A program made the position numbers and the translations under genes. Below, piece by piece: positions 1 through 64,000 of a DNA stretch of 64,000 nucleotides. Source of the stretch: a virus; the IMG/VR virus record IMGVR_UViG_3300018481_000020, positions 17,458 through 81,457 of that record; one strand, given 5' to 3'. Position 1 is the first letter of the stretch, and each line of letters starts with the position of its first letter. The notes below the pieces were generated by a model. That model did not search any database. It had not been told where the DNA came from and was given only the letters and a program-made list of their open reading frames with translations.

Positions 1-53
1 CTGTACCAGGGCCCTGACTCCTACCTGAGCGAGCACTACGGACCGAGGACGCG

Positions 54-209
54 ATGAGTCCCGGAGAGCACCGAAAGCAGGCTGAGCTGATCCTCAAGGA
101 GGTAGCCCAGGACCTGCCGGTGGCGCAGACCCAGCAGGCCCTGCAGGTGATGGGGATCCAGGTGCAGATGGCCCAGGCCCATGCCCTGCTCGCGGGGGAG
201 GTGACCTGA
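54..209 (+). CDS. hypothetical protein (51 aa)
   Basis: Read manually: MSPGEHRKQAELIL...LLAGEVT; its TGA overlaps the next ATG (TGATG). Confidence 0.6.
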   Translation: MSPGEHRKQAELILKEVAQDLPVAQTQQALQVMGIQVQMAQAHALLAGEVT

Positions 210-403
210 TGGACTTCCAGCAAGGTATGCGGATGGCCAAGCAGATGAAGAAGAAGGACGCCTACATCAGGACGGCCATCGACAAGACCGTAGCCGAGAA
301 CCATGGCGTGGTCGCGCTGAAGTTTCGCGACAGGGGTCGGCACATGGAGATCGAGATCCTCGATGAGCCCTTCGACACCGAAGTCCGGGTGTATCCGGGA
401 TGA
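209..403 (+). CDS. hypothetical protein
   Basis: Translationally coupled on both sides; GGAGG RBS upstream. Confidence 0.65.
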   Translation: MDFQQGMRMAKQMKKKDAYIRTAIDKTVAENHGVVALKFRDRGRHMEIEILDEPFDTEVRVYPG

Positions 404-1155
404 GATTCTCAGAGACCCTGAAGATGAATGACCCCGGGCTGGTGGTCAGCAGGAGACACGACGCCTGGGTGACCAAGGATGATCATCCGATCTTCAGTGA
501 GGAAGCCCTCAAGTTCGCGCAGAGAGAGCTGACCAAGGGCGATCGAGTGCGCAAGGGCACAGTGAGTGCCTCCTCCCTGGGTGAGTGCAAACGCGAGCAG
601 CAGTTCACCTTCGCGGGGATGGAAAAGCTCCCGATGGACGCGAAGAACGCGATGAAGGTGTCCAACGGCTCGTTCATGCACCTGAGGTGGCAGATGGCCG
701 GCATCACCGAGGGCTGGCTGCCACATGCGGAGGTATCGGTAGGAACCAACCCATACCAACTCTCCGGGACCATGGATGGAGTGCTCTACGAGGAGTCAGT
801 GCTGGAGCTGAAGTCGACCAACATGAATGGCTTCAGCCGGGTGCAGACCTTCGGGCCGATGATCCCGCACCTGTACCAGATGGCCACCTACATGCTGTGC
901 ACGGGGCGGGAGAAGGGTGTCTTCATCTATGAGTGCAAGGACAACCAGGAGTACAAGGAGATCCCGATCAAGCGCGATGAGTTGCCGATCGAGGATGCCA
1001 TGGGGTCAGCCAACCAGATCTGGGAGGCCATCGAGACCAAGCGGCTGTACGAACCACTGAACGACTGCCTGGACAAGAAGGGCTGGAGGTACAACTCCTG
1101 CCCGTTCCGGGATAGGTGCCTGGGGATCCATGAGTGGAGTGAGATCGATGGATGA
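400..1155 (+). CDS. Cas4-like / PD-(D/E)XK exonuclease
   Basis: SASSLGEC, GTMDG...ELKS, QxxxY motif and C-terminal C-x8-CxxxxxC Fe-S cysteines. Confidence 0.85.
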   Translation: MRFSETLKMNDPGLVVSRRHDAWVTKDDHPIFSEEALKFAQRELTKGDRVRKGTVSASSLGECKREQQFTFAGMEKLPMDAKNAMKVSNGSFMHLRWQMAGITEGWLPHAEVSVGTNPYQLSGTMDGVLYEESVLELKSTNMNGFSRVQTFGPMIPHLYQMATYMLCTGREKGVFIYECKDNQEYKEIPIKRDELPIEDAMGSANQIWEAIETKRLYEPLNDCLDKKGWRYNSCPFRDRCLGIHEWSEIDG

Positions 1156-1573
1156 CCTCCCAGTGGAGTACATCGCCGGCGTGCTGGATGCAGTGGGTGT
1201 GTTCAAGCTACGCAAGGTTCCGGGGAGTGGAACCAAGCTCGCCCAGATCAGTGTGCACGGGATGCCACCAGAGGTGTTGCGGGTACTGGCCCAAGCCACT
1301 GGAACGAGCGTGGTGAAGACCGAACGCAAGTACCACGGGGTGAGGTGTGCCGAGCACTGCACCGAGTCTCATGTGGACACCACCAGCGTCTCGCACAAGT
1401 GGGTGGTGACCGGAGTGAAGGCCACTGTGCTGCTGAGCACCGTGCTGCCCTATCTGCGGGCCAAGAGCGAGAAGGCGGCACATGTGCTCGAAGAGGGCAT
1501 GGCAGCCCCGTATAAGCCAGAGACGATGCGCAAGATGGAGCGCCTGGGCTGGGATGTGAGTCATGTCGCGTAA
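1148..1573 (+). CDS. LAGLIDADG-like DNA-binding protein / degenerate homing endonuclease
   Basis: N-terminal YIAGVLDAVG; C-terminal W...LL..VLPYL..K pattern typical of single-motif LAGLIDADG proteins. Confidence 0.6.
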   Translation: MDDLPVEYIAGVLDAVGVFKLRKVPGSGTKLAQISVHGMPPEVLRVLAQATGTSVVKTERKYHGVRCAEHCTESHVDTTSVSHKWVVTGVKATVLLSTVLPYLRAKSEKAAHVLEEGMAAPYKPETMRKMERLGWDVSHVA

Positions 1574-1745
1574 AGGAATCTCAGAGGCGAACTCGAAGAT
1601 GACGCCTTGCCCAGTGTGTGGACGGAACGCAGTGATGGCATCAGGCAAGGTCCGCCGGCACCCAGGCAAGCGCCGGTTCGGGGATTCGATTCACGAACCC
1701 CTGTGCCCAGGAACCAGTGAGGTGGCGGGTGAAGATCATTCCTGA
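1563..1745 (+). CDS. small Zn-binding hypothetical protein
   Basis: CPVCG...H...CPG; overlaps both neighbours. Confidence 0.5.
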   Translation: MSRKGISEANSKMTPCPVCGRNAVMASGKVRRHPGKRRFGDSIHEPLCPGTSEVAGEDHS

Positions 1746-2145
1746 AGTACGAGCGCCTGAAGTGAAGAGATTCACTCGGAGGCTCACAGATGTAGAGGTT
1801 CTTGAGGGACTACCGAGTGTTGATGATCTCCATGACGAGTTGCTGAGGTATGCAGATGTGATCTTGGGGAGAGCAGATCCTCCGTTAGAGATCGATGGGT
1901 TCTACCTGGACCTGATGGAGGTGGCTGCCGCGTACTACGCGCGGGCCAAGGAGATCGACATGCTGATCCACTGGGAGGAGCAGAACAGACGAGTTATCCG
2001 AGGTAGCGGTTACTACAAGTTTCGTACCGGGCAGCTGAGGTCATTCATCGAGATGGCCAAGATGATGGCTGACCTGGGCTCACGCCGGCTCAGTCAGGAG
2101 AGATTGCTCTCCGAGCAACGGTATGACGCGGGGAATGGCGAATGA
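1729..2145 (+). CDS. hypothetical helical protein
   Basis: ORF with GAGG RBS before GTG; coupled to next gene. Confidence 0.6.
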   Translation: MKIIPEVRAPEVKRFTRRLTDVEVLEGLPSVDDLHDELLRYADVILGRADPPLEIDGFYLDLMEVAAAYYARAKEIDMLIHWEEQNRRVIRGSGYYKFRTGQLRSFIEMAKMMADLGSRRLSQERLLSEQRYDAGNGE

Positions 2146-2519
2146 GGATCGTCCCAGATCCCTCCTGGGAGGAGCACTACGCCAAGCGGCTACGAGCTGC
2201 GGGATGGGTATGCCATCCCCCAGGTCAGAGCTGTGTGGGTGCTGCGCATGCGTTCAATGGCAAACGGAGCACCTCACATGCTGCGAGTGTCTATGTGCTC
2301 CCCAGGACTGGCACACAGCGCTATCAGATCCTGGATGCGCTCAAGCGTGGGCCGGCCACTGATCCAGAGCTGCAGCAGCTGTTGGGGCTCAGTCCTAACT
2401 CAGAACGGCCTCGTCGCCTGGAGCTGGTCGATGGTGGCTTCGTGCGAGACTCAGGACGTGTACGGCGGCATCACGGCATGGAGCACACCGTCTGGGAGAT
2501 CTGTGATGACAGCGACTGA
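2142..2519 (+). CDS. winged-helix DNA-binding protein
   Basis: QILDALKRGPATDPELQQLLGLSPNSERPRRLELVDGGFV resembles a wHTH. Confidence 0.65.
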   Translation: MRIVPDPSWEEHYAKRLRAAGWVCHPPGQSCVGAAHAFNGKRSTSHAASVYVLPRTGTQRYQILDALKRGPATDPELQQLLGLSPNSERPRRLELVDGGFVRDSGRVRRHHGMEHTVWEICDDSD

Positions 2520-2664
2520 GCCAGAGCCCACGAGGCAGCAGATCCTCTCTGCCCTCGATGGAGCTCTGATCAGTCTGGAGGAATGGGCTGGTAGCAACGC
2601 AGACAGGTACAAGTACGTCGCAGAGGAGATAACCACACTGAAGTGGCTGAAGACTCAGTACTAG
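2506..2664 (+). CDS. hypothetical protein (52 aa)
   Basis: MTATEPEPTRQQIL...; GGGAG RBS; 3' part of the listed 2233 ORF. Confidence 0.5.
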   Translation: MTATEPEPTRQQILSALDGALISLEEWAGSNADRYKYVAEEITTLKWLKTQY

Positions 2665-2688
2665 ACATGACACGTCTCAACACACCTA

Positions 2689-2739
2689 CGTCCATACGAC
2701 TGGATGTGTTGCGTCCATACGACTGGGTTGATGTACGTT
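2689..2739 (+). promoter_or_regulatory. tandem 15-bp direct repeat (operator candidate) over a putative promoter
   Basis: CGTCCATACGACTGG at 2689-2703 and 2712-2726; TACGTT -10-like element at 2734-2739, 7 nt before ATG 2747. Confidence 0.6.
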
Positions 2740-2746
2740 GGTGTAT

Positions 2747-2920
2747 ATGGAATCACAGCCCAATACTGCCCAGGTTCAACTGCGTCTGCCCATCGGGATG
2801 CTCACCGAGATCGATGAGGTGAAGGACCCGGAGATGTCCCGCTCGGCATGGATCAGAGGAGCTGTCCGGCTACGGATACGCAAGACTCGTACTGAACAGG
2901 AGAAAGAGGTCGGGACATGA
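2747..2920 (+). CDS. ribbon-helix-helix DNA-binding protein
   Basis: VQLRLP..ML..ID......SRS.WIR.AV, the CopG/RHH pattern. Confidence 0.75.
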   Translation: MESQPNTAQVQLRLPIGMLTEIDEVKDPEMSRSAWIRGAVRLRIRKTRTEQEKEVGT

Positions 2921-3111
2921 GTGTGATGACCAAGGAGCTCAGAGCGGCTGGTAGTGCGCGTCAGAAGGCCATGCAGCGATACAAGGATGCGATCCTGGAG
3001 GCGAAGAGCAAGGGACTGACCAACGTGGAGATCGCCCATGTACTCGGGGTCAGTGAAGGTGCGATCCGGATGTTCGCCAAGAGGCATCATCTGCAGGCTA
3101 ACCAGAACTGA
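2917..3111 (+). CDS. helix-turn-helix protein
   Basis: GLTNVEIAHVLGVSEGAIR HTH motif. Confidence 0.75.
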   Translation: MSVMTKELRAAGSARQKAMQRYKDAILEAKSKGLTNVEIAHVLGVSEGAIRMFAKRHHLQANQN

Positions 3112-3131
3112 CACAGAACACTGAGGATGAC

Positions 3132-3782
3132 ATGGCGCTCACAGTGCCCAAGGCCCTGATCAATGGCCACGTGTACCACAAGCCCACGGGTGTTCCATAC
3201 GCGCACGGGTGCAATCGGGAGTCAATCCGGGATGCAGCGCGTACGGAGAGATGGGACGGCATCGACCTGGACATCAATCCGAACAAGGAGCTGACCCCGT
3301 TCGTGCACCACCAGCTCTACCCCACCAAGAAGGATGCCTGGTACGACCCCAAACACCACATCAACGATAGTCACTCATGTCGGAAGCTGAGCGATGAGCA
3401 GATGAGCCGGCTACGGGTGCGCTACCAAGGTGTGTCGCGTCCGATACTCACTGCCAGGCAAGCAGCGGTCTTCTGTCGGGATGTGAATCATGGACCACTG
3501 ATCCCCTGTTTCGAGGCCAAGGGCAGGCATCCGTGCTATCTGGACCCCCACTGGTGGTATCGAGAGTTCGTGAAGGGCATTCCAGGGAGCTGCCATGTGG
3601 TGATCATGACCCTGCCCGGGACCAGGGACTTTGGCCTACAGAAGCTGGAGGCGGCCCATGAGGCCGGCCTGCCCACGATGTGGCTATGGCGCGGAGAGAC
3701 CGCTGCTACCAAGTCCAAGGCGTTCAGGGATGCAGTGGATCTGGTCAAGTCTCGCCCTGGTCGAGGGATCTACCGGATCTAG
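3132..3782 (+). CDS. glycerophosphodiester phosphodiesterase (GDPD)-like protein
   Basis: DGIDLDI...PFVHH, ILT, FEAK resemble the GDPD motifs D.IE.DV...VV.HD, IPT and ELK; divergent. Confidence 0.5.
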   Translation: MALTVPKALINGHVYHKPTGVPYAHGCNRESIRDAARTERWDGIDLDINPNKELTPFVHHQLYPTKKDAWYDPKHHINDSHSCRKLSDEQMSRLRVRYQGVSRPILTARQAAVFCRDVNHGPLIPCFEAKGRHPCYLDPHWWYREFVKGIPGSCHVVIMTLPGTRDFGLQKLEAAHEAGLPTMWLWRGETAATKSKAFRDAVDLVKSRPGRGIYRI

Positions 3783-3784
3783 CC

Positions 3785-4771
3785 ATGGCCACGCTGCCTT
3801 CGTTCACACACATCCACTGCTCCTCGCGCTATGACCGCACGGTGGCCTCCCTGGAGCGAGATCTGGACAGCTGGATGAAGCAGTGCTCCTTGATCACCCT
3901 GACTGAGGTGGCCACTGATGCTCGGGCCAGGACCATGAGGGAGGTTGGTTGGGGACTGTGGAACTCGCCCAGCCACACCCTGCGTGCCGATGACTGCGCG
4001 ATCCTGTGGGATCTGAAGTACTGGCGCGAGCAGATGCACATGACCCGGAACCTGTATGGCCCGTTCCGCCAGGAGAAGCGAGTGATCAACGGGATCACTG
4101 CGTGTACCAACCTGCTGCGACACCAGAACACCGGGCACAAGCTGCTCACCAGCGTGACCCACATGCCTCTGCACGCGGGGATCAAGACTCCTGGACACAG
4201 GGATGCGCGCTGGGACATGTCTCAACGTGCGCGCGCGAGGAGGGTGGCCTACCAGGTCTCGGTGAGGGCCTGGAACACACACATCGATGCTCAGGTGCGC
4301 AAGCACAAGCCCGATGGGGTGCTGATCGTCTCGGACTGGAACTTCAACCTGAAGCTCACCTGGGTCAGGCGCTACCTGAACAACAGCTTCGGGGCTGGAT
4401 ATCACCAGGCCTGGACTCGATTCCCCACTCATGGAGGAAGCCTGCGTGGAGGCCCGGTAGCGCCCCTGGGAGCGCCTGGGCGGGGTAGAGGCGACCGGAT
4501 CATCGATGGCTCGATGATGGACAGTGGACTGCGAGTGAGCACCCATCCGAACCTGATGGCCAGGACCATCAGCTCCGATCACCGTCCCTACAAGGAGGGG
4601 TTCACCTTCACACGAAGAGCCGGCCACCCTGGCGGTCCGATCCAGGGCGGCGAGGACGCCTCTGGCGACATCTACGAGGGCGACGCCTGGTGGGGCTTCG
4701 GTGACTACATGGATGACGAGCTCTACCCGGTCGATACCGCCATAGAGGAAAAATCGGAAGGCGTACCCTGA
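3785..4771 (+). CDS. endonuclease/exonuclease/phosphatase (EEP) family protein
   Basis: LITLTEV, VTHMP, SDWN, IID and SDHRP catalytic motifs in the expected order. Confidence 0.75.
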   Translation: MATLPSFTHIHCSSRYDRTVASLERDLDSWMKQCSLITLTEVATDARARTMREVGWGLWNSPSHTLRADDCAILWDLKYWREQMHMTRNLYGPFRQEKRVINGITACTNLLRHQNTGHKLLTSVTHMPLHAGIKTPGHRDARWDMSQRARARRVAYQVSVRAWNTHIDAQVRKHKPDGVLIVSDWNFNLKLTWVRRYLNNSFGAGYHQAWTRFPTHGGSLRGGPVAPLGAPGRGRGDRIIDGSMMDSGLRVSTHPNLMARTISSDHRPYKEGFTFTRRAGHPGGPIQGGEDASGDIYEGDAWWGFGDYMDDELYPVDTAIEEKSEGVP

Positions 4772-4774
4772 GTC

Positions 4775-4918
4775 ATGGCCATACTGGGAGTGATACTGCT
4801 CGTCATCGGGATCGTGCTCAGCATCTACTGGCTGACGATCATCGGAGCGATTCTGCTGATCATCGGGCTGGTGCTCTGGTTCGTGCCTGTCGGTGGACAC
4901 AGAAGGCGCTACTACTAG
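4775..4918 (+). CDS. small two-TM membrane protein (actinobacterial DUF6131-like)
   Basis: Read manually: MAILGVILLVIGIVLSIYWLTIIGAILLIIGLVLWFVPVGGHRRRYY. Confidence 0.7.
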   Translation: MAILGVILLVIGIVLSIYWLTIIGAILLIIGLVLWFVPVGGHRRRYY

Positions 4919-5436
4919 TGATCTACATGGGCGTGGACCTCGGTGTGCACAAGCTCTCCTGTGCTGTCCTGGACGCCAGCGCGCCTGAGCATCCAACGAT
5001 CCTGGCGGTGGAGAGCGTGGAGGTGAGCAACGAGACATCTCGGGACCTGCAGCTGTGCGCTCTGGGCAGCTACGTCCATGACATGGCCCTGACCATGGAT
5101 GTGGGCTCGACCTGGATCGAAGAGGTGATCATCGGCAACAACCGCAAGTACTCCCTGCAGCTGGCCGAGGTGAAGGGCGCAGTGCTCTCCGACCTGGCTC
5201 ACCTACGTATGCAGAATGGGACAGATACCCGCACAGTGGACAACAAGGTGTGGAAGCGGGAGATCATCGGAGGGGGAAACGCCTCGAAAGAGGAGATCAA
5301 GAACTACATCATTGCTACTCACCCAAGTTACGCTCCTTTCTGTGGAGAACAGGACGAGTTCGATGCCGTGGCCATCGCCCTCTACGGACTCCGCATCTCC
5401 GCCAGGGCCAGCAAGCTCCACCTACAGCCTGGATGA
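4918..5436 (+). CDS. ruvC: RuvC-like Holliday junction resolvase
   Basis: MGVDLG, IEE, GNASKEEI and DEFDAVAIA motifs. Confidence 0.85.
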   Translation: MIYMGVDLGVHKLSCAVLDASAPEHPTILAVESVEVSNETSRDLQLCALGSYVHDMALTMDVGSTWIEEVIIGNNRKYSLQLAEVKGAVLSDLAHLRMQNGTDTRTVDNKVWKREIIGGGNASKEEIKNYIIATHPSYAPFCGEQDEFDAVAIALYGLRISARASKLHLQPG

Positions 5437-5500
5437 CTGGCTGACCAACACCCACCAGCAGGTGCCCGACGAGGACACTCAACGGTGGGTTTCATACTCT

Positions 5501-5956
5501 ATGGCCGATTTGTACCCCGAATGGCAGCGTAGGCCTGAGGGAGAAGGTCCTCGGTGTACAGATGTGGGCCTGCAGTACTACTTCGGGGAGGACACTGGCT
5601 CCCAGCCAACGATGAGCATCTCCCAGGTCAGGCGAGCATCGAAGCTCTGTGATGCCTGTCCCGTATTCTTCGAGTGCTTGCGACACAGCTTGGAGTTCCG
5701 GGAGGCGTACGGGGTCTGGGCGGGGACTTCGGGACGAGTACGCCGCCGGATCTTCAAGATGATGGACAATGGCCTCACCACGATCGGTGAGGTCATGGAG
5801 GTGTTTGAACGTGGCGAAGGTGACCGATATCGAGTCCCCCCGCAAAGGCAGGGGAGTAGCGCGTTCAAAGAGTTCGCCCCGGAGCCCGTCCCCAGAGCTG
5901 ATGGACAAGGCCAGGGCGGCCTACGAGCTGATGATCGGGGGGAAGTCGCGCTCTGA
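5501..5956 (+). CDS. whiB: WhiB family transcription factor (start uncertain)
   Basis: C...CxxCP...C followed by YGVWAG and a basic helix. Confidence 0.85.
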   Translation: MADLYPEWQRRPEGEGPRCTDVGLQYYFGEDTGSQPTMSISQVRRASKLCDACPVFFECLRHSLEFREAYGVWAGTSGRVRRRIFKMMDNGLTTIGEVMEVFERGEGDRYRVPPQRQGSSAFKEFAPEPVPRADGQGQGGLRADDRGEVAL

Positions 5957-6293
5957 GATCTCCGAGATCCTCGGCTATGAGCACGCTGAGGATGTCTCCC
6001 GGTTGATGACCCAGCGCTTCGCGGCTGATTCCTCGCACCTCTCCGCGCAGGAGACCAAGGACATCCGGGCCCTGGAGACGATGCGCCTGGACGCCCTGCA
6101 GGCTGCTGTGTGGCCCGCAGCCATGATGGGTGACCCCAAGAGCGTGGACTCTGCGGTGAAGATCATCCTGGCCCGGATGCGGGTGAACAACCTGGATCAG
6201 GTCGACCCGGTGGTGAACAAGCAGATGATCCTGGTGATGGGCGACAAGGAAGAGGACTACATCGCTGCCCTGAAGGCTGCGGCGGACGACTAG
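5811..6293 (+). CDS. HTH protein, putative terminase small subunit
   Basis: GGAGG RBS and GTG start; N-terminal HTH (GKSRSEISEILGY) then RLDAL...W...GD..SV helical pattern. Confidence 0.55.
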   Translation: MAKVTDIESPRKGRGVARSKSSPRSPSPELMDKARAAYELMIGGKSRSEISEILGYEHAEDVSRLMTQRFAADSSHLSAQETKDIRALETMRLDALQAAVWPAAMMGDPKSVDSAVKIILARMRVNNLDQVDPVVNKQMILVMGDKEEDYIAALKAAADD

Positions 6294-6315
6294 CGCTGAT
6301 CAGGAAGATGGAGAC
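6288..6315 (+). promoter_or_regulatory. conserved late-promoter-like motif, copy 1
   Basis: GACTAG-N10-GAAGAT-N6-ATG. Confidence 0.6.
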
Positions 6316-6702
6316 ATGGGAGCTGCCTACGTACCGATGGAGATCGACCAGGGCGAGGACTGGACGACCTCGATCGTCTACACCGATGACTACGACGAGC
6401 CCTACAACGTGATCGCGCCCTGTCGGATGGACATCAAGTCCAACGGTGGTGCTACCCAGCTCAGCCTGAACACTCCTGAGGTCACGCTCCCCGAAGGAGA
6501 GATCCCCGAGCTGGGCATCTCATCGGAGATCGGTTTGATCCAGATCCACATCGAGGACTCGATCACCGCAGCCCTGATCCCCGGGGTCTACAAGTACGAC
6601 CTGTTCGTCACCGTCAACGATGGCAACGAGTACGCCGGCAACCAGGTGCAGCGGCTGGTCTACGGTGAGGTCGTCGTGAACCAGAGAGTGACCCAGCTAT
6701 GA
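6316..6702 (+). CDS. virion structural / fibre adaptor protein
   Basis: IDQGEDW...G.IQIHI...GVYKYDLFV...LVYG.V.V; similar to 19928..20296. Confidence 0.6.
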   Translation: MGAAYVPMEIDQGEDWTTSIVYTDDYDEPYNVIAPCRMDIKSNGGATQLSLNTPEVTLPEGEIPELGISSEIGLIQIHIEDSITAALIPGVYKYDLFVTVNDGNEYAGNQVQRLVYGEVVVNQRVTQL

Positions 6703-6715
6703 GAAGGATGACCTG

Positions 6716-7396
6716 ATGGCCAACGTAGTCAGGCTGGTGAACGGTGGCACCATTCAGGTGCGCACAGGCGTGATCCAGGGGATCGGCCCACAGGGCCCGC
6801 GCGGGGTAGCTGGGCCACAGGGCATCGACGGAGCTCAGGGTCCAGTAGGTGAGGTCGGCCCGATGGGCCAGATCAACCAGCTCCAGGGCAAGACCACGGT
6901 GGCCACCAACAACCCGCTGGCTGCGAACACCAACACGGTGATCGCCTTCGGCTCGGTGGGCTACGACGACATGTCTGCGTTCACCTCCACCACCAACACC
7001 ACATTCACTGCGGCCGGGGACTACCTGTTGAGCGCCTATCTGCGGTTCAACGATGCTGCAGCTGGGCTGCGCGAGGTCTGGTTCGCGGTAGGTGCGACGA
7101 CCTTGATCAGGACCACTCGACAGAGTGTTGCCGGCTTCCCGTTCTACGTGGACCTGGCGGTGGCCTACCGAGCTGCAGGCGGTGAGGTGGCCAACGTGAT
7201 CGCGCGTAGCGCTGCAGCGACGGGGATCTCTGAGGGCTCGCTCACCGTGACCAGGGTGGGCTCTGGTCCGATCGGTCCAGTGGGTGTGGAGGGGCCAGTC
7301 GGCCCAGTGGGAGCCACTGGTGCCCAGGGTCCGCCTGGACCTGCTGGATCGGCGAACTCGGGTTTCGGTACTTACGCAGAGATCCTTCCGCACTAA
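6716..7396 (+). CDS. collagen-like minor tail/fibre protein
   Basis: Two Gly-X-Y runs flanking a beta-rich C1q-like domain. Confidence 0.7.
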   Translation: MANVVRLVNGGTIQVRTGVIQGIGPQGPRGVAGPQGIDGAQGPVGEVGPMGQINQLQGKTTVATNNPLAANTNTVIAFGSVGYDDMSAFTSTTNTTFTAAGDYLLSAYLRFNDAAAGLREVWFAVGATTLIRTTRQSVAGFPFYVDLAVAYRAAGGEVANVIARSAAATGISEGSLTVTRVGSGPIGPVGVEGPVGPVGATGAQGPPGPAGSANSGFGTYAEILPH

Positions 7397-7405
7397 CATC
7401 TGTCT

Positions 7406-10400
7406 ATGACGTTCGACCAGGCGCAGTCTCCGCGTCTGGGCCAGCGCACGGCGATCGAGTCCACCTATGTCCGGATGTTCTCCGGGACAGAGATCCCCGA
7501 GGCAGCCTGGCCCGGACAGCTGATCTACCGCAACGAATCCCAGGGCCTACAGATCTTCAACGGGAATGCCTGGGAGGACGTGGTCGGTGGTGTCCCCGGC
7601 ACCCTGACCTTCGTCGGTACCACGATCCCGGTGGCACAGCATGCCGGCGACATCTGGTTCGACTCCGGAAACGGCAATCTGATGTACGTCGCGCACAGTC
7701 AGGGCGCGGATGCCATCGTGGCCGGCGAGTGGGAGCTGGTCTCGGCCGAGGTGCCCGCGATCACCGAGAACACCTACATCTACCACCAGGACACTCCACC
7801 AGGAGCAGGAGACACCCCACAGCCCAAGGAGAACGACTTCTGGTACGAGACCCCGGGGAACCACCAGTACTACTACGTCAGCGCCGCTCCTGGGACGCAC
7901 TGGGTCTCGGTCCGGGACACCGGTATCGAGCAGGCCCAGGAGGCTGCGGAGGGAGCCCAGGGCACCGCAGATGAGGCCCTGGGCACCGCGAACGAAGCCC
8001 TGACCGCAGTGGGTGCGATCCCACCGAGGACCGATGGGCAAGTGCCTGCGACCTCACCGGCCGTGACGGTGACCCCGTTCGCACTCCGTAGCGTGCGTGC
8101 CTCCTGGGGTTCGGTGAGCAATGCGGAACCGGTGCGCTACCAGGTCTATGTCTCGGATGCTCCGATGCCGGGGACTACCCCGGACCCGACCAAGCTGTTC
8201 GATACCACGGCCGCGCTCAGCGTGGTGATCCCGGCCACGGTGCGGAAGTACGTGCGGGTACGCGCGGTGGACGAGGACGGCGGCGCGGTCAGCTGGGGTG
8301 CCGAGGGCAATGCGATGCCGGTGGTGTTCGATCCGGTTGACCTGGTCAACCTCACCGAGGATGTCACTGACTACATCGACCAGCAGGAGATCGATGCGCT
8401 TGCTGGGATGGAGAGCAGCATCGCCCCGACCATCAAGGGCTACGTGGTCGAGTACGCGGTGAACTCTTCGGAGACGGTCGCGCCCACCACGGGCTGGTCC
8501 ACGGCTCAGCCAACTCGTACCCCTGGTCAGTTCATCTGGACCCGTACCACGGTGACCCGACACGACGACACCACCTCCACCACGGCACCTGCGCTGTTGA
8601 CTGGGAACACCGGTGCCACTGGTAGCCAGGGAATCCAGGGCTCGGCTGGGACAGCTGGGACTACCTACTACACCTGGCTGAAGTACGCATCGAGTGCGAC
8701 CCCAGCTGCGGGCGATATGTCCGACTCGCCGGCGGGGAAGACCTACATGGGCATCGGGGTGGGCAAGACCTCGGCCATCGAGAGCACTTTCTACACCGAT
8801 TACACCTGGTCGCTCATCCAAGGACCACAGGGAAACCAGGGCATTCCAGGCACACCGGGCGCAGATGGGGTCACTACCTACACCTGGGTCAAGTACGCCC
8901 CCAACGGAGCTCCTACCAACCTCCAGATCTCCGATCTGCCAGCAGGTATGACGCACATTGGTCTGGCCTTCAACAAGACCACGGCCACCGAGTCAACGGT
9001 CGCTACTGACTACACATGGTCCTTGATCCAGGGCCCACAGGGTTCACCAGGGATTCAAGGTAATCCCGGAGCGGACGGGATCACCTACTACACCTGGCTG
9101 AAATATGCCTCCAGTGCCACTCCAGCAGCCGGAGACATGGCTGATCTCCCAACTGGCAAGACCTATATGGGCATCGCGGTGGGCAAGACCTCTGCGGTTG
9201 AGTCGACGGTCTACACCGACTACAACTGGTCACTCATCCAGGGAGCACAGGGAAACCAAGGGATCCCGGGTACCCCTGGCGCTGATGGCGTGACGACGTA
9301 CACCTGGGTGAAGTACGCGCCCAACGGCACACCAAGTGATGCCCAGATCTCTGACCTGCCGGCCGGGATGACCCATATCGGTCTGGCGTTCAACAAGACG
9401 ACTGCCACGGAATCCACCTCAGCGGCGCAGTACCAATGGTCACTGATCCAGGGTCCACAAGGTAGTCCGGGCATCCCTGGCACACCGGGTGCTGATGGGA
9501 TCACCTATTACACGTGGCTCAAGTACGCATCCAGCTCTACTCCCCTTGCTGGGGACATGTCCGACTCTCCGGTCGGAAAGACCTATATGGGGATCGCGGT
9601 AGGGAAGACCTCGGCTACTGAGACCACCGTGTACGCCGACTACACCTGGTCCTTGATCCAGGGTCCACAGGGCAACCAGGGCATCCAGGGACCTGCTGGG
9701 GCAGACGGACAACCCACCTATACCTGGGTGAAGTACGGCACTTCTGTCGCCGGCGCAGGGATCAACGACTCGCCAGTGGGGATGACCTACATCGGGCTGG
9801 CCTTCAACAAGACCACTGCGGTCGAGTCGACCGACCCGTTGCAGTACCAGTGGTCGCTGATCCAGGGACCTCAGGGCTCACAGGGGATTCAAGGCCCTGC
9901 TGGGCCCAACGGCGCATCGCTGTACACCTGGCTGAAGTACGCGGACACCCCCACCACCGGGATGAACGATCTGCCGGCAGGCAAGACCTACATGGGTGTC
10001 GCGTACAACAAGACGAGCTCCACCGAGTCGAGCACCTACACCGACTACGAGTGGTCACTCATCCAGGGTCCACAGGGCAACACCGGCATCCAGGGTCCAG
10101 CTGGAGCCAATGGTCAGCCCACGTACACCTGGATCAAGTACGCACCGAACGGCACCCCCACTGATGTGCAGATCTCGGACCTTCCTGCTGGGATGACGTA
10201 CATCGGGTTCGCCTTCAACAAGACGGTTGCTGCTGAGTCCACTGTCGCGACCGACTACACCTGGTCGCTGATCCAAGGGCCGCAGGGTAACGCTGGTACG
10301 CCCGCCTCGATGGTCGACTTGGTCGCGACAACGCAGGTGCTGTCTGCGACTGCTGTCGCTGGTGCAGCAACCACTCCGACGACTGCGGTCGTGACCGGCA

Positions 10401-13400
10401 CGGCCACCAACACGACGATCAGCACCTGGACGTTCAACCCAGACGGAGCTGGGTTCGGAGCTGCCCCCGCGTACGTCTCTGTCGCCGGGAACGTGGTGAC
10501 CGTCACTGGTGCCACCATGACGGCCAAGTCGCTGGCGATCAGAGCCACCGGCGCGAGCGGTGTCACCGACACCATGACCATCGCCAAGGTCACCGCTTCT
10601 GTCGGCATCTCAGGTGCGCCGGTGATTACCTATCAGGCTGGCTCTAGCGCCACGACCGCACCGACCGGCTCCTGGGTGACGACTCCGCCGGCCACCACTC
10701 CAGGGCAGTTCCTCTGGACTCGCACGATCACGACGTACACCGACAACTCGACCGGTACTGCCTATGCGGTGGCCGCGCACGGCACCACTGGTACACCGGG
10801 TACCACCGTCACTGGCAACGTCATCGATTATCAGGTCGGCAGTAGCGGGACCTCGGTTCCGGTGAGCACCTGGGTGACCTCACCAGTGCCCGTCACCACC
10901 CCTGGCCAGTTCCTCTGGACCAGGACCACCACCAGCTACTCCGGTGGCGTGCCCTCGGCGGTCTCCTACTCGGTTGCAGCGCACGGTACGTCAGGAGCAG
11001 CTGGTGCCGACGCCATCACGGTGGTGCTGACCAACGAGTCCATGAACTTCGCAGGTGGCTTGACCGCTGCGCTCGGTGGCACTGAGGACACCGGGGTGAT
11101 TGCCTACAAGGGTGCGGTCCAGCAGACCATCGACGTGGGCACCATCACCGTGGTCGGTGCTCCTGCCGGCATCAGCGCGGCGATCCTCTCGGGCGATCTC
11201 AGCACCGCCCCGATCATCCGAGTTACGACTACCACGGGATTGACGGCCACTTCCGGCACCATCGACGTGGCCCTGATCGTTGCTGGCCAGTCGTTCACCA
11301 AGGTCATCTCCTGGGCGGTGAACCGCACCGGAGCCCAGGGTGGCCAAGGAAATCAGGGCAACAGCATCACCGCTGTCACTCCGTACTGGGCTCAGGTGAC
11401 CACAGGTGCAGCCGCGCCAACGCAACCGACCACCCAAGCGACGCCACCTGCCCCATGGGTGGCCACCGAACCGGCGTACGCCTCCAACACCGAGATGTAC
11501 ACCACCGAGAAGATCACCTACTCCAACGTCACCTACACCTACACCACGGTGGCGAAGTCCTCGACCTACTCCGGGATGCTTCCCAAGATCTCGCTGATCG
11601 GGACGAGCGGCAAGGCGTTTCGCGGAGTGGCGACGTACATGGAGTCCTCCACGAACCTCGTCGGGAACATCGTGATCGACACCCCGATCACGTTCACCGC
11701 CCAGATGTGCAAGTTCCGCATCTCGGGTTACAACTACCACAACCTCAACGGCACGATTGACCTTGAAGTGGCTGCCTACGCCTACACCACTCCATCGGTG
11801 GTGAATGCCTCGGCGGTCAACAGCGGCAACATGCCAGTCACGGTGCGCATTGGTCGGAAGATCTCCACCGGGACAATGCGCATCATCATCAAGTCAGAGG
11901 CTACGAGCAACTACTGGCAGTACCCAAGGATCGCAAATCTCGATGCGGAGATTGGTTCCACAACCGCTCCCGACTCGTGGCTGAGCGGCTGGACCATCAC
12001 CCGTATAGACGAGGCCACCACCCTGTCGAGCAGCGATCTGGTAGTTGCGCCCACCACCGCGAACCTCCCGGCAGACCTGTCCAGCAAGGTCCAGTGGGGT
12101 GCCAGCGCCCCAGTGAACGGGTCCACCATCGGCAAGGTCGGTGACCTCTACTACGTAAAGTCCGGTACCACCCCGAATACCCAGATCGACGCGATCTATG
12201 AGTGCACCACCGCGAACAACTGGACCATCCGCTATGTCGAGTCCGCTGCGATCAAGAACCTAGCGGTCGGGAAGATCACCGCGCTGGGCACCGAACTGTC
12301 CAAGCTCACCGGGGGTGGGCATCTGATCGACCCCAAACCGACGCTGGTTGCCAACGATCCGGTTGTCGGGTCCATCTCCTGGCCTCAGTTCAAGGTCAAG
12401 TATCAAGAGCACGAACTCACCGTCCCGTTGGGCAACACCGCGAACAAGTGGGTGATCTATCGGTGGAGTGGTACGGCTGGGTCCATTGCCTACTCCGACA
12501 CCAGACCCACACTGGCTGTGGGCGACATGATCCTGTTCTCCAACGTGAGCGGCGTCCCGTTCCGGGTGTTCGGCACCGTGCTGGTGGACGGTGACATGGT
12601 GATCGACGGCTCGCTGTCCACCAAGTCCCTCATTGCTAACGAGATCTACTCAGATGAGGGCTACTTCGGAAAGCTGGACGCAAATCAGATCGAAGCTGGG
12701 TCAGGCCTGATCAACGAGTTGGAGCTCATCGGTGGGTTGAAACTGAACGTGACGACCGCGTTCCCTGACGGCACGATGCGGCTCAACCCCAGAGAAGGTC
12801 TGTTCTTCGATCACCCCGATCCGGTAACCGGCCTTCCTACTGGCAAGAAGACCTACATCAAGGCAGATGGCACCGGCTCACAGTTCATCGGTAACGCGAC
12901 TTTGGACAACCTCACCGTGAACGGTGGGATGAACCTGTCCGGTGCGAACCTGGCGATCTCCGGGACAGTGCGGACACTGAATGGGTATGCAACCCCGACC
13001 AACCCAGTTTCGGTGACTGGTTCCCACCCGGTGAACACAGCTCGCGCCTCCTCTTGGTGGGATGGTACGGGTGGAGCCAGAGGGACCACGAGTGAGTACC
13101 ACGCCGGACTCTGCGACACCGTGGGTGGGGGCGAGTTCGTCACGGCCCGATACGGCATCTATGGAGGCCCTTATGGCGACATAGTGTGGGGCTCGCGCAT
13201 CGACAGCACCTCGTTCATCGAGGAGAGCCTTCCGACAGGATGGTCTCCAATAGGCGGAGTCACTCGGATTGGTGGCACCTACTACACCCTTTGCTGCCCC
13301 AGAAACGCCACCGGGGTGTACACCTACACCTCGTGGCGGATCTACAAGATCGCTCAAGGCGGCACGGTCACCGGCTCTTTCGACATGACTCATGGTCTCG

Positions 13401-14680
13401 GCTCGTCGTCGCGCATCCCCTCCATCGGAAACGACGGCACCAATCTCCTGTTCGCGATCCCCACCACGAGCGACACCCTCTACATTCGGACCTGCCTGCC
13501 CACCTTCACCGGCACGCTCGATTCAACCGGACAAATCTACTGCGGTGCCTACGCCACTACGACGAAGGGGATCATTCGCACATTCGCGGCGGGGCCGACC
13601 GGACTCGATCGGTATTACGTCATCTCGGCGGGTGGGTCTTACTGCCATACGACAGCCGGAGTTCGGACCAACGCGGAGAACTTCTCGCTTGCGGCCGGAA
13701 GTTGCAATGGCGCGTTCATCGACACCGCTGGTGGCGGAACGATCAAGACCCTGCACAGTGACGGAAAGGTCTACTCCTACACCTGGCTCAGTGGGACCTG
13801 GGCTGTCGGTCACTCCTGGTACGGAACCGCTCGTGCACCGAATGCGGCAGCAGAGACATTTGCCAAGGTCATCACAGTCACTCCACCTCGGTTTGCCGAC
13901 TGGACTGTCTCATTGTCCGAGGCACCACCTGGTACTGATGCCGACACCGCCAGTCCCAACGCGGCTCGGATCTATGCAGGGCCAGTTGGTGCCCCGACTT
14001 TTCAAGACCTCCTGACGAGCGGTGCACCGTGGTCGAAGACCTACACGACTCCCTGGCCGGTCACTACGCCGGGTGTTCCTACCAGCAACGGCTTCTCTAC
14101 CCGTCCAGGTGGACTGGGTGTACTGGAGTCCTGGGCGAAGCAAACTGATCTCGTCACACCTATCTGGCGGGTGCAAGGCTCGGGGGATGGGTTCATTGGA
14201 TCAGCTCTGTCATGGGACTCGACGGGCACTTCCACGGTGCCCACGGCGGGCTTCCGTAGCACCACCACCGACCAGACCCTCGCCACTTCCGGTGCGTGGG
14301 CTGCGCTCTTGCTCACCGGTACACCCGATCACAACGTCGGTGGGATCACGTACTCAGCCGGGGTGATCACGGTTCCCGTTGCAGGGATCTACGTGGTCAA
14401 CATCCTCGTCAACTGGGTGTCGTCCGCAGCCGGTGGTCGACGGATCGTTCAACTCGCACGATGGGCCTCAGCGGCGGGTGTACCCGTACTGGGCTTCAAC
14501 GGCAACTCGCTCGGGCGGCAGGAGATCAGTCCTAACTCATATGCCACGAACATGCTCGTCATACAGGCCAGCCTTGCGGCTGGAGACAAGCTGAGAACAG
14601 ATTGCTATCAGTCCTCGGGTGTGTCTCTTGCTATCGACAACAGCACTCCCGCCCATTTTGACGTTCGCAAGATTGGATAA
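7406..14680 (+). CDS. large tail fibre / receptor-binding protein (2424 aa)
   Basis: FN3-like domain, collagen triplets, 8 tandem ~70-aa repeats, LWTRT repeats, C1q-like C-terminus; Thr/Gly rich. Confidence 0.85.
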   Translation: MTFDQAQSPRLGQRTAIESTYVRMFSGTEIPEAAWPGQLIYRNESQGLQIFNGNAWEDVVGGVPGTLTFVGTTIPVAQHAGDIWFDSGNGNLMYVAHSQGADAIVAGEWELVSAEVPAITENTYIYHQDTPPGAGDTPQPKENDFWYETPGNHQYYYVSAAPGTHWVSVRDTGIEQAQEAAEGAQGTADEALGTANEALTAVGAIPPRTDGQVPATSPAVTVTPFALRSVRASWGSVSNAEPVRYQVYVSDAPMPGTTPDPTKLFDTTAALSVVIPATVRKYVRVRAVDEDGGAVSWGAEGNAMPVVFDPVDLVNLTEDVTDYIDQQEIDALAGMESSIAPTIKGYVVEYAVNSSETVAPTTGWSTAQPTRTPGQFIWTRTTVTRHDDTTSTTAPALLTGNTGATGSQGIQGSAGTAGTTYYTWLKYASSATPAAGDMSDSPAGKTYMGIGVGKTSAIESTFYTDYTWSLIQGPQGNQGIPGTPGADGVTTYTWVKYAPNGAPTNLQISDLPAGMTHIGLAFNKTTATESTVATDYTWSLIQGPQGSPGIQGNPGADGITYYTWLKYASSATPAAGDMADLPTGKTYMGIAVGKTSAVESTVYTDYNWSLIQGAQGNQGIPGTPGADGVTTYTWVKYAPNGTPSDAQISDLPAGMTHIGLAFNKTTATESTSAAQYQWSLIQGPQGSPGIPGTPGADGITYYTWLKYASSSTPLAGDMSDSPVGKTYMGIAVGKTSATETTVYADYTWSLIQGPQGNQGIQGPAGADGQPTYTWVKYGTSVAGAGINDSPVGMTYIGLAFNKTTAVESTDPLQYQWSLIQGPQGSQGIQGPAGPNGASLYTWLKYADTPTTGMNDLPAGKTYMGVAYNKTSSTESSTYTDYEWSLIQGPQGNTGIQGPAGANGQPTYTWIKYAPNGTPTDVQISDLPAGMTYIGFAFNKTVAAESTVATDYTWSLIQGPQGNAGTPASMVDLVATTQVLSATAVAGAATTPTTAVVTGTATNTTISTWTFNPDGAGFGAAPAYVSVAGNVVTVTGATMTAKSLAIRATGASGVTDTMTIAKVTASVGISGAPVITYQAGSSATTAPTGSWVTTPPATTPGQFLWTRTITTYTDNSTGTAYAVAAHGTTGTPGTTVTGNVIDYQVGSSGTSVPVSTWVTSPVPVTTPGQFLWTRTTTSYSGGVPSAVSYSVAAHGTSGAAGADAITVVLTNESMNFAGGLTAALGGTEDTGVIAYKGAVQQTIDVGTITVVGAPAGISAAILSGDLSTAPIIRVTTTTGLTATSGTIDVALIVAGQSFTKVISWAVNRTGAQGGQGNQGNSITAVTPYWAQVTTGAAAPTQPTTQATPPAPWVATEPAYASNTEMYTTEKITYSNVTYTYTTVAKSSTYSGMLPKISLIGTSGKAFRGVATYMESSTNLVGNIVIDTPITFTAQMCKFRISGYNYHNLNGTIDLEVAAYAYTTPSVVNASAVNSGNMPVTVRIGRKISTGTMRIIIKSEATSNYWQYPRIANLDAEIGSTTAPDSWLSGWTITRIDEATTLSSSDLVVAPTTANLPADLSSKVQWGASAPVNGSTIGKVGDLYYVKSGTTPNTQIDAIYECTTANNWTIRYVESAAIKNLAVGKITALGTELSKLTGGGHLIDPKPTLVANDPVVGSISWPQFKVKYQEHELTVPLGNTANKWVIYRWSGTAGSIAYSDTRPTLAVGDMILFSNVSGVPFRVFGTVLVDGDMVIDGSLSTKSLIANEIYSDEGYFGKLDANQIEAGSGLINELELIGGLKLNVTTAFPDGTMRLNPREGLFFDHPDPVTGLPTGKKTYIKADGTGSQFIGNATLDNLTVNGGMNLSGANLAISGTVRTLNGYATPTNPVSVTGSHPVNTARASSWWDGTGGARGTTSEYHAGLCDTVGGGEFVTARYGIYGGPYGDIVWGSRIDSTSFIEESLPTGWSPIGGVTRIGGTYYTLCCPRNATGVYTYTSWRIYKIAQGGTVTGSFDMTHGLGSSSRIPSIGNDGTNLLFAIPTTSDTLYIRTCLPTFTGTLDSTGQIYCGAYATTTKGIIRTFAAGPTGLDRYYVISAGGSYCHTTAGVRTNAENFSLAAGSCNGAFIDTAGGGTIKTLHSDGKVYSYTWLSGTWAVGHSWYGTARAPNAAAETFAKVITVTPPRFADWTVSLSEAPPGTDADTASPNAARIYAGPVGAPTFQDLLTSGAPWSKTYTTPWPVTTPGVPTSNGFSTRPGGLGVLESWAKQTDLVTPIWRVQGSGDGFIGSALSWDSTGTSTVPTAGFRSTTTDQTLATSGAWAALLLTGTPDHNVGGITYSAGVITVPVAGIYVVNILVNWVSSAAGGRRIVQLARWASAAGVPVLGFNGNSLGRQEISPNSYATNMLVIQASLAAGDKLRTDCYQSSGVSLAIDNSTPAHFDVRKIG
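8660..10290 (+). repeat. 8 tandem ~210-bp coding repeats
   Basis: YTW[LVI]KY...Y.WSLIQG[PA]QG unit repeated 8 times in alternating A/B types. Confidence 0.9.
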
Positions 14681-14685
14681 CACGG

Positions 14686-14958
14686 ATGGTTGATCTACCC
14701 ACGTTCACGAACCTCACTGCCGCACAGGCTGCGACACTCCTGGACACGTTCAAGCCGTTCGAGGGAGCCACCCAGGCGCAGACACGGGACGCCTATCTTG
14801 CAGACCTGCGGGAGTGGCTGATGGCTAAGGCCAAAATCCACCGACAAGAAGTCCGAGCAGCTGCACAGGTTCAAGAGGTGATTGCGGAGAACGAACAGAT
14901 GGAGACCTCGCTACCGGTGGTGGTCAAGCCGACACCGCCAGAACCGCCGCCACCGTGA
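14686..14958 (+). CDS. hypothetical protein (possible fibre chaperone)
   Basis: Short helical ORF directly after the fibre gene. Confidence 0.55.
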   Translation: MVDLPTFTNLTAAQAATLLDTFKPFEGATQAQTRDAYLADLREWLMAKAKIHRQEVRAAAQVQEVIAENEQMETSLPVVVKPTPPEPPPP

Positions 14959-14959
14959 C

Positions 14960-14988
14960 GACTAGCGTGAACTGAGACCATGAACTAG
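14960..14988 (+). promoter_or_regulatory. conserved late-promoter-like motif, copy 2
   Basis: GACTAG-N10-GACCAT-G, followed by GAGGAGG RBS. Confidence 0.6.
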
Positions 14989-14999
14989 AGGAGGCAGCC

Positions 15000-15326
15000 A
15001 TGCCAGGAACCACCCCAGCTCAAGCCTTCCGGATCCCGATCACCACGGATGATCCGGATGTGGTCGACGACATCACCCAGCTGGCCAAGATGATCGAGAA
15101 GCGGGTGATGGGGGTCTACGCGACCACTGCCGCGCGCGATACCGCTACCGCGACAGCCGGGGTGGAGGAGGGTATGTTCGCCTTCACTAAGGACGCTAAC
15201 AAGGTCTGGTACTACGACGGAGCGGCTTGGGTGGCCTTCCCTCCGCCCCAGCCCACGATCACCTCGGGGACCTCGGTGCCGGCCAACTCCTCGGGTGTCA
15301 ACGGCGACATCTTCTTCAAGGTGTGA
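15000..15326 (+). CDS. minor virion/fibre-associated protein
   Basis: TAARD...EGM.A......WYYDGAAW and G.NGDIF motifs typical of fibre proteins. Confidence 0.65.
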   Translation: MPGTTPAQAFRIPITTDDPDVVDDITQLAKMIEKRVMGVYATTAARDTATATAGVEEGMFAFTKDANKVWYYDGAAWVAFPPPQPTITSGTSVPANSSGVNGDIFFKV

Positions 15327-15327
15327 C

Positions 15328-16437
15328 GTGCCGATCTACCAGAAGGTCGACGATGTCTGGACCCAGGCCCAGCGTCCCTACGTCCATCTCAATGATGTCT
15401 GGACGGCGGGCAAGAACGCCTATGTGAAGCGCAGCGGGGTCTGGGTCCAAGCCTACGAGTACGACGTGCTCCCACCGAAGCCACCTGAGGTGTCGCTGAG
15501 CATCTACGAGGACCGGAATGGCAACAAGCTGGTCACCAGGTGGATCAGGGTAGGAATACGCCTGCCCGGGGCCAGCAACGACGCGGACGCTCGCCTGGTG
15601 CGGGTGCTGACCGACTACGCGGGGAAAGCGCCCACCACCCAGTTCGGGGGCACCTGGACTGCCTATTCGGACTCCAGCTACCCCAGCGAGCCGTGGAGCG
15701 AGTGGCGCTACAACACCTACGGTGTGCACAAGGACACCAGTGTTGATATCGGCAAGCAGTGGCCACGCAACGCCAAGGCTGGCACCATCATTGCCGGGGA
15801 GCGGTACTACCACTTCGGAGCCTGGAGCCTGGACAACAACGGGAACTGGAGCATCGGCACCCAGGCCAGGATCTGGGTGCCCAAGGCCTCGGTGGACGCT
15901 CCGAACATCATCATCAAGGAAGCCCACGTCCAGCCGGTCTACTCGGGCTCCTGGACCTCGTCCGGGTACACCTCCGGTTCCCTGGTCCAGCAGAGCTCCC
16001 CACGATCCCAGGGCTTGTGGTTCTACGGCCATCAGTTCACCGACATGATCGGGGCGCACACCACCTATGGGGAGAGGATCAGCGTTCGGGCTGCCCAGAT
16101 CTACATCAAGCGCGAGGATGACAATGGTGCGGCGAACGCAAATATCTACCTGTTCCGGACGGGTTACCCCTATATGAGCTCGCTGCCAGCTGCGGGGCAG
16201 TACCTCAGCGTTGCGGAAACCGTCAAGCTGGGCACCCTGGCCAAGGGTCAGGCCAAGTGGTTCGAGCTGCCGGACTCTTTCAAGAACAACCTGAACAAGG
16301 ACATCAAGGGCATGGGGTTGCACAACAAGGATCCGGTCAAGGCCACCGCCTTCCCGGAGGACTACTCCTCCGTCGTCGGCACGGCCGTCAATCTGCGGGT
16401 CGGTGAGGTGCATATCGTCTGGCAGGAGGAACTGTAG
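15328..16437 (+). CDS. minor tail protein
   Basis: N-terminal KVDDVW/LNDVW/KRSGVW repeats; QG.WFYG C-terminal domain. Confidence 0.65.
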   Translation: MPIYQKVDDVWTQAQRPYVHLNDVWTAGKNAYVKRSGVWVQAYEYDVLPPKPPEVSLSIYEDRNGNKLVTRWIRVGIRLPGASNDADARLVRVLTDYAGKAPTTQFGGTWTAYSDSSYPSEPWSEWRYNTYGVHKDTSVDIGKQWPRNAKAGTIIAGERYYHFGAWSLDNNGNWSIGTQARIWVPKASVDAPNIIIKEAHVQPVYSGSWTSSGYTSGSLVQQSSPRSQGLWFYGHQFTDMIGAHTTYGERISVRAAQIYIKREDDNGAANANIYLFRTGYPYMSSLPAAGQYLSVAETVKLGTLAKGQAKWFELPDSFKNNLNKDIKGMGLHNKDPVKATAFPEDYSSVVGTAVNLRVGEVHIVWQEEL

Positions 16438-16447
16438 AACCAGGAAT

Positions 16448-16475
16448 GACTAGCCAACACAGTGAGGATGAAGAC
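16448..16475 (+). promoter_or_regulatory. conserved late-promoter-like motif, copy 3
   Basis: GACTAG-N10-GAGGAT-N6-ATG(16476). Confidence 0.55.
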
Positions 16476-16874
16476 ATGAGCGAGAAGAAGACGAACCTGG
16501 CCGAAGAGAACGCCGAGCGCACGCGCGAGGGCAACCAAGCCAATGTGGAGGGCGATGACAACTCCCAAGTGGTAGATGCCGGGGTTCCTGGCCAGATCCA
16601 GTACCCCGACCGTGAGGTGTATGCGGAGCGAGCAGCCGCGTTTGCTGCTGGCAAGGTGGACACCTTGTATCCCGAGGAGGAGACCGGCGACCGCCAGGTC
16701 TACAACACCCTCCCCGAGCGGGAGACTGGTGATGAGACCGGGGAGGAGACCGAGCCGGCTGCGATGCGTGGCATGGGCACCGACCCCAACGAGGACAATG
16801 AGGGTGGCGACACCAAGACCGGTGACAAGGACGACGACACCAAGTCCAGGAGCCAGAAGAGGAAGCAGTCTTGA
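16476..16874 (+). CDS. acidic, probably disordered protein
   Basis: E/D/T/G-rich ORF; start chosen from the promoter motif. Confidence 0.6.
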   Translation: MSEKKTNLAEENAERTREGNQANVEGDDNSQVVDAGVPGQIQYPDREVYAERAAAFAAGKVDTLYPEEETGDRQVYNTLPERETGDETGEETEPAAMRGMGTDPNEDNEGGDTKTGDKDDDTKSRSQKRKQS

Positions 16875-16990
16875 GCAGTGGCCGTGGTCCTGAGCCCGAA
16901 GACGAGGTCAGTGACGAAGACGTATTTGACCCGGAGGAAGAGGCTCAGGAAGACGAACCCGAGGCAGAAGAGGATTCCGAAACCCCCTAG
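16871..16990 (+). CDS. very acidic peptide (39 aa)
   Basis: Read manually, TTG overlapping the upstream TGA: MSSGRGPEPEDEVSDEDVFDPEEEAQEDEPEAEEDSETP. Confidence 0.4.
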   Translation: MSSGRGPEPEDEVSDEDVFDPEEEAQEDEPEAEEDSETP

Positions 16991-17002
16991 AGAGAAGATC
17001 TG

Positions 17003-17536
17003 ATGTCCACATCGGTGAACGGTTGGCCGGTACTCCAATCAGGCTCCAAGATGCTGCACAAATGGGATGTACCGGACTGTGACCGGCACTTGATCCTGCG
17101 ACGGGGCTCGGCTGGGTTCCTATTGATCCACAACGCCACCTTCATCGATCGCTTCGTGGAGAGGCTGGACCGGCATGGCTCGGTCTGGGATGAGTGGGGG
17201 CACGCGGTCCGTCCGATCAGGGGACAGACCTCGGGTTATTCCAACCATGCTTCTGGGACGGCCACCGATCTGAATGCGACAAGGCACCCCAGAGGGGTAC
17301 GTACCCGGTCAACATGGACCGATCATCAGCTCAGCCAGATCCACCGCCGGCTGAAGATGTACGAGGGCTGTCTGACCTTTGGTGGTGACTGGACCAAGAT
17401 CCCGGATGCGATGCACTGGGAGATCTCCGATGACCTGGGACACTGCGAGCGGGTCGCCCGGAGACTGCTGCGCACCAAGATCGGCAAGGCCGTCCTGGAT
17501 GACAACCCTGGCCAGCGCCGGGTGATCATGTCATGA
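17003..17536 (+). CDS. endolysin, M15 Zn peptidase
   Basis: S.NGW...WG...R......SNHASGTA.DLNA..HP...GGDW...DAMHWEI, the actinophage lysin A peptidase pattern. Confidence 0.85.
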   Translation: MSTSVNGWPVLQSGSKMLHKWDVPDCDRHLILRRGSAGFLLIHNATFIDRFVERLDRHGSVWDEWGHAVRPIRGQTSGYSNHASGTATDLNATRHPRGVRTRSTWTDHQLSQIHRRLKMYEGCLTFGGDWTKIPDAMHWEISDDLGHCERVARRLLRTKIGKAVLDDNPGQRRVIMS

Positions 17537-17835
17537 GACCACCGCCGACCTGCACCATCACTGGCTCGTTCGAGCAAGGAAAGCGTCCGGTCCAGGGCCT
17601 GGTCCGGTTCACGCCGGAGCGGCTCTGGGTGATCCAGGAGGGGATCGCCTGGGCCGTTCTGGCACCTGAGGTGGTGCTGGAGGCCGATGGCAGCTTCGTG
17701 GTGGCGGTGACTCCCACCAACGTCGACCCGGTGCCCTGGCGTTACCTCGTGGAGACCCCCGCTGGCAGCTTCAAGATCGCGGTAGCCATGAACGAGATGG
17801 GGCACACACTCAGGGAGCTGCTGCAGCGCGGATGA
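17533..17835 (+). CDS. hypothetical beta-rich protein
   Basis: Coupled on both sides; G.VRFTP...DGSF.V pattern seen at virion protein N-termini. Confidence 0.55.
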   Translation: MRPPPTCTITGSFEQGKRPVQGLVRFTPERLWVIQEGIAWAVLAPEVVLEADGSFVVAVTPTNVDPVPWRYLVETPAGSFKIAVAMNEMGHTLRELLQRG

Positions 17836-19337
17836 GCCAGATCGTACTGGGGCGAGGACCGCGCAGCGATGACGAACTGTACGAGCTGGTCAGGACGCTG
17901 TGGGGAAAGACCATCCCACGGCACAAGGTCTGCCCGGAGCACGACGCCCCCTTCGACGCCTTCGCCGCTGCCTACTTCCGGCGGGGCTCCTCGATCCTGA
18001 TCCACGGCTCGCGTGGCCTGTCCGGCAAGAGCGTGCTGATGTCCATCCTGGGACTCACCGTGGCAGCCGTGCGGGGCAGCGACGTGAACATCGTGGGTGG
18101 CTCCCTGAACCAGTCGATCAACATCCACAACACCATCAGGGACGCTTGGGACTACGAGAACGCACCGAGCTACATGGTCAAGGAGGAGAGCGCGACCAAG
18201 ATCCACCTGTACAACAAGGCGAAGATCATGCCGCTGACCGCCTCCCAGAAGTCCGTGCGTGGCCCGCACCCGCCGACCCTGCTGCTGGATGAGATCGACG
18301 AGATGGAGCTGCCGATCCTGGACGCGGCGCTGGGCCAGCCGCTGCCCCAGGAGAACTGGCAGGGCGAGATCATCCGCCCGCAGACCACGATGAGCTCGAC
18401 CTGGCAGTACCCGGACAAGACCTTCTACACCGTCTACCAGCGGTTCCTGGAGAAGGGCGACCCGATCTACACCTGGTGCTACAAGGACACCTCCAACCCG
18501 ATCGACGGCTGGCTGGACCAGGAGACGATCGATGAGAAGAAGCGGGACATCCCCGCTGAGATGTGGCGAGTCGAGTACGACCTGGGTGAGCCCTCGATCG
18601 GGAACCGTGCGATCGACTCCGAATCGGTGGAGCGGATGTTCTGCCTGGATCCCGAGCCGATCAAGAAGAAGGAGTCCAAGGACTACCTGGAGTACGAGTT
18701 CGAGAAGCCGAAGCAGGACGCCGAGTACGTGATCGGTGCGGACTGGGCCCAGTCCCAGGACTTCACCGTGATCACCGTGGCCGATGTGACCCGGATGCCG
18801 ATCAAGGTCGTCTACTGGCTCCGGGTGCGCCGGCAGCCCTACCCGGTGATGATCGGTCACTTCAACCGGCTGATGAAGGCCTACAACGCCGAGGGCATCC
18901 ACGACGCCACCGGGCTGGGAGCGGTGGTCGCGGACTACGTGGACCGGCGCGCACGGGGCTTCCAGATGGTCGGAGCCCAGCGGGACAACATGCTCAGCGA
19001 GTACATCTCCTCGGTGGAGAACGATCGCTGGAGGGTGCCTCGGGTGCCGATCTTCTACAAGCAGCACCTGTACGCCAGCGTGGAGATGATCTACGCACGC
19101 GGGAAGGAGTTCCACCTCCCCGACGAGATCTGTTCGATGGCACTGGTCTGGCGGATGGTCAGCAAGCGGGCCATCGCTGCCCAGCCGGTGGTGATCGCCG
19201 GCACCAACGATCCGAGCTGGATCGAGAACGAGATGCAGCACAACAAGGACGCCCAGCGGAAGCCCGGCAAGTGGGTCGTCGGCTCGGTGCAGAACAAGAG
19301 CCTGGAAGCGCCACCCGAGTTCGACCTGATGGTATGA
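17832..19337 (+). CDS. terL: terminase large subunit
   Basis: GSRGLSGKS Walker A, LLLDEID Walker B, IGADWA..DFT nuclease motif. Confidence 0.9.
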   Translation: MSQIVLGRGPRSDDELYELVRTLWGKTIPRHKVCPEHDAPFDAFAAAYFRRGSSILIHGSRGLSGKSVLMSILGLTVAAVRGSDVNIVGGSLNQSINIHNTIRDAWDYENAPSYMVKEESATKIHLYNKAKIMPLTASQKSVRGPHPPTLLLDEIDEMELPILDAALGQPLPQENWQGEIIRPQTTMSSTWQYPDKTFYTVYQRFLEKGDPIYTWCYKDTSNPIDGWLDQETIDEKKRDIPAEMWRVEYDLGEPSIGNRAIDSESVERMFCLDPEPIKKKESKDYLEYEFEKPKQDAEYVIGADWAQSQDFTVITVADVTRMPIKVVYWLRVRRQPYPVMIGHFNRLMKAYNAEGIHDATGLGAVVADYVDRRARGFQMVGAQRDNMLSEYISSVENDRWRVPRVPIFYKQHLYASVEMIYARGKEFHLPDEICSMALVWRMVSKRAIAAQPVVIAGTNDPSWIENEMQHNKDAQRKPGKWVVGSVQNKSLEAPPEFDLMV

Positions 19338-19344
19338 GGTAGTT

Positions 19345-19923
19345 ATGACCAAAAATCTTAATGTGGGCGATGTGATCTGTACCCGCAGCGACAGTCCACA
19401 GAGCGCGTGGATCAGGTTCCAAGCCGCGATCATGGGCCGGCCGAACACCGTCAACCACGTGGCCATCTTCATGGGCCCTGGCTCAGACAATGTTGATCGG
19501 GTGATCGAGGCCCGACCAGGTGGAGTGGGCTGGCGTGATGCCGCCTCCTACCTGGAGGACTACTGGACCATCGACAACTCCGAGCAGCCGAAGACAGCAC
19601 GCCATCGGGAGAAGATCGGCAAGGCTGCGCTCGCACTGCTGGGCACCCCGTACGACTGGGTCGGGATCGGGCAGAACGCGATGGAGGCGATCCATGCCCC
19701 GGACATCTACCGGAGCAAGCGTTGGAAGAACGGGAAGTCCCCGGACCACGTGGTCTGCAGCTCGTTGGCTGACTGGGTCTACGCCGAGGCCGGCCTGGCC
19801 AACCCGGGCAAGACCGGACGGGGCGACGCACTCACCACCCCAGGGGACTGGGCCGAGTTCATCGTGACCAAGGCCTGGGAGCGGTTCGAGCGCCCTCGCG
19901 GAGTGACACCGTCCGGAGAATGA
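19345..19923 (+). CDS. permuted NlpC/P60 (YiiX/YaeF-like) peptidase/amidase
   Basis: GDVI...HVAIF...IEA...PYD...CSSL order (His before Cys). Confidence 0.75.
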   Translation: MTKNLNVGDVICTRSDSPQSAWIRFQAAIMGRPNTVNHVAIFMGPGSDNVDRVIEARPGGVGWRDAASYLEDYWTIDNSEQPKTARHREKIGKAALALLGTPYDWVGIGQNAMEAIHAPDIYRSKRWKNGKSPDHVVCSSLADWVYAEAGLANPGKTGRGDALTTPGDWAEFIVTKAWERFERPRGVTPSGE

Positions 19924-19927
19924 AGTC
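19896..19927 (+). promoter_or_regulatory. conserved late-promoter-like motif, copy 4 (subtype B)
   Basis: TCGCGGAGTGACA-N7-GAGAAT-N6-ATG. Confidence 0.6.
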
Positions 19928-20296
19928 ATGGCAGGGATCTCATTAGCACCAGCAGTGCTGGACGTGTCTGGGATCAGAGCCGGCGACCGGAACATGTTCC
20001 AGCTCACAATCCGGACCAGCGGTACCGCCTTGAACCTGACTGGATACGAGATCACCGCTCAGGCTCGCACCACGGCTTCCGCTCCAGCTCACCTCGATGC
20101 CGTGGTGACCATCACCAACGAGACCGGTGGGGTTTGTCTGGTCCGGTGGCCAGGCGAGGCCGTGCGTACCTGGCTGGGCGGGCAGAACTCCGTCAATGGC
20201 GTCTGGGATCTCCAGCTGCTCGATTCGGCTGGGAACGATCCCTGGACGGTACTGACCGGGAGCTTCAAGGCCGAGATGGATGTCACCCATGAGTGA
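19928..20296 (+). CDS. virion structural / fibre adaptor protein
   Basis: LNLTGY...AQAR...GVWDLQL...LTG.F; similar to 6316..6702. Confidence 0.6.
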   Translation: MAGISLAPAVLDVSGIRAGDRNMFQLTIRTSGTALNLTGYEITAQARTTASAPAHLDAVVTITNETGGVCLVRWPGEAVRTWLGGQNSVNGVWDLQLLDSAGNDPWTVLTGSFKAEMDVTHE

Positions 20297-20582
20297 GTAC
20301 GTAGAGATCACCATAGATCTGAACAACTCCCCGGCGGTCACGATCCCCGGCGCTTCCGCCGATATCACCTTCACCGCGCCGACACCATCAGTCACTGTGC
20401 AGGCCGAGGCCCCTGCGATCACCGTGGGTGTTCCCGGACCTGCCGGTCCCGGGATGGCAGTGGTGCATCATGGGACAAATCCCAACGTAGCCCGACCTGC
20501 AGCCCCCTGGGTGCTCTGGTTGGGCACCGCCACTCCCGCCAACGCCCTCGCCTGGGATGCGTGGGAGACCGAGAACATCTAG
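20289..20582 (+). CDS. small structural protein with a short collagen motif
   Basis: GVPGPAGPG; ARP...V.W.G...P.NA...D.W. Confidence 0.55.
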   Translation: MSEYVEITIDLNNSPAVTIPGASADITFTAPTPSVTVQAEAPAITVGVPGPAGPGMAVVHHGTNPNVARPAAPWVLWLGTATPANALAWDAWETENI

Positions 20583-20590
20583 GAGATCTG

Positions 20591-20812
20591 ATGGAAGCCG
20601 AACGACCAGTCCGTGGATGCGACATTTGTGGCATCTCGGATGACCACCCTCGTCACGTCATCGGCACGGCCGACGGCGGAACTTCGATGCGGCACATGGA
20701 CTGCTGCCGCGAGGCGGGATGCCCCGATGGCACCTGCGATGTGGTCACCAAGGGAGCCTTTGATCTTCGTGGTGACGAGCTGGTGCAGCACCTGACAACG
20801 AGGAGTGAATGA
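20591..20812 (+). CDS. Cys/His-rich small protein
   Basis: AGGAG RBS; CDIC...HPRH...HMDCC...C...C. Confidence 0.6.
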   Translation: MEAERPVRGCDICGISDDHPRHVIGTADGGTSMRHMDCCREAGCPDGTCDVVTKGAFDLRGDELVQHLTTRSE

Positions 20813-20813
20813 G

Positions 20814-21212
20814 ATGGCACTAGACCAGACCCGGGCGAACGAGATCCTGACCTGGATGCACGGCGGTGCCGCTCCCACGGCACTGACCGGTCCGATCCGG
20901 GTTCGACAGATGACCGCGAACGGCACCGCGACGGCCAACGGAACCGAGGTCGCCACTGGTGGTGGCTATACCTCCGGCGTCGGTGCGCCCTCGGTGACCT
21001 ACGGGGCGGCTGCGACCGGCACCCAGGCCACCAACGCGGCGATCAACATCACCAACTACCCCAGGGTAGAGACGGTGAACGGCGTCGAGATCTGGGACTC
21101 CGGCGGTACCCCGAAGCGGGTGGAGTGGGGAGCCCTGGCCTCGCCCAAGACGATGGCCATCGGTGACACCCTGTCCTACGCCTCGGGAGCCATCACCTCC
21201 GCGCTGGCCTGA
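20814..21212 (+). CDS. fibre/baseplate-associated structural protein
   Basis: EV..GGGY...IWD...G.L..PKT...GD; paralogous to 49743 and 53410. Confidence 0.65.
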   Translation: MALDQTRANEILTWMHGGAAPTALTGPIRVRQMTANGTATANGTEVATGGGYTSGVGAPSVTYGAAATGTQATNAAINITNYPRVETVNGVEIWDSGGTPKRVEWGALASPKTMAIGDTLSYASGAITSALA

Positions 21213-21238
21213 TCCGCACCCCGAGAAAGGGGTGAGCG

Positions 21239-23740
21239 ATGGCTGTCGCGTTCGTCCGTAGCCACGGCAACTCGTTCATCAAGGTCAACGGCGGCACTGT
21301 CTACCTCACCACGTCGCTGGTCCCTGCGGGCAGCCTGCTGGTCATGGCTATGGTGCACGACAACACAGCGACTGCCAACAGCCCGACCGCCTCGATCATC
21401 TCCAAGGGTGCGGGCGAGACCAACTCGTGGGTGCTCCTCGGGCGGGCCACCTATCCAAATGCCGGTACTGCTGGTGCGTTCGCCAGCGGTGAGTTGTGGG
21501 TGATCAAGACCACGGTGGACTGGGCCAGCGGCACCTCGCTGAGCTGCCAGTACACCCCCACGAACACGATGAAGGCCCAGAACCTCCTGGAGTTCTCCGG
21601 GGCCGAGGCGACGGTGCGTGGCACAGTCGGGACGGCTTACTCCACCACGACTACAGCGGCCAACGCATCGACCTCCTCCAGCACTGCTGTGATCGGTGAT
21701 CTAGCCCTTGGACTTCTCTTCGGTTCCAATGTCGCGGCTGCCCAAGCCGGGAGCACTCACGCTCTCGGCGGTACGTGGAGTACTCCCATTGGGGTCGGGT
21801 CCACGGGCGGCAACGTAGCCACCAACAACTTCGGCGTCGCCCAGTACAAGACGATGAACGCCGCCGCTTTCGCGTCGATGGTCAACTCGGCAGCGATGAC
21901 GGCGGGCAACGGCTCCATTTGTGCGATCTTGCAACCTGCTCTCGTTACCCAGCAGGCCACGGCATCGTTGGTCGCCACCTCCACCTTGGAGGCCGCCGGC
22001 TTCCAGCAGACACAGGCGACCGCAGCCCTGGTAGCCACCTCGACACTGACTGCCACTGCTACGCGCACGGCTGCGGGCGTAACCAGCTACCGCGTGCTGG
22101 ATGAGTTCACGCCGCCCGACAACAACTTCACTGATACTGCACCGATCACGGTCAGCATGGAGTTCTACGTCGATGCAGACGGATGCACGGCGACAAAGGC
22201 GTACTTCGACCGTTCGACTGCCTTTGCCTCCGACACATGGACGATGAAGTTGTGGCAGGTGGATAGCCCCACTACGGGCACAGTGCTCGCCACGAAGGCG
22301 CTCACCTATGACGCAGCCACTCCGGCTGGCTGGGTAGCAGTCACCTTCGACAGCCCGGTCCCGCTGACGGCCAACCAGCGATACCGGGTTTCCGGGACAC
22401 CGGCTTCTGAGAACTACGCTGCGACCGGGGGTTGGTGGACGGGTACTGGACCGGGTGCTGCGGGGATAGACGACGGACCACTGCACGCACCGCCGTCCGG
22501 CACTCCGGGGCAGGGCCAGTTCGTCTACTCGACCAATGGCTTCACGGTCGAGTCCTTCAACGGCGGCAACTACTGGGTTGATATCGAGGTCAGTGCTCCC
22601 GGTGCCGGTGGCCCGGTCACCCAGCAAGCTACTGCTGCCCTGGTCGCGACCTCGACCCTGACTGCGACGGCTGTTCGTCAGCCGCAAGCCGCTGCCAGTC
22701 TGACCGCCACCTCGACCTTGACCACTACGGCTGTTCGGGTGCCCCAGGCGACCGCTGCCCTGGTTGCGACCTCGACGCTGACCACCACCGGCGTGCGCGT
22801 ACCACAGGCTGCCGTCAGTCTTATCGCCACTTCCACACTGGCTGCCACCAGTGTGGTCACTCGGTTCGCAGCTGCCGCTCTGACGGCTGCCTCGACGTTT
22901 GGTGCGGCTGGTGTGCGGGAGCCCCAGGCAGCGGTACCGCTGGTGGCTACCTCCACTCTGACCGTCACAGCACTGCGGACCGTGCCGGCAAGTGCTGCTC
23001 TCACCGCTACCTCGACGTTGACCAGCGAAGCGGTCGGAGTCGGTGTCGTCTCAGCAAGTGCTTCGCTGACTGCGGTCTCCACGCTGACCGCCGGCGCTGT
23101 TCGGGAACCACAAGCAGCAGCCTCCCTGGTCAGCACCTCCACGCTGAGCGTCACCGGTACCCGGACCCAGCTGGCGACCGCCGCCCTGACTGCCTCCTCG
23201 ACCCTGGCTGCGTCGGCAGTACGGGTACCCCAAGCCGCTGCCAGCCTTACTGCCACCTCCACCCTCACCGTCACAGCGGTGCGCGTGGTTGTTGCCTCGG
23301 CACCCCTGAGCGCTACCTCTACGCTGGCCTCGGCAGCGGTAGGCATCGGCATCGTCCAGGCCACGGCCACCCTGAGCGCCACCTCGACCCTGAGTGTGAC
23401 CGGTACTCGGGTTCCTCAAGCAGCAGCCTCACTGGTCGCCACCTCGACACTGACCACCATCGGCGTGCGGGTATCTGGGGCGACAGTGGTCCTGAGCGCC
23501 ACCTCCACACTGACCGTCACGGGTGTACGGGTAGCCCAGGCGACGGTCGCTCTGAGTGCCACCTCGACACTGAGCATCGCTGGCGTCCGGGTGCCACAGG
23601 CCGCCGCATCACTGGTGGCTGCTTCGGTCCTGTCTACTACCGGGACTGTCTCCGTCATGGGGACTATCCGGAACCTCAGTGGGGCTGCCATCCAGGTCAG
23701 ACATCCAGATGCGAGCTGGCATGCCCTCACTCCTGTCTGA
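21239..23740 (+). CDS. fibre/adhesin-like virion protein with DUF4082-like domain and 20-aa repeats
   Basis: GWVAVTFDSPV...GPLHAP...NYWVDI (DUF4082-like) and ~19 A.A.L.ATSTL repeats. Confidence 0.7.
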   Translation: MAVAFVRSHGNSFIKVNGGTVYLTTSLVPAGSLLVMAMVHDNTATANSPTASIISKGAGETNSWVLLGRATYPNAGTAGAFASGELWVIKTTVDWASGTSLSCQYTPTNTMKAQNLLEFSGAEATVRGTVGTAYSTTTTAANASTSSSTAVIGDLALGLLFGSNVAAAQAGSTHALGGTWSTPIGVGSTGGNVATNNFGVAQYKTMNAAAFASMVNSAAMTAGNGSICAILQPALVTQQATASLVATSTLEAAGFQQTQATAALVATSTLTATATRTAAGVTSYRVLDEFTPPDNNFTDTAPITVSMEFYVDADGCTATKAYFDRSTAFASDTWTMKLWQVDSPTTGTVLATKALTYDAATPAGWVAVTFDSPVPLTANQRYRVSGTPASENYAATGGWWTGTGPGAAGIDDGPLHAPPSGTPGQGQFVYSTNGFTVESFNGGNYWVDIEVSAPGAGGPVTQQATAALVATSTLTATAVRQPQAAASLTATSTLTTTAVRVPQATAALVATSTLTTTGVRVPQAAVSLIATSTLAATSVVTRFAAAALTAASTFGAAGVREPQAAVPLVATSTLTVTALRTVPASAALTATSTLTSEAVGVGVVSASASLTAVSTLTAGAVREPQAAASLVSTSTLSVTGTRTQLATAALTASSTLAASAVRVPQAAASLTATSTLTVTAVRVVVASAPLSATSTLASAAVGIGIVQATATLSATSTLSVTGTRVPQAAASLVATSTLTTIGVRVSGATVVLSATSTLTVTGVRVAQATVALSATSTLSIAGVRVPQAAASLVAASVLSTTGTVSVMGTIRNLSGAAIQVRHPDASWHALTPV
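22620..23650 (+). repeat. 17 tandem ~60-bp coding repeats
   Basis: VPQAAASLVATSTLTxTGVR-like unit. Confidence 0.9.
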
Positions 23741-23741
23741 G

Positions 23742-23773
23742 TCGCGGAGTGACATTGCCGGGAGACTGGAGGC
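23742..23773 (+). promoter_or_regulatory. conserved late-promoter-like motif, copy 5 (subtype B)
   Basis: TCGCGGAGTGACA-N7-GAGACT-N6-ATG; 13 bp identical to copy 4. Confidence 0.6.
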
Positions 23774-24658
23774 ATGAGGAGTGCGTTCGGAGTCGAGCAT
23801 GTGGTGGCTGCGCCAGTCTCGAAGTCGCTCAGTGGCGGAGTCTTCAAGCCGGCCTCGAAGCTGAGCCAGGCTGAGCGCAAGACGGTGGGTGGCTACCGGA
23901 AGGCCAAGGGTGTCACCACCAGTGACGCGGAGTGGGCCAGGAACATGGGACAGGTCAAGCGACTCCACGACCAGCCCCATCCGGGAATGAGACACACCAA
24001 GACGGTGCACGGCAAGCAAGGAACCACTGAGCACTACAAGCACAACAGTCGCTCCACCGTGGTGCCACCGGGAGCTGAGGGGTTCCATGTCCGTACCGGG
24101 GGCAAGAAGGGCACCTCCTACATCCACATGAAGGACAGCGCTGGCAAGAGCGTGACCAGGCACGAGGTGGCCCACTCCACCCCGAAACGCACCAGCTACC
24201 GGATGAAGCAGATCGTCGACAACCCGAAGAAGACGATGGCCGAGGAGGGCCGGGCGGACTACGTCGCCTCGGGGCACTACCTGAAGAAGAAGCCCCAGAG
24301 TGGCTATGCCCAATCAGCTCGGTACCGCAACGCCGAGGCACGTGGGGAGAAGAGCGCGAAGAGTGCCCGGAAGTATGGTGGCAAGCCAGCGCGTGGTCTC
24401 ATGCGCGCAAGAAACGCACCATCTCGGTTCAAGGTGAAGCAAGCCAGTGGTTCGATGTCTCGAACGATGAACAAGCCAGTGGGTCGTCAGGAGATCGACG
24501 AGTACCGCCGGGTGCAGGACAAGATGCATGGCGGAGCTCCGAAGACTCCCGGGATGAGCACTCGCAAGAAGGTGGCCATCGGAGCCGGCACTACCGGTGT
24601 GGCCGGTGGCGGTACCTACGCTGTTTCGCGGAACAGGAAGAAGAGGTCGAATGGCTGA
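23774..24658 (+). CDS. SAFGVEH-leader basic protein with a zincin-like motif
   Basis: MRSAFGVEH...VSK; HEVAH...EEGRAD; C-terminal Gly-rich segment and basic tail. Confidence 0.7.
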   Translation: MRSAFGVEHVVAAPVSKSLSGGVFKPASKLSQAERKTVGGYRKAKGVTTSDAEWARNMGQVKRLHDQPHPGMRHTKTVHGKQGTTEHYKHNSRSTVVPPGAEGFHVRTGGKKGTSYIHMKDSAGKSVTRHEVAHSTPKRTSYRMKQIVDNPKKTMAEEGRADYVASGHYLKKKPQSGYAQSARYRNAEARGEKSAKSARKYGGKPARGLMRARNAPSRFKVKQASGSMSRTMNKPVGRQEIDEYRRVQDKMHGGAPKTPGMSTRKKVAIGAGTTGVAGGGTYAVSRNRKKRSNG

Positions 24659-26534
24659 CGTGCGGCTCCCTCAGGGCGACATCTCCACCTGGGACGAGGA
24701 CAACGCAGGGGACGAGGTTCCACAGCGCACCAAGCCCATGGACGAGCTGGGTGTCACCGGGGTCAAGCGTGTCTCTGGCTATGTCGATGAGGAGTTCTTG
24801 CCGGCGCTTCGGGGCCGCAAGGCGGTCCGGGTCTACCGGGAGATGTCTGCCAACGACTCCATGGTCGGTGCGCTGCTGTTCAGTATCGACAAGCTGCTGC
24901 GCGAGGTGGAGTGGAAGGTGCTCCCCGCCGAGCAGTCTGATGAGGGAGTAGCCGCCCAGGAGTTCCTGGAGTCCTGCATGGACGACATGAACGAGCCGTG
25001 GGATGGGTTCATCGGTGAGGTGCTCTCGATGATGACCTATGGCTGGAGCTGGCACGAGATCGTCTACAAGCGCCGGATCGGTCCCTGGGAGAAGGATCCC
25101 CGCAAGCGCAGCAAGTACCAGGACGGGCTGATCGGGTGGCGCAAGATGCCGATCCGGGCCCAGGAGACATTAATGCGCTGGTCCTTCGACGAGACCGGTG
25201 GGGTGAAGGCGATGATCCAGATGGCCCCGCCCCGGTACCAGACAACGGTGATCCCGATCGAGAAGTCGATCCTGTTCCGGACCGCGATCGCCAAGGGCAA
25301 CCCCGAAGGCGTCTCGCTGCTGCGTACCGCCTATCGCGCCTGGTACTTCAAGAAGCGTCTGGAGGAGTTCGAGGCGATCGGTGTCGAGCGCGACCTGGCC
25401 GGGATGCCGGTGGCCAAGGTGCCGGCGGACTACCTGACCGCAGCCAAGGGCACGCCCCAGGCCAAGACGGTGGATGCCTACCGGAAGATGGTCCGTGGGG
25501 TGCGGCGGGACGAGAACGAAGGACTGGTGCTCCCGAACCAGTACGACCCGGACACCAAGCAGCCACTGTTCGAGTTCGAGCTGATGAGCTCGGGAGGAAC
25601 CCGGCAGTTCGACACGAACTCGATCATCCAGCGCTACGAGCAGCGGATCCTGATGAGCGTGCTGGCCGACTTCATCCTGGTCGGGCACGAGTCAACCGGC
25701 TCCTACTCGTTGCACACTGACAAGACCGGGATCTTCCGGGCAGCCCTGAACTCCCTCGTCAAGTCCATCGCGGACACCTTGAACAGGTATGCAGTGCCTC
25801 GGCTATTCGCCCTGAACGGCTGGAAGCTCGACGAGCTGCCCAGGTTCGAGCCCACCAACGTGGACCCGCCCGATCTGACCCAGCTGGCCTCGTTCATCTC
25901 GGCCACCGCTGGTTCGGGGATGCAGTGGTTCCCGGACCCGGAGCTGGAGAAGTACGTGCGCGAGATCGCGCGCCTGCCGGAGATGACGGATGAGGATGTG
26001 GACTACAAGCGTCAGATGCGCCAGCAGGAGCAGGCGATGGAGTTCGCTGGCTCCCAGATGGAGCTGCTCGGGATGAAGCAGAAGGCCGAGATGACCGCTC
26101 AGGGATACACGCCGGAGCAGGCCGAGATGGCCGCTGCCTCACCGACACCGGAGATGGCTGCCCAGGAGGCTGAGCAGGCTCAGATGATGAACCAGCCGCC
26201 CCCGGAGGATCCGGCCGAGGGAGCTCGGCACAGCCGAGACCTGGAGCGGATGACCACCGAGGAGAAGATCGCGGAGAAGACCCATGCTCGGGAGAAGGAG
26301 AAGCTGCGGCTCCAGGACACCATGTCCAACCGAGACCACGGTAGGACCAAGGAGCAGATGCGCCTGAAGGACCGCTCGGCGGCCCAGAATGCGAAACTGA
26401 CCTCACAGACCCTGAAGGACAAGGCCAAGTACAGCCGGCCCAGCCAGGGACCTGCGAAGCCACCTGCAAAGAAGCCTCCTGCGAAGAAGTCCAACGTGGC
26501 CGCGAAGAAGCCACCACCGAAGAAGAAGAGGTAG
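24651..26534 (+). CDS. portal protein (Mu gp29/DUF935-like)
   Basis: YG.S.HEIVY, GNPEGVSLLR.AY.AW.FK, ERDLAGMP motifs; position after TerL. Confidence 0.9.
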   Translation: MADVRLPQGDISTWDEDNAGDEVPQRTKPMDELGVTGVKRVSGYVDEEFLPALRGRKAVRVYREMSANDSMVGALLFSIDKLLREVEWKVLPAEQSDEGVAAQEFLESCMDDMNEPWDGFIGEVLSMMTYGWSWHEIVYKRRIGPWEKDPRKRSKYQDGLIGWRKMPIRAQETLMRWSFDETGGVKAMIQMAPPRYQTTVIPIEKSILFRTAIAKGNPEGVSLLRTAYRAWYFKKRLEEFEAIGVERDLAGMPVAKVPADYLTAAKGTPQAKTVDAYRKMVRGVRRDENEGLVLPNQYDPDTKQPLFEFELMSSGGTRQFDTNSIIQRYEQRILMSVLADFILVGHESTGSYSLHTDKTGIFRAALNSLVKSIADTLNRYAVPRLFALNGWKLDELPRFEPTNVDPPDLTQLASFISATAGSGMQWFPDPELEKYVREIARLPEMTDEDVDYKRQMRQQEQAMEFAGSQMELLGMKQKAEMTAQGYTPEQAEMAAASPTPEMAAQEAEQAQMMNQPPPEDPAEGARHSRDLERMTTEEKIAEKTHAREKEKLRLQDTMSNRDHGRTKEQMRLKDRSAAQNAKLTSQTLKDKAKYSRPSQGPAKPPAKKPPAKKSNVAAKKPPPKKKR

Positions 26535-26536
26535 TC

Positions 26537-26806
26537 ATGTACAGCGCATTCGGTGTAGATCATGGAGTGGTATCCACGACGACAGTCTCCAAGGGCCTCA
26601 ACCCGTTCAAGGCGTTCGTGGGAGCGAAGAAGGCCAAGCCGGCGGCTCAGTTCAAGCCCGTCAATCCCGGAATCAATCCTGGGTTCGGAACTCGAAAGAT
26701 CGCTCCCGGTGGACCAGTGCAGCGTGGATCCAGTGGTGGCTCGAACGCCATGGAGGACCAGCGGAAGACCGCTCTAGCTGCGGTACAGAAGCCACGGAAG
26801 GTGTAG
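26537..26806 (+). CDS. SAFGVDH-leader small basic protein
   Basis: MYSAFGVDHGVVSTTTVSK. Confidence 0.7.
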   Translation: MYSAFGVDHGVVSTTTVSKGLNPFKAFVGAKKAKPAAQFKPVNPGINPGFGTRKIAPGGPVQRGSSGGSNAMEDQRKTALAAVQKPRKV

Positions 26807-26808
26807 CC

Positions 26809-29800
26809 ATGCCGTACACGTCAGATGCTCAGCGCAAGTTCATGCACGCGAAGCATCCTGAGATCGCGGCGAAGTGGGATGCCGAGATCCGTGGGAAGAA
26901 GAAGAAGATCGCGAAGGGCTGGGCCAAGCCGATCGGCATCGGCGTGGGAGCCAGCGTGCTCGGTGGTGCTGCGGCCAACCAGATTCCTCCAGTGCAGAAG
27001 ACTGAGTGGTACCAGGAGCGCCGGCGCAAGAAGAAGAAGAAGGGTCAGATCAAGAAGATGCTGGCCCCGGTCAGCGATGACCCCTTCTTCAACCAGGAGG
27101 CGGCCCAGAAGACCTTCGACCTGATCATGAAGATGGACGACGACACCGCTGCGGTGTTCTGCTACATCGTCGCCTCGGACCTCCTGGAGCGGGAGGTGGA
27201 GGAGAACCGGGTCACCCTGCAGAAGCACCTGGACGAGGTGGTGGCCAAGCGACTGACTGATCTGAAGAAGGCCACCCTGCGGGCGGTCAGCAAGGGCATG
27301 GAGAATCCTCAGCCGTACGCCCAGGCGCTGGCCATGATCGACTCGATGATCAGCAAGGCTGATGACGACATCCCGGACTGGGAGTTCGAGCGCAAGATCA
27401 AGCGCGACCCCTCCTCGGGTCGGTTCCGGACCAAGTTCAGGTCCACGCCGCTGAAGAAGCCGATGCCAGACAAGACTGCGAAGACGCTGGGGATCGCAGG
27501 TATCACCGGTGATAGGTACAAGAACAAAATGAGTCCCAAGGAGAAGGCCCGCTACCAGCACCAGTACCTGCAGATAGCCGACTTCCTGGGCGCGGTGAAT
27601 GCTGCCACCGATGGCGACAACGAGACCTTGGTCCACTTCCGGAACGAGGCGACCGGAGAGACCTGGGCAGAGAAGGCCACCAGCACCAAGCCCATGACCA
27701 CCATGCTGGAAGAGAACGTCTGGGCGGTAGCTGCCGAGGCGAAGCCAACCACCCTGTCCGTGGGCGGGGCGGCGTTCAGCCTGGCTGGAGCAGCCGGCAA
27801 GACCATGTCTGCTGATCAGGTGAAGGCCTTCAACACCGCTGGGGAGAAGAGTGACGAGTGGAAGGCCTCCTGGCTCACCGACGATAACGGGCAGAACCAG
27901 AATGCTCGGCTCTACCAGCGCACGCACACTTTGGGGACGGTGGCCCAGGAGCTGGGGCCTGATGGCAGCAAGGTTCAACTGGCCGGCAAGATGGCCTCGA
28001 TCGTCGGACAGTACGGACCTCAGGCCGAAGAGGTGCTCGGGCCCAGTGCCAGGAAGACCGCCTACCGGTACCGGGGCACGGAGCGGACTCCCGACGAGCG
28101 GCTGATCGGTATGTACTCCCGGGCTATCGATCAGAACAAGCGCCAGGGCGGGCTCAACCCCTTCGAGGAACAGGCTGAGAACCGGATCAGGACTGCGCGC
28201 GGAGCCAAGAAGCAGCCGTTCGGGTCTGAGACCGGAGTACGTGGCAAGGGATCTTCGCGGCCTATGGCTCAGCCCGGAGTCACGCCGGCGATCACCCAGA
28301 TGGTCCGGGAGCGAGAGGCTGCTGCCGGTCGTGCACCGGATTGGCGTGAGCGGGAGTTGGGCCGGGTGGCAGTACAGCGCTACCTGATGGACGAGCTGCC
28401 CTCCAAGAAGTACTACAAGCTCCAGCTGGCATCAGGGAACACGCCGCCTTCCGAGGGTGTGATCATCAACTCCGAGGGCCAGATCGTCACCCAGGCCGTG
28501 GGCTATGGCGATGACCACTACCTGCCGTTCAACCTGAAGAACCTCAAGGGACTCAAGGGCGGGGAGTACATCCGGAACCGCTCGGTGGGTGGGCTGACCG
28601 CCGAGGATGTGTACACCGGGCTGATCAGCGGAGCCCGCCGGGTGACCGTGGTATCCCGCTCGGGAACGTTCACGATGGAGTTCAAGCCGGACTTCCGGGG
28701 TGGTCGGCGGCACAACGACAAGGCTCGGCGGATGACCAGGCGCTACGAGCAGGTCCTGGATGCGGTGCAGTCTGAGCAGGTAGAGCGGGCCCCCGTGCCG
28801 ATGCGTTGGCGCAAGATGATCGAGGAAGAGGTCAAGGCCGAGTACGGGCCCACTGCTTCACCGCGTCTGGTTCGGGCCGAGATCGATGCTCGGGAGAGGG
28901 AGTTCAAGGCCAACCCTCAGGTCAACGGTCGGGACATGGATCGGGCCGAGGCCAGCATCAGCCAGTTCGAGGAGCAGCAGAAGCGAGGCCTGGTCAGTGC
29001 ACAGGACGTGGCCGACTACCGCAAGCAAATCCATAGTGAGCTGCGCGATCTCAAGGAGATCCACTTCCGGCTGAACGGGGTCGGCTACGAGGCTGCCCTG
29101 GACTCCTTGCGCGAGCAGTTCCCCTACTACATCGACGCCCAGTCGCACCCGACCGCAGAGAACCTGGAGGGTGAGATCCAGGAGCACGAGATGGACATGG
29201 GCTACGTGGAGCCCGGCCGGAATCGACCCACCTCGGCCCAGGCTGGCTGGTTCGGCACTCGCAAGGAGGAGAGCGGCAAGTTCTCTGCGGCCTACTCCGA
29301 TTACCAGCGTGGTCTGCCGGGTACGCCGGAGCCGCACGGGCACCCGCGTGAGAAGGGGAAGTTCAAGCCCACCAACGTCACTTCTTCCACCGGCTCTTCT
29401 GGCGGCGGTGCGAGTGTAGGCCTGCGTTCGGATCGTGAGCGGACTCGGGACGCTGCGATTGAGGCCCTCCAGGCGAACCAGGCCAAGGAAGGTGTGATCA
29501 GCTCCGCAGTGGCCCTGCAGCAGGCAGTCAAGGTGCACAAGCCGCCCACGGGTATCTCCACCCCGGAATGGTGGTATCACTCCGAGGATCAGATGCGGGA
29601 GTACCTGGGCAACGATGCGAACCGGAAGAAGTTCGACACCACCGTCAGCCAGATCGGAGCGGCCGACTTCGATGAGGCCGGAGCCTCACGGCCGTGGCAG
29701 GCCTACCAGACCGCCCGCAAGCGCACCGGTGGTGGTAAGCCCTACTCCCCTGAGCACGCAAACACCTGGCCGACGGAGGGCCCGTACAAGTTCACTGGTG

Positions 29801-30513
29801 ACAACGAGCGGGATGCCTACCGGGCCAGCCCGTTGCCCGGTGCGGTTGATATTGAGGTCAAGCGACTGGATGGTGAGGACACCTCACTGAAGTTCGGTCG
29901 ACCACTGTCCGCGCTCAACGGCCGTGAACTCCGCGAGGAGTTCGAGCTGTCCAAGAACGTGCGCGAGGCGATGAAGACTGCGAAGCTGCAGGGCACGGCA
30001 GCCCAGGACGCACTGGGCTCGCAGTTCCAGAACTCTGGATCTGCCTTCGCCAGCAACTTCTTCCGCGACGACGCTGGTGCCGCCAAGCACTTGGAGAACA
30101 TCCACCGGATGCACCACCTGAAGTCAAAGAGTGGTGGTGGAACCACGGGTGGCGGACCTGTCGGTGGAGTCGGTGGCTTCGGACGGCCCACTCCTCCCCG
30201 ACCTGGTGGACAAGCTCCTAGTGGAGCCAGGGTCCAACCTCCGCAAGGTGGTGGTGACAGTAGTGGTCGGTTCGTGGAGCTCGACCCAGACGACGAGAGG
30301 TTGGTCGAGGACGCTCGTCGGAAGTACCTGAAGGCTGCCGAGCAACTCATCTTGAATCCGGAGAGTCAAGAAGAACATGATGCGCTGTACATGTTCAAGG
30401 AAGGGATGAAGGGGTCTCATCCGGCGAAGGGATTCAATGAGCACACCAAGTGGCTCGAAGAGCTGCCTGACAAGACTCGGACGAAGCTATATGCGCAAGC
30501 GGGCTACTCGTGA
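26809..30513 (+). CDS. large multidomain head-associated / putative injected protein (1234 aa)
   Basis: Lies between portal and MuF; K motifs, KRDPSSGRF motif, degenerate JAB-like region. Confidence 0.65.
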   Translation: MPYTSDAQRKFMHAKHPEIAAKWDAEIRGKKKKIAKGWAKPIGIGVGASVLGGAAANQIPPVQKTEWYQERRRKKKKKGQIKKMLAPVSDDPFFNQEAAQKTFDLIMKMDDDTAAVFCYIVASDLLEREVEENRVTLQKHLDEVVAKRLTDLKKATLRAVSKGMENPQPYAQALAMIDSMISKADDDIPDWEFERKIKRDPSSGRFRTKFRSTPLKKPMPDKTAKTLGIAGITGDRYKNKMSPKEKARYQHQYLQIADFLGAVNAATDGDNETLVHFRNEATGETWAEKATSTKPMTTMLEENVWAVAAEAKPTTLSVGGAAFSLAGAAGKTMSADQVKAFNTAGEKSDEWKASWLTDDNGQNQNARLYQRTHTLGTVAQELGPDGSKVQLAGKMASIVGQYGPQAEEVLGPSARKTAYRYRGTERTPDERLIGMYSRAIDQNKRQGGLNPFEEQAENRIRTARGAKKQPFGSETGVRGKGSSRPMAQPGVTPAITQMVREREAAAGRAPDWRERELGRVAVQRYLMDELPSKKYYKLQLASGNTPPSEGVIINSEGQIVTQAVGYGDDHYLPFNLKNLKGLKGGEYIRNRSVGGLTAEDVYTGLISGARRVTVVSRSGTFTMEFKPDFRGGRRHNDKARRMTRRYEQVLDAVQSEQVERAPVPMRWRKMIEEEVKAEYGPTASPRLVRAEIDAREREFKANPQVNGRDMDRAEASISQFEEQQKRGLVSAQDVADYRKQIHSELRDLKEIHFRLNGVGYEAALDSLREQFPYYIDAQSHPTAENLEGEIQEHEMDMGYVEPGRNRPTSAQAGWFGTRKEESGKFSAAYSDYQRGLPGTPEPHGHPREKGKFKPTNVTSSTGSSGGGASVGLRSDRERTRDAAIEALQANQAKEGVISSAVALQQAVKVHKPPTGISTPEWWYHSEDQMREYLGNDANRKKFDTTVSQIGAADFDEAGASRPWQAYQTARKRTGGGKPYSPEHANTWPTEGPYKFTGDNERDAYRASPLPGAVDIEVKRLDGEDTSLKFGRPLSALNGRELREEFELSKNVREAMKTAKLQGTAAQDALGSQFQNSGSAFASNFFRDDAGAAKHLENIHRMHHLKSKSGGGTTGGGPVGGVGGFGRPTPPRPGGQAPSGARVQPPQGGGDSSGRFVELDPDDERLVEDARRKYLKAAEQLILNPESQEEHDALYMFKEGMKGSHPAKGFNEHTKWLEELPDKTRTKLYAQAGYS

Positions 30514-32528
30514 CCATTGCGCCGTTCGTCGAGCTCGGGTTCCACCCGACTGATCTGCGGCCTGGGGATCTGCCCAAGACCGGGGCATTCCTCGGATCCC
30601 CGGCCGAGGCGATGGAGGCCGCGCTGGCCATCGTCCGGGCTCGGATGGTCGACCAGATGCACGCCGAGATCAAGGGGATCGCACAACCCACTCAAGCCCA
30701 GCTGCTGACCATCATGGACCTGGCCTGGCAGGGCATCTTCCCGGCGTTCCGGAAGGTGTCCGCCCCGATGATGGCCGATGCCTATATCCGGGCATACCGC
30801 TCAGCTGATGCCGGTGACGTACCGCTGAGTGTGATCTACGCACTGGCTGACAAGCATGCGGAGAAGGTGGGGCTGTACTTCTACGGATCCTCCCGCGAGG
30901 CTATGGCCGAGGGGTTCAACACCCTGGTCAACCGGCGATTGCCGGCCAAGGCTGCTGCTGGGAAGTTGATGGATGCCTGGGGTCTGACTCCACGGCAGGT
31001 GCAGGCGTTCATTGCTTCCCAGCAGCTCGATACTCCAGTGAAGTCGGCGTCCCCATTCGCACTGAAGGCCAGGGCCCGGGCCTACATCGACCGAGCCTTC
31101 ACCTCCAGGGCCAAGAAGCTGAGTGCTCAGGAGGAGCACAACATCGAGGAGCAGGCGAAGCAGTACGCCTGGATGTGGCTCCAGGACAAGGGCCGGCTGT
31201 CGAAGAAGGCCCAAAAGATCTGGATCACCGCCAAGGACGAGAAGGTGTGCAAGGTCTGCGGTCCGCTGAACGGGAAGAAGGTCGGAGTCAATGAGCAGTT
31301 CCGCACCCCCAAGGGAGAGTTCTGGACTCCCGGTGTGCACCCGAACTGCCGCTGCTATATCCGGCTGATCGAGAACCGGTTCTCCAAGTCCGCCTTCGGG
31401 ATAGTCAGGAAGGACCTGGCCGGCACTGCCCTGGCGGAGTTCAACGAGCTGCACCCACGCACGGAGTCAGGTCGGTTCGGTACCAAGGCCCGGACCAAGA
31501 CCATCGATGTGGATGAGGAGTTCAAGCGGCTGGTGTCCCAGCCGAGCTTGATCAAGCCGGTACGACACCTCACCTACGCCGATGCCGAGCCTGATCCCGA
31601 GATCGACGAGCAGTTCTTCCAGCTGATCTCAGCCCAGCCGAAGCGGCGGGGGTTCACCTCGGTCTGGGGCAGCCCACTGGAGGTGAAGACCTTCCGGGAG
31701 GAGGCAAAAGCACAGATCGCTGATGTCGAGCCGATGATCAACTTCGCCGCTGACGTGGCGGTAGAACTAAGAGCCAAGTCCAGGCTGGAGACCAAGCCGA
31801 AGCAGCGGATGAAGACTCCGACCATCCCTGTCGGGCAGCCGGCGTTCGCCGTGATCCAGAACGAACTACTTGGAGACGGAGAGATCGACCGGATCCGTTT
31901 CAACCACGGCGTCACCTTCCATACCGACGCGATCGGCGCGGCCCAGGAGGCTGGCGAGCTGAAGAAGGAAATCGTCGATCGCAAGGTGGACGACATGATC
32001 GACCAGCTCGCTAAGGATCGTGGGCGGACGGTCAAGATGGAGGACCCGAAGACCGGGGAGATGCTCTACGCCAAGATGAGGCCCAAGGACATCGAGGCGA
32101 TTGCTGACTGGTACGGGCGGAGCGCTACCTCGCATCACCACGATGACTTCGATCCTGAAGACCTGGAAGATGAAGGTGCTCAGCTCGACTGGGGGGACCG
32201 GGAGGGGACTGTGGTCACTTGGTACAACGAGAAGGGCGAGGCCTGGGGAACAGACCAGATGTCCTATCGCCATCTAGGTCACACTTACTTTGCGCAACGA
32301 TCCTCGGACTACGAGGTCTATGTGGCCGGGATTGACCAGATTGCGACTGATAGTGAAGTGAACGACATCAGCGGTAGCGCGAACAGCAGGCACCGGGAGT
32401 TCAGTGTCGATGGCGACTACGTGCTCCGCCCGGAGACAGTGAAGCGGACCAAGGCTGATCACTTCTACGACGCCACCAGCTTCATGATGGACCCGGAGGG
32501 ATCCGTGGAACTGCCCAAGGACGAGTAG
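30510..32528 (+). CDS. MuF-like (SPP1 gp7) minor head protein with C-terminal extension
   Basis: KIWIT..DEKVCKVCGPLNG...HPNCRC, followed by ~380 aa acidic extension. Confidence 0.85.
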   Translation: MTIAPFVELGFHPTDLRPGDLPKTGAFLGSPAEAMEAALAIVRARMVDQMHAEIKGIAQPTQAQLLTIMDLAWQGIFPAFRKVSAPMMADAYIRAYRSADAGDVPLSVIYALADKHAEKVGLYFYGSSREAMAEGFNTLVNRRLPAKAAAGKLMDAWGLTPRQVQAFIASQQLDTPVKSASPFALKARARAYIDRAFTSRAKKLSAQEEHNIEEQAKQYAWMWLQDKGRLSKKAQKIWITAKDEKVCKVCGPLNGKKVGVNEQFRTPKGEFWTPGVHPNCRCYIRLIENRFSKSAFGIVRKDLAGTALAEFNELHPRTESGRFGTKARTKTIDVDEEFKRLVSQPSLIKPVRHLTYADAEPDPEIDEQFFQLISAQPKRRGFTSVWGSPLEVKTFREEAKAQIADVEPMINFAADVAVELRAKSRLETKPKQRMKTPTIPVGQPAFAVIQNELLGDGEIDRIRFNHGVTFHTDAIGAAQEAGELKKEIVDRKVDDMIDQLAKDRGRTVKMEDPKTGEMLYAKMRPKDIEAIADWYGRSATSHHHDDFDPEDLEDEGAQLDWGDREGTVVTWYNEKGEAWGTDQMSYRHLGHTYFAQRSSDYEVYVAGIDQIATDSEVNDISGSANSRHREFSVDGDYVLRPETVKRTKADHFYDATSFMMDPEGSVELPKDE

Positions 32529-32550
32529 CGCAGATGAGGACGATGGAGCT
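32523..32550 (+). promoter_or_regulatory. conserved late-promoter-like motif, copy 6
   Basis: GAGTAG-N10-GACGAT-N6-ATG. Confidence 0.6.
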
Positions 32551-33591
32551 ATGAGCACAGTGCATGAGCTGCTGGCCACCGACGACACGTTCCGTGAGGT
32601 GGCTGATCTGCTGTTCGGTGGGGGCGGGGACCAGCTGATCAGCAAGATGAACCCGGCCCAGTCCGATGTGGGTTCCCATGGCGGGATGTCGGATCAGAAG
32701 AAGCGGAAGATCACCGCCGGCCTGAGCGCAGTAGGTGCGGCTGCTGGTGGTGCTGGTCTGGCGCTCGGGGGACACAACGTCAGGCGTGGCTACAAGACCG
32801 CTCGTGGCCTGCAGAAGGCCGGCCAACTCGCTGGTGGGAAGAAGAAGGCACTCAAGACTGCCGTCAGTCACGAGAAGCTGGCCACTGGACTGGTTCCACT
32901 GGAGATAGCTGGTCTGACCGGTGAGATCGCGGCCACCAAGATCCTGCACGGGGACACCAAGAAGAAGCAAGGCTCATTGGTCAAGAAGAACCTGGGTGAA
33001 CTGCTCAACAACGCTTCAGACAAGGCACCGAGCAAGCGGAACGCTACCAAGGCTGTACTGGACCCGAACAAGCGGCGCAAGGGTCTGGAGTACACCAAGA
33101 AGACCGGAGGCGCGCTGCGCCGACTGCCGGACAAGGTGAAGACCACCAACGAGGTGAAGAAGTCAGAATCGCCCACAGACCAGGTCGAGGTGGTCTGGGA
33201 GGGCGAGATCGCCAAGGCGGACTCCGACAAGCAGCAACTCTTCGGCTGGGCCTCGGTGATCGAGGTCAACGGCGAGCCGGTGGTGGACCTGCAGGGTGAC
33301 TACATCTCCGCCGATGAGATGGAGAAGGCCGCCTACTCCTATGTGCAGAAGTCTCGCAAGGGCGGGGACATGCACCTGCGTGATGAGTGGGAGCCGATCC
33401 AGAAGTCGGAGATGATCGAGAGCTTCATCGTCACACCCGAGAAGCGTGAGGCCATGGGTCTGCCGGAATCGGTGCCCACCGGCTGGTGGGTGGGGTTCAA
33501 GGTCAACGACCCCGATGTCTGGTCCAAGGTGAAGTCGGGCGAGCGGACCGGGTTCTCGATCCACGGGCAGGGTCGGCGCACGCCGGCGTGA
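32551..33591 (+). CDS. capsid maturation protease (XkdF-like) with N-terminal extension
   Basis: FGWASV...DLQGD...EKAAY...H...ESF...WWVGFKV...VK.G..TGFSI.G. Confidence 0.85.
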   Translation: MSTVHELLATDDTFREVADLLFGGGGDQLISKMNPAQSDVGSHGGMSDQKKRKITAGLSAVGAAAGGAGLALGGHNVRRGYKTARGLQKAGQLAGGKKKALKTAVSHEKLATGLVPLEIAGLTGEIAATKILHGDTKKKQGSLVKKNLGELLNNASDKAPSKRNATKAVLDPNKRRKGLEYTKKTGGALRRLPDKVKTTNEVKKSESPTDQVEVVWEGEIAKADSDKQQLFGWASVIEVNGEPVVDLQGDYISADEMEKAAYSYVQKSRKGGDMHLRDEWEPIQKSEMIESFIVTPEKREAMGLPESVPTGWWVGFKVNDPDVWSKVKSGERTGFSIHGQGRRTPA

Positions 33592-33595
33592 TCCG

Positions 33596-34912
33596 ATGAT
33601 CAGCGCATTCGGCGTGGACCACGGGGGCGAGGTCTCGAAACTGGACGACCAGCAGAAGAAGCAAGCCGCTGCCGGTACCGCCGTAGGAGTCGGTGGGGCT
33701 GCGGCTGCCTCCCAGGTCCGGGTGCCCGAGCACTCGCACTACAACAAGAAGACCCGGGCCTACCTGCACACACTGCCAGCTGGGGTGCACGAGGTGGACA
33801 CCGCGATGCTGGGCAAGCGCCCCCGCAAGCTCGGAGCCAGGAAGCAGCAGACTCCGTACGTGGCCGCGATGGCTCAGGAACGTCCCGCGCCTTACTCGCC
33901 GGTGCCGATCACTCGATACAAAGGTGACAAGGGCGTCATCCAGCGTGACAACGCCCACTCGGTGATGGCAAACGCGATGAAGGGCAGGAAGACCACCATC
34001 AAGATCGAGGACTCTCCGCATCACCGTCCGGTTCGTCCCGCTGGTGAGGAAGCGGTCCGTCGACTCCAGGGCAGGTACCAGCAGCGCCGGCTGAGGCAGA
34101 ACACGAATCTGTCTGAGAAGAAGATCAACCAGCACGTGAAGGCATACAAGCCAAGCTCGCGGAAGGCCAACACCACTAAGCGCCCGCACGGTGTGATCGA
34201 GGATCAGATCAAGTCCAGTCGGCACAAGTACGGGGCCAAGGTGGCCTTGGGTCTGATTCGCAAGGATCAGCGACGCCGAGACACGGCCGCTGGAGCTGCC
34301 GGGGTGGCGGGCGGAGGCGTACTGGCCACCACCCCGGTTCGGCGCTCGGGAGCCAAGGTGAAGATCCACGAGACCAAGTCGGGACCAAGGATCAGGTCAG
34401 CCGAGGCCAAGAAGATCGTCAGTCCCGGCTACCGGCCAGGCAACCGACGGGCCATCCAGGGGATGGCACACAAGCTGCCGAAGAACGCTCAGGGCCCAAC
34501 CAAGGTGATCAGATACAAGGGCGGCCAGGTGATCCCCTGGGACGGCAACCACCGTGCCACCGCACGGATCGCGCGCGGGGACAAGTCCATCCCGGTCAAG
34601 GTGATCGAGGGTGGTGAGCGGCCAGCAGTCAGCGTCACCCGAAATGCCATCCATGTGGGACAACAGCGGGTGCACCAGCGTCGGATGAACCGTGGGGACT
34701 TCACATCTCTGGGCAAGCCGAGCAAGCCAGGCAAGGCCTACCACGCCATCGCCAACGCCTCTCCGACTCGATCCGGCCGCAAGGAGCTGACCACCGTCCG
34801 AGCTGCCTCCGGTCCGACCAAGGCAGCGCTGCGTACCAAGCAAGGTGCGACAGTTACCGCAGGAGCAGCTCTCCTGGGAACTGCTCACCACCTGAACCGG
34901 AAGAAGGACTGA
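33596..34912 (+). CDS. SAFGVDH-leader basic protein with tandem ParB/Srx-like modules
   Basis: MISAFGVDHGGEVSK; DGNHR..A....G...IPV.V plus a degenerate first copy. Confidence 0.7.
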   Translation: MISAFGVDHGGEVSKLDDQQKKQAAAGTAVGVGGAAAASQVRVPEHSHYNKKTRAYLHTLPAGVHEVDTAMLGKRPRKLGARKQQTPYVAAMAQERPAPYSPVPITRYKGDKGVIQRDNAHSVMANAMKGRKTTIKIEDSPHHRPVRPAGEEAVRRLQGRYQQRRLRQNTNLSEKKINQHVKAYKPSSRKANTTKRPHGVIEDQIKSSRHKYGAKVALGLIRKDQRRRDTAAGAAGVAGGGVLATTPVRRSGAKVKIHETKSGPRIRSAEAKKIVSPGYRPGNRRAIQGMAHKLPKNAQGPTKVIRYKGGQVIPWDGNHRATARIARGDKSIPVKVIEGGERPAVSVTRNAIHVGQQRVHQRRMNRGDFTSLGKPSKPGKAYHAIANASPTRSGRKELTTVRAASGPTKAALRTKQGATVTAGAALLGTAHHLNRKKD

Positions 34913-34913
34913 G

Positions 34914-35804
34914 ATGGCGCGAGCAATGAGCGACACCGAGATCAGGCATCGCAAGAAGCTCCAGGCCGGGGCCTCCCAGGCTGGCGGCGTGCTCGGACTG
35001 ACTGCGCTCGGCGGCACCATGGTGGCCAGCAGGGGCGGTCGGAACACCCTGCGCAAGATCCCACAGCTGAAGTCGCGACTGGCTGCCCCGCCGCCCAAGG
35101 ACCCGAACCGGGACCGGATCAAGGGCGCGGTCACCCCAGTGCTGGCCACCGGGGCTGGTATCGGTGGAGCCTCGGCGTTCAACTTCGCCTCCTATACCCG
35201 CGCGGAGTCCAAGAAGCGACAGAAGCCAGCGGTGGTCGGCCAACCACCGTCACGGATCAAGAAGAGAGAGGACGAGCCGATGGAGATGGGCTACTACGGT
35301 GAGGTCGGCCGTCCCGTCCGACTCACCGAGATCGAGGTGCCAGTCAGCAAGGCCTGGCAGCCATCGGCCGGGAACTTCGACTCCGAGACCGCTCGGAAGA
35401 AGCGGACCAAGGGATACCAGGGCGCTGCCCTGGTCGGGGCGGGTGCCGGTGGTGCCTATGCCGGACATCACGGGATGAAGGCCGCACACGCGGCTGGCAA
35501 GATCAAGCCAGTCTCGATGGGCCTCATGGAGACCAGGACGGTTGACGCCCATGGGACCACCCGCCGGGTGCCGAAGGTGGCCGGCAGAAGGGGTTCCAAG
35601 AAGGCGCACGTGATCGAGGAGAAGGCGATCCCGACGAAGGCGCTGAAGGCTGCTGGCAAGCATGGTGGTCGAACTGCCCTTGGAGTGGGTGCGGTGGCCG
35701 CTGCTGCCGGCACTCATCGGGCGCTGAAGCGCAAGGAGAAGGGCTCCTGGCAGCCATATGCGAAGCGTGACTCGGCCAGCGCGTTCGGAATCAACCACGC
35801 ATGA
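34914..35804 (+). CDS. basic Gly/Ala-rich protein with C-terminal SAFGINH motif
   Basis: Four GA-rich hydrophobic segments; internal PVSK/A; ends SASAFGINHA. Confidence 0.65.
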   Translation: MARAMSDTEIRHRKKLQAGASQAGGVLGLTALGGTMVASRGGRNTLRKIPQLKSRLAAPPPKDPNRDRIKGAVTPVLATGAGIGGASAFNFASYTRAESKKRQKPAVVGQPPSRIKKREDEPMEMGYYGEVGRPVRLTEIEVPVSKAWQPSAGNFDSETARKKRTKGYQGAALVGAGAGGAYAGHHGMKAAHAAGKIKPVSMGLMETRTVDAHGTTRRVPKVAGRRGSKKAHVIEEKAIPTKALKAAGKHGGRTALGVGAVAAAAGTHRALKRKEKGSWQPYAKRDSASAFGINHA

Positions 35805-35832
35805 GTGGACAGCACCGTGAGACTGAGAACTA
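35803..35832 (+). promoter_or_regulatory. conserved late-promoter-like motif, copy 7
   Basis: GAGTGG-N10-GAGACT-G upstream of the scaffold/capsid genes. Confidence 0.55.
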
Positions 35833-35844
35833 GAGGTAGATGAA

Positions 35845-36675
35845 ATGCCACGTCCAAGGATGAACTTGACCGACATGGATATCGATGAGATCTCCACGGT
35901 CGACAAGGCAGCGAACCAGCTCTCGCGGTTCGTCATCGCGAAGAGGGCTCCCGAGGAGGATGAGATGCCCAAGCTTTTCAACCAGGAGGGACAGCCCCTC
36001 GATGAGCAGGACCTTGAGTTCGGTGATGTTGTGTTCGACGACCAGGGCAATGCCTATGAGTACGTCGAAGACGGCGACACCGAAGAGTACGAAGTGCACG
36101 AAGAAGAGTCTCAGCCAGAGCTTGCCGGAGTCGGCAAGCGGGCACCGGAACAGTCCGCCTTCTTCGAGAACAAGCCTCAGCAGGGCTCGTTCACTGCATC
36201 GGTGATGGAGGAGCTCTCCAAGGCGTTCTCCGATGAGGATCGCGACCAGGTGATCGCCAAGGCGCTGGGTCGGGTCGAGCAGATCGAGTCCCAGTTCAGT
36301 GAGGTCGCCAAGGCGGCCCAGGCTGAGCGCGACCTTCGGCTCACTCGGGAGTACATCTCCAAGGCCGCCGAGTACAACCTCCCGGTCGACGCAGCTGAGC
36401 TTGGTCCGGTGCTCTACCGGATGGCCGAGCAGATGAGCTATGACGACTGCTCGGTGATCGCCAAGTGCCTGGAGACGGCCGGCGAGATCATCTACGAAGA
36501 GGTCGGCTACCAGGGTGGCGGCGACAACGCCGATGTCTACTCCCAGGTCGCGCAGCACGCCTACGACACATTCGGCAAGGCCGAGGACTTCACTGAGGTC
36601 ACGGCCATCAACAAGGTGTTCGACGACAACCCGGATGCCTACGACGAGTACCTGGCCGCGCAGCGGAACCAGTAG
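35845..36675 (+). CDS. scaffolding protein
   Basis: Acidic, helical; EISTVDKAAN motif; position upstream of capsid genes. Confidence 0.75.
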   Translation: MPRPRMNLTDMDIDEISTVDKAANQLSRFVIAKRAPEEDEMPKLFNQEGQPLDEQDLEFGDVVFDDQGNAYEYVEDGDTEEYEVHEEESQPELAGVGKRAPEQSAFFENKPQQGSFTASVMEELSKAFSDEDRDQVIAKALGRVEQIESQFSEVAKAAQAERDLRLTREYISKAAEYNLPVDAAELGPVLYRMAEQMSYDDCSVIAKCLETAGEIIYEEVGYQGGGDNADVYSQVAQHAYDTFGKAEDFTEVTAINKVFDDNPDAYDEYLAAQRNQ

Positions 36676-36693
36676 GAAAGGTAGGGAAGCTCG

Positions 36694-37098
36694 ATGGCAT
36701 ACGAAGAGAGCCTCAGATCCATCACGCTGAACGCGGATGCGTCTCTGGGCATCTACACGGGCGTGCCGGGCCAGCCGGGCTCCCCCGATCCTCACGGAGC
36801 GAAGCAGTATCACTTCGTGAAGGTGACTGGGGTCCACCAGGTAGGTCTCGCCGACGCTGCCGCCACTACGGTGGTCGGGGTGCTGCAGAACAAGCCTCAA
36901 GGTCCAGGCCAGGCTGCCACGGTCGGCTACCACGGAGTGACCAAGGTCGTCTCCGACGTGGCGCTCACCGCTGGTGACCCGATCAAGGTCAGTGCCGATG
37001 GCCAAGCCGCGAAGACCGGAGCTGGTCCCACTGTCGGGATCGCGCTCAACACCACTGCTACCGCTGGAGAACTCGCCGTTGTTCTCCTGACGATCTGA
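36694..37098 (+). CDS. capsid cement/decoration protein
   Basis: GVLQNKP..G.AATV...G..KV...GD...DG.A...GIAL pattern. Confidence 0.8.
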   Translation: MAYEESLRSITLNADASLGIYTGVPGQPGSPDPHGAKQYHFVKVTGVHQVGLADAAATTVVGVLQNKPQGPGQAATVGYHGVTKVVSDVALTAGDPIKVSADGQAAKTGAGPTVGIALNTTATAGELAVVLLTI

Positions 37099-37111
37099 GA
37101 GGAGTCAAGAC

Positions 37112-38110
37112 ATGCCGAACCCCACTCAGAGCGATCTCCACGTCAACGTTCCGCTGACCAACGTCAGCGTCGCGTACATGCAGGACAAGGCGACGTTCAT
37201 CGCGGACAAGGTGTTCCCGAGAGTTCCGGTCAACAAGCAGAGCGACCTGTACTGGAAGTACTCGAAGTCCGATTGGCGTCGTACCGACGCGCAGAAGCGT
37301 GCGCCCGGTACCGAGACTGCTGGTGTTGGCTGGAAGGTCGACACGGGGCAGTACTTCGCCGAGGTCTGGGGTGTCCACAAGGACATCGACGACCAGGTGC
37401 GGGCCAACGCCGACAGCAACTGGCGGCTGGACTCGGACGCCACCACCTTCGTCACGAACCAGCTCCTGCTGCGCCGTGACCTGGACTGGAACGACAAGTT
37501 CTTCAAGACCGGCCAGTGGGGTACCGACCTCGCCGGAGTCACCGGGACTGTAGGTGCTGGTCAGTTCCTGCAGTGGAGCGACCCGAACTCAGACCCGATC
37601 GTGCAGTTCTCGGACTTGCAGACCAACTTCGTGGAGCAGTCTGGTCGCAAGGCCAACACGATGGTCCTCGGAGCGCGAGCGATCACCCAGCTGAAGAACC
37701 ACCCGGACATCATTGACCGGATCAAGTACACCCAGCGTGGTGTGGTGACCACCGATCTGCTCGCCAGCCTGTTCGATGTCGAGCGGATCCTGGTCAGCTA
37801 CGCGACGGTGACCGACGTGGCCGAGATCAACGACGCCAAGGCTCAGGACGCTGCGGCGACGTACCGGTTCATGTCCAACTCCAAGTCGGCGCTGCTCTGC
37901 TACACCCCGAGCTCGCCGTCGCTGATGACGCCGGCCGCTGGCTATTGCTTCACCTGGAACGGATACCTGGCTGGCAACAAGTTCGGGATCCGGATCAAGA
38001 ACTTCCGGATGGAGCCGATCGCTGCGGACCGCATCGAGGGAGAAATGACCTACGACATGCGCGTCGTGGCGCGGGACATGGGCATCTTCCTGTCCAACGC
38101 TGTGGCCTGA
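37112..38110 (+). CDS. major capsid protein
   Basis: LTNVSVAY...FIADKVFP.VPV..QSD.Y; WSD..SDP; strong codon bias; followed by a terminator. Confidence 0.9.
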   Translation: MPNPTQSDLHVNVPLTNVSVAYMQDKATFIADKVFPRVPVNKQSDLYWKYSKSDWRRTDAQKRAPGTETAGVGWKVDTGQYFAEVWGVHKDIDDQVRANADSNWRLDSDATTFVTNQLLLRRDLDWNDKFFKTGQWGTDLAGVTGTVGAGQFLQWSDPNSDPIVQFSDLQTNFVEQSGRKANTMVLGARAITQLKNHPDIIDRIKYTQRGVVTTDLLASLFDVERILVSYATVTDVAEINDAKAQDAAATYRFMSNSKSALLCYTPSSPSLMTPAAGYCFTWNGYLAGNKFGIRIKNFRMEPIAADRIEGEMTYDMRVVARDMGIFLSNAVA

Positions 38111-38121
38111 TCACACGATCT

Positions 38122-38160
38122 GAGGTGGGCTGTGGGTTAACCTCCTGCAGCCCATCTTTC
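38122..38160 (+). terminator. intrinsic terminator after the capsid gene
   Basis: GAGGTGGGCTGTGGG / CCTGCAGCCCATCTT stem with a short T tail. Confidence 0.65.
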
Positions 38161-38174
38161 AATAGGAGCCAAGG

Positions 38175-38507
38175 ATGGAATCAGCGTTCGGTGTAGACCA
38201 CGGAGAGATCTCCACGACGACAGTCTCCAAGTTCGCATCCACTCTCGTTGCTGGTGGCGCTGGTGGTGTTGCTGGATCCAAGCGAGCCAAGAAGAAGTAC
38301 AAGAGTCAGGCGGCAACTTCGGGAATGCTGCGTACTGCAGGTGGCGAGCTCGCTGGCCAGACGGTTGGCGGTCTAGCTGGATTGGCTGCTGCTCGGGGTC
38401 GGCCAACTGGGATCCTGGCTGGCGGCGCAGCTGGCAGTGTCGGGGGCGGCGTCCTCGGCAACGCATCAGCACGCGGGAAGGCCAAGCGCGAGGGGTGGAC
38501 GAAGTAG
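38175..38507 (+). CDS. SAFGVDH-leader glycine-zipper-like protein
   Basis: MESAFGVDHGEISTTTVSK; GxxxG-rich segments. Confidence 0.7.
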   Translation: MESAFGVDHGEISTTTVSKFASTLVAGGAGGVAGSKRAKKKYKSQAATSGMLRTAGGELAGQTVGGLAGLAAARGRPTGILAGGAAGSVGGGVLGNASARGKAKREGWTK

Positions 38508-39032
38508 ATGCCCAGTCAACTGCTCGCCAACGACAAGATCTCCTTCGTGGTCTGCAAGCCGTTCACCTCGCGCGGCAAGGACTACCAGACAGGTGACGAC
38601 TTCCCGCAGGAGGAAGCCCGAGACATCGAGGTGTTCGTCCGAGCCCGGTTCGTGATCCCGGTGGTCGACGACATCGAGGACAAGAAGTTCATCCGGCACT
38701 GGCACAAGGAGATCCGCCCCAAGGACGAGGTGCTGGCCCGGCTGTTCCATGACCGGGTCCAGCTGCGGATGCACCACGAGCCGGACTCCGAAGAGGTGGT
38801 CAGCATCGAGAAGCTGGTCCGTCCGAACTCTCCGGACGTGCCAGACGACGATGGTCAGCCCGAGCTGCCCTTCGATGAGCCCGCCGTGGCGGCCCACAAG
38901 GACCAGTACGACCCCAGCTACCACACGGTGGTCGAGGTCAACGAGTACCTGGCTGTCCATCCAGAGGAGCGAGAGCGCATTCTCGAAGATGAGCGCGGCG
39001 GCAAGAACCGCAAGGGAATCTTGGAGGTGTGA
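38508..39032 (+). CDS. head-associated protein
   Basis: Position; C-terminal DP...TV.EV..YL....ERIL..E..GKNRKGIL motif. Confidence 0.6.
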   Translation: MPSQLLANDKISFVVCKPFTSRGKDYQTGDDFPQEEARDIEVFVRARFVIPVVDDIEDKKFIRHWHKEIRPKDEVLARLFHDRVQLRMHHEPDSEEVVSIEKLVRPNSPDVPDDDGQPELPFDEPAVAAHKDQYDPSYHTVVEVNEYLAVHPEERERILEDERGGKNRKGILEV

Positions 39033-39385
39033 TGACGACCAGTGCATTCGGAGTCGACCACGGCTTCGAGGATGTTGAGAAGGCTTTCGGCATGGGCGGC
39101 GGTGGCGCGTTGGGCGGTGGCCTGCGCAAGCTCGGTCAGAACATCGGGATGGGCGCGCGCAAGGGTGCGGCCGGAGCCGGCAAGATGGCCCGGCCCAACG
39201 TCGGTGCGGGCGGGGCTCGTGGAGTTCTGGGTAGGGGCCAGGTTCAGGCCGGTCGTGGTCTGAAGCAGGCTAGTAACTTCGCCATGAAGCGGCCCGGACT
39301 CACTGGCGGGCTCGCCGCCGGCGGTACAGCTGGTGCCGTCGGTGGCGGTGGGTACGCCATGGGGAACCGCCGTAGGCAGTACTGA
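39032..39385 (+). CDS. SAFGVDH-leader Gly-rich cationic protein
   Basis: MTTSAFGVDHGFEDVEK/AFG. Confidence 0.7.
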   Translation: MTTSAFGVDHGFEDVEKAFGMGGGGALGGGLRKLGQNIGMGARKGAAGAGKMARPNVGAGGARGVLGRGQVQAGRGLKQASNFAMKRPGLTGGLAAGGTAGAVGGGGYAMGNRRRQY

Positions 39386-39726
39386 TGTACAGCGCGTTCG
39401 GGGTCGACCATGGAGACATCTCCAAGGGCCTCAAGCTGAGCTGGGCCAAGCGACCCAGGAAGCTGACCCGTGCCCAGATACGCACTCAGGGCCAGGGCAC
39501 TGGCAAGGGCACCCGGACCGAAGCCGTCACCAGGAAGCTGAAGAACGCCACCGAGACTCCCGTCTCGATCGCCGGCACGGGTCGCGCTGCTGGTCGAGGT
39601 ATCACTGGAACTGGCGCGTTCATGCAGAACCACCCTGGGGTCACCGGCTCCGCTCTGGTGGGAGGGGGCGGAGCAGCCGCGTATCACCACCTGAAGCAGA
39701 AGGAACCGAAGCGGAGGTCATCCTGA
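39385..39726 (+). CDS. SAFGVDH-leader cationic protein
   Basis: MYSAFGVDHGDISK/G. Confidence 0.7.
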   Translation: MYSAFGVDHGDISKGLKLSWAKRPRKLTRAQIRTQGQGTGKGTRTEAVTRKLKNATETPVSIAGTGRAAGRGITGTGAFMQNHPGVTGSALVGGGGAAAYHHLKQKEPKRRSS

Positions 39727-40238
39727 TGGCCATGACGTACGTCTACGACGGACCCGGTGTCACCCGGAAGGACACCATCCGCTACCTGCTTCAGGACACC
39801 GACCCGGATGGGGCCGGGGAATGGCTGCTCTCGGACGAGGAGATCAGCTGGCACATCACTGAGTGGGGTGACATCTGGCACTCCGACCAGATGATCGCCT
39901 CCTTCGCTGCGGAGACCATCGCCGCTCGGTACGCGCGTGAGGCGTCCTACAGTGCCGATGGAGTGTCCATCAGCCTTGGTCCGGTGGGAGACCAGTACCG
40001 GGCGCTGGCGGCGTCCCTGCGGGAACGGCACAAGATGCACAACGTCGGCGGCTTCCCGGACATGGGTGGCCTCTCCCCGAACGAGCCGCTGGAGCCGAAC
40101 ACCAAGCCGTTCGCCTTCGGCAAGGGCATCCATGACTTCGTGGAGGCTGGTCAGCAGGAGTTCGGTGGCATCTACCCGCCCGACCAGGAGGTTGGGAACT
40201 GGAAGGTCCCGGACTACGAGAGGGTGGTCGAGCCATGA
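39726..40238 (+). CDS. head-to-tail adaptor
   Basis: D.IRYL.QDT......LLSDEEI...AAETIA pattern; position. Confidence 0.75.
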   Translation: MAMTYVYDGPGVTRKDTIRYLLQDTDPDGAGEWLLSDEEISWHITEWGDIWHSDQMIASFAAETIAARYAREASYSADGVSISLGPVGDQYRALAASLRERHKMHNVGGFPDMGGLSPNEPLEPNTKPFAFGKGIHDFVEAGQQEFGGIYPPDQEVGNWKVPDYERVVEP

Positions 40239-40465
40239 CCTACAGCCGAGAGAAGTACAACGCGCTGCGTTCGGCCAGGGTGCCGCACAAGCTGGCCCTG
40301 TCACTGTCCCAGGACAGCATCCCCAACATCGGGTCGGATCCGGTCTACGTCGAGGGTGACCCGATCGAGCATCTCGCTGACAACGCGAACCCCACGGCGA
40401 ACACGAACAAGATCAACGAGATCGTCGACCGGCTGAACGAGGTCATCCACGCGAGGAACGAGTAG
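40235..40465 (+). CDS. small neck/head fibre-like protein
   Basis: LAD.A......KINEI..RL coiled motif; coupled start. Confidence 0.5.
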   Translation: MTYSREKYNALRSARVPHKLALSLSQDSIPNIGSDPVYVEGDPIEHLADNANPTANTNKINEIVDRLNEVIHARNE

Positions 40466-40467
40466 CC

Positions 40468-40893
40468 GTGAGCACCCAGGTGCACAGTCCGATCACGGGG
40501 TACGCCCGGCGTTACGTGCGCAGCCGCGCGACGGCGGTGATGGAGTACACCTGTCAGATCTATCGGGGAGCCAAGCCCGATGCCTATGACGAGGACACCC
40601 TGATCTACACCGTGGGCGGTGTGAAGGAGCTGATCTACGACGGGATCTGCCGGATCTGGGAGCTCTCCAGCGCCAGCTCGATCGTGGTCGGGGACACCGA
40701 TGTGTACCAACAGGCGACCAACCTGTCCATCCCTTGGGACGAACCAGCGATCATCAGGCGATACGACGAGGTGGTGATCACCTCTGCTCCCCAGGACTCC
40801 CAGATGGTCGGAGAGCGCTTCGAGATCCAGACCGTGGCCAAGGCCGGTGAGCTCCGGGCCACTCGGCGCTTCGAGGTCACCGGGGTGATGTGA
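40468..40893 (+). CDS. head-to-tail stopper (DUF6093-like)
   Basis: M...C.I.R......IYDG.CRI...LSIP...D.V.I. Confidence 0.7.
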   Translation: MSTQVHSPITGYARRYVRSRATAVMEYTCQIYRGAKPDAYDEDTLIYTVGGVKELIYDGICRIWELSSASSIVVGDTDVYQQATNLSIPWDEPAIIRRYDEVVITSAPQDSQMVGERFEIQTVAKAGELRATRRFEVTGVM

Positions 40894-41351
40894 TGCCGGT
40901 CCTCGGAACGGCCAACATCAGCAAGCTGGCGGACGCGCTGCGCGAGACTGCGAATCAGTCTGAACTGACCACTCAGCAGGTGCTGGTGCAGAGTGCCAAC
41001 CACATCCTGGCCGAGATGGAAGCCCGAGTCCCAGTGCGGTCCGGCAACCTGCGCCAGTCCCTGGGTGTGCAGGTCCATTCCAACAAAGTGATCATCGGAC
41101 CGAACGAGAAGCAGGCTCCCTATGCCGGCTACGTGGAGTTCGGGACCAGGCCGCACGAGATCCGTCCGAGGAAGCAAGGCGGGGTGCTGGTCTTCAACAT
41201 CGGGGGTCGCAAGGTGTTCACCAGGAAGGTGAGCCACCCCGGCACCAAGCCGCAGCCCTACGTGGCTCCGGCCTTCAAGGCGTGGGTGGACAGTCTGGGG
41301 ACGATGGCTGCAGAAGCGAATGTGAAGGTGATCAAGAACAATGCCGCCTAG
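40893..41351 (+). CDS. HK97 gp10-like neck protein
   Basis: PVRSGNLRQS...YAGYVEFGT...HPGTKPQPY..PA. Confidence 0.85.
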   Translation: MPVLGTANISKLADALRETANQSELTTQQVLVQSANHILAEMEARVPVRSGNLRQSLGVQVHSNKVIIGPNEKQAPYAGYVEFGTRPHEIRPRKQGGVLVFNIGGRKVFTRKVSHPGTKPQPYVAPAFKAWVDSLGTMAAEANVKVIKNNAA

Positions 41352-41811
41352 TTCCATCTCCCGAGGACCGATCACCAACCGGCTGCTGGCCGAGTTGGAG
41401 ACCGAGGGGTTCCCGGTGGGCGCCAAAGCATCACCAAATGTGGCCTACGGCTGGTCTGGAGAGCCGAACACACCTGGGGTCACCTTCACCCCTTGGGTCA
41501 CACTGACGCCCGGGGCATCGACGCTACAGACCCCCTCAGGAGCACTGGGGGACACCCAGACGGAGTGGCGACTGAGCTACAACGTCTTCTACGCCGGCCT
41601 GTCTCGCAAGCAGACCGAGGCGCTGGCTGACCGGATGCGAATGAACCTGACGAACATCAACCGGGAGTCCGTCGATACTCCGACCGGCAAGTGGCGGATC
41701 CAGAAGACCACCTGCACCGCCATCGGCAACACCACCCGGATCGGATCCGCCTATCCGGACTATTTCACTCAAGCAGACTCATTCGAGATCTGGATCACGA
41801 AGGGAAACTGA
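41341..41811 (+). CDS. tail terminator
   Basis: Position before the tail tube; Q.E.LADR.R pattern. Confidence 0.7.
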   Translation: MPPSSISRGPITNRLLAELETEGFPVGAKASPNVAYGWSGEPNTPGVTFTPWVTLTPGASTLQTPSGALGDTQTEWRLSYNVFYAGLSRKQTEALADRMRMNLTNINRESVDTPTGKWRIQKTTCTAIGNTTRIGSAYPDYFTQADSFEIWITKGN

Positions 41812-41812
41812 C

Positions 41813-42007
41813 ATGCCACGAAGCAGGGAAGTCAAGATCACCAAGGACGACCAGGAGGGTTACGTGCTGCCATCGTCGGTCAAGGCGTGGGAGCGCCACG
41901 GCTGGACGGCTGAAGATGATGGAAGTAACGAACCAAGCTCCACCGGACCTGAACCGGCTGCCGGAAACCAGCAGGCACCGGCCGAGGGCAAGACCAAGGA
42001 AGGCTGA
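41813..42007 (+). CDS. small conserved tail-region protein
   Basis: V.PSSV.AW...GW motif; RBS present. Confidence 0.55.
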   Translation: MPRSREVKITKDDQEGYVLPSSVKAWERHGWTAEDDGSNEPSSTGPEPAAGNQQAPAEGKTKEG

Positions 42008-42010
42008 CCA

Positions 42011-42490
42011 ATGGCCCGGATCATCCCGAACGAGAACACCTGGATTGGTTTCACCACGGCTTCGATCACCAACCTGGCTGCGCCGACGGCGGCCCAGATT
42101 GCTGCCTGCATCGACCTGACCGGGTTCTGCATCAGCCTCAACGCTTCGGCACGAGGCAACACGGTGCCCACCCCGTCCTTCGACTCGCTGTTCGAGACCA
42201 GCACCGCTGGTACCTCGGCCGCGACCTTCGATGCCGACTTCTACCGTGACGACGAGGATGACGAGGCCTGGGAGACGCTGCCACGCGGTACTCGCGGGAC
42301 GTTCATCATCGCTCGGTACGGCGGCAGTGGTGCTGACAACCTTCCGATCGCCGGCGACGACGTGGAGGCCTGGGAGGTGATGGTCACCTCGCGGACGATG
42401 GCCAACATGACCTCGAACACGGTGCTCACCTTCACCGCCTCCTGTGCGGTGAACGTCGAACCCGCTGAAGACGCGGTGATTGCTGCCTGA
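42011..42490 (+). CDS. major tail (tube) protein
   Basis: AAPT.A.I....DLT...G..G..I.R.G...GD.VE.W.V; strong codon bias. Confidence 0.85.
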   Translation: MARIIPNENTWIGFTTASITNLAAPTAAQIAACIDLTGFCISLNASARGNTVPTPSFDSLFETSTAGTSAATFDADFYRDDEDDEAWETLPRGTRGTFIIARYGGSGADNLPIAGDDVEAWEVMVTSRTMANMTSNTVLTFTASCAVNVEPAEDAVIAA

Positions 42491-42547
42491 GGCGTCGCTG
42501 CGGGGATAGCATCTGATACATCCCATCCTCCCTCCAGGAAGTGACAG

Positions 42548-42979
42548 ATGCCCTCCGCAGCGAAGACCGTAGAAGCACGGCAGAAGCAGTCTGAGACCAC
42601 CAAGCGGGCCACGCTCGACGAACTGGTCAACAAGCCTCGCAGCACTACCGAGTTCTCCCTGTTCCTCTCCGATGGGAACGGCGGGACCAACGAGGTCACC
42701 TTGAAGTATCAGGCGATCGGCATGCGTGCCTACGACAAGATGGTGGCCAAGCACCCGCCCAAGCCCGACCAGCGCGCCGAGGGTGCCTCCTTCGACATGG
42801 ATAGCTTCGCGCCGGCGCTCATTTCAGCCTGCTCCATCGAGCCGGAGATCAGTGTTGAGGAGGCCAAGAAGATCTGGAACTCCGAGGACTGGTCGCGCGG
42901 GGATGTGATGGTCCTGTTCCGGGAGGCGGTCGAGCTGAACAACCGAGGCCTGGACATCCCTTTCAACGGCAGAGACTGA
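42548..42979 (+). CDS. tail assembly chaperone (gpG-like)
   Basis: Between tail tube and tape measure; ends at a slippery site. Confidence 0.8.
   Translation: MPSAAKTVEARQKQSETTKRATLDELVNKPRSTTEFSLFLSDGNGGTNEVTLKYQAIGMRAYDKMVAKHPPKPDQRAEGASFDMDSFAPALISACSIEPEISVEEAKKIWNSEDWSRGDVMVLFREAVELNNRGLDIPFNGRD
42958..42964 (+). other. programmed -1 frameshift site C CCT TTC
   Basis: X XXY YYZ heptamer in frame; the -1 frame is open into the 43006..43332 ORF. Confidence 0.75.
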
Positions 42980-43332
42980 GGAGGGACACCAACTTCTACC
43001 TGGAGATGTCCTACTGCCACGAGAAGGGCATCCCACACTCGGAGTTCTTGGAATGGGATGCCGAGGACCGGTCGAAGACCTTGGCCTTCTCACTGGAGTC
43101 CGCTGCTCGCTGCCAGATGTGCGGAACAGCCGACTGGGAGTGGGAGGACAACAAGTTCGCCTTCACCGCAGTCGAGGAGTTCTGCAGGGGTTGCTACCAG
43201 AAGTCTGTGTTCTCTGACCAGCAGGGCTCGTCACTTCCGGGTACCAATGTCAAACTGATCCCGACAACCCCACAACTCACAGCCCAGATGGCGAGCAAGG
43301 CGCGCAAGCGGGCCAAGATGAGAATGGAATAG
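42964..43332 (+). CDS. tail assembly chaperone extension (gpT-like)
   Basis: -1 frame QRQRLRRDTNFYLEMSYC...; CxxC...CxxC. Confidence 0.7.
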   Translation, partial: QRQRLRRDTNFYLEMSYCHEKGIPHSEFLEWDAEDRSKTLAFSLESAARCQMCGTADWEWEDNKFAFTAVEEFCRGCYQKSVFSDQQGSSLPGTNVKLIPTTPQLTAQMASKARKRAKMRME

Positions 43333-43339
43333 GACGAGC

Positions 43340-46300
43340 ATGACTTCCCAGCCGGTGGAAGCCAACGTCGTACTGACCACTGACAACGCTCAGTATGACC
43401 AGGCGATGATGGGTTCGGCCCAGTCCACCGACGCGCTTGGGAAGTCCATCGACTCACTCGGTCAGAAGATCAACCAGCTCTCGAAGTCTGCCGGCAAGAA
43501 GCTGCTGACCTTTACTGCTGCCGACGTGGCCCTGATCGGTGGAGCCACCGCAGCCTTGTCCAGCTACGAGAAGCAGATGTCCCGGCTGCAGTCCCAGTCG
43601 GCCATCTTGTCCCGGACCAGTGACCAGCAGAACCGCACCATGAAGGACTACACCGGTGCGGTGAAAGGGTTGCGCAGCGAGTTTGGTACGACCACTGCTG
43701 AGGCAGCCAAGCTGGTGGGGACCCTGTCCAAGGTCACTGGCCTACGCCAGTCCCGGGACCTGGGTGAGCTCTCCAAGGTCTTCGTGGAGATGTCGCATGC
43801 CACCGGGGAGAGCAGCGAGGGCCTGGCCAACTCGCTGACCAACCTGCAGAAGATCATGGGCACGGAGATCAACTCCAAGAACACCCGCCAGTACGCCGAT
43901 ACCTTCACCTACCTGTCCTCTCAGACCAACATGAGTGCGACTGGACTGGCTGACTTCACCGCCCAGCTGGCTCCGATGGGTCGCTCCATCGGTATGAACG
44001 AGAAGCAGGTAGCCGGGTTCGCTACCGCCTTCACCCGAGCCGGATCAGAGGGCATGGGCGCTGCCACGGTCTTCACCAAGGTCACCGGTGACATCTCCAA
44101 GTCCCTGGCCAGTGGCTCCCCGGAGATCGCGCACTACGCGAACCTGATCGGGGTCACCAACAAGCAGTTCAAGTCGATGGATGGCGGTGAGCAGCTGCTT
44201 CGGATCATGGAGTCCATCTCCGCGATGGGTCCCCAGGCTGCTACCGAGCTGGAACGACTGGGCCTGGACGGCACCCGGTCGATGCGCGCAATCCAGGCTG
44301 TGATCAACGAGAAGGGCGGTATCCGAGAGGCCCTCGGCATGGCCGATGATCCCCGGGCCAGTGGTTCCTCACAGCGAGGCTCAGAGGCTTCCATGAAGTC
44401 GCTGAACGACGAGTACGACCATCTGCGGGAGAACCTGAAGCAGACCGCAGAGGCGATGGGCAGCTACTTCATGCCGGCGATGAACGCCTTCGTCAGCGGG
44501 ATGGTCGTGGCCACTCAGGCTGTCGAGAATCTCGCCGAAGGACCGCTGGGCGAGTTCACCGGAATGGTGATGCGGGTCATCGCTCCCCTTGCCGGCGGAG
44601 CTGGAGCGATGCTGCTCTTCGCCGGGGCCCTGCTCAAGATCGCTGGTGCCTTCACGCTGCTGCGGAACTCTGGTTCACGCGGAATCATGGAGGGCCTTCG
44701 TGGTGGGTCACGGATCGTCCAAGGGGCTGATGGTCGTTTCGCGGCTGCGGGTGGGGGCACCCTGGGTGTTCGCGGTGCCCAGATCGCTGAGCAAGGCACC
44801 TGGTTCCAGCGGGGCCTGTACAACACTGGTCAGGCCATCGGAGCTCCTCTCGCCGGCATCGGTAGTGGCTCACGCGAGGGCTGGATACGGGCCCGGCAAG
44901 CGGTCGACCCGAACTGGTCTCCTTCGGAGAGACGACGTGGTCCGCTCTCCTACCTGGCCGGCGGGCTGGGCCGGGGGATCGAGACCTTCGCCACCCCGTT
45001 GTGGGACCAGATGCGCTACGACGATCCGACGAAGCGCTCGACCTGGTTGGGCCGGCAGGCACCGTGGGCCAGCCTGAAGGACACGCAGAACCTGAGTAAG
45101 GCGATGGGCCAGACCGGGTTGGCTCAGGCGCAGTATCAGCTTCAGAAGTCTCAGGTGGGCCGGATCGAAGCGGACCCGATGCTCACCAATGCTCAGCGCA
45201 AGCAGCAGCTGGACAACGTCCGCCAGATCCAGGAAGAGACGAAGCAGCGGATCGACGCCGGCAAGGCGGCCGAGATAGCTGCACGCGACGAGATCGCCGC
45301 CAAGCGGACCAACACCGCAGAGACGGACAAGAACTCCAAGGGCTTCGGTCGTCTTACCCGAGCTGTCGGCGGCTTCACAGCAGGTATGGGTGGCGGTCTC
45401 TACGGCGCAGGAAAAGCCGGCGTCCAGGGAATCATGGCCTCCGGGATGGCCGGCCAGGCAGGCGGGATGGCTGCCACGGTCGCGGGCGGCGCGACAGGCT
45501 CACAGGCGCTGATGCTGGGCGGCACCGGCGCGATGATCGGCTCGATGGTCGCCCCCGGTATAGGGACTGCGGTCGGGGCCGGGATCGGCACTATTGCCGG
45601 ACTGGCCATGGACGCATCCGGGGCCAACGACAGCCTCACCGACTCGCTGAAGAACCTGGACGACCAGGCTGCTGAGGTCGCGAAGAGTGGCTCCGGGCTC
45701 AGCGATTTTCGCGAGGCCACCGCGAAGCACCGGGAGGAACTGGACAAGTTCGAGGCGAGTGTCGGATCCACCGCAGAAGGAAGGCGCGTTGACGAGTTCT
45801 GGAACGCCGCGCCGTCACTAGAGAAGTTCAAGCAGGCTCCCTCCACGGTGAAGAACTGGCTGGAGGGTGCGGTCGGCTCCTCTGATGTGGAAGAGGGAGA
45901 GAGGGAGGCACGCAAGCGAGAGGACAAGGCCCAGAGGTATGAGGTAACCGCGCGGGAGCTGGCCAAGACTGGCGGCGTCGACATCACAGGCACCCCGCAG
46001 CAGCAGCTCAAGCAGCTGGACGAGTTCATGTCCACCGAGGGCGCACAGATGCTGGATGACGCCAAGGTCGACTTCAAGGATCTAGCCGAAGCTAGCAAGA
46101 CCACAGGCTTCGTGTTCAACAACCCACTCCTGCCTGGTGCCCAGAAGGACAAGGGCAAGTCTCAGTACGACCTCTTCATGGAGAAGATCGAGGACCGACC
46201 GCTGGGCGAGACCGTGGAGGACCGGGTCGCGACCACACAGGGTGGCCGAGCGCTGATGGGCTCCGATGAGGTCAAGAAGTCGGTGCGGCTGCAGGGTGAT

Positions 46301-49282
46301 GTCGGAGCCTTCTACGACGCGACCAACCACCTCTTCACCACGCTGAAGGAATCCGGGTTGTCCAACCTGGAGATCCTGCGGCAGATGAAGCAGGCCACCC
46401 AGGACATCCGGGACGACAACAACCGTTACTCCGAGATCGCGGGACAGGTCGCGCTGAAGGCACAGCAGTCGCTGACCGCACAGGCTCCCGGTATGGGTCG
46501 AGCAGGTGCCTTCCAGCAACAGATCGACATCGGCAAGTCGATGATGAGCATCAAGCCGACGACTCCTCAGGGTCGTGAGGATATCGAGCAGGCGAAGCAG
46601 ATGACGGTCCAGGCGTTCCAGGACCAGGACGCCTACTTCCGGCAGCTGATCCTGGCCCAGCAGGCCTACGAACGAAATCGAGCCCGGGCACAGCAGGACT
46701 ACAGCATCCAGCGGTCCTACCAGGAGTACGACTTCCAGCTGAGTCGGGAACGTGCCGAGGAGAGCTTCAACCGGAACCGCGCTCGGGCAGTGGCCGACTA
46801 CTACCGCAACGTGCGACGGGCCCACTACGACTTCAACCTCCAGCGTCGCCGGCAGGAGCAGGACTTCAACCACCAGGTTGAGGTGATGACCAAGCAGCAG
46901 GCGATGAGCGTCTACAACATCTACGAGCGGGTGCAGGCACAGCGCACCTCCTCGGCGAACTGGCTGCTGTCCAATGCTGGTGACCAGCTCAAGCGGATGG
47001 AGGAGCAGGCAGCGAACCTCGACAAGCTCCGCAAGATGGGGGTCTCGACCAACGTCATCCAGCAGATGAAGCTGGATGACCCTCAGAACGCCCAGCAGCT
47101 GTCCCGGTTCGTCACCGAGCTCACGCCACAGATGATCCGGCAGTTCAACAAGGTGGCCGGTACCCAGCGACTGAAGGCGGCCAAGGAGCTGGTCACCGAC
47201 CCCTCCAGCCTGGAGTGGCGAGAGATGGTGCGCTCGCACCGGCAGTCGATGGACCGTGCTGCCATGGACATGCGCCGCACGATGCGGCAGGGCCGCCAGG
47301 ACTTCAGGCGCGGCCTGAAGGAGATGGACGAAGACTTCGACATCATGATGGAGGACCAGGCCGAGGACTACGTCACCAACATGAATCGGCAGGAGAAGCA
47401 GTACAAGCGGACCATGGACCAGGCCGCCGAGGACATGGGGCACATGGCCGATGAGGTGCTGGGCAGCATTACTGATGTCTTGGTGCAGGCCGGGGACAAG
47501 CTGACCGGAGCAGCCCAGACCCAGGCACGGCAGGCCCTGGCGGCCTTCAGGAACCTGAAGAACGAGGCCACGCCCGAGGCCGAAGCGCTGATGAAGGAGC
47601 TCTCCCAGGTCTTCGGGTTCAAGTACACGAGCCCACTGAAGGGCGGCGGAGATGGCAACCGTGGACAACCCGCCAGCCCTCGATCAATCAGCCCTGCGAA
47701 CAGGGCTGCTGGTGGTGTGCTGCCGGGGTACACCCCTGGCGTAGACGTGCATCACTTCACCTCCAAGACAGCTGGCGATCTGAACCTCTCCGGTGGTGAG
47801 GCGGTGATGGTCCCGGAGTGGACCAAGGCTGTCGGCGGCAAGGGTGCTGTCGATGATATGAACCGGAAGGCGCGGGGTGCTCCGGGCAGGTCCTACCTTC
47901 AGGGCCCTGCCTTCGCCCAAGGTGGTGTCTGGCACCCCGGTAGGCGGTCCTCGGACGCGGCGGACACCCTGGACAGGGCCTGGGACATCAACTCGCCCGG
48001 CGGCACGGGCACCCCCGTGCGGGCGTTCCTGGACGGCATCGTGACCAGGGCGGTTCGGCAACTGACCTCCTACGGTAACTACGCGATGATCAACCACCAG
48101 GCGGCGAACCTGCAGACTCTCTATGCGCACATGTCGAAGCTGTACGTGCGAGCGGGTCAGCACGTCGACCGGGGCGAGATGATCGGTCGTGAAGGCTCTG
48201 TGGGTAACTCATCCGGTCCACACCTTCACTTCGAGATCGGTGGTGGACAGAGCGCCATCCGACGTGCGGGTACTGGCGGCAGCTGGGCTGGAGGCGGTGG
48301 TGGCGGAATGACCACGGGCCAGATCGTCCAGAGCGTTCTCAAGACGCTCTACCCGAAGTCCGAGCGTGCTGCCAAGGCGATGGACGGCGTGCACCCACTG
48401 TGGCCAGGTGACATCTCGGAGGTGATCAACCGGCTGGCCAAGAAGAAGATCGGCAAGCTGATCGAGAAGTACGGAGCACCTGGCGGCGATTCTGGATACG
48501 GTCTGGCCGGTCTGCCGTCGGGAGCCAGGTTCAGTGCCAATGCCAAGGGTGTCTGGGATGCGCTACGAGCTGTCGGGTTCAACAAGATCCACACCGCCGG
48601 AATCATGGGCAACATGCTGCACGAGTCTGGCTTCGACCCGCACATCATCCAGGGCGGCGGCCACTCGATGAACCCAGGCGATGCCGGGAGTGGTGGCTAC
48701 GGGCTGGTGCAGTGGACACCCGGTCGCAAGCTGACCCCGTACCTGCACGGGAAGCTACCGACAGTGGCCACCGAGGTCAACGCACTGGCAGCACAGCTGT
48801 CTGGTAGGGGCTCATCTCCAGAAGGCGCAGCGGGTGCAGCCCTGCGTGCTACCCGGACAGTCCCTGCGGCCACCATCGCGTTCGAGACGAAATACGAGCG
48901 GCACGCGGATCCACCGATCCAGCCGGGGCGACAAAGAGATGCGCAAGCTTTCTACCGCCGGTATGCAGCCGATGGTGCGGTCGTCAGCGGCGCTCAGCAG
49001 ATGACGGTGGGTGAGGCCGGCCCGGAGGCAGTGATCCCGCTGAACGACCGGGGCGCGAACTTCATGAGAGATGTGATGGCCTCGACTATGGGTGGGCGCG
49101 GCGTCACTCCGGCTCTGGGCGCAGGAACGAACGTCTACAACACCTCCATCGACCGGTCCACCAACTTCACCGGTGCGATCACGGTCCAGGCCAACAACCC
49201 CCAGGAGCTGATCGGAAAGCTGAAGGCACGCCAGCGCGTGATGGCCCTGAGTCGCCCGTCACTGACAGGATCGGCAGCATGA
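43340..49282 (+). CDS. tape measure protein with M23-like and tail-lysozyme domains
   Basis: 1980 aa helical protein; YGNY...YAHM...HLHFE; AGIMGN...ESG...GYGLVQWT...FE..YER. Confidence 0.92.
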   Translation: MTSQPVEANVVLTTDNAQYDQAMMGSAQSTDALGKSIDSLGQKINQLSKSAGKKLLTFTAADVALIGGATAALSSYEKQMSRLQSQSAILSRTSDQQNRTMKDYTGAVKGLRSEFGTTTAEAAKLVGTLSKVTGLRQSRDLGELSKVFVEMSHATGESSEGLANSLTNLQKIMGTEINSKNTRQYADTFTYLSSQTNMSATGLADFTAQLAPMGRSIGMNEKQVAGFATAFTRAGSEGMGAATVFTKVTGDISKSLASGSPEIAHYANLIGVTNKQFKSMDGGEQLLRIMESISAMGPQAATELERLGLDGTRSMRAIQAVINEKGGIREALGMADDPRASGSSQRGSEASMKSLNDEYDHLRENLKQTAEAMGSYFMPAMNAFVSGMVVATQAVENLAEGPLGEFTGMVMRVIAPLAGGAGAMLLFAGALLKIAGAFTLLRNSGSRGIMEGLRGGSRIVQGADGRFAAAGGGTLGVRGAQIAEQGTWFQRGLYNTGQAIGAPLAGIGSGSREGWIRARQAVDPNWSPSERRRGPLSYLAGGLGRGIETFATPLWDQMRYDDPTKRSTWLGRQAPWASLKDTQNLSKAMGQTGLAQAQYQLQKSQVGRIEADPMLTNAQRKQQLDNVRQIQEETKQRIDAGKAAEIAARDEIAAKRTNTAETDKNSKGFGRLTRAVGGFTAGMGGGLYGAGKAGVQGIMASGMAGQAGGMAATVAGGATGSQALMLGGTGAMIGSMVAPGIGTAVGAGIGTIAGLAMDASGANDSLTDSLKNLDDQAAEVAKSGSGLSDFREATAKHREELDKFEASVGSTAEGRRVDEFWNAAPSLEKFKQAPSTVKNWLEGAVGSSDVEEGEREARKREDKAQRYEVTARELAKTGGVDITGTPQQQLKQLDEFMSTEGAQMLDDAKVDFKDLAEASKTTGFVFNNPLLPGAQKDKGKSQYDLFMEKIEDRPLGETVEDRVATTQGGRALMGSDEVKKSVRLQGDVGAFYDATNHLFTTLKESGLSNLEILRQMKQATQDIRDDNNRYSEIAGQVALKAQQSLTAQAPGMGRAGAFQQQIDIGKSMMSIKPTTPQGREDIEQAKQMTVQAFQDQDAYFRQLILAQQAYERNRARAQQDYSIQRSYQEYDFQLSRERAEESFNRNRARAVADYYRNVRRAHYDFNLQRRRQEQDFNHQVEVMTKQQAMSVYNIYERVQAQRTSSANWLLSNAGDQLKRMEEQAANLDKLRKMGVSTNVIQQMKLDDPQNAQQLSRFVTELTPQMIRQFNKVAGTQRLKAAKELVTDPSSLEWREMVRSHRQSMDRAAMDMRRTMRQGRQDFRRGLKEMDEDFDIMMEDQAEDYVTNMNRQEKQYKRTMDQAAEDMGHMADEVLGSITDVLVQAGDKLTGAAQTQARQALAAFRNLKNEATPEAEALMKELSQVFGFKYTSPLKGGGDGNRGQPASPRSISPANRAAGGVLPGYTPGVDVHHFTSKTAGDLNLSGGEAVMVPEWTKAVGGKGAVDDMNRKARGAPGRSYLQGPAFAQGGVWHPGRRSSDAADTLDRAWDINSPGGTGTPVRAFLDGIVTRAVRQLTSYGNYAMINHQAANLQTLYAHMSKLYVRAGQHVDRGEMIGREGSVGNSSGPHLHFEIGGGQSAIRRAGTGGSWAGGGGGGMTTGQIVQSVLKTLYPKSERAAKAMDGVHPLWPGDISEVINRLAKKKIGKLIEKYGAPGGDSGYGLAGLPSGARFSANAKGVWDALRAVGFNKIHTAGIMGNMLHESGFDPHIIQGGGHSMNPGDAGSGGYGLVQWTPGRKLTPYLHGKLPTVATEVNALAAQLSGRGSSPEGAAGAALRATRTVPAATIAFETKYERHADPPIQPGRQRDAQAFYRRYAADGAVVSGAQQMTVGEAGPEAVIPLNDRGANFMRDVMASTMGGRGVTPALGAGTNVYNTSIDRSTNFTGAITVQANNPQELIGKLKARQRVMALSRPSLTGSAA

Positions 49283-49743
49283 GGAACACTGCGGCAGTCA
49301 AGACCGGGCTGGACTACATGGCCGCAGAGATCTCCTACGGCACTAGGTGGGTCAACCTCAACGACCAGGAGGTCTACAAGATCGGGGCGGAGCAGACCCG
49401 GGACTCCACTGCTAAGACCTGGCGCAAGGTGACTGCGGAGTCTCCGATCCTGGGTGGCAACTACCTGATCCACGCGGTCCCGGACATGGTCCAGGAGCAC
49501 ATCTCCGTCTGGGTCTACGGTCAGACCCAGACCGAGGTCAGCGACAACCTGTTCGGTCTGGTGGACCTGTTCGAGCAGTACGACTTCCGGATCCGGTGGA
49601 CCTTCGATGAGTACCGGGAGTACTGGCGTTGCCAGCTGGCTGATGCCACCTACTCCCGAAGCAACATCTGGACGCACAGCCTGATGGCCAAGGCCGACTT
49701 CGCCGTGCCGAGATACCCCGATGTGACCAGGGAACGAATCTGA
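49279..49743 (+). CDS. minor tail protein (distal-tail-like)
   Basis: Directly follows the tape measure gene; coupled. Confidence 0.6.
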   Translation: MRNTAAVKTGLDYMAAEISYGTRWVNLNDQEVYKIGAEQTRDSTAKTWRKVTAESPILGGNYLIHAVPDMVQEHISVWVYGQTQTEVSDNLFGLVDLFEQYDFRIRWTFDEYREYWRCQLADATYSRSNIWTHSLMAKADFAVPRYPDVTRERI

Positions 49744-50183
49744 TGGGGGGTCAACTCACCATCTGGGGTGCCAGCCAGCTCCTGATGTCCTACTTCTCCA
49801 AGACCGTGGAGGCACCCCCGGACCTGTACCTGGCCCTGATCAGGGTGATCGCGCCCACCCCCTACGTCTCCGGATCCGAGCTGGATGAACCAACCAACAC
49901 CGACTACGCCCGGGTCGCGATCCCCAACGACCTGGATGCCTGGATGAACGAGTCCCAGCCCCAGGAGGTGCACAACCTGGAGCCAGTGGAGTTCATCACC
50001 GCAGTGTCCGACTGGGGTGAGGTCCGCTACTGGGCGCTGTGCAATGCCGAGGTGGATGGCTACAGCCTGCTCGTCGGAGAGCTGGAAACCCCCATGGTGG
50101 TCTCCACCGGAGACCAGGTCGTGATCGAGGAGGGTGACCTGAGCGTGGCCCTGGGCCCGTTCTTCCTGGTCGAGGAGGAGTAA
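49743..50183 (+). CDS. minor tail protein
   Basis: LYLAL...E.....YARV...N...F......WG...WAL...GD; paralog of 20814 and 53410. Confidence 0.7.
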   Translation: MGGQLTIWGASQLLMSYFSKTVEAPPDLYLALIRVIAPTPYVSGSELDEPTNTDYARVAIPNDLDAWMNESQPQEVHNLEPVEFITAVSDWGEVRYWALCNAEVDGYSLLVGELETPMVVSTGDQVVIEEGDLSVALGPFFLVEEE

Positions 50184-51161
50184 ATGGCTGTGATCAAGGT
50201 GGTCCCAGGACGCACCGAGGTCCAGCTGGTGGCCCACAACCGAGCCAGCTGGGTGCCGCCCCTCCTCAAGGACGTGCCCGGCGGGCTGTACCCGTTGATG
50301 AGCGCGGCCTTCGAGGTCGACGAGTACCGGATCCTGGATGGCTGGCCGGTGCCGGTCCCGGAGTTCGACATCTGCGTCAACGTGCTGGTCAGTGCCGAGG
50401 GAGACGCGCTGGGCAACCGGGACGAGCCGACCGCGCTGACCACGAATGCGGACATGCGCTGGATCGCAGACTCGAACTACTACGACCAGACCTCGTTGAC
50501 CTGGACCCCGATCCAGTCCGATGCACCACCGTGGACCACCACCCCGGAGCACGCGCCCTCGCTGATCAGTGACTACGAGTACCGGATCGGGGACGAGCGG
50601 TTCGTGGACATGACCGCGCTGAACTTCGACTCCAACACGGCTGACTACATGTGGAACGACCTGGGCCTGTACATGGGCGGGGTCGAGGGCTACACGGTGG
50701 TGATGGTGCTCTGCCCGAACTCGATCTACGGCAATGACCCAACGGTGATCGACAACGGCCTGTGGGGACCGGCCAGCACTGAAGGTGCCTGGCACACCTT
50801 CACCGTCCGGGACCAGGCAGTGTGCATGACCACCGAGCTGAACCCGGAGCAGAAGGGAGTCTCCATCGGGAACGCGCTGGCCTCCACCGCGCCCACCTTC
50901 CTGGCGATGGTGATCGGTAGGCCTCAGACGACGCTGTACGCCGGTCCAGGGCCTTCCAACCTGGTGGTGAAGTCATTGCCCTCCGGAGTGGCTCCCACGC
51001 CGCTGAGCACCCATTTCTGGCTCGGGAACGCGCCTTCCTCAGCGACCGGGACCATGGACATGGCGCTGCTCGACCTGGGCATCTATGGCGGGCCGCTGAC
51101 CAGCTCCGAGGTGGTCACCGAGTTCGCTGCGCTGAGCTCGATCTACGGCGGTGATACGTGA
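50184..51161 (+). CDS. minor tail protein (LamG/ConA-like fold possible)
   Basis: Beta-rich; C-terminal LG.......D..IY...LT..EV. Confidence 0.6.
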   Translation: MAVIKVVPGRTEVQLVAHNRASWVPPLLKDVPGGLYPLMSAAFEVDEYRILDGWPVPVPEFDICVNVLVSAEGDALGNRDEPTALTTNADMRWIADSNYYDQTSLTWTPIQSDAPPWTTTPEHAPSLISDYEYRIGDERFVDMTALNFDSNTADYMWNDLGLYMGGVEGYTVVMVLCPNSIYGNDPTVIDNGLWGPASTEGAWHTFTVRDQAVCMTTELNPEQKGVSIGNALASTAPTFLAMVIGRPQTTLYAGPGPSNLVVKSLPSGVAPTPLSTHFWLGNAPSSATGTMDMALLDLGIYGGPLTSSEVVTEFAALSSIYGGDT

Positions 51162-53410
51162 AGTCCCTGACCGCCTATCCATCCGAGCAGCAGCCGCTGG
51201 GCTACTTCCGGATCTTCGTCCGGCCTCCCGGCGGCTATCGGCGCGAGATCACCGTGTTCCGTGGTGCTCCGGTCCGGGTGGATGGAGTGACCACCCAGGA
51301 CCCGTTCACCGACGTGACCGCCAGCCTGGCGCTGCCTCAAGTCACCGTCTTCGACACTCCCGGTGAGGGAGACCTGGGCTGGCTGGTGCCGGACACCGAT
51401 GTCGACATCGTGTTCCAGAACGTGGGGGACTATGAGTTCGACTGGCGCTGGGAGGGCTACATCGCCTCCTACAACTTCAGCCTGTCCGGTGCTGACTCTG
51501 CCTACAACATTGACCTGAAGGGAGCCTTCTTCGGGTTGGACGACTACCTGGCCATCCCGCAGTTCCCGAAGCGACCGATCCCGTACGAGATCCTGATGGC
51601 CCAGGCCTTCGACCAGACTGAGCACCCGGCGCACCTGGGCAAGTTCCGGATCCTGTTCCCGGCCGACTGGTCGCTACGAGTGCCACCGTTCAAGGATCCG
51701 ACCTATTTGAGCATGCTGAAGCCCTGGGGGATCGCCACCGATCACCTCTGGACCGGGTTCACTGCCCGCAACACCGGGTCCTGGGAGCCGCTGCTCTCCG
51801 GTTTCGTACAGAGTCTGCTGACCGTGATGTTCGCCGAAGGTGGTTCCCAGTGGAGCATCCGGAACCGGGGCAACCGCCGGCCCGAGCTGTACCTGCGTCG
51901 GATCCCGGAGGCCGACAGCGACAGGATCGTCGAGATCCATCTCGGAGCTCCTGGGGTGATCATTGACGGCAGTCGAGACTTTACCCAGCGTGCCGGGGTG
52001 ATCTTCGGGTCCGGAGCAGACGAGGCCGGCATCACCTACTCCAACATCGAGGTCTCCCCAGACGGTCGACGGACCTACTACAAGCCGTACGCCTACTCCC
52101 CACGGATGTGGCCACGGAAGTCCAACCCGAACTTCGACAAGCGGTTGAAGCCCAAGGAGACGATGGTCCGGTTCCAGGACGGTGTCGATGAGGTCTCCGC
52201 GATGAAGATCGCCCAGGGCCAGTACCAGCGGTTCGCGGAGCCGGGGATCACCGGATCGATCACGCTGACCACCGATCCTCGGCTGAGCTCGGGGGAGCTG
52301 ATGCCCCGGCTGCTGATCAAGGGTGGGATGACGATCCGGATCAACGGCCTGTTCGGAGTCCGGGAGGGAGTGCTGGCACATGTCACCCAGGCTGTTGCGG
52401 ACTTCAACGGGCTGACCATGTCGCTGACCTTCGACACCAAGTACCGCGACCAGCTGACCGTGGAGGAGGTCCGGGCCCGCACCCGGGACGCGCTCACCCC
52501 GATGCGGGCGCTGCAGATCGGCAAGTACTCAAACACCATCCAGGATCTGATCCTGCCGTGGTCCTACAAGGCAGGCTCCGGGGTGGTGCCGACGCCGGCG
52601 AAGGCGTTCTTCGCCGAGAAGCTGCCGGCCGATGCCACCTTCCCGTACGAGACGTGGACCCGGCTGTACCCACCGAAGAACCCCTCCTACAAGTCCTGGT
52701 ACATCGAGATCGGTAAGACCCATACCAGCAACTCCAACAACAACTGGAGCTCGATGAAGCGCGGCGGGATCGCCACCGCCTCGATCCCGATCCGGATGGG
52801 TCAGGCTGGCACGATCCGGCTCACCCAGATAGCTGCTTACGACAAGGACGGCAACGTGCTGCCGGTGAAGTTCCATGTCAGCCTGTACTACGTGAACTCG
52901 GTAGCAGTGGACTCGATGCCGCAGTTCCCGGGTGCGCGCGGCAGTGAGGACTTCCCGGACTACCTCGCGGCCCGCAAGATCGCTGTCAAGGGTGCAACCA
53001 TCATCCCGACCACCTTCCAGACGGCGCTGGGGCAGAAGGCCCAGACACACCCGTTCTACAAGGGTGCCTTCGAGACCGTGCAGCCCGACGGCACTCACTT
53101 CCCCTGGGGCGCGGATGTCCAGCTGGCCGATGAGTCCCAGGTCGTTGGCTGGGGCAACTACTACGAGCCGGCCGGCTACTCCCCGGGCCGATTCTCCAAG
53201 GGTGCCGCGCGCACCGGGCTGCTGGAGGACGCCACTCCCTGGGGTTGGGACCTGACCGGGCCCGGGAACCTGAACCTGGACAAGCCGGCCGACAACGCCA
53301 AGGAGGAGTACGCCGGATGCTTGTTCATCATGATCTACTGCCAAGACCAGTTCGATGAGTCGGTGTTCTTTATGGGTCGCTTCATTCGACAAGAACCAGG
53401 ACAGAGCTGA
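51158..53410 (+). CDS. minor tail / baseplate hub protein
   Basis: 750 aa ORF in the tail-tip module. Confidence 0.7.
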   Translation: MKSLTAYPSEQQPLGYFRIFVRPPGGYRREITVFRGAPVRVDGVTTQDPFTDVTASLALPQVTVFDTPGEGDLGWLVPDTDVDIVFQNVGDYEFDWRWEGYIASYNFSLSGADSAYNIDLKGAFFGLDDYLAIPQFPKRPIPYEILMAQAFDQTEHPAHLGKFRILFPADWSLRVPPFKDPTYLSMLKPWGIATDHLWTGFTARNTGSWEPLLSGFVQSLLTVMFAEGGSQWSIRNRGNRRPELYLRRIPEADSDRIVEIHLGAPGVIIDGSRDFTQRAGVIFGSGADEAGITYSNIEVSPDGRRTYYKPYAYSPRMWPRKSNPNFDKRLKPKETMVRFQDGVDEVSAMKIAQGQYQRFAEPGITGSITLTTDPRLSSGELMPRLLIKGGMTIRINGLFGVREGVLAHVTQAVADFNGLTMSLTFDTKYRDQLTVEEVRARTRDALTPMRALQIGKYSNTIQDLILPWSYKAGSGVVPTPAKAFFAEKLPADATFPYETWTRLYPPKNPSYKSWYIEIGKTHTSNSNNNWSSMKRGGIATASIPIRMGQAGTIRLTQIAAYDKDGNVLPVKFHVSLYYVNSVAVDSMPQFPGARGSEDFPDYLAARKIAVKGATIIPTTFQTALGQKAQTHPFYKGAFETVQPDGTHFPWGADVQLADESQVVGWGNYYEPAGYSPGRFSKGAARTGLLEDATPWGWDLTGPGNLNLDKPADNAKEEYAGCLFIMIYCQDQFDESVFFMGRFIRQEPGQS

Positions 53411-53772
53411 TGGACAACAGCATCACTGACGAGCAGGCGCACAACTGGCTCCAGGAGATAGCGGAGAGTGGCTGGGTCAGTCTGCACTTCGACAACCCCG
53501 CGCTCGGTGGTGAGGATCGTGCAGAGATCTCCGGTGGTGCCTACGCCCGGTACAAGATGGTCTGGACCCGGCCCAACAACCGAGCGATCTGGTCCTTGGC
53601 CGACGCCAGGTACACCGGACTGCAGCAGACCAAGATCACCTACTTCGGAGTCTGGAACGCCGGGGTCAAGGGGTTCCTACGTGCCTACGGAGAACTGCCC
53701 AACCCCGCCATGATCCTGAACGGCAAGGGCTACGTCCTGCACGCTGGATTGATCGCGATCAGCTTCGGCTGA
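53410..53772 (+). CDS. minor tail protein
   Basis: VSLH..NP.....EISGG.YAR...ITYFGVW.A..G; paralog of 20814 and 49743. Confidence 0.7.
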   Translation: MDNSITDEQAHNWLQEIAESGWVSLHFDNPALGGEDRAEISGGAYARYKMVWTRPNNRAIWSLADARYTGLQQTKITYFGVWNAGVKGFLRAYGELPNPAMILNGKGYVLHAGLIAISFG

Positions 53773-53787
53773 CCTGTTTTTGGGCAT

Positions 53788-53848
53788 AAAAAAAGGACCT
53801 AGAGTCCCCGACTCCCCTCCGAAGAGGAGAGCCGGGGGCTCTAGGTCT
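53788..53848 (-). terminator. long intrinsic terminator (cUUCGg loop)
   Basis: ~24-bp stem with G-U pairs on the minus strand, followed by T7. Confidence 0.8.
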
Positions 53849-53990
53849 GGGGCGATCACCCCGGGTAGTCCGCTGCCTGGTCTGGCTAGACGAACGGGTC
53901 CTGCGTGATCCAGAGGACCATACTTACTGTTGAACCAGTGTGGACCCTTCTAAATCGGGGTGACCTAGTGTGATACGCACCTATCACACT
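53788..53990 (-). ncRNA. candidate structured ncRNA (~200 nt)
   Basis: Bounded by TGnTATAAT and a terminator; nested helices; only an 11-codon ORF inside. Confidence 0.55.
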
Positions 53991-53996
53991 ACATTC

Positions 53997-54025
53997 ATTA
54001 TAGCACATACACTTCAGTATGGCTA
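53997..54025 (-). promoter_or_regulatory. sigma70-type promoter
   Basis: TAGCCA-N17-TATAAT with extended -10 (TGC TATAAT; ATTATA at 53997-54002 on +). Confidence 0.7.
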
Positions 54026-54745
54026 TCTCTTGTGCCGGAAAGGTGCTGTGGTAGTGAACTTGATGTGGTTCCACAGCACGATGGGTTGACCCTCGTAGAG
54101 CCTGACCATCGCCTTCTCCAAGCGATCAGACTGATCCCGGTTCTCCGTGTGCGCTGTCCTGACCCAAAGCGCTCGTCGGTCCATAGCTTTTTCCCGGTGC
54201 TCCTGCTGCTGCTTGATCGAGGCATTGTCATATGCCTCACGCTCAGCGTGAGTGCCATAGTCGCGCAGGTAGTCCTCCATCACCTTGAGTGCTGGCGTGC
54301 TACGTCCTACGCCTCTGGCGTGCTGCTTCAGACGGGTACTGAGGATGTTCGACCGGCCGACGTACCGAGGAAGCGCCTCGATGAAACGAGGTTCGTACCC
54401 GTTCGGTGTGAGCTCGAAGATGACATAGACCCCGTACTGTTGCCGGTCTCGTCGGTACTCCTCACTCATGTAATCCTTGTACTGAGAGAGCAGACAGGCC
54501 GGATGCCACTCAGCCATGGCCAGCAGCACTTCGTCACCCTCAGCCCGTCGTGGTGGAGCATCCCAACCCCTGAAACCATGAGCCTTCAACGGGCTTTCCC
54601 ATGGATTACCTAAATCTCGGCTGGCCCGAGGCTGGCTAGCGATCAGAGCATCGAACTCTGGATCAGCCACTGGGTTTGCCTGTGGAACTACCGAAGGTTC
54701 ATGAACCGGTACGTTCACGAACCGTTCTGCACTTGTTTCTGTCAT
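54023..54745 (-). CDS. GIY-YIG-like nuclease
   Basis: YGVYVI...YVGRS...RLKQH...LEKAM...LWN; AGAAAGGA RBS. Confidence 0.7.
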   Translation of the reverse strand: MTETSAERFVNVPVHEPSVVPQANPVADPEFDALIASQPRASRDLGNPWESPLKAHGFRGWDAPPRRAEGDEVLLAMAEWHPACLLSQYKDYMSEEYRRDRQQYGVYVIFELTPNGYEPRFIEALPRYVGRSNILSTRLKQHARGVGRSTPALKVMEDYLRDYGTHAEREAYDNASIKQQQEHREKAMDRRALWVRTAHTENRDQSDRLEKAMVRLYEGQPIVLWNHIKFTTTAPFRHKR

Positions 54746-54773
54746 GCTCCATTCCTTTCTGGTTGTAAGACAC

Positions 54774-54824
54774 AAAAAGGACCTGTGGGGCCGCCCCTCC
54801 GAAGAGAGACGGCCCCGTGGGTCC
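54774..54824 (-). terminator. intrinsic terminator (cUUCGg loop), related to 53788..53848
   Basis: Long stem plus T5; shares AAAAAGGACCT and CCCCTCCGAAGAG with the other hairpin. Confidence 0.75.
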
Positions 54825-54929
54825 CTATGCTTCCAGCGTCTGCTGAAGTGTCTTCAGCTCGATGACCAGATCGATGAACGTCTGGACCACCGCGATGGCC
54901 ATCCTGATGAATCCGAGTAACCAGCTCAT
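54825..54929 (-). CDS. small hydrophobic peptide (34 aa)
   Basis: Read manually: MSWLLGFIRMAIAVVQTFIDLVIELKTLQQTLEA; GAGGAGG RBS; ATGA overlap. Confidence 0.55.
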   Translation of the reverse strand: MSWLLGFIRMAIAVVQTFIDLVIELKTLQQTLEA

Positions 54930-55264
54930 CCCCATACCTCCTCTCGGAAGTAGGCGTGAGCAGTCTTGCGTGCCAGCACGGGATCACTCCCGAGCTTCCA
55001 CCCAGGCCAGCCGACACCTGGCTTGTCGTCCTTGCCGACCACGTACGCCGTCAGATCCGGCTCACCTTTGAAGGTGGTGTGCTCGGTCACCTTGCGGAGC
55101 ATCCCACCGACATGACGACGATGGCATCCCCGACCCTGCATCACGCGCAGGATCGTGGCGAGCTGACCATACGAGATCGGTCGAGTGGACTCAGCTGCCA
55201 GGCCGACCAGCAGTACGTACACCGATATCCACCGAGGCTCGACCTGGATGTCCTCCGCACTCAC
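54926..55264 (-). CDS. hypothetical protein (possible HTH/Atl-like fold)
   Basis: GTGA overlap start; ISYGQLA...VGGML...P.L...VV....PG.G. Confidence 0.6.
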   Translation of the reverse strand: MSAEDIQVEPRWISVYVLLVGLAAESTRPISYGQLATILRVMQGRGCHRRHVGGMLRKVTEHTTFKGEPDLTAYVVGKDDKPGVGWPGWKLGSDPVLARKTAHAYFREEVWG

Positions 55265-56160
55265 TGCACCTCGGGCATGAAGTCCGTGCCCGGCCGGAAA
55301 CGCAGCTGGAAGCGGTCGGTCTGGGTGACGTAGTCGTTCCAGGACTTGATCCCGTTGGCCAGGAAGATCGTCGGCCGCCAGGTGGGCGAGGTCTTGTAGT
55401 AGGCATCGGAGATCAGCCACTTGCGGAATGCCAGGATCGGGCTGCCGGACTCCAGGTTGACACCGTCAACCACCCTGTCCAGGAACTCCTCCTGAGCCGA
55501 GGGACCCTTCTCGCTGTGAATGGCGATCACAGCGAGCAGCACCGTCGATGAGGTCCGCATCCCGTAACGGCCGAACTCCTTGGCGATCATGTAGCCGGAA
55601 CGGATCGACTCCTGGACGACCTTGCCGATCTCGGGGTCATCCAGTGCTTCCAGGATGTCGACGGTGGTCATGGCCCATGCCGGTTGGCTGAGCCTGGTGC
55701 TGGTGTTGACGACCTCCGGATAGGCCAGTACCTGTCGAGTAGTCGCCGCCAGCACGTTCACGTCGGTGTAGCCGGCGATCTTGAGGCTGTCACCAGGTGA
55801 GCGAACCGCTCCGGTGTCGATGACCCCGAAGGTATCCGGGTCGGCGTCGAATGCCACCAACGACGGGATGTGCTTGCGCTGGCTGGCGATGGCGGTGAGC
55901 CGGTGCCGTCCATCGAGGACGTAGCCGGTGGGATCCAGTGCGATCGGCTGGTGGGTCATCTTCCACTCATCGTTCTCGATCGCGTGCAGGATCTTGCTGA
56001 TGTTGCGCTGCTTGAGCGTTCGCTGGTTGCGCTCAGGCGAGACCGTCAGCCACTCCCGAGCTTGCTGCGGACTGATCCTCATCGGAACGATCCGTGGCCC
56101 CTTGACCTTGGGCCTTCTGGTGGACTTCTTCCCATCGGTGTTGCTAGTGGGTTCTGACAT
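55261..56160 (-). CDS. ParB/Srx-like N-terminal domain protein
   Basis: ISP..A..WL....NQR...W......I..D..G.VLDGRHRL.AI. Confidence 0.8.
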   Translation of the reverse strand: MSEPTSNTDGKKSTRRPKVKGPRIVPMRISPQQAREWLTVSPERNQRTLKQRNISKILHAIENDEWKMTHQPIALDPTGYVLDGRHRLTAIASQRKHIPSLVAFDADPDTFGVIDTGAVRSPGDSLKIAGYTDVNVLAATTRQVLAYPEVVNTSTRLSQPAWAMTTVDILEALDDPEIGKVVQESIRSGYMIAKEFGRYGMRTSSTVLLAVIAIHSEKGPSAQEEFLDRVVDGVNLESGSPILAFRKWLISDAYYKTSPTWRPTIFLANGIKSWNDYVTQTDRFQLRFRPGTDFMPEVQ

Positions 56161-56167
56161 GTTGTTC

Positions 56168-56302
56168 TCATTCCTTCATGGTGTGGTTGTCGTACTCGTC
56201 CCATGCGTCATCGATCCATCGGTGGGTCGATGTTTTGAACCCGCACAGGCACTTGATCACCGCACCAGCCGAGGTTTCCTTGACCTCAACCGGGCGATGC
56301 AT
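56168..56302 (-). CDS. small Zn-finger-like peptide
   Basis: Read manually: MHRPVEV...CLCG...AWDEYDNH; start could be 56320. Confidence 0.45.
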   Translation of the reverse strand: MHRPVEVKETSAGAVIKCLCGFKTSTHRWIDDAWDEYDNHTMKE

Positions 56303-56570
56303 TGCTGTGGCTCTCGCCATATTTCTTGCCGATCACGAAGCCGAGACAGTAGATCTGCATCGCGGCTAACGGATCGTTCACACTGGCCTCGCCGTTCGCG
56401 TGCTGATACGCAGCAACCGCTTCGGCGGCATGCTTGGCCAGCTCTCCCAACTCCAGACCAGCCACCTCAAGAAACGGTGGGTTGTCTGACACCTGGCTCT
56501 CTAGGTCACCGACCACTGAGTCCAGGGTGCTCTTCAGTTCGTTCTCCTGGTTGGTACGCCATTGAGGCAT
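56286..56570 (-). CDS. hypothetical protein
   Basis: GAAGGA RBS before MPQWR. Confidence 0.6.
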   Translation of the reverse strand: MPQWRTNQENELKSTLDSVVGDLESQVSDNPPFLEVAGLELGELAKHAAEAVAAYQHANGEASVNDPLAAMQIYCLGFVIGKKYGESHSNASPG

Positions 56571-56590
56571 GACTATTCCTTCCTGGTAGG

Positions 56591-56632
56591 CACAGGGAGA
56601 GGAGCCCTGGGGGTGGGTCACCTCTCCCTGTG
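56591..56632 (-). terminator. intergenic hairpin
   Basis: CACAGGGAGAGG / CCTCTCCCTGTG perfect 12-bp inverted repeat; no T-run. Confidence 0.55.
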
Positions 56633-56637
56633 GGCTC

Positions 56638-57402
56638 TTAGAACTCGACGACCTCGTCGTCCCCGAACCGGTCCTTGATCATCTCCTCACGCTTGCTGCC
56701 GGCCTCGGCTCGGAGCACCACTGCGAGGACCAGGTCCTTCTCCTTCATCGTTCGCATGGTGGCCACGTCGCCGTGGAACAAGATGGCCTCTTCATCGAGC
56801 ATCTCCGTGAACAGCTTGAGCATGGGGTTCCCCTGCTCCAGATTCTCGGAGATCAGGTCAGTCGCCTTGGGTCGCTGCATCATGTCCTGGAGCCAGTCGA
56901 ACATGACACCGGTGCCAGTCGTGTCGTCCTCACCTTCCTCGCTTGAACCCATGGAGATCGGCTCACCCCAGGTGATCTGGTCCTCCTTGATCACGTAGGG
57001 AAGTGAGTACAAGGCCCAGCCACCATCGCGATCGTGGATGGTGGTGGTCAGGCACGGTGAGACCCAGCCCTTCTCGGCAGCGTCCGGATAGGTCTCCGAG
57101 ACGTACTGCATCTCCTTGGGCATCCAGTCCTTGCCAGTCACCGGCGACTCCTTCAGCTTCGAGGTGTAGGACTCGAAGGTGATGGACACGACATCGGCGC
57201 TGAAGCCCATCACCCCGATCGAGGCCGCCTGCAACGCAACGTCCCGATCTACCGGGCACTGCGCCATGATGGCCATGTCCTCGCCCCTCCAGAAATGCAG
57301 GTAGATCGCCAGGTCCGGGTTCTCAGGCAGCTCCGCCACCCAGTCATCCTTGGTCTGCTGCATCACGTCGTTGATCTGTGTGATCTGTTCCTTCAGGCTC
57401 AT
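56638..57402 (-). CDS. hypothetical acidic protein
   Basis: ATGA overlap; phage-like codon usage. Confidence 0.7.
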   Translation of the reverse strand: MSLKEQITQINDVMQQTKDDWVAELPENPDLAIYLHFWRGEDMAIMAQCPVDRDVALQAASIGVMGFSADVVSITFESYTSKLKESPVTGKDWMPKEMQYVSETYPDAAEKGWVSPCLTTTIHDRDGGWALYSLPYVIKEDQITWGEPISMGSSEEGEDDTTGTGVMFDWLQDMMQRPKATDLISENLEQGNPMLKLFTEMLDEEAILFHGDVATMRTMKEKDLVLAVVLRAEAGSKREEMIKDRFGDDEVVEF

Positions 57403-58061
57403 GACTCGTCTCCCTGCGTTGCGAGCTCGATTCCGTCCAGCACGTCCCGTTCCCGCCAGGTCGTGCCCAGGTGATGTCCAGCCAGGTAGGAAGCGCACGC
57501 GCAGGCTGTTCCGACGAGCAGCCACACGTCCCAGACCTTGCCGGGGTCGACATCTCGATGAGCGAACCCGGTGATGTGGGACAGGTGCGCTACGCCTCCC
57601 TCGATGTACTCGTTGAAGTACGCCAGCACACTTGAGTCCTCAGCGAAGCCCTTCGCCATCGTGCGCGAGGCTTCCCGGAACGGCTCCTCGGTGAAGATCA
57701 GCTCCAGCTTGTTGAAGTGGTCGAAGATCCTGACCGCCTGATGCTGCTGGTGCCCGACCATCACGCCGTCGGTGAAGGTCTCCAACACCAACGCCAGCAG
57801 GTACTCCGCCATCACCTGCGAGGTCAGCTCCATCAGCTGATCAGCATTGGTGGGCATCGTCGACCCAGCGAAGTGCCGATAGCCACGTCGAGTGATCGCC
57901 ATCAGCCGGTCCCCGTAGTAGTCCCGCATCGCGTTGAATCCTGGAGGGAAACCCTGCTCTCGGGGGTCTCCGGGACCGAGCACCGTGACCGGTCCACGAT
58001 CGCCGTGGTCGTCTCTGGTCCTCTCGAACGAAGCCCTGACTTCCTCGATCAGATCAGCCAT
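57399..58061 (-). CDS. hypothetical protein
   Basis: Coupled to neighbours. Confidence 0.7.
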   Translation of the reverse strand: MADLIEEVRASFERTRDDHGDRGPVTVLGPGDPREQGFPPGFNAMRDYYGDRLMAITRRGYRHFAGSTMPTNADQLMELTSQVMAEYLLALVLETFTDGVMVGHQQHQAVRIFDHFNKLELIFTEEPFREASRTMAKGFAEDSSVLAYFNEYIEGGVAHLSHITGFAHRDVDPGKVWDVWLLVGTACACASYLAGHHLGTTWRERDVLDGIELATQGDES

Positions 58062-58330
58062 CACATCTCCCGAGATTCTAGAAACTGCAGGTAGCTGCTG
58101 ATCAATCCCGGTGTCAGGAACACCGGCACCAGCTGGGGCTGGTCTGCCTGGTAGGCCCGGCCAGCCACGAAGCACAGCACCGCGACGCTCTGCTCTTCCC
58201 GAGTCAGCTCCACCTCATTGGCCAAGCAGACCTTGGTGATCATGTCTCGGATCTCATTCTCTTCGTCGCCACCGACATCTACGCCGGCAGCGGCGATCGC
58301 CTCCTGAGTGAAGGCGGTCTCGATATCCAT
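58061..58330 (-). CDS. hypothetical protein
   Basis: AAGGGAG RBS; coupled. Confidence 0.65.
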   Translation of the reverse strand: MDIETAFTQEAIAAAGVDVGGDEENEIRDMITKVCLANEVELTREEQSVAVLCFVAGRAYQADQPQLVPVFLTPGLISSYLQFLESREM

Positions 58331-58353
58331 CTGAATCTCCCTTACATGGTGGA

Positions 58354-58389
58354 GTCCGGGGGCCAGCGTTGAACAACTGACCCCCGGAC
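58354..58389 (-). terminator. intergenic hairpin
   Basis: GTCCGGGGG / CCCCCGGAC inverted repeat. Confidence 0.55.
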
Positions 58390-58410
58390 GCTTTCGGTGT
58401 AGCGGTGTAA

Positions 58411-59913
58411 CTAGGCAGCTACGACGATCTCACCCTCGTCGTTGACGTAGGCGCTCTGCTGGATCGCCTTGCCCACCAGCTTCGTGAGTGCCACATCGAT
58501 CTCGGGCTCATCCTTCTTGCGAGCCTTCGCGTCGGTGTGCATCTGCCAGGCCGACCGGAGCTCATCCGCGCAACGCACGAAGTCATCGGTCGACATCGGC
58601 TGACCCTCCTCACCGGTGCGGATCAAGGTGTAGACCTCGACCCCCTCCAGCGCCTGCACGATCCAGGACGGAGCGAAGCCCTCGTAGGCGGTGTGCAGAC
58701 GCTCGTAGTCGAGGTCCTCACGCTGCCCTGCCGGGATCATCACATTGATCAGCTTCTCCACTCCCTCACGATCGAGGTCGGAGACGTAGATCATCCGGTT
58801 GATGCGGCCGGCCCGGGTCAGCTCCGGCGGGAGCTTCTCCGGGTAGTTCGAGGTCATCAGCAACATCACCTCGCGACCCTTGGTGCGCATCCCGTCGAAC
58901 TGCTCCATCAACTCGTCCATCTTGCGCGGGTTGTCGGAGAGCAGCTTCTCGACATCTTCGATCACCACAGCGACCGGAGTGCCGAGCAGCTCGGCGAACC
59001 TCATCACGTGCTTGAGGTCCTCGTCGTAGCGCGCCTGGATGAAGCTCCAGTCGTGCTCCAGGCAGAACTGCGCGGTGATCGCAGCGGCCAGCGTCTTGCC
59101 GGTGCCGTTCTCACCGTGCATCAGCACCTTGTTGCCCAGCAGAGACGGCTTCACCTTGCGGAGCAGCTCGCTCTTCTGGATCCGACCCCAGATGGAGTAC
59201 GTCAGCGCGTCACCCACCGTCTGGGCGTAGACGACCTTCTCGCGATCGATCGTGTACGGGTTGAAGAACTCCGGCTCCTTGTAGGCACCGCCCGCGATCC
59301 GGCCGACACCGATCAGCGCCTTGTTCCGGTAGATGCTGTCCTGCCGGATGTAGGACTCGACCAGCATCAGCAGGCCACGGATCTCCACCTCGTACTTCTT
59401 CTTGGCCATGACGTAGATCTGGAAGGCCATTCCATAGTCCTCGTCAGGGCGCTCCTGGAGATAGAACTCCGCGCCATAGGGCGGGAACTTCAGGAGCCCG
59501 AACGGCACCTGGATCTCCTCGGTCGGGGAGATCTTCACGGTACGCAGCTCGGGGAGCTGCCCACCGAAGAACGACCGGATCTCCTTGCCGATCGCGGTCA
59601 TGCCGAAGACATCCTTCAGCGCCTTGTTGAAGGCGACGGCACCGTCCATCGGACGGCAGTCGAACGGCTTCGTGAACTCGTGCATGGCCTCTTCAGCCTC
59701 AGCCTGAGCCAGCAGCATGTTCGCTGCCTTCTTCAGACCCATCTTCGCCGGCACCTGGGGGAGGGCGATACGAATGCCCCCATCCTCGCGGTACTCGAAT
59801 GCGGACTCGACGGTGATCCGACCTCCTGCGACTTCTCGCAGGAAGGCGCTCGCCTTCTTCACGTCCTTCTTGGCCTGCTTGTCTTCCCACATGCTGTCTT
59901 CACCTTGTGCCAT
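58411..59913 (-). CDS. AAA+ ATPase
   Basis: GENGTGKT Walker A, VVIEDVE Walker B, TSN.P..L...L.R.GR second region of homology. Confidence 0.9.
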   Translation of the reverse strand: MAQGEDSMWEDKQAKKDVKKASAFLREVAGGRITVESAFEYREDGGIRIALPQVPAKMGLKKAANMLLAQAEAEEAMHEFTKPFDCRPMDGAVAFNKALKDVFGMTAIGKEIRSFFGGQLPELRTVKISPTEEIQVPFGLLKFPPYGAEFYLQERPDEDYGMAFQIYVMAKKKYEVEIRGLLMLVESYIRQDSIYRNKALIGVGRIAGGAYKEPEFFNPYTIDREKVVYAQTVGDALTYSIWGRIQKSELLRKVKPSLLGNKVLMHGENGTGKTLAAAITAQFCLEHDWSFIQARYDEDLKHVMRFAELLGTPVAVVIEDVEKLLSDNPRKMDELMEQFDGMRTKGREVMLLMTSNYPEKLPPELTRAGRINRMIYVSDLDREGVEKLINVMIPAGQREDLDYERLHTAYEGFAPSWIVQALEGVEVYTLIRTGEEGQPMSTDDFVRCADELRSAWQMHTDAKARKKDEPEIDVALTKLVGKAIQQSAYVNDEGEIVVAA

Positions 59914-59952
59914 TACAGGTTGAACCTTTCCGAGTTGTGTTACAGGGGGTTG

Positions 59953-60213
59953 TCATTCGATGGGACCGAGACCGTCACGTGCGGCCCCGATATCTACACG
60001 ACACGAGTCGTACCTGGCGTCGTGGTGATGAGCGTGCTGGTTCCGATAGCCCTCATCGAAAAGCACATCGACCTTGCTCTCCAGGCCCTCCACCGCACCG
60101 GTCCGTAAATAGGTACCGGTGCGATTCGCGACTCTGGTGGCAAGCGGCGGGGATAGTGGCTTGTCCGCCTTGTAGATCAGGTCTACGGCTACCCGCAGCC
60201 GATAGATGGTCAT
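59953..60213 (-). CDS. hypothetical protein
   Basis: GAAGGGA RBS. Confidence 0.5.
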   Translation of the reverse strand: MTIYRLRVAVDLIYKADKPLSPPLATRVANRTGTYLRTGAVEGLESKVDVLFDEGYRNQHAHHHDARYDSCRVDIGAARDGLGPIE

Positions 60214-60244
60214 ACTGTTCCCTTCATGATTCTGTTGGAGTGAG

Positions 60245-60622
60245 CTAGTTGTCGTCCTCTGCTGCTATCTCCTCCTTCCCGAGTAGACGTTCAGCGGTGG
60301 CCATTGCACCGGGCAGTGGCGCTAACCAGTGCCCCTTCGCGTCGAAGTGCACAACGGTCAAGAATGTCTCCGAGCCTTCGCGGTTCTCCACGAGCGCGGT
60401 CCTAATCATCTGGTCCTCACTGAGGTTCAGATAGGCGATCGCCTTGAGCTTTGGCGACTGGACCTGGGCCTTGCGGACGGCAACGTACTGGCTGTAGTCG
60501 GTACCGCCAACACGAGCCAGTACGTTGCCTCCACGACCCAGGAACACCACGCCCTTCGTGCCTTGCGCCACAAGCCCGGCAATGCTCCTGCCGAGCTTGG
60601 TGTCTCTGGGTGCAAAACTCAT
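60245..60622 (-). CDS. hypothetical protein
   Basis: GGAGG RBS; ATGA overlap. Confidence 0.6.
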   Translation of the reverse strand: MSFAPRDTKLGRSIAGLVAQGTKGVVFLGRGGNVLARVGGTDYSQYVAVRKAQVQSPKLKAIAYLNLSEDQMIRTALVENREGSETFLTVVHFDAKGHWLAPLPGAMATAERLLGKEEIAAEDDN

Positions 60623-60897
60623 TTCGCAGCTGCCTCCTCCGGTTCGTATGGTCCGAACTCGAAGTCCATGAGCTTGCGCATGGACTCGCTCGGGTTGCCG
60701 ATCACAACCTGCCTGACGAGTACGTCGTTCTCGTCGTACATGGCCATCGCCAGGCACGCATTACGCAGGCCGCCGCCCTTTCCGTTTCCGTCGAAGGCTG
60801 TCGTGAACTTCTGCCGAACGAAGCTCTCGCTCGGGTTCAAGTTCGCGGATTCGCTCTCCAGCACGTACCTGAGCGAGCCCACTCTCTGTTTGATCAT
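60619..60897 (-). CDS. hypothetical protein
   Basis: GAGGA RBS. Confidence 0.6.
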   Translation of the reverse strand: MIKQRVGSLRYVLESESANLNPSESFVRQKFTTAFDGNGKGGGLRNACLAMAMYDENDVLVRQVVIGNPSESMRKLMDFEFGPYEPEEAAAK

Positions 60898-60921
60898 TTC
60901 CTCTCCTCAAGGTGGCGCGAC

Positions 60922-60950
60922 AAAGGGGCGGGGGATCTCTCCCCCGCCCC
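60922..60950 (-). terminator. intergenic hairpin/terminator
   Basis: GGGGCGGGGGA / TCCCCCGCCCC with TTT on the minus strand. Confidence 0.6.
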
Positions 60951-60958
60951 TCCATCAC

Positions 60959-62317
60959 TCAGGCGTTCGCGAGGTTCTTCGGGTCCCGTGCGGACTTGCC
61001 GACGAGGTCCTTCAGCAGCTTGTCGATCAGCTTGACTTCCTCCCGGATGCCCTTGTGCATGGCAGTCCAGTTGAACTTCTCGCTGGCATCCCTGGGCCCG
61101 TACTGCTCGTCGTAGTGCTCACGAGCGAGCTCGATGAGCCTGGTCATCGAGTAGCCGTTCCCGAGGAGCCGAGCCTCCGCCACGAACACGCGACCCGCGT
61201 ACTCCGAGAAGCCGTCCTTGTTGCCCGACTTCTCGAAGGACTGCACCCGACCGAGAACCTCGGTAAGGCGGTTGCCCACCGCCTGCTCCTGAGCGCTGTT
61301 CAGAGCGATGGCGTTGTCCTGACGCTCCATCTCCAGGTCGCGTCCGTCGGGCTCGGTGCCCTCCTCCGGAAGGAGGTCGACGTGGACGTTGCCGTCGATG
61401 TCGTGGATCACGACGGGCTCCATGTTCGGACCAGACTTGACCACGTTGGACTCAGCCACGACGGTCTCCAGGTCAGACTTGGCCGCATCGAGCTGCTTCT
61501 TCGCGGACTCGATCGTCTTCAGCTCGGCCTTCATCCTGGCGTTGGACTTCTCCAGGTCCTTCGTGACCCGACCCAGGTAGCGCTTGCCCCTACCCGTACG
61601 GGCGAGGAACACCAGCACCGCTCCCGCGATCACGGCAGCGAACGCGATCTGAGCACCGAACAGCGCCAGACCCGCGACCGAGCCCAGCCCGAAGGCAGCC
61701 CAGGCACGGAACGGAGCCGACCAGACCCAGGCGGAGACCGCCGTGGCCTTGGTCCAGGCCCACGCCGGCACGGTGTACCGGAGCACCCAGGTCTTGGCCG
61801 TGGGCCAGGCAGTCTTGGCCGCCCAGCCGGCAGCGAACGCCGCTGCCACCTTGACCTTGCGGGCTGCTGCCTTGGACTTGCCCCACGCCTTGCGCCAGGC
61901 CCGCTTGGCCTTGGCCCACGCTCGACGTGCCTCCCAGCGGAGACGACGGACCCACCTCGGGCCCTTCATCTTCCGCATGGCCACCGCCCTGTTCTTGGCA
62001 CGCCTGTACTCGCGCCGCTTGCGGTCCGCCTTGGCCTTGGCCTTCTTGGCCTTCTTGCGGGCCTTGGCCTCGGCCTTCTCGGCCTCCTTGTGAGCCCTGG
62101 CTGCTTCGGCCTCGTTCTGTGCCTGCCTGGCCTGCTCCCGAGCGAGCTCCTTCTTGGCCTTCCGGATGACCTTCTCGGCCTGCTTGATGGCCTTCCTGGC
62201 CTCGGCCTCGGTCACGACGACCACCTCGGTCGACTTGTTCTTCTTCTTGCTGGAGCCGGCCTTGGCCTGACTCTTGCGCGCCTTCTGCGCGGCTTGCGTT
62301 GCGGACATAACTTGCAT
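60959..62317 (-). CDS. K/A-rich membrane-anchored coiled-coil protein
   Basis: Histone-H1-like N-terminus, Trp-periodic amphipathic stretch, hydrophobic TM segment(s), coiled coil, acidic C-terminus. Confidence 0.75.
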   Translation of the reverse strand: MQVMSATQAAQKARKSQAKAGSSKKKNKSTEVVVVTEAEARKAIKQAEKVIRKAKKELAREQARQAQNEAEAARAHKEAEKAEAKARKKAKKAKAKADRKRREYRRAKNRAVAMRKMKGPRWVRRLRWEARRAWAKAKRAWRKAWGKSKAAARKVKVAAAFAAGWAAKTAWPTAKTWVLRYTVPAWAWTKATAVSAWVWSAPFRAWAAFGLGSVAGLALFGAQIAFAAVIAGAVLVFLARTGRGKRYLGRVTKDLEKSNARMKAELKTIESAKKQLDAAKSDLETVVAESNVVKSGPNMEPVVIHDIDGNVHVDLLPEEGTEPDGRDLEMERQDNAIALNSAQEQAVGNRLTEVLGRVQSFEKSGNKDGFSEYAGRVFVAEARLLGNGYSMTRLIELAREHYDEQYGPRDASEKFNWTAMHKGIREEVKLIDKLLKDLVGKSARDPKNLANA

Positions 62318-62364
62318 CTCATTTCATGGTTGTAGGACGCCCTTATGAGCGACCCTGGACATGC

Positions 62365-62396
62365 AAAAAGCCCCAGGACATCTGGTCCTGAGGCTT
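62365..62396 (-). terminator. terminator in the leader of the early operon
   Basis: AAGCCTCAGGAC-CAGAT-GTCCTGGGGCTT-TTT. Confidence 0.7.
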
Positions 62397-62434
62397 CCCG
62401 TGTGCGCGGGCATGCTGACGCCTTTGCACACTAC

Positions 62435-62460
62435 TATTGTATCAGATACTAGACACAATA
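62435..62460 (-). promoter_or_regulatory. extended -10 promoter with overlapping palindromes
   Basis: TGA-TACAAT on the minus strand; GTATCAGATAC and TATTGT...ACAATA inverted repeats. Confidence 0.6.
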
Positions 62461-62489
62461 GCCAGCCCGAGCAGGTTCTAGTGGCTCTT

Positions 62490-63179
62490 TCAGTTGCTGA
62501 TCCCCGGTAGCTGCCACTCATCGTCAGCCAAGGTGGCTTCAGAATGGCACTCCTGGCAGACCAGCATGGCGGTGTGGTTGGCCTCTTCGGTCGGATCGCT
62601 GAGCGGAACGTAGTGCTCCACGTCATTGATCTTCAGCACGCCGGCACGTCCGGCGTAGGTGACCCGCCGGACGACCTTCAACCCCACATTGCGATCACCA
62701 CAGTTGGGACAGGTGACCGCCTTGGGGATGATCGCCGGTGCGTTCACCGACAGCCGGTCGGCTAGATCCTGGAAGGCCTTGAACGCCCAGTCCGGGATCT
62801 CGGATGGGAACTCCTTCTTCATCCAGGTGCGAGCCTCTCGATACCGGTAGTTGCTGATCGGTACCACCTTGAGCCGACTGAACCAACCGATCGACTCCTC
62901 CGGATCGTTCCTGCTGAAGTACTTGCAGAGCACGAAGGAGTTCAGTAGTCGTTCCTCCCAGTCCGGAAATGTCTTCGCGTGCTTCTCTGCGTCGATCATC
63001 CTGAGGATGACGAAGTCACGCTCCAGCATCGTGTTCGCGGTGGCCAGTATGGCCGCATCACCGACATCGAAGTTGAGCTGCTCGTCGAGGGGCATGATCT
63101 CGTCCTCGACAACCTCCGAAACCCCCAGGAACGAGTTGGACTCCAGCATCAGAGCCAGCAGCGGATGTGGATCACTCAT
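62490..63179 (-). CDS. hypothetical protein with C-terminal Zn ribbon
   Basis: GGAGG RBS; CPNC...CQEC. Confidence 0.7.
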   Translation of the reverse strand: MSDPHPLLALMLESNSFLGVSEVVEDEIMPLDEQLNFDVGDAAILATANTMLERDFVILRMIDAEKHAKTFPDWEERLLNSFVLCKYFSRNDPEESIGWFSRLKVVPISNYRYREARTWMKKEFPSEIPDWAFKAFQDLADRLSVNAPAIIPKAVTCPNCGDRNVGLKVVRRVTYAGRAGVLKINDVEHYVPLSDPTEEANHTAMLVCQECHSEATLADDEWQLPGISN

Positions 63180-63429
63180 TTCCATACCTCCTGGTGATGT
63201 AGATCTGGGCAATGGACTGGAACCAGGCCAACCACCCGACAGAGGTGGCTGGCGCTGAGGTTCCGTACGGACGAGGATCGATGGCGTCCTGGGCCGGTTC
63301 TCCATACCCGCCAGGACACACCTCGATCAGCTCGTCCGGGTTGCCAGCCCAGACGAAGGACACCTCGTGTGCCTTGTCGTAGTAGGCGAAGTGCGCGTGG
63401 TTATCCGCGTTCTGTGGCATCTGTGGCAT
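63172..63429 (-). CDS. hypothetical protein
   Basis: RBS present; overlaps neighbours. Confidence 0.55.
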   Translation of the reverse strand: MPQMPQNADNHAHFAYYDKAHEVSFVWAGNPDELIEVCPGGYGEPAQDAIDPRPYGTSAPATSVGWLAWFQSIAQIYITRRYGNE

Positions 63430-63547
63430 CTGCCTTCTCCTTCCGGGCTCGCATCTCGGCCGCCTCCATCAGATTGGCGATCCGGTTCAGCGAGGTGGCG
63501 ATGCTGTTGATGTCCTGCCACATCCGCATCTCTCCTTGGCTGACCAT
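63401..63547 (-). CDS. hypothetical peptide (48 aa)
   Basis: Read manually: MVSQGEMRMWQDINSIATSLNRIANL...; TGATG coupling. Confidence 0.5.
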   Translation of the reverse strand: MVSQGEMRMWQDINSIATSLNRIANLMEAAEMRARKEKADATDATERG

Positions 63548-63720
63548 CACGCCTTCCTTCGGGAGATGTGTACGTAGGTCAAGTTCTGGTGGTGGGTGAC
63601 CAGATCGACCTCCAGGTCTGAGGGGATCACCAGCGTGATCCCTTCGTCGCGCAGGGTGTTGATCTCCGCTGCGGCGATCTCACTGGTGAACATGACCACC
63701 TCGTTGATCTTGACCGCCAT
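63547..63720 (-). CDS. hypothetical peptide (57 aa)
   Basis: Read manually: MAVKINEVVMFTSEIAAAEIN...; TGATG coupling on both sides. Confidence 0.55.
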   Translation of the reverse strand: MAVKINEVVMFTSEIAAAEINTLRDEGITLVIPSDLEVDLVTHHQNLTYVHISRRKA

Positions 63721-64000
63721 CAGACGGCGTCCGGGTCGAAGCCGGCCCGCTCCCGCTTCTCGGCCTTGGCCAGCAGATCGAGCACTGCTTGTTGGCTGGG
63801 AGCCTCTTGGTCATTCCAGTGGACCACTGCAGCGGATGTCTCTGCCAAAGCGTGTCGCGCCCATGCACGCAAAGTCGTCTCCGGAGGTTCTACGTCCGGG
63901 AAGAGGGTCTGCCACACCGCGTATAGCACCTCGTTCACTGCAGCGATCTTGCTCGGCTGCACGTTGCGGTTCTCGTCCATCCAGCCTTGAGACACCACAA
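63720..64000 (-). CDS. hypothetical protein, probably 5'-truncated by the window edge
   Basis: QGW...WND......VL..L pattern common in actinophage early proteins. Confidence 0.5.
   Translation of the reverse strand, partial: VVSQGWMDENRNVQPSKIAAVNEVLYAVWQTLFPDVEPPETTLRAWARHALAETSAAVVHWNDQEAPSQQAVLDLLAKAEKRERAGFDPDAV

What the first reader, a model, noticed from the sequence alone, without database searches (positions are those of the whole stretch)
23774..39726. Family of head-module proteins sharing a SAFGV[DE]H...[VI][SE]K leader: candidate capsid cargo-targeting system
Seen: six ORFs scattered among the portal, protease, capsid and neck genes begin with the same peptide: MRSAFGVEHVVAAPVSK (23774), MYSAFGVDHGVVSTTTVSK (26537), MISAFGVDHGGEVSK (33596), MESAFGVDHGEISTTTVSK (38175), MTTSAFGVDHGFEDVEK (39032) and MYSAFGVDHGDISK (39385). 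A seventh ends in SAFGINHA (35804), and MuF has a weaker internal SK/SAFGI. After the leader the sequences are unrelated (89-438 aa), strongly K/R-rich, and carry different cargo. The motif is conserved as protein despite synonymous DNA changes (AGC/AGT/TCA GCG/GCA TTC GGN GTN), so it acts as a peptide. Established: T4 internal proteins are packaged through a short N-terminal capsid-targeting sequence that the prohead protease removes. Inference: this is an analogous addressing tag plus cleavage site that loads a modular set of internal or ejected proteins into the prohead. I do not recognise it as described for actinophage siphoviruses.
Basis: partly seen in the sequence, partly recalled or inferred. 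Interest (0 to 1): 0.92.

Follow-up and report, generated by a model that had tools for sequence, protein, structure and literature searches.

The report
Shared cleavable tag on phage proteins
A large group of uncultured phages puts the same short peptide on hundreds of otherwise different small, positively charged proteins encoded among the head and neck genes; it is most likely a removable address-and-cutting tag for proteins carried inside the capsid, but no experiment has tested this.

Summary
Six + strand ORFs start M-x(1-2)-SAFGV[DE]H, a seventh ends in SAFGINHA, and MuF has FSK-SAFGI. Shuffles gave 0 matches.

The tag is widespread. It heads at least 562 protein clusters (50% identity) in public metagenomes. 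It occurs up to 6 times per stretch in one uncultured clade of roughly 80-kb siphovirus-like phages. None of 185,579 bacterial species genomes showed more than a single chance-level match. I found no cultured phage or paper with it.

Consensus: M-x-S-A-[F/W]-G-[VI]-[DE]-H-G-x(0-5)-[IVF]-[SEA]-K. It sits at N-termini (83%), C-termini and polyprotein junctions. A hydrophobic-x-Lys site always lies between tag and body. The scaffold (VGK-SAFF) and the XkdF protease's own leader carry related motifs.

The tagged proteins are all basic, and half have a Gly/Ala-rich segment. A few look enzyme-like: HExxH, ParB/Srx-like and GNAT.

Best reading (about 0.5): a propeptide tag for head-internal proteins, cut off by the prohead protease. 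This is a T4-CTS-like logic in an unrelated head system. Targeting, cleavage and packaging are all inferred.

The scan has noted analogous shared-leader systems in other phages, but not this motif.

The parts
23774..24658 (+). Tagged protein L1 (294 aa). The tag is 23774-23824 (MRSAFGVEHVVAAPVSK). The body is basic (pI 10.9), has a conserved HExxH...EExRAD motif and a C-terminal Gly/Ala-rich segment followed by a basic tail.
   Evidence: HExxH is invariant in 6 of 6 aligned homologues. Atlas structural neighbours are M48, M56 and M78 peptidases at TM 0.30-0.39, a lead only. No Pfam or PHROG hit.
26537..26806 (+). Tagged protein L2 (89 aa, pI 10.9), directly after the portal gene. The tag is 26537-26593.
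   Evidence: The slot between the portal and the 1234-aa gene holds tagged ORFs 14 times in relatives.
33596..34912 (+). Tagged protein L3 (438 aa, pI 11.3), directly after the protease gene. The tag is 33596-33640. It contains two repeats, the second with a DGNHR motif.
   Evidence: The AF2 model has low confidence (mean pLDDT 46). The top Foldseek PDB matches are almost all sulfiredoxin, ParB, Noc, KorB or SbnI; the best E-value is 5e-3 with probability 0.99. No Pfam, PHROG or PDB sequence hit.
34914..35804 (+). Conserved basic protein (296 aa, pI 11.0) with a C-terminal tag (SAFGINHA, 35778-35801) preceded by YAK-RD.
   Evidence: Homologues occur in 23 of 117 stretches. The C-terminal W.PYAKRD..SAFG[VI]DH motif is conserved in relatives.
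38175..38507 (+). Tagged protein L4 (110 aa, pI 10.8), directly after the major capsid gene. The tag is 38175-38231.
   Evidence: The slot between the capsid gene and the 174-aa gene holds tagged ORFs 25 times in relatives.
39032..39385 (+). Tagged protein L5 (117 aa from the ATG at 39032, pI 11.7). The tag is 39032-39082. It has a Gly/Ala-rich C-terminal segment followed by RRRQY.
   Evidence: Homologues occur in 16 stretches. It lies in the most used slot, counted 71 times.
39385..39726 (+). Tagged protein L6 (113 aa, pI 11.5). The tag is 39385-39426.
   Evidence: Homologues occur in 32 stretches.
32551..33591 (+). Prohead protease (346 aa). The XkdF (Peptidase_S78_2) domain spans aa 219-343. 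The N-terminal part carries a tag-like leader (aa 11-32, nt 32581-32646: ..FREVADLLFGGGGDQLISK) and then a basic, Gly/Ala-rich helical region.
   Evidence: Pfam E-value 4.5e-22, 78.8 bits against a cut-off of 24. The leader is conserved in the alignment of 94 homologues, with K32 invariant. In the W-tag sublineage it reads ..LLYGDGAWE[IV]SK. In the AF2 model the domain and helices 50-130 are confident while the leader has pLDDT 44-65.
35845..36675 (+). Acidic scaffold-like protein (276 aa, pI 4.1) with a conserved Lys followed by the SAFF motif (nt 36130-36165). Most relatives read VGK-SAFF.
   Evidence: K98 is invariant in 24 of 24 sequences, and SAFF directly follows K in 18 of the 20 SAFG-lineage rows.
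30510..32528 (+). MuF-family protein (672 aa) with FSK-SAFGI (nt 31380-31403) directly after the MuF domain.
   Evidence: Pfam PF04233, E-value 7.6e-8. The SAFGI part is absent from the 2 relatives I could align, so it is weak.
37112..38110 (+). Major capsid protein (332 aa). It is given for context and as one candidate receptor.
   Evidence: PHROG 1005, E-value 7e-89. It is up to 96% identical in relatives while neighbouring genes are 40-80% identical.
24597..26534 (+). Mu-type portal protein (645 aa) with a Lys/Pro-rich C-terminal tail. It is given for context.
   Evidence: Pfam PF06074, E-value 7e-35.

Best explanation
The peptide M-x-S-A-[F/W]-G-[VI]-[DE]-H-G...[IVF]-[SEA]-K is a propeptide tag of a phage clade with a Mu-type portal, an XkdF-type prohead protease and a separate acidic scaffold. 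It marks a variable, fast-evolving set of small, very basic proteins as components of the prohead interior. The invariant core (SAFGV[DE]HG) is proposed to be a docking element for a conserved head component: the protease, the capsid shell interior or the scaffold core. The hydrophobic-x-Lys site that always lies between core and body is proposed to be where the prohead protease cuts the tag off during maturation, as it cuts the scaffold at VGK-SAFF and itself at ..ISK. The released basic proteins would stay with the DNA and probably leave with it at infection. Shown here: the motif, its distribution, its position classes, its flanking Lys sites, its gene context, and the properties of the bodies. 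Inferred by analogy: docking, cleavage, presence in virions and ejection.
For: Reality and selection on the peptide:
- 6 matches in the window against 0 in 100 shuffles.
- All synonymous codons are used, including both Ser codon families. Upstream there is only a ribosome-binding-site-like G-rich patch.

Breadth:
- 562 of 1.84 billion cluster representatives match the tag profile at E<=0.001.

Context:
- 101 of 117 stretches carry at least one core structural gene of the window's module.
- 237 tagged ORFs sit in a few recurring slots between conserved head and neck genes.

Shared tag on dissimilar bodies:
- 167 unique proteins fall into 83 BLASTP families.
- Only 6 of 325 family pairs are linked at 90% hhalign probability or more.

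Cleavage-site-like architecture:
- Lys at the end of the tag is present in at least 90% of 125 aligned tags.
- The commonest endings are ISK (57), VSK (51) and IEK (17) of 167.
- In the 19 C-terminal tags a Lys lies 1-8 residues before the core.
- At polyprotein junctions the core is bracketed by Lys on both sides, as in ..IGK-SAFGVEHEVEK-...

Related motifs in proteins that head proteases usually process:
- The scaffold carries VGK-SAFF.
- The protease N-terminus carries a tag-like leader.
- The window's MuF carries FSK-SAFGI.

Properties of the bodies:
- 167 of 167 have pI above 9 (median 10.9), whereas the scaffold has pI 4.1.
Against: No experiment or proteome exists for any member, because all sequences are metagenomic.

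Every tag-bearing locus belongs to one lineage. Linkage of the tag to the protease or capsid type therefore cannot be separated from shared ancestry.

The spacing between core and Lys varies from 2 to 7 residues, once 11, and the order is reversed in C-terminal tags. The core therefore cannot occupy fixed protease subsites.

Tagged genes also lie between neck genes and next to a 2424-aa non-head gene: 15 times before that gene and 3 times after the tape-measure gene.

5 of 14 divergent relatives with the same head genes show no tag in the stretch held, so the system is dispensable for head assembly.

Most bodies are low-complexity, so 'unrelated cargo' may partly reflect fast drift of one paralogous family. 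Families 0, 2, 9, 10, 13 and 18 are linked.

The MuF motif is not conserved in 2 of 2 aligned relatives.
Confidence: 0.5

Rival explanations
1. The tag is only a processing module, with no targeting role. It acts as a spacer or propeptide that the prohead protease recognises and removes. This would free units of polyproteins or activate proteins only inside the head. Incorporation would depend on the bodies themselves: electrostatic co-assembly of basic proteins with the acidic scaffold, or bundling of Gly/Ala-rich helices with the similar region in the protease.
For: Polyproteins carry 2-4 internal tags bracketed by Lys (P0052, P0054, P0057, P0140). A fused L3-plus-296-aa-protein form occurs in L163. 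The scaffold and the protease carry related sites. All bodies are basic and the scaffold is acidic. 88 of 167 bodies have a Gly/Ala-rich uncharged segment, as does the protease N-part.
Against: A cleavage site alone does not need an invariant 7-8-residue core at a variable distance and in either order relative to the Lys. 79 of 167 bodies lack the Gly/Ala-rich segment. The protease N-part shows no profile similarity to any of 26 body families; the best hhalign probability is 5.6%.
Confidence: 0.25
2. The tag is a docking peptide for another virion site or an assembly factor, such as the portal, the neck, the 174-aa acidic protein or the giant 1234-aa protein. On this reading the tagged proteins are minor structural or ejection proteins placed there, not general capsid-lumen cargo.
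For: The most used slots lie between the capsid gene and the neck genes: 71, 25, 25 and 15 of 237. Tagged genes also flank the portal: 16 before it and 14 after it.
Against: Nothing singles out one partner. The 174-aa protein seemed absent by tblastn from 13 of 13 loci that appeared tag-less. At least the four of those loci that I inspected have a positional acidic equivalent, and 9 of 14 such loci carry variant tags. Copy-limited sites such as the portal sit poorly with 6 or more different tagged proteins per genome.
Confidence: 0.1
3. The proteins are not virion components. The tag would serve another process in the infected cell: recognition by a host protease or chaperone, secretion, membrane insertion, or release of a small signalling peptide.
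For: The Gly/Ala-rich segments match glycine-zipper membrane families weakly. Gly-zipper_YMGG matched 2 of 90 proteins; Gly-zipper_Omp, Romo1 and C19orf12 matched 1 each. The excised tag would be a conserved peptide of 11-19 aa.
Against: The N-terminal motif was not found in the 185,579 species genomes beyond 3 single matches that lack the Lys site, about the number I estimated for chance. There is therefore no host protein family or prophage with it. The tag has no signal-peptide-like hydrophobic region (sequence). The genes sit inside the structural operon on the same strand. Basic residues lie on both sides of the Gly/Ala segment, which fits a membrane-spanning topology poorly.
Confidence: 0.08
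4. The conservation acts at the DNA or RNA level, as a recombination boundary for shuffling gene cassettes or as a translation-initiation element.
For: The tag marks the 5' ends of genes in hypervariable slots.
Against: Third positions are free and Ser switches between AGY and TCN. The motif also works at C-termini and inside proteins. Upstream DNA shows only a generic ribosome-binding site.
Confidence: 0.02

Closest known systems
Capsid targeting sequence (CTS) of phage T4 internal proteins IPI-III and Alt, removed by the prohead protease gp21
   Same: A short conserved N-terminal peptide is the only thing shared by a diverse, fast-evolving set of basic proteins. It takes them into the scaffolding core and hence into the head (passages of PMC3012670). 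The genes lie in variable regions, and the tag is followed by a protease site (the latter from my own recall).
   Different: The head system is unrelated: a Mu-type portal, an XkdF/S78_2 protease and a different capsid family. The sequence is different. The proposed cut is after Lys, whereas I recall T4 cutting after Glu. The tag also occurs at C-termini and at polyprotein junctions. There are 6-7 per genome here, and at least 562 distinct clusters overall.
Propeptides of head and ejection proteins in giant phages (phiKZ, SPN3US), cut by the prohead protease
   Same: Many head proteins that are packaged with the genome and ejected are processed by one essential prohead protease (abstracts of PMC10052503 and PMC7411985, seen in the listings).
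   Different: I recall that those propeptides share only a short cleavage motif and not a long invariant tag. They belong to T4-like protease systems in myoviruses of more than 200 kb. This case is a siphovirus-like genome of about 81 kb.
Cargo-loading (targeting) peptides of encapsulins
   Same: Short terminal peptides direct otherwise unrelated cargo into an HK97-fold shell (abstract of PMC7355545, listing). Their use at either terminus is from my recall. The tag here is likewise independent of position.
   Different: I recall that encapsulin peptides are not removed by a protease and bind the shell protein directly. Binding to the capsid protein is untested here, and the motif is different.
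Shared N-terminal processing motif of Staphylococcus phage 80alpha capsid and scaffold proteins, cut by the host protease Prp (recalled, not looked up)
   Same: Several head proteins begin with the same short peptide, which is cut off at a fixed site.
   Different: That motif copies a host ribosomal-protein leader and uses a host enzyme. No host counterpart of the present motif was found in 185,579 species genomes, and the phage encodes its own protease.

Membership tests
T4-type CTS / internal-protein system | One short conserved terminal peptide shared by otherwise dissimilar proteins | tested here: met
   S, A, F, G and H are invariant in 125 aligned tags. The bodies fall into 83 BLASTP families among 167 proteins. 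6 of 325 family pairs are linked.
T4-type CTS / internal-protein system | Tag followed by a consensus site for the prohead protease | tested here: inconclusive
   A conserved [IVF]-[SEA]-K follows the tag. Similar x-K sites occur in the scaffold and in the protease leader. Cleavage itself cannot be tested here.
T4-type CTS / internal-protein system | T4-type head genes (gp21-family protease, gp20 portal, gp23 capsid) | tested here: not met
   The protease is Peptidase_S78_2 (XkdF) and the portal is Portal_Mu. The capsid is PHROG 1005. This is a functional analogue, not a member.
T4-type CTS / internal-protein system | Tag is necessary and sufficient for packaging into the prohead, and the proteins are present in virions | not testable with these tools
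   All members are uncultured. No proteome was found.
Encapsulin cargo-loading peptide | Short peptide at either terminus of the cargo | tested here: met
   Of 220 distinct occurrences, 182 are N-terminal, 6 are probably N-terminal, 19 are C-terminal and 13 are internal or lie behind a longer N-terminal pre-sequence.
Encapsulin cargo-loading peptide | Peptide binds the luminal face of the HK97-fold shell protein | not testable with these tools
   No usable prediction was obtained (see Tried and rejected). This needs structure determination or binding assays.
Encapsulin cargo-loading peptide | Cellular, non-viral compartment with no protease and no DNA packaging | tested here: not met
   This is a phage head module with a portal, MuF, a protease and a tape measure.
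XkdF-type prohead protease (Pfam PF14550, Peptidase_S78_2) | Match to the family model above the curated cut-off | tested here: met
   78.8 bits against a cut-off of 24, covering aa 219-343. All 120 homologues listed carry PF14550.
ParB/Srx fold (for tagged protein L3, 33596-34912) | Fold similarity and a DGxHR-type motif | tested here: inconclusive
   DGNHR is conserved in 7 of the 7 homologues that cover it. The Foldseek top hits are sulfiredoxin, ParB and Noc, but the best E-value is only 5e-3 and the model's mean pLDDT is 46. No Pfam or PDB sequence hit.
Zincin-like metallopeptidase (for tagged protein L1, 23774-24658) | HExxH plus a downstream acidic ligand, and a zincin fold | tested here: inconclusive
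   HExxH is invariant in 6 of 6 homologues and a downstream EExRAD block is present. Atlas structural neighbours are M48, M56 and M78 at TM 0.30-0.39 only. No Pfam, PHROG or PDB sequence hit.

The most novel reading that the evidence does not exclude
SAFGV[DE]HG is a position-independent cargo-loading peptide that docks on a conserved surface of the prohead interior, as encapsulin targeting peptides do on their HK97-fold shells. A Lys-specific XkdF protease then releases the cargo. With it, a large uncultured phage clade loads and injects a rapidly exchanging arsenal. That arsenal includes DNA-coating polycations, glycine-zipper proteins and enzymes (a zincin-like peptidase, a ParB/Srx-like protein and a GNAT acetyltransferase). 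The 12-19-residue tag could be reused to load foreign proteins into capsids.
Probability: 0.22. Interest if true: 0.8.

Novelty: new variant of a known kind. Interest (0 to 1): 0.62.

Why it matters
Capsid-targeting tags have been worked out experimentally mainly in T4 and its relatives. This would be an independent, sequence-defined example in a siphovirus-like head with a different portal, protease and capsid protein. It is unusually well resolved by natural variation, with hundreds of bodies, three positions, two aromatic variants and polyprotein forms.

It makes several questions directly testable:
- How small phages load internal or ejected proteins.
- What an XkdF-type protease cuts.
- Whether HK97-fold phage shells use encapsulin-like peptide docking.

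It also flags a large pool of hypervariable, probably injected proteins in an abundant uncultured clade. The capsid gene has 3,621 clusters at 90% identity. The tag could become a compact tool for protein packaging.

Tried and rejected
Complex prediction. I sent the capsid protein (A5), the protease domain (A4, residues 205-346) and the 32-aa tag (A1) as partner. The answer was 'no answer' (score 0.00, controls not run). It counts neither for nor against binding.

Cis-docking test. In the AF2 model of the whole protease, its own leader has pLDDT 44-65, so nothing can be said about docking.

Homology of the protease N-part to tagged bodies. The best hhalign probability was 5.6%, so this was rejected.

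The 174-aa acidic protein as tag partner. It was missing by tblastn from 13 of 13 loci that seemed tag-less. At least four of those loci have a positional acidic equivalent, and 9 of 14 such loci have variant tags. The correlation was dropped.

Alternative shared leaders in those loci, sought by shared 5-mers. Only noise was found. The variant tag was then found by reading the ORFs.

Database searches without result:
- PDB sequence searches for L3 and L1 gave 0 hits.
- PADLOC on 90 long tagged proteins gave 0 families.
- Pfam on the ten longest tagged proteins of the loci gave 0 families.
- Megablast of 7.6 kb of the head module against cultured phages gave no match.
- The nearest cultured capsid relatives, Kovu and ValentiniPuff, lack the motif in the 33 kb fetched for each.
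- No cultured phage matches the protease N-part: 0 of 45 records cover 80% or more of the query.

Literature. A full-text search for four 7-letter forms of the motif found 0 papers. A search for XkdF found 78 papers, and none of the 12 listed is on cleavage specificity. Supplementary files were not consulted, and none bears on a claim made here.

I did not pursue host identification. 'Actinophage' stays unverified.

Full report
OBSERVATION. No other SAFGxxH is found in any frame of the window. The back-translated pattern matches 6 times in the window and never in 100 dinucleotide-preserving shuffles. It matches 6 times forward, 0 reverse and 0 in the control in the complete 81,457-bp virus record that holds the window. 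Pfam confirms a Mu-type portal, MuF and an XkdF-type (Peptidase_S78_2) protease. PHROG confirms the major capsid protein. Downstream lie DUF6093 and HK97-gp10-like neck genes and a 1980-aa tape-measure-like gene, so the phage is siphovirus-like.

DISTRIBUTION. These held 187 matches. All but two (L044, L078) read M-x-SAFGV[DE]H.

The stretches belong to one lineage. 101 of 117 carry at least one core structural gene of the window's module, with capsid proteins up to 96% identical. 9 stretches had no hit at all.

A profile of the first 32 residues of 125 tags found 562 cluster representatives (50% identity) at E<=0.001 among 1.84 billion. A word-indexed search found 42 proteins at E<=0.01. All were metagenomic, and none had a name other than 'hypothetical protein' or a Pfam domain.

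The same pattern extended by Gly found only 3 single matches in one genome each of 185,579 prokaryote species. That is about the number I estimated for chance. None has the Lys site. I therefore see no prophages and no host protein family with this N-terminus.

Cultured phages gave no near-DNA match. The closest cultured capsid relatives (47% and 42% identity) lack the motif in the 33 kb fetched. No paper holds the motif.

UNBIASED SAMPLE AND A VARIANT. Anchoring on the capsid gene instead of the tag gave 562 IMG/VR stretches, of which the best 80 were kept. Of the 61 with at least 3 kb downstream of the capsid gene, 47 carry an SAFG-type tag. The 14 without all have capsid proteins only 66-71% identical to the window's.

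Reading their ORFs showed a variant tag with Trp: MISVWGVDHGSTVSK, MTTSYWGVEHGDTVSK and MISYWGIDHGDEISK. 9 of the 14 have such a variant and 5 have none in the stretch held. A scan for the Trp form found 26 stretches. Some lie in contigs that also carry Phe tags, so both forms work in one phage.

ANATOMY OF THE TAG. In 167 unique full-length tagged proteins S, A, F, G and H are invariant. The next positions are V (145) or I (22), then D (98) or E (66), then G (137). A hydrophobic-x-Lys follows 2-7 residues after the His: ISK 57, VSK 51, IEK 17.

Selection acts on the peptide. Ser uses AGY 109 times and TCN 51 times in 160 distinct tags, and every Ala, Gly and Val codon occurs. Upstream DNA shows only a G-rich ribosome-binding patch.

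The tag is not bound to the N-terminus. Of 220 distinct occurrences, 182 are N-terminal, 6 probably so, 19 C-terminal and 13 classed as internal. Most of the 13 sit behind a slightly longer N-terminal pre-sequence, and 3 are truly internal. In C-terminal tags a Lys lies 1-8 residues before the core, as in ..PVSK-SAFGVEHGV* or ..YAKRD..SAFGVDH..*. The family of the window's 296-aa protein keeps this C-terminal form.

The representative library holds polyproteins with 2-4 tags in which each core is bracketed by Lys, as in ..IGK-SAFGVEHEVEK-.. (P0052, P0054, P0057, P0140). In one relative the L3-type and 296-aa-type proteins are fused through such a junction.

GENE CONTEXT. With a slightly broader pattern, 237 tagged ORFs fall into recurring slots of a conserved gene order.

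| Slot | Count |
|---|---|
| 174-aa gene to 167-aa gene | 71 |
| capsid gene to 174-aa gene | 25 |
| DUF6093 gene to gp10-like gene | 25 |
| before the portal gene | 16 |
| 167-aa gene to DUF6093 gene | 15 |
| before the 2424-aa gene | 15 |
| portal gene to 1234-aa gene | 14 |
| after the protease gene | 3 |

The number and identity of tagged genes differ between close relatives, while the capsid protein stays 90-96% identical.

THE BODIES. All 167 have pI above 9 (median 10.9). The untagged conserved proteins are acidic or neutral: scaffold 4.1, the 174-aa protein 5.0 and the capsid protein 6.0. 88 of 167 have an uncharged 16-residue window with at least 9 Gly or Ala. It usually lies near the C-terminus (median relative position 0.8) and is followed by basic residues.

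BLASTP groups the bodies into 83 families, 57 of them singletons. Profile comparison links only 6 of 325 pairs among the 26 multi-member families at 90% or more.

Pfam on 90 long tagged proteins found one GNAT (L106:1758-2162, 27.1 bits against a cut-off of 20.7), a few weak glycine-zipper matches and nothing else.

Two window proteins show signs of a fold. L1 and its five homologues keep HExxH plus an EExRAD block. Atlas structural neighbours are M48, M56 and M78 peptidases, but at TM 0.30-0.39 only. L3 has two repeats, the second with DGNHR. A low-confidence model (mean pLDDT 46) finds sulfiredoxin, ParB and Noc as its top Foldseek matches, with a best E-value of 5e-3. I treat both as leads.

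RELATED MOTIFS IN CORE HEAD PROTEINS. The protease has a conserved N-terminal leader..FREVADLLFGGGGD.LI.K, with the Lys invariant in 94 sequences. In the Trp-tag sublineage it reads ..LLYGDGAWE[IV]SK. A basic, Gly/Ala-rich region follows, which AF2 models as confident helices (pLDDT up to 92), and then the XkdF domain. The acidic scaffold has an invariant Lys followed in most relatives directly by SAFF (VGK-SAFF). The Trp sublineage has [GA]K-SF..PF. The window's MuF has FSK-SAFGI, but 2 of 2 aligned relatives lack the SAFGI part.

MECHANISM. The simplest account has two functional parts.
- The invariant core is a docking element for a conserved partner.
- The hydrophobic-x-Lys site is where the XkdF protease separates tag and body. 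It always lies on the body side of the core, whichever end the tag is on.

The same kind of site in the scaffold and in the protease's own leader fits a protease that cuts after Lys in [IVMF]-x-K. Prohead proteases generally degrade the scaffold and trim themselves (general knowledge). The basic bodies, made late from the structural operon, would co-assemble with the acidic scaffold core. They would be freed by the protease, remain with the DNA and probably be ejected.

The motif architecture, context and composition are shown. Docking, cutting, packaging and ejection are inferred by analogy with T4. [quoted passage not shown]

RIVALS. There are four.
- The tag is only a processing spacer, and incorporation depends on the bodies.
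- The tag docks to another virion site.
- The proteins have a non-virion role.
- Conservation acts at the DNA level.

The codon data exclude the last. The absence of the motif from cellular genomes and the operon position weigh against the third. The first two cannot be separated from the main reading with the tools at hand. I therefore looked for linked genes. The protease is the only recognisable enzyme of the conserved head module. Because all loci are one lineage, linkage cannot be told apart from ancestry.

COMPARISON AND NOVELTY. Functionally this is closest to the T4 capsid targeting sequence and to the protease-processed head proteins of giant phages. It is not a member of those systems, because the head genes are of other families. 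It differs in sequence, in the proposed cut after Lys, in being independent of position, and in its use at polyprotein junctions. Position independence recalls encapsulin targeting peptides (PMC7355545, abstract only).

The scan has reported analogous shared-leader systems in other phages. I rate it a new variant of a known kind. It is well supported as an observation and untested as a mechanism.

The one complex prediction gave no answer. The host is unknown.

Noticed in passing
window 26809-30513 (+): A 1234-aa protein lies between the portal and MuF genes. It has no Pfam or PHROG match. Its N-terminus has a Gly/Ala-rich segment followed by a run of Arg/Lys (..RRRKKKKKG). It is conserved at 36-45% identity in relatives. 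It may be a giant internal or ejection protein.
   Followed up: partly
window 7406-14680 (+): A 2424-aa acidic protein whose only match is a sub-threshold collagen-repeat hit. In relatives, tagged ORFs often lie directly upstream of it (15 times).
   Followed up: partly
window 21239-23740 (+): An 833-aa protein with a DUF4082 domain and a long array of about 20 near-repeats (..ATSTLT..V R.PQA..). It lies just before the first tagged gene and the portal gene.
   Followed up: no
window 37112-38110 (+) and loci L129-L199: The major capsid protein is 90-96% identical across contigs whose neighbouring head genes are only 40-80% identical. It is under unusually strong constraint, or is exchanged as a unit.
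   Followed up: partly
window 24597-26534 (+), C-terminal ~60 aa: The portal protein ends in a long Lys/Pro/Ala-rich tail (..PAKPPAKKPPAKK..KKPPPKKKR). This is another highly basic element that would face the packaged DNA.
   Followed up: no
window 31659-31670 (MuF aa 384-387): The MuF C-terminal extension contains ..GFTSVWGSPLEV.., which resembles the Trp form of the tag core (S-V-W-G) but lacks the Asp-His.
   Followed up: no
L035:7251-10193 and L110: A contig with lower GC content and no detectable homologue of the window's head genes carries three tagged ORFs in a row (156, 164 and about 627 aa). The tag may therefore reach beyond the lineage defined by the capsid gene.
   Followed up: partly
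window 17003-17536 (+): A Peptidase_M15_4 (D-Ala-D-Ala carboxypeptidase-like) protein, probably the endolysin. It could help to guess the host cell-wall type.
   Followed up: no

What the first reader, a model, noticed from the sequence alone, without database searches (positions are those of the whole stretch)
53788..54025. Self-contained ~200-nt structured RNA gene at the strand convergence point
Seen on the minus strand: a near-consensus promoter (TAGCCA-N17-TATAAT, extended TG), then a 5' hairpin AGUGUGAUA/UAUCACACU and a 10-bp closing helix GGUCACCCCG/CGGGGUGAUC. This helix encloses GGGUCC/GGACCC with two inner hairpins (ACUG-GUUCAA-CAGU; UGGUCC-UCU-GGAUCA) and a small GCC/GGC stem. A ~24-bp UUCG terminator with U7 follows. 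G-U pairs work only on the minus strand, and the only ORF is 11 codons (MVLWITQDPFV). I cannot match it to tRNA, tmRNA, ribozyme or riboswitch consensus. Inference: a novel phage sRNA (decoy, anti-defence or scaffold), or a partner of the GIY-YIG-like nuclease whose stop codon overlaps the -35.
Basis: partly seen in the sequence, partly recalled or inferred. Interest (0 to 1): 0.75.

Follow-up and report, generated by a model that had tools for sequence, protein, structure and literature searches.

The report
Orphan phage small RNA in nuclease cassette
A phage genome carries a well-folded, roughly 200-base candidate small RNA gene with its own promoter, which sits with a nuclease gene inside a foreign insert and has no known relatives, so its function cannot yet be tested by comparison.

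Summary
This covers the extended -10 promoter, the 5' hairpin, the 10-bp closing helix around a three-way junction, and the 24-bp UUCG terminator with U7. The predicted fold is far more stable than shuffled sequence (z -7.8 for the whole RNA, -5.6 for the body alone) and favours the minus strand. Rfam and ARAGORN find nothing.

The gene is not fully self-contained. Its terminator is the conserved convergent terminator of this ~80-kb phage family. The promoter, the RNA body and the GIY-YIG gene together form a 926-bp low-GC insert (53848-54773). The insert is flanked by two copies of that terminator and has no DNA counterpart in 35 related loci.

The RNA body has no homologue in any set searched: 0 of 35 loci, 0 of 10 relative genomes, 0 of 183 pattern hits, and 0 of 302 bacterial genomes. 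Covariation therefore cannot be tested, and no sequencing run was listed.

Best reading, about 50% confidence: a real, early-expressed, probably protein-binding orphan sRNA carried by a mobile nuclease cassette. The scan also noted this same stretch once more, on this same genome (e1-6137825).

The parts
53997..54025 (-). Sigma-70-type promoter: -35 TAGCCA, 17-nt spacer, extended -10 TGcTATAAT. The -35 overlaps the stop codon of the GIY-YIG ORF.
   Evidence: 10 of 12 consensus positions, TG present. (only TGNTATAAT in the window, 0.08 expected). (TATAAT occurs twice in the 81-kb genome, both strands counted).
53966..53991 (-). 5'-terminal hairpin: 10 perfect Watson-Crick pairs and a 6-nt loop. 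The predicted transcription start is at about 53990, inferred from the -10 spacing. As DNA it is a 10-bp inverted repeat with a 6-bp spacer.
   Evidence: The plus strand forms the same hairpin.
53854..53965 (-). RNA body. A 10-bp closing helix encloses an 8-nt single strand (AUUUAGAA). Inside are a compound arm (GGGUCC/GGACCC with two hairpins) and a second arm (GUUCG..CGGAC with a GCC/GGC tip).
   Evidence: z -5.62, MFE share of the ensemble 0.37; 4 G-U pairs in the body.
53788..53853 (-). 6-nt linker (53848-53853), then terminator T2: 24-nt arms, UUCG loop, -46.9 kcal/mol, and C+U7 at 53795-53788. T2 is the family-conserved terminator of the leftward operon.
   Evidence: DNA homology with relatives runs up to 53847 in L007, 53842 in L031 and 53837 in L010.
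53848..54773 (.). 926-bp insert holding the RNA body, the promoter and the GIY-YIG ORF. It has no DNA homology in any of the 35 related loci. GC is 55.8% against 62.0% for the genome.
   Evidence: boundaries. (only 18 of 1611 windows of 926 bp are as GC-poor)..
54023..54775 (-). GIY-YIG-fold ORF: 250 aa from the TTG start, or 240 aa from the ATG at 54745. GC3 is 0.62. Residues 1-71 are predicted with low confidence.
   Evidence: (conserved GVY, YVG, R, E columns). (core pLDDT above 90). (GIY-YIG nucleases are the top structural hits). (a source names one cluster 'predicted GIY-YIG superfamily endonuclease').
54774..54826 (-). Terminator T1 (-40.7 kcal/mol, U5 tail). It is a second copy of the family terminator, lying upstream of the insert.
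   Evidence: (13-nt exact repeat shared with T2). T1 aligns at 84-85% identity to the single terminators of L003 and L007.
53410..53772 (+). Last gene of the rightward structural operon (120 aa, Gp80-like fibre protein). It converges on T2.
   Evidence: PF23140, E 5.5e-09. (tblastn match in 29 of 35 related loci).

Best explanation
This is most likely a real, independently transcribed, non-coding structured RNA of about 203 nt (about 53990 to 53788, minus strand).

The RNA body, its promoter and a GIY-YIG nuclease gene form a 926-bp insert of foreign composition. The insert sits in the conserved terminator that separates the rightward structural operon from the leftward operon, and that terminator is now present on both sides of it. 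The RNA borrows the downstream copy (T2) as its own terminator.

Inferred steps:
1. Host RNA polymerase starts at the extended -10 promoter. This is one of only three consensus -10 sites in the genome; the other two precede leftward genes, each followed by a short terminated leader. The RNA would therefore be made early in infection.
2. The 5' hairpin and the 3' terminator would protect the RNA's ends.
3. About two thirds of the nucleotides are stably paired, the longest single strand is 8 nt, and nothing in the phage is complementary beyond chance. The RNA therefore more likely acts by binding a protein (as a decoy, sponge or cofactor) than by antisense pairing.

What is shown: the sequence anatomy, the thermodynamic excess, the strand asymmetry, the insert boundaries and the lack of relatives. 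What is inferred: transcription, timing and mode of action.
For: - Promoter: the only site in 53000-55000, 10 of 12 consensus positions plus TG. TGNTATAAT occurs once in 64 kb against 0.08 expected.
- In the whole 81,457-bp genome, TATAAT occurs twice and TACAAT once. All three are on the minus strand: one is this RNA's promoter, and each of the other two is followed by hairpins, a terminator and then a leftward gene.
- Fold: z -7.78 for the whole RNA and -5.62 for the body, with 0 of 200 shuffles as stable in each case. The body's MFE is 37% of the ensemble.
- Strand asymmetry: the plus strand is 10 kcal/mol weaker, with an ill-defined ensemble (share 0.0055). There are 6 G-U pairs among 70.
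- The body ranks 16th of 7072 genome windows.
- 137 of 203 nt are paired with probability above 0.8.
- No complementarity or sequence copy longer than 13 nt exists elsewhere in the genome, and that 13-mer is the terminator repeat.
- Insert: relatives' DNA homology stops at 53837-53847, resumes only for T1 (54774-54824) and then from about 55260. GC is 55.8%, among the lowest 18 of 1611 windows.
- The 250-aa ORF has a GIY-YIG fold. Its homologues are scattered: 23 cluster representatives in 1.84 billion proteins, some on ~80-kb contigs, and 0 of 5 complete relatives.
Against: - No homologue of the RNA body was found, so there is no covariation support at all. The counts: 0 of 35 related loci, 0 of 10 relatives' whole records, 0 of 176 + 7 pattern-matched loci, and 0 of 302 sampled bacterial genomes.
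- There is no expression evidence of any kind.
- The -35 hexamer is weak (4 of 6).
- The 5' hairpin has no G-U pair, so it is equally a DNA palindrome.
- An orphan insert may be evolutionarily young or decaying.
- High-GC genomes fold well in general. 15 other windows out-rank the body in the genome scan; the 25 top-ranked windows printed are mostly terminator-containing or coding.
Confidence: 0.5

Rival explanations
1. The structured stretch is a cis-acting 3' UTR of the nuclease mRNA. It would stabilise the message and insulate it before the shared terminator. The promoter-like site would then be incidental or only weakly used.
For: - The body lies directly after the ORF's stop codon and shares terminator T2.
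- No promoter-like site was found between T1 and the ORF start, so the ORF must be transcribed from upstream through T1, and that transcript would carry the body.
- sRNAs and 3' UTRs often coincide. MicX and DapZ have ORF-internal promoters (PMC9438474, passages seen).
Against: - An extended -10 consensus is expected 0.08 times in 64 kb. Here it is placed so that the transcript begins exactly at a 10-bp hairpin.
- A 138-nt, three-way-junction domain is more than 3'-end protection needs, since T2 alone is -46.9 kcal/mol.
Confidence: 0.17
2. The RNA is a functional partner of the GIY-YIG protein. It could be an inhibitor (antitoxin-like) that keeps the nuclease off the phage's own DNA, or a cofactor that helps the nuclease find the empty insertion site in related phages.
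For: - The two lie in one 926-bp insert, with the RNA promoter overlapping the ORF's stop codon.
- The RNA's 3' part is the flanking, family-conserved sequence. This resembles the layout in which the TnpB RNA is made of the element's 3' region plus flanking DNA (PMC13565253, passages seen).
- The protein has no recognisable DNA-binding domain, and its first ~71 residues are predicted with low confidence.
Against: - The GIY-YIG structures matched (UvrC-N, EndoII, I-TevI, R.Eco29kI) are, as far as I recall, all protein-guided enzymes.
- The would-be guide is locked in a -46.9 kcal/mol hairpin.
- There are no tandem repeats as in type III antitoxin RNAs.
- Co-occurrence with the nuclease's homologues could not be examined.
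Confidence: 0.12
3. The signals act at the DNA level and there is no functional RNA. The perfect 10-bp inverted repeat would be an operator or a nuclease or recombination site. The remaining hairpins would be leftovers of the donor genome.
For: - The 5' hairpin is a perfect palindrome with no G-U pair and folds equally on both strands.
- The segment is a recent insert without relatives.
Against: - The four G-U pairs in the body and the 10 kcal/mol strand difference argue for selection on the minus-strand RNA.
- The palindrome occurs only once in the genome.
Confidence: 0.1
4. The RNA is an antisense regulator of the convergent late transcript. It would work in the manner recalled for lambda OOP, pairing with read-through late mRNA that crosses T2.
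For: - The gene converges on the last structural gene, whose stop codon is 16 nt from the RNA's end.
- In the plus direction T2 has no U-tract after it. Only a weak 5-bp hairpin with T5 precedes it.
Against: - The RNA does not overlap any plus-strand coding sequence.
- Relatives manage the same junction without it: 0 of 35 loci have it.
- A compact fold is poorly suited to pairing.
Confidence: 0.06

Closest known systems
[quoted passage not shown]
   Same: The promoter lies at the very end of the upstream coding sequence, and the RNA corresponds to the 3' UTR and ends at the mRNA's terminator (PMC9438474, passages seen).
   Different: Those are chromosomal sRNAs that act by base pairing, many of them Hfq-bound. 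This RNA is phage-borne, almost fully folded, shows no target complementarity within the phage, and has no homologues.
TnpB/IscB element-encoded guide RNAs (omega RNA, reRNA)
   Same: A nuclease gene is followed by a structured RNA that starts in or at the gene's 3' end and runs across the element's boundary into flanking DNA (PMC13565253, passages seen).
   Different: The nuclease here has a GIY-YIG fold, not RuvC. No HEARO or omega RNA family matched in Rfam. The flanking part is a self-paired terminator. No transposase was seen.
phi29 packaging RNA (pRNA); its features are recalled, not tested by any search
   Same: A phage-encoded RNA of similar size, with a helix closing a multi-helix junction and its own promoter.
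   Different: The RNA is missing from all 10 relatives' records searched, so it cannot be an essential packaging part. This is a Mu-like-portal, ~81-kb phage. No Rfam match.
Bacterial Y RNA (YrlA) with Ro/Rsr
   Same: A closing stem formed by distant segments, plus a branched domain containing a GUUCAA loop.
   Different: No TROVE-domain protein is encoded in the genome, although the control genomes did give hits. No Rfam match even at E up to 10. ARAGORN sees no tRNA-like gene.
Free-standing GIY-YIG homing endonuclease cassettes of phages (T4 seg type; their behaviour is recalled)
   Same: A GIY-YIG gene sits in an intergenic insert that is absent from close relatives, has deviant composition and is scattered across the phage family.
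   Different: As far as I recall, such cassettes are not described with a promoter-driven structured RNA gene. One literature search (14 papers held all four terms, 12 were listed, and I saw only the listing) showed none, which is weak evidence of absence.

Membership tests
tRNA / tmRNA | Cloverleaf or tRNA-like domain recognised by ARAGORN | tested here: not met
   0 genes in the whole window.
Any Rfam 15 family (riboswitches, ribozymes, group I/II introns, HEARO, Y RNA, 6S, raiA and others) | Covariance-model score at or above the family's gathering threshold | tested here: not met
   0 matches in the window at gathering threshold. At E up to 10 on 53750-54050 there were 8 matches. All lie on the terminator hairpin (53781-53857), score 12-17.8 bits, and have thresholds of 40-100.
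Bacterial Y RNA / Ro system | A TROVE-domain (Ro/Rsr) protein encoded with the RNA | tested here: not met
   PF05731 gave 0 matches in the 81-kb genome; 2 of the 14 control genomes gave matches.
Retron msr-msd RNA | Adjacent reverse transcriptase | tested here: not met
   PF00078 gave 0 matches in the genome; 3 of 14 control genomes gave matches.
Type III toxin-antitoxin RNA (ToxI-like) | Tandem direct repeats of the antitoxin unit next to the nuclease gene | tested here: not met
   TRF found only a 12-nt, 1.9-copy array at 54855-54877, outside the RNA. No direct repeat lies within the RNA.
attP / tRNA-fragment integration site | Tyrosine integrase in the genome and a tRNA 3' fragment | tested here: not met
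   PF00589 gave 0 matches; 14 of 14 control genomes gave matches. No tRNA-like hit. Serine integrases were not searched.
sRNA from an ORF-internal promoter sharing the mRNA terminator (biogenesis class, not a homologous family) | Promoter inside or at the end of the upstream ORF | tested here: met
   The -35 overlaps the stop codon at 54025-54023.
sRNA from an ORF-internal promoter sharing the mRNA terminator (biogenesis class, not a homologous family) | A detectable primary transcript | not testable with these tools
   No sequencing run was listed.
Conserved structured ncRNA (any new family) | Homologues with compensatory base changes | tested here: inconclusive
   No homologue was found in any set searched, so covariation could not be measured.
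GIY-YIG nuclease superfamily (the neighbouring ORF) | GIY-YIG alpha/beta core with conserved Tyr, Tyr-x-Gly, Arg and Glu | tested here: met
   - Invariant Y117, Y138, G140, R148 and E220 in 17 sequences.
- VIA-align Z 8.2 (UvrC-N, rmsd 2.5, 87 aligned), 7.7 (T4 EndoII), 7.2 (I-TevI), 6.7 and 6.6, then a drop to 3.8.
- The Pfam, NCBIfam and PHROG sequence models gave no hit.

The most novel reading that the evidence does not exclude
The RNA could be a cofactor of the GIY-YIG nuclease that travels with it. It would consist of an element-encoded scaffold whose 3' part is the flanking, family-conserved terminator sequence. Such an RNA could direct or license cleavage of the empty site in related phages, or shield the carrier's own copy. 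That would be an RNA-assisted homing system built on a GIY-YIG fold, analogous in layout to TnpB with its omega RNA.
Probability: 0.04. Interest if true: 0.85.

Novelty: new member of a known kind. Interest (0 to 1): 0.35.

Why it matters
Phage-encoded structured RNAs are few, and several known ones have unusual roles. A promoter-driven, compactly folded RNA carried as cargo of a mobile nuclease cassette would add a case where an RNA gene spreads between phages together with a homing-type enzyme. If the RNA proved to work with the nuclease, that would be a new kind of RNA-protein pairing. As it stands it is a single, well-formed candidate. It has no relatives and no expression data, so its value is as a defined target for one Northern blot or RNA-seq experiment, not as a finding.

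Tried and rejected
**Known RNA classes.**
- Rfam at gathering threshold and at relaxed thresholds, and ARAGORN, gave nothing.

**Close DNA relatives.**
- blastn against 50,697 phage records: no match.
- An exact 20-specified-base pattern in IMG/VR: 0 hits.

**RNA homologues by covariance model R1** (built from the single sequence).
- 0 of 35 related loci. The best non-self hit was 10.2 bits, E 7.3.
- 0 of 10 relatives' whole records.
- 0 of 151 and 0 of 151 genomes sampled from the phyla of two arbitrary centre genomes. Stricter filters were applied and the host is unknown, so this is a weak test.

**Helix-agnostic DNA patterns built from loops and junctions.**
- The first pattern gave 11 viral, 114 metagenome and 51 genome stretches.
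- Only 1 of 176 had a fully paired hairpin, and that one was nearly all wobble pairs.
- 0 of 176 matched R1.
- A second pattern gave 7 viral stretches; 0 of 7 matched R1.

**blastn and nhmmer of the RNA against the 35 loci.**
- Only the terminator part (query positions about 180-246) is similar, in L031, L003, L010 and L007.

**Contexts of the nuclease's homologues.**
- A single-protein search and the alignments A5, A6 and A7 in viral contigs, A6 in metagenome contigs and A6 in genome contigs all confirmed no relative.
- tblastn against phages: none.
- 0 of 5 complete relatives.
- 1 weak, stop-containing hit in 401 genomes and 0 in another 401.
- PADLOC gave one marginal hit, E 0.001.

**Pairing with targets.**
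- Pairing of the RNA with the two early leaders is no better than with shuffled leaders: 32 and 47 of 200 shuffles were as good.
- No antisense target in the phage beyond chance k-mers.

**Shared start motif.**
- GTAGTGTG follows the -10 at two promoters of this phage.
- It is absent from 5 relatives.
- A looser window-wide pattern is not above chance: 17 of 100 shuffles matched.

**Other checks.**
- The look-up of sequencing runs listed no run, and no RNA holder was listed.
- The search of earlier findings by relatives and by the sequence of a homologue returned nothing.
- The strongly folding stretch at 60413-60619 is coding sequence, not another RNA.

**Papers.**
- Only search listings were seen.
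- Passages were read from PMC13565253 and PMC9438474.
- What I say about lambda OOP, phi29 pRNA, YrlA, ToxI and T4 seg genes is recalled, not checked.
- Supplementary files were not consulted.

Full report
**Setting.** The window is bases 17458-81457 of an 81,457-bp virus record of 62.0% GC, rated complete. It has no close isolate relative.
- The RNA region, the 750-aa tail protein and the terminase found at best 20-25% identical matches in 50,697 phage records.
- Recognisable genes include a Mu-like portal, a MuF-like protein and a terminase nuclease domain.
- The finding lies where the rightward structural operon, ending with a 120-aa Gp80-like fibre protein at 53410-53772, meets the end of a leftward operon.

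On the minus strand there is TAGCCA, 17 nt, then TGcTATAAT (54025-53997).
- It is the only promoter-like site in 53000-55000.
- It is the only TGNTATAAT in the 64-kb window, against 0.08 expected; 8 of 100 shuffles had at least one.
- Seven bases further on the sequence enters a perfect 10-bp hairpin. Next comes a 10-bp helix that closes a junction with an 8-nt single strand, a compound arm with two hairpins, and a second arm. After a 6-nt linker there is a 24-bp UUCG hairpin with U7.
- Stability: -111.5 kcal/mol, z -7.78, 0 of 200 shuffles as stable.
- Without the terminator the 138-nt body still gives -63.4, z -5.62, 0 of 200, and one structure holds 37% of the ensemble.
- The complementary strand gives -53.4, z -3.33 and an ensemble share of 0.0055. 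This fits the four G-U pairs in the body.
- Across the genome the body ranks 16th of 7072 windows of the same length. The 25 top-ranked windows printed are mostly terminator-containing or coding.
- Inside the predicted transcript the only AUG-started frame is 11 codons, with no Shine-Dalgarno-like purine run before it (read).

**It matches no known RNA.**
- ARAGORN finds no tRNA or tmRNA.
- Rfam 15 gives nothing at gathering thresholds for the whole window.
- With relaxed filters on 301 bases, Rfam gave eight sub-threshold hits, all on the terminator hairpin.
- The genome encodes no TROVE protein, reverse transcriptase or tyrosine integrase, with positive controls in each search.
- There are no tandem repeats in the RNA.
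- These results set aside the Y-RNA, retron, attP-fragment and ToxI-like readings.

**Relatives show what is old and what is new.**
- The 750-aa tail protein has 186 homologues, many on ~80-kb contigs.
- An alignment of 33 of them retrieved 35 IMG/VR loci.
- 29 of the 35 loci gave a tblastn match to the Gp80-like protein, in nearly all of them right after the tail gene.
- None of the 35 has the 250-aa ORF.
- None matches a covariance model of the RNA body. Self scores 172 bits; the best foreign hit is 10.2 bits, E 7.3.
- The whole records of ten relatives, six of them 99-100% complete, also lack it.
- Only the terminator is shared. It aligns across ten sequences and is the only part found by blastn or nhmmer.

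**Insert boundaries** (blastn of 53000-57600 against the loci).
- Homology runs from the tail genes up to 53837-53847, exactly the upstream foot of the terminator T2.
- It reappears only at 54774-54824. That is a second terminator, T1, which aligns at 84-85% identity to the single terminators of L003 and L007.
- It then resumes from about 55260, in the ParB-like gene.
- The 926 bp between (53848-54773) are therefore an insert flanked by two versions of the family terminator. The two share a 13-nt exact repeat.
- The insert's GC is 55.8%; only 18 of 1611 windows of that size are as low.
- The ORF's GC3 is 0.62, against 0.75-0.9 for most genes.
- This agrees with the other note on this stretch (e1-6137825), which described the gene and the RNA as bracketed by related terminators.

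**The neighbouring ORF.**
- Sequence libraries are silent.
- A full HMMER scan of 1.84 billion representatives found 23 relatives.
- They keep a Gly-Val-Tyr strand, a Tyr-Val-Gly strand, and an Arg and a Glu.
- One cluster is named by its source as a predicted GIY-YIG endonuclease. Others sit on contigs of 80,231, 80,979 and 82,678 bp, that is, in other members of this phage family.
- An AlphaFold model is confident for residues about 80-245.
- Its six best structural matches of 48,161 chains include the UvrC N-domain (Z 8.2), T4 EndoII (7.7), I-TevI (7.2), PD-T4-3 (6.7) and R.Eco29kI (6.6). The next match scores 3.8. Foldseek agrees weakly.
- The gene looks like a free-standing, horizontally moving GIY-YIG gene for three reasons. 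It is scattered within the family and absent from 5 of 5 complete IMG/VR relatives. It is nearly absent from 802 sampled bacterial genomes. It has deviant composition.
- No promoter-like site lies between T1 and its start. It probably depends on read-through of T1, which is weaker than T2 (-40.7 against -46.9 kcal/mol, U5 against U7).

**Promoter context.**
- Consensus -10 hexamers are very rare in this genome. TATAAT occurs twice and TACAAT once in 81 kb of both strands, all on the minus strand.
- The other two sites (genome 6897, which is outside the window, and window 62441) each start a roughly 85-nt leader. Each leader has a small hairpin holding a shared GGCGU(A/C)AGCAUGCC motif, then a strong terminator, then the first gene.
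- The RNA promoter thus belongs to a set of three host-type promoters. All three give short, terminated, structured transcripts. For the RNA nothing lies beyond the terminator.
- From this I infer early transcription by host polymerase. That is inference, not observation.

**Mode of action.**
- 137 of 203 nt are paired with probability above 0.8. The longest open stretch is 8 nt.
- There is no copy or complement longer than chance in the phage, and no better-than-shuffle pairing with the two leaders.
- This argues weakly for protein binding over antisense action.
- The layout, with a promoter at the end of the upstream ORF and a shared terminator, is that of MicX and DapZ (PMC9438474, passages).
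- A nuclease gene followed by an RNA that runs from the element into flanking DNA also recalls TnpB and its RNA (PMC13565253, passages). That is the basis of the bold reading, to which I give about 4%. Against it, the enzymes matched are, as far as I recall, protein-guided, and the flanking part of the RNA is locked in the terminator hairpin.

**What could not be done.**
- No homologue means no covariation test.
- No run was listed for expression.

**Verdict.** It remains an orphan candidate inside a mobile nuclease cassette, not a demonstrated new RNA class. Interest is moderate to low, at 0.35.

Noticed in passing
window 62335-62444 (minus strand), and genome 6790-6897 (minus strand, outside the window; window coordinate about -10560): The two other consensus -10 promoters of the genome are each followed by a small hairpin with a shared GGCGU(A/C)AGCAUGCC motif, then a strong intrinsic terminator ending in UUUUUGCAUG, then the first gene. 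This looks like a leader or attenuator design that would need antitermination, or alternatively two ~85-nt sRNAs.
   Followed up: partly
L016:6255-6421 (minus strand): The closest IMG/VR relative has, at the same site just upstream of the shared terminator, an AT-rich stretch followed by a different ~110-nt hairpin-rich segment (z -3.62). The promoter scan found no site there, so this is only a weak hint that the position collects small transcription units.
   Followed up: partly
L011:6119-6250, L021:6114-6330, L022:6092-6130, L024:6128-6170: Short repeated GTGAC-N-GAGTGA-like motifs sit beside the convergent terminator in four relatives. They may be protein-binding sites. They are absent at this place in the window.
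   Followed up: no
L024:6128-6260: One relative carries two nearly identical terminator hairpins in tandem. Terminator duplication at this junction is therefore not unique to the window.
   Followed up: no
L002, L005 and L015, about 100 nt upstream (minus-strand view) of their terminators: These three loci share a conserved ~90-nt segment next to the terminator. It may be a small plus-strand ORF or another non-coding element.
   Followed up: no
window 54825-54929 (minus strand): A 34-codon hydrophobic ORF ends right at terminator T1. L006 has similar small hydrophobic ORFs before its terminator.
   Followed up: no
window 60413-60619 (minus strand): This is the most strongly folding 138-nt windows of the genome (residual z down to -4.76), but they lie inside coding sequence and have no Rfam match.
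   Followed up: partly
window 54745 versus 54775: The start of the GIY-YIG ORF is uncertain. It could be TTG at 54775 (250 aa) or ATG at 54745 (240 aa, preceded by a purine-rich stretch). The protein collection holds a 168-aa call. Only residues about 80-247 are conserved among homologues.
   Followed up: partly
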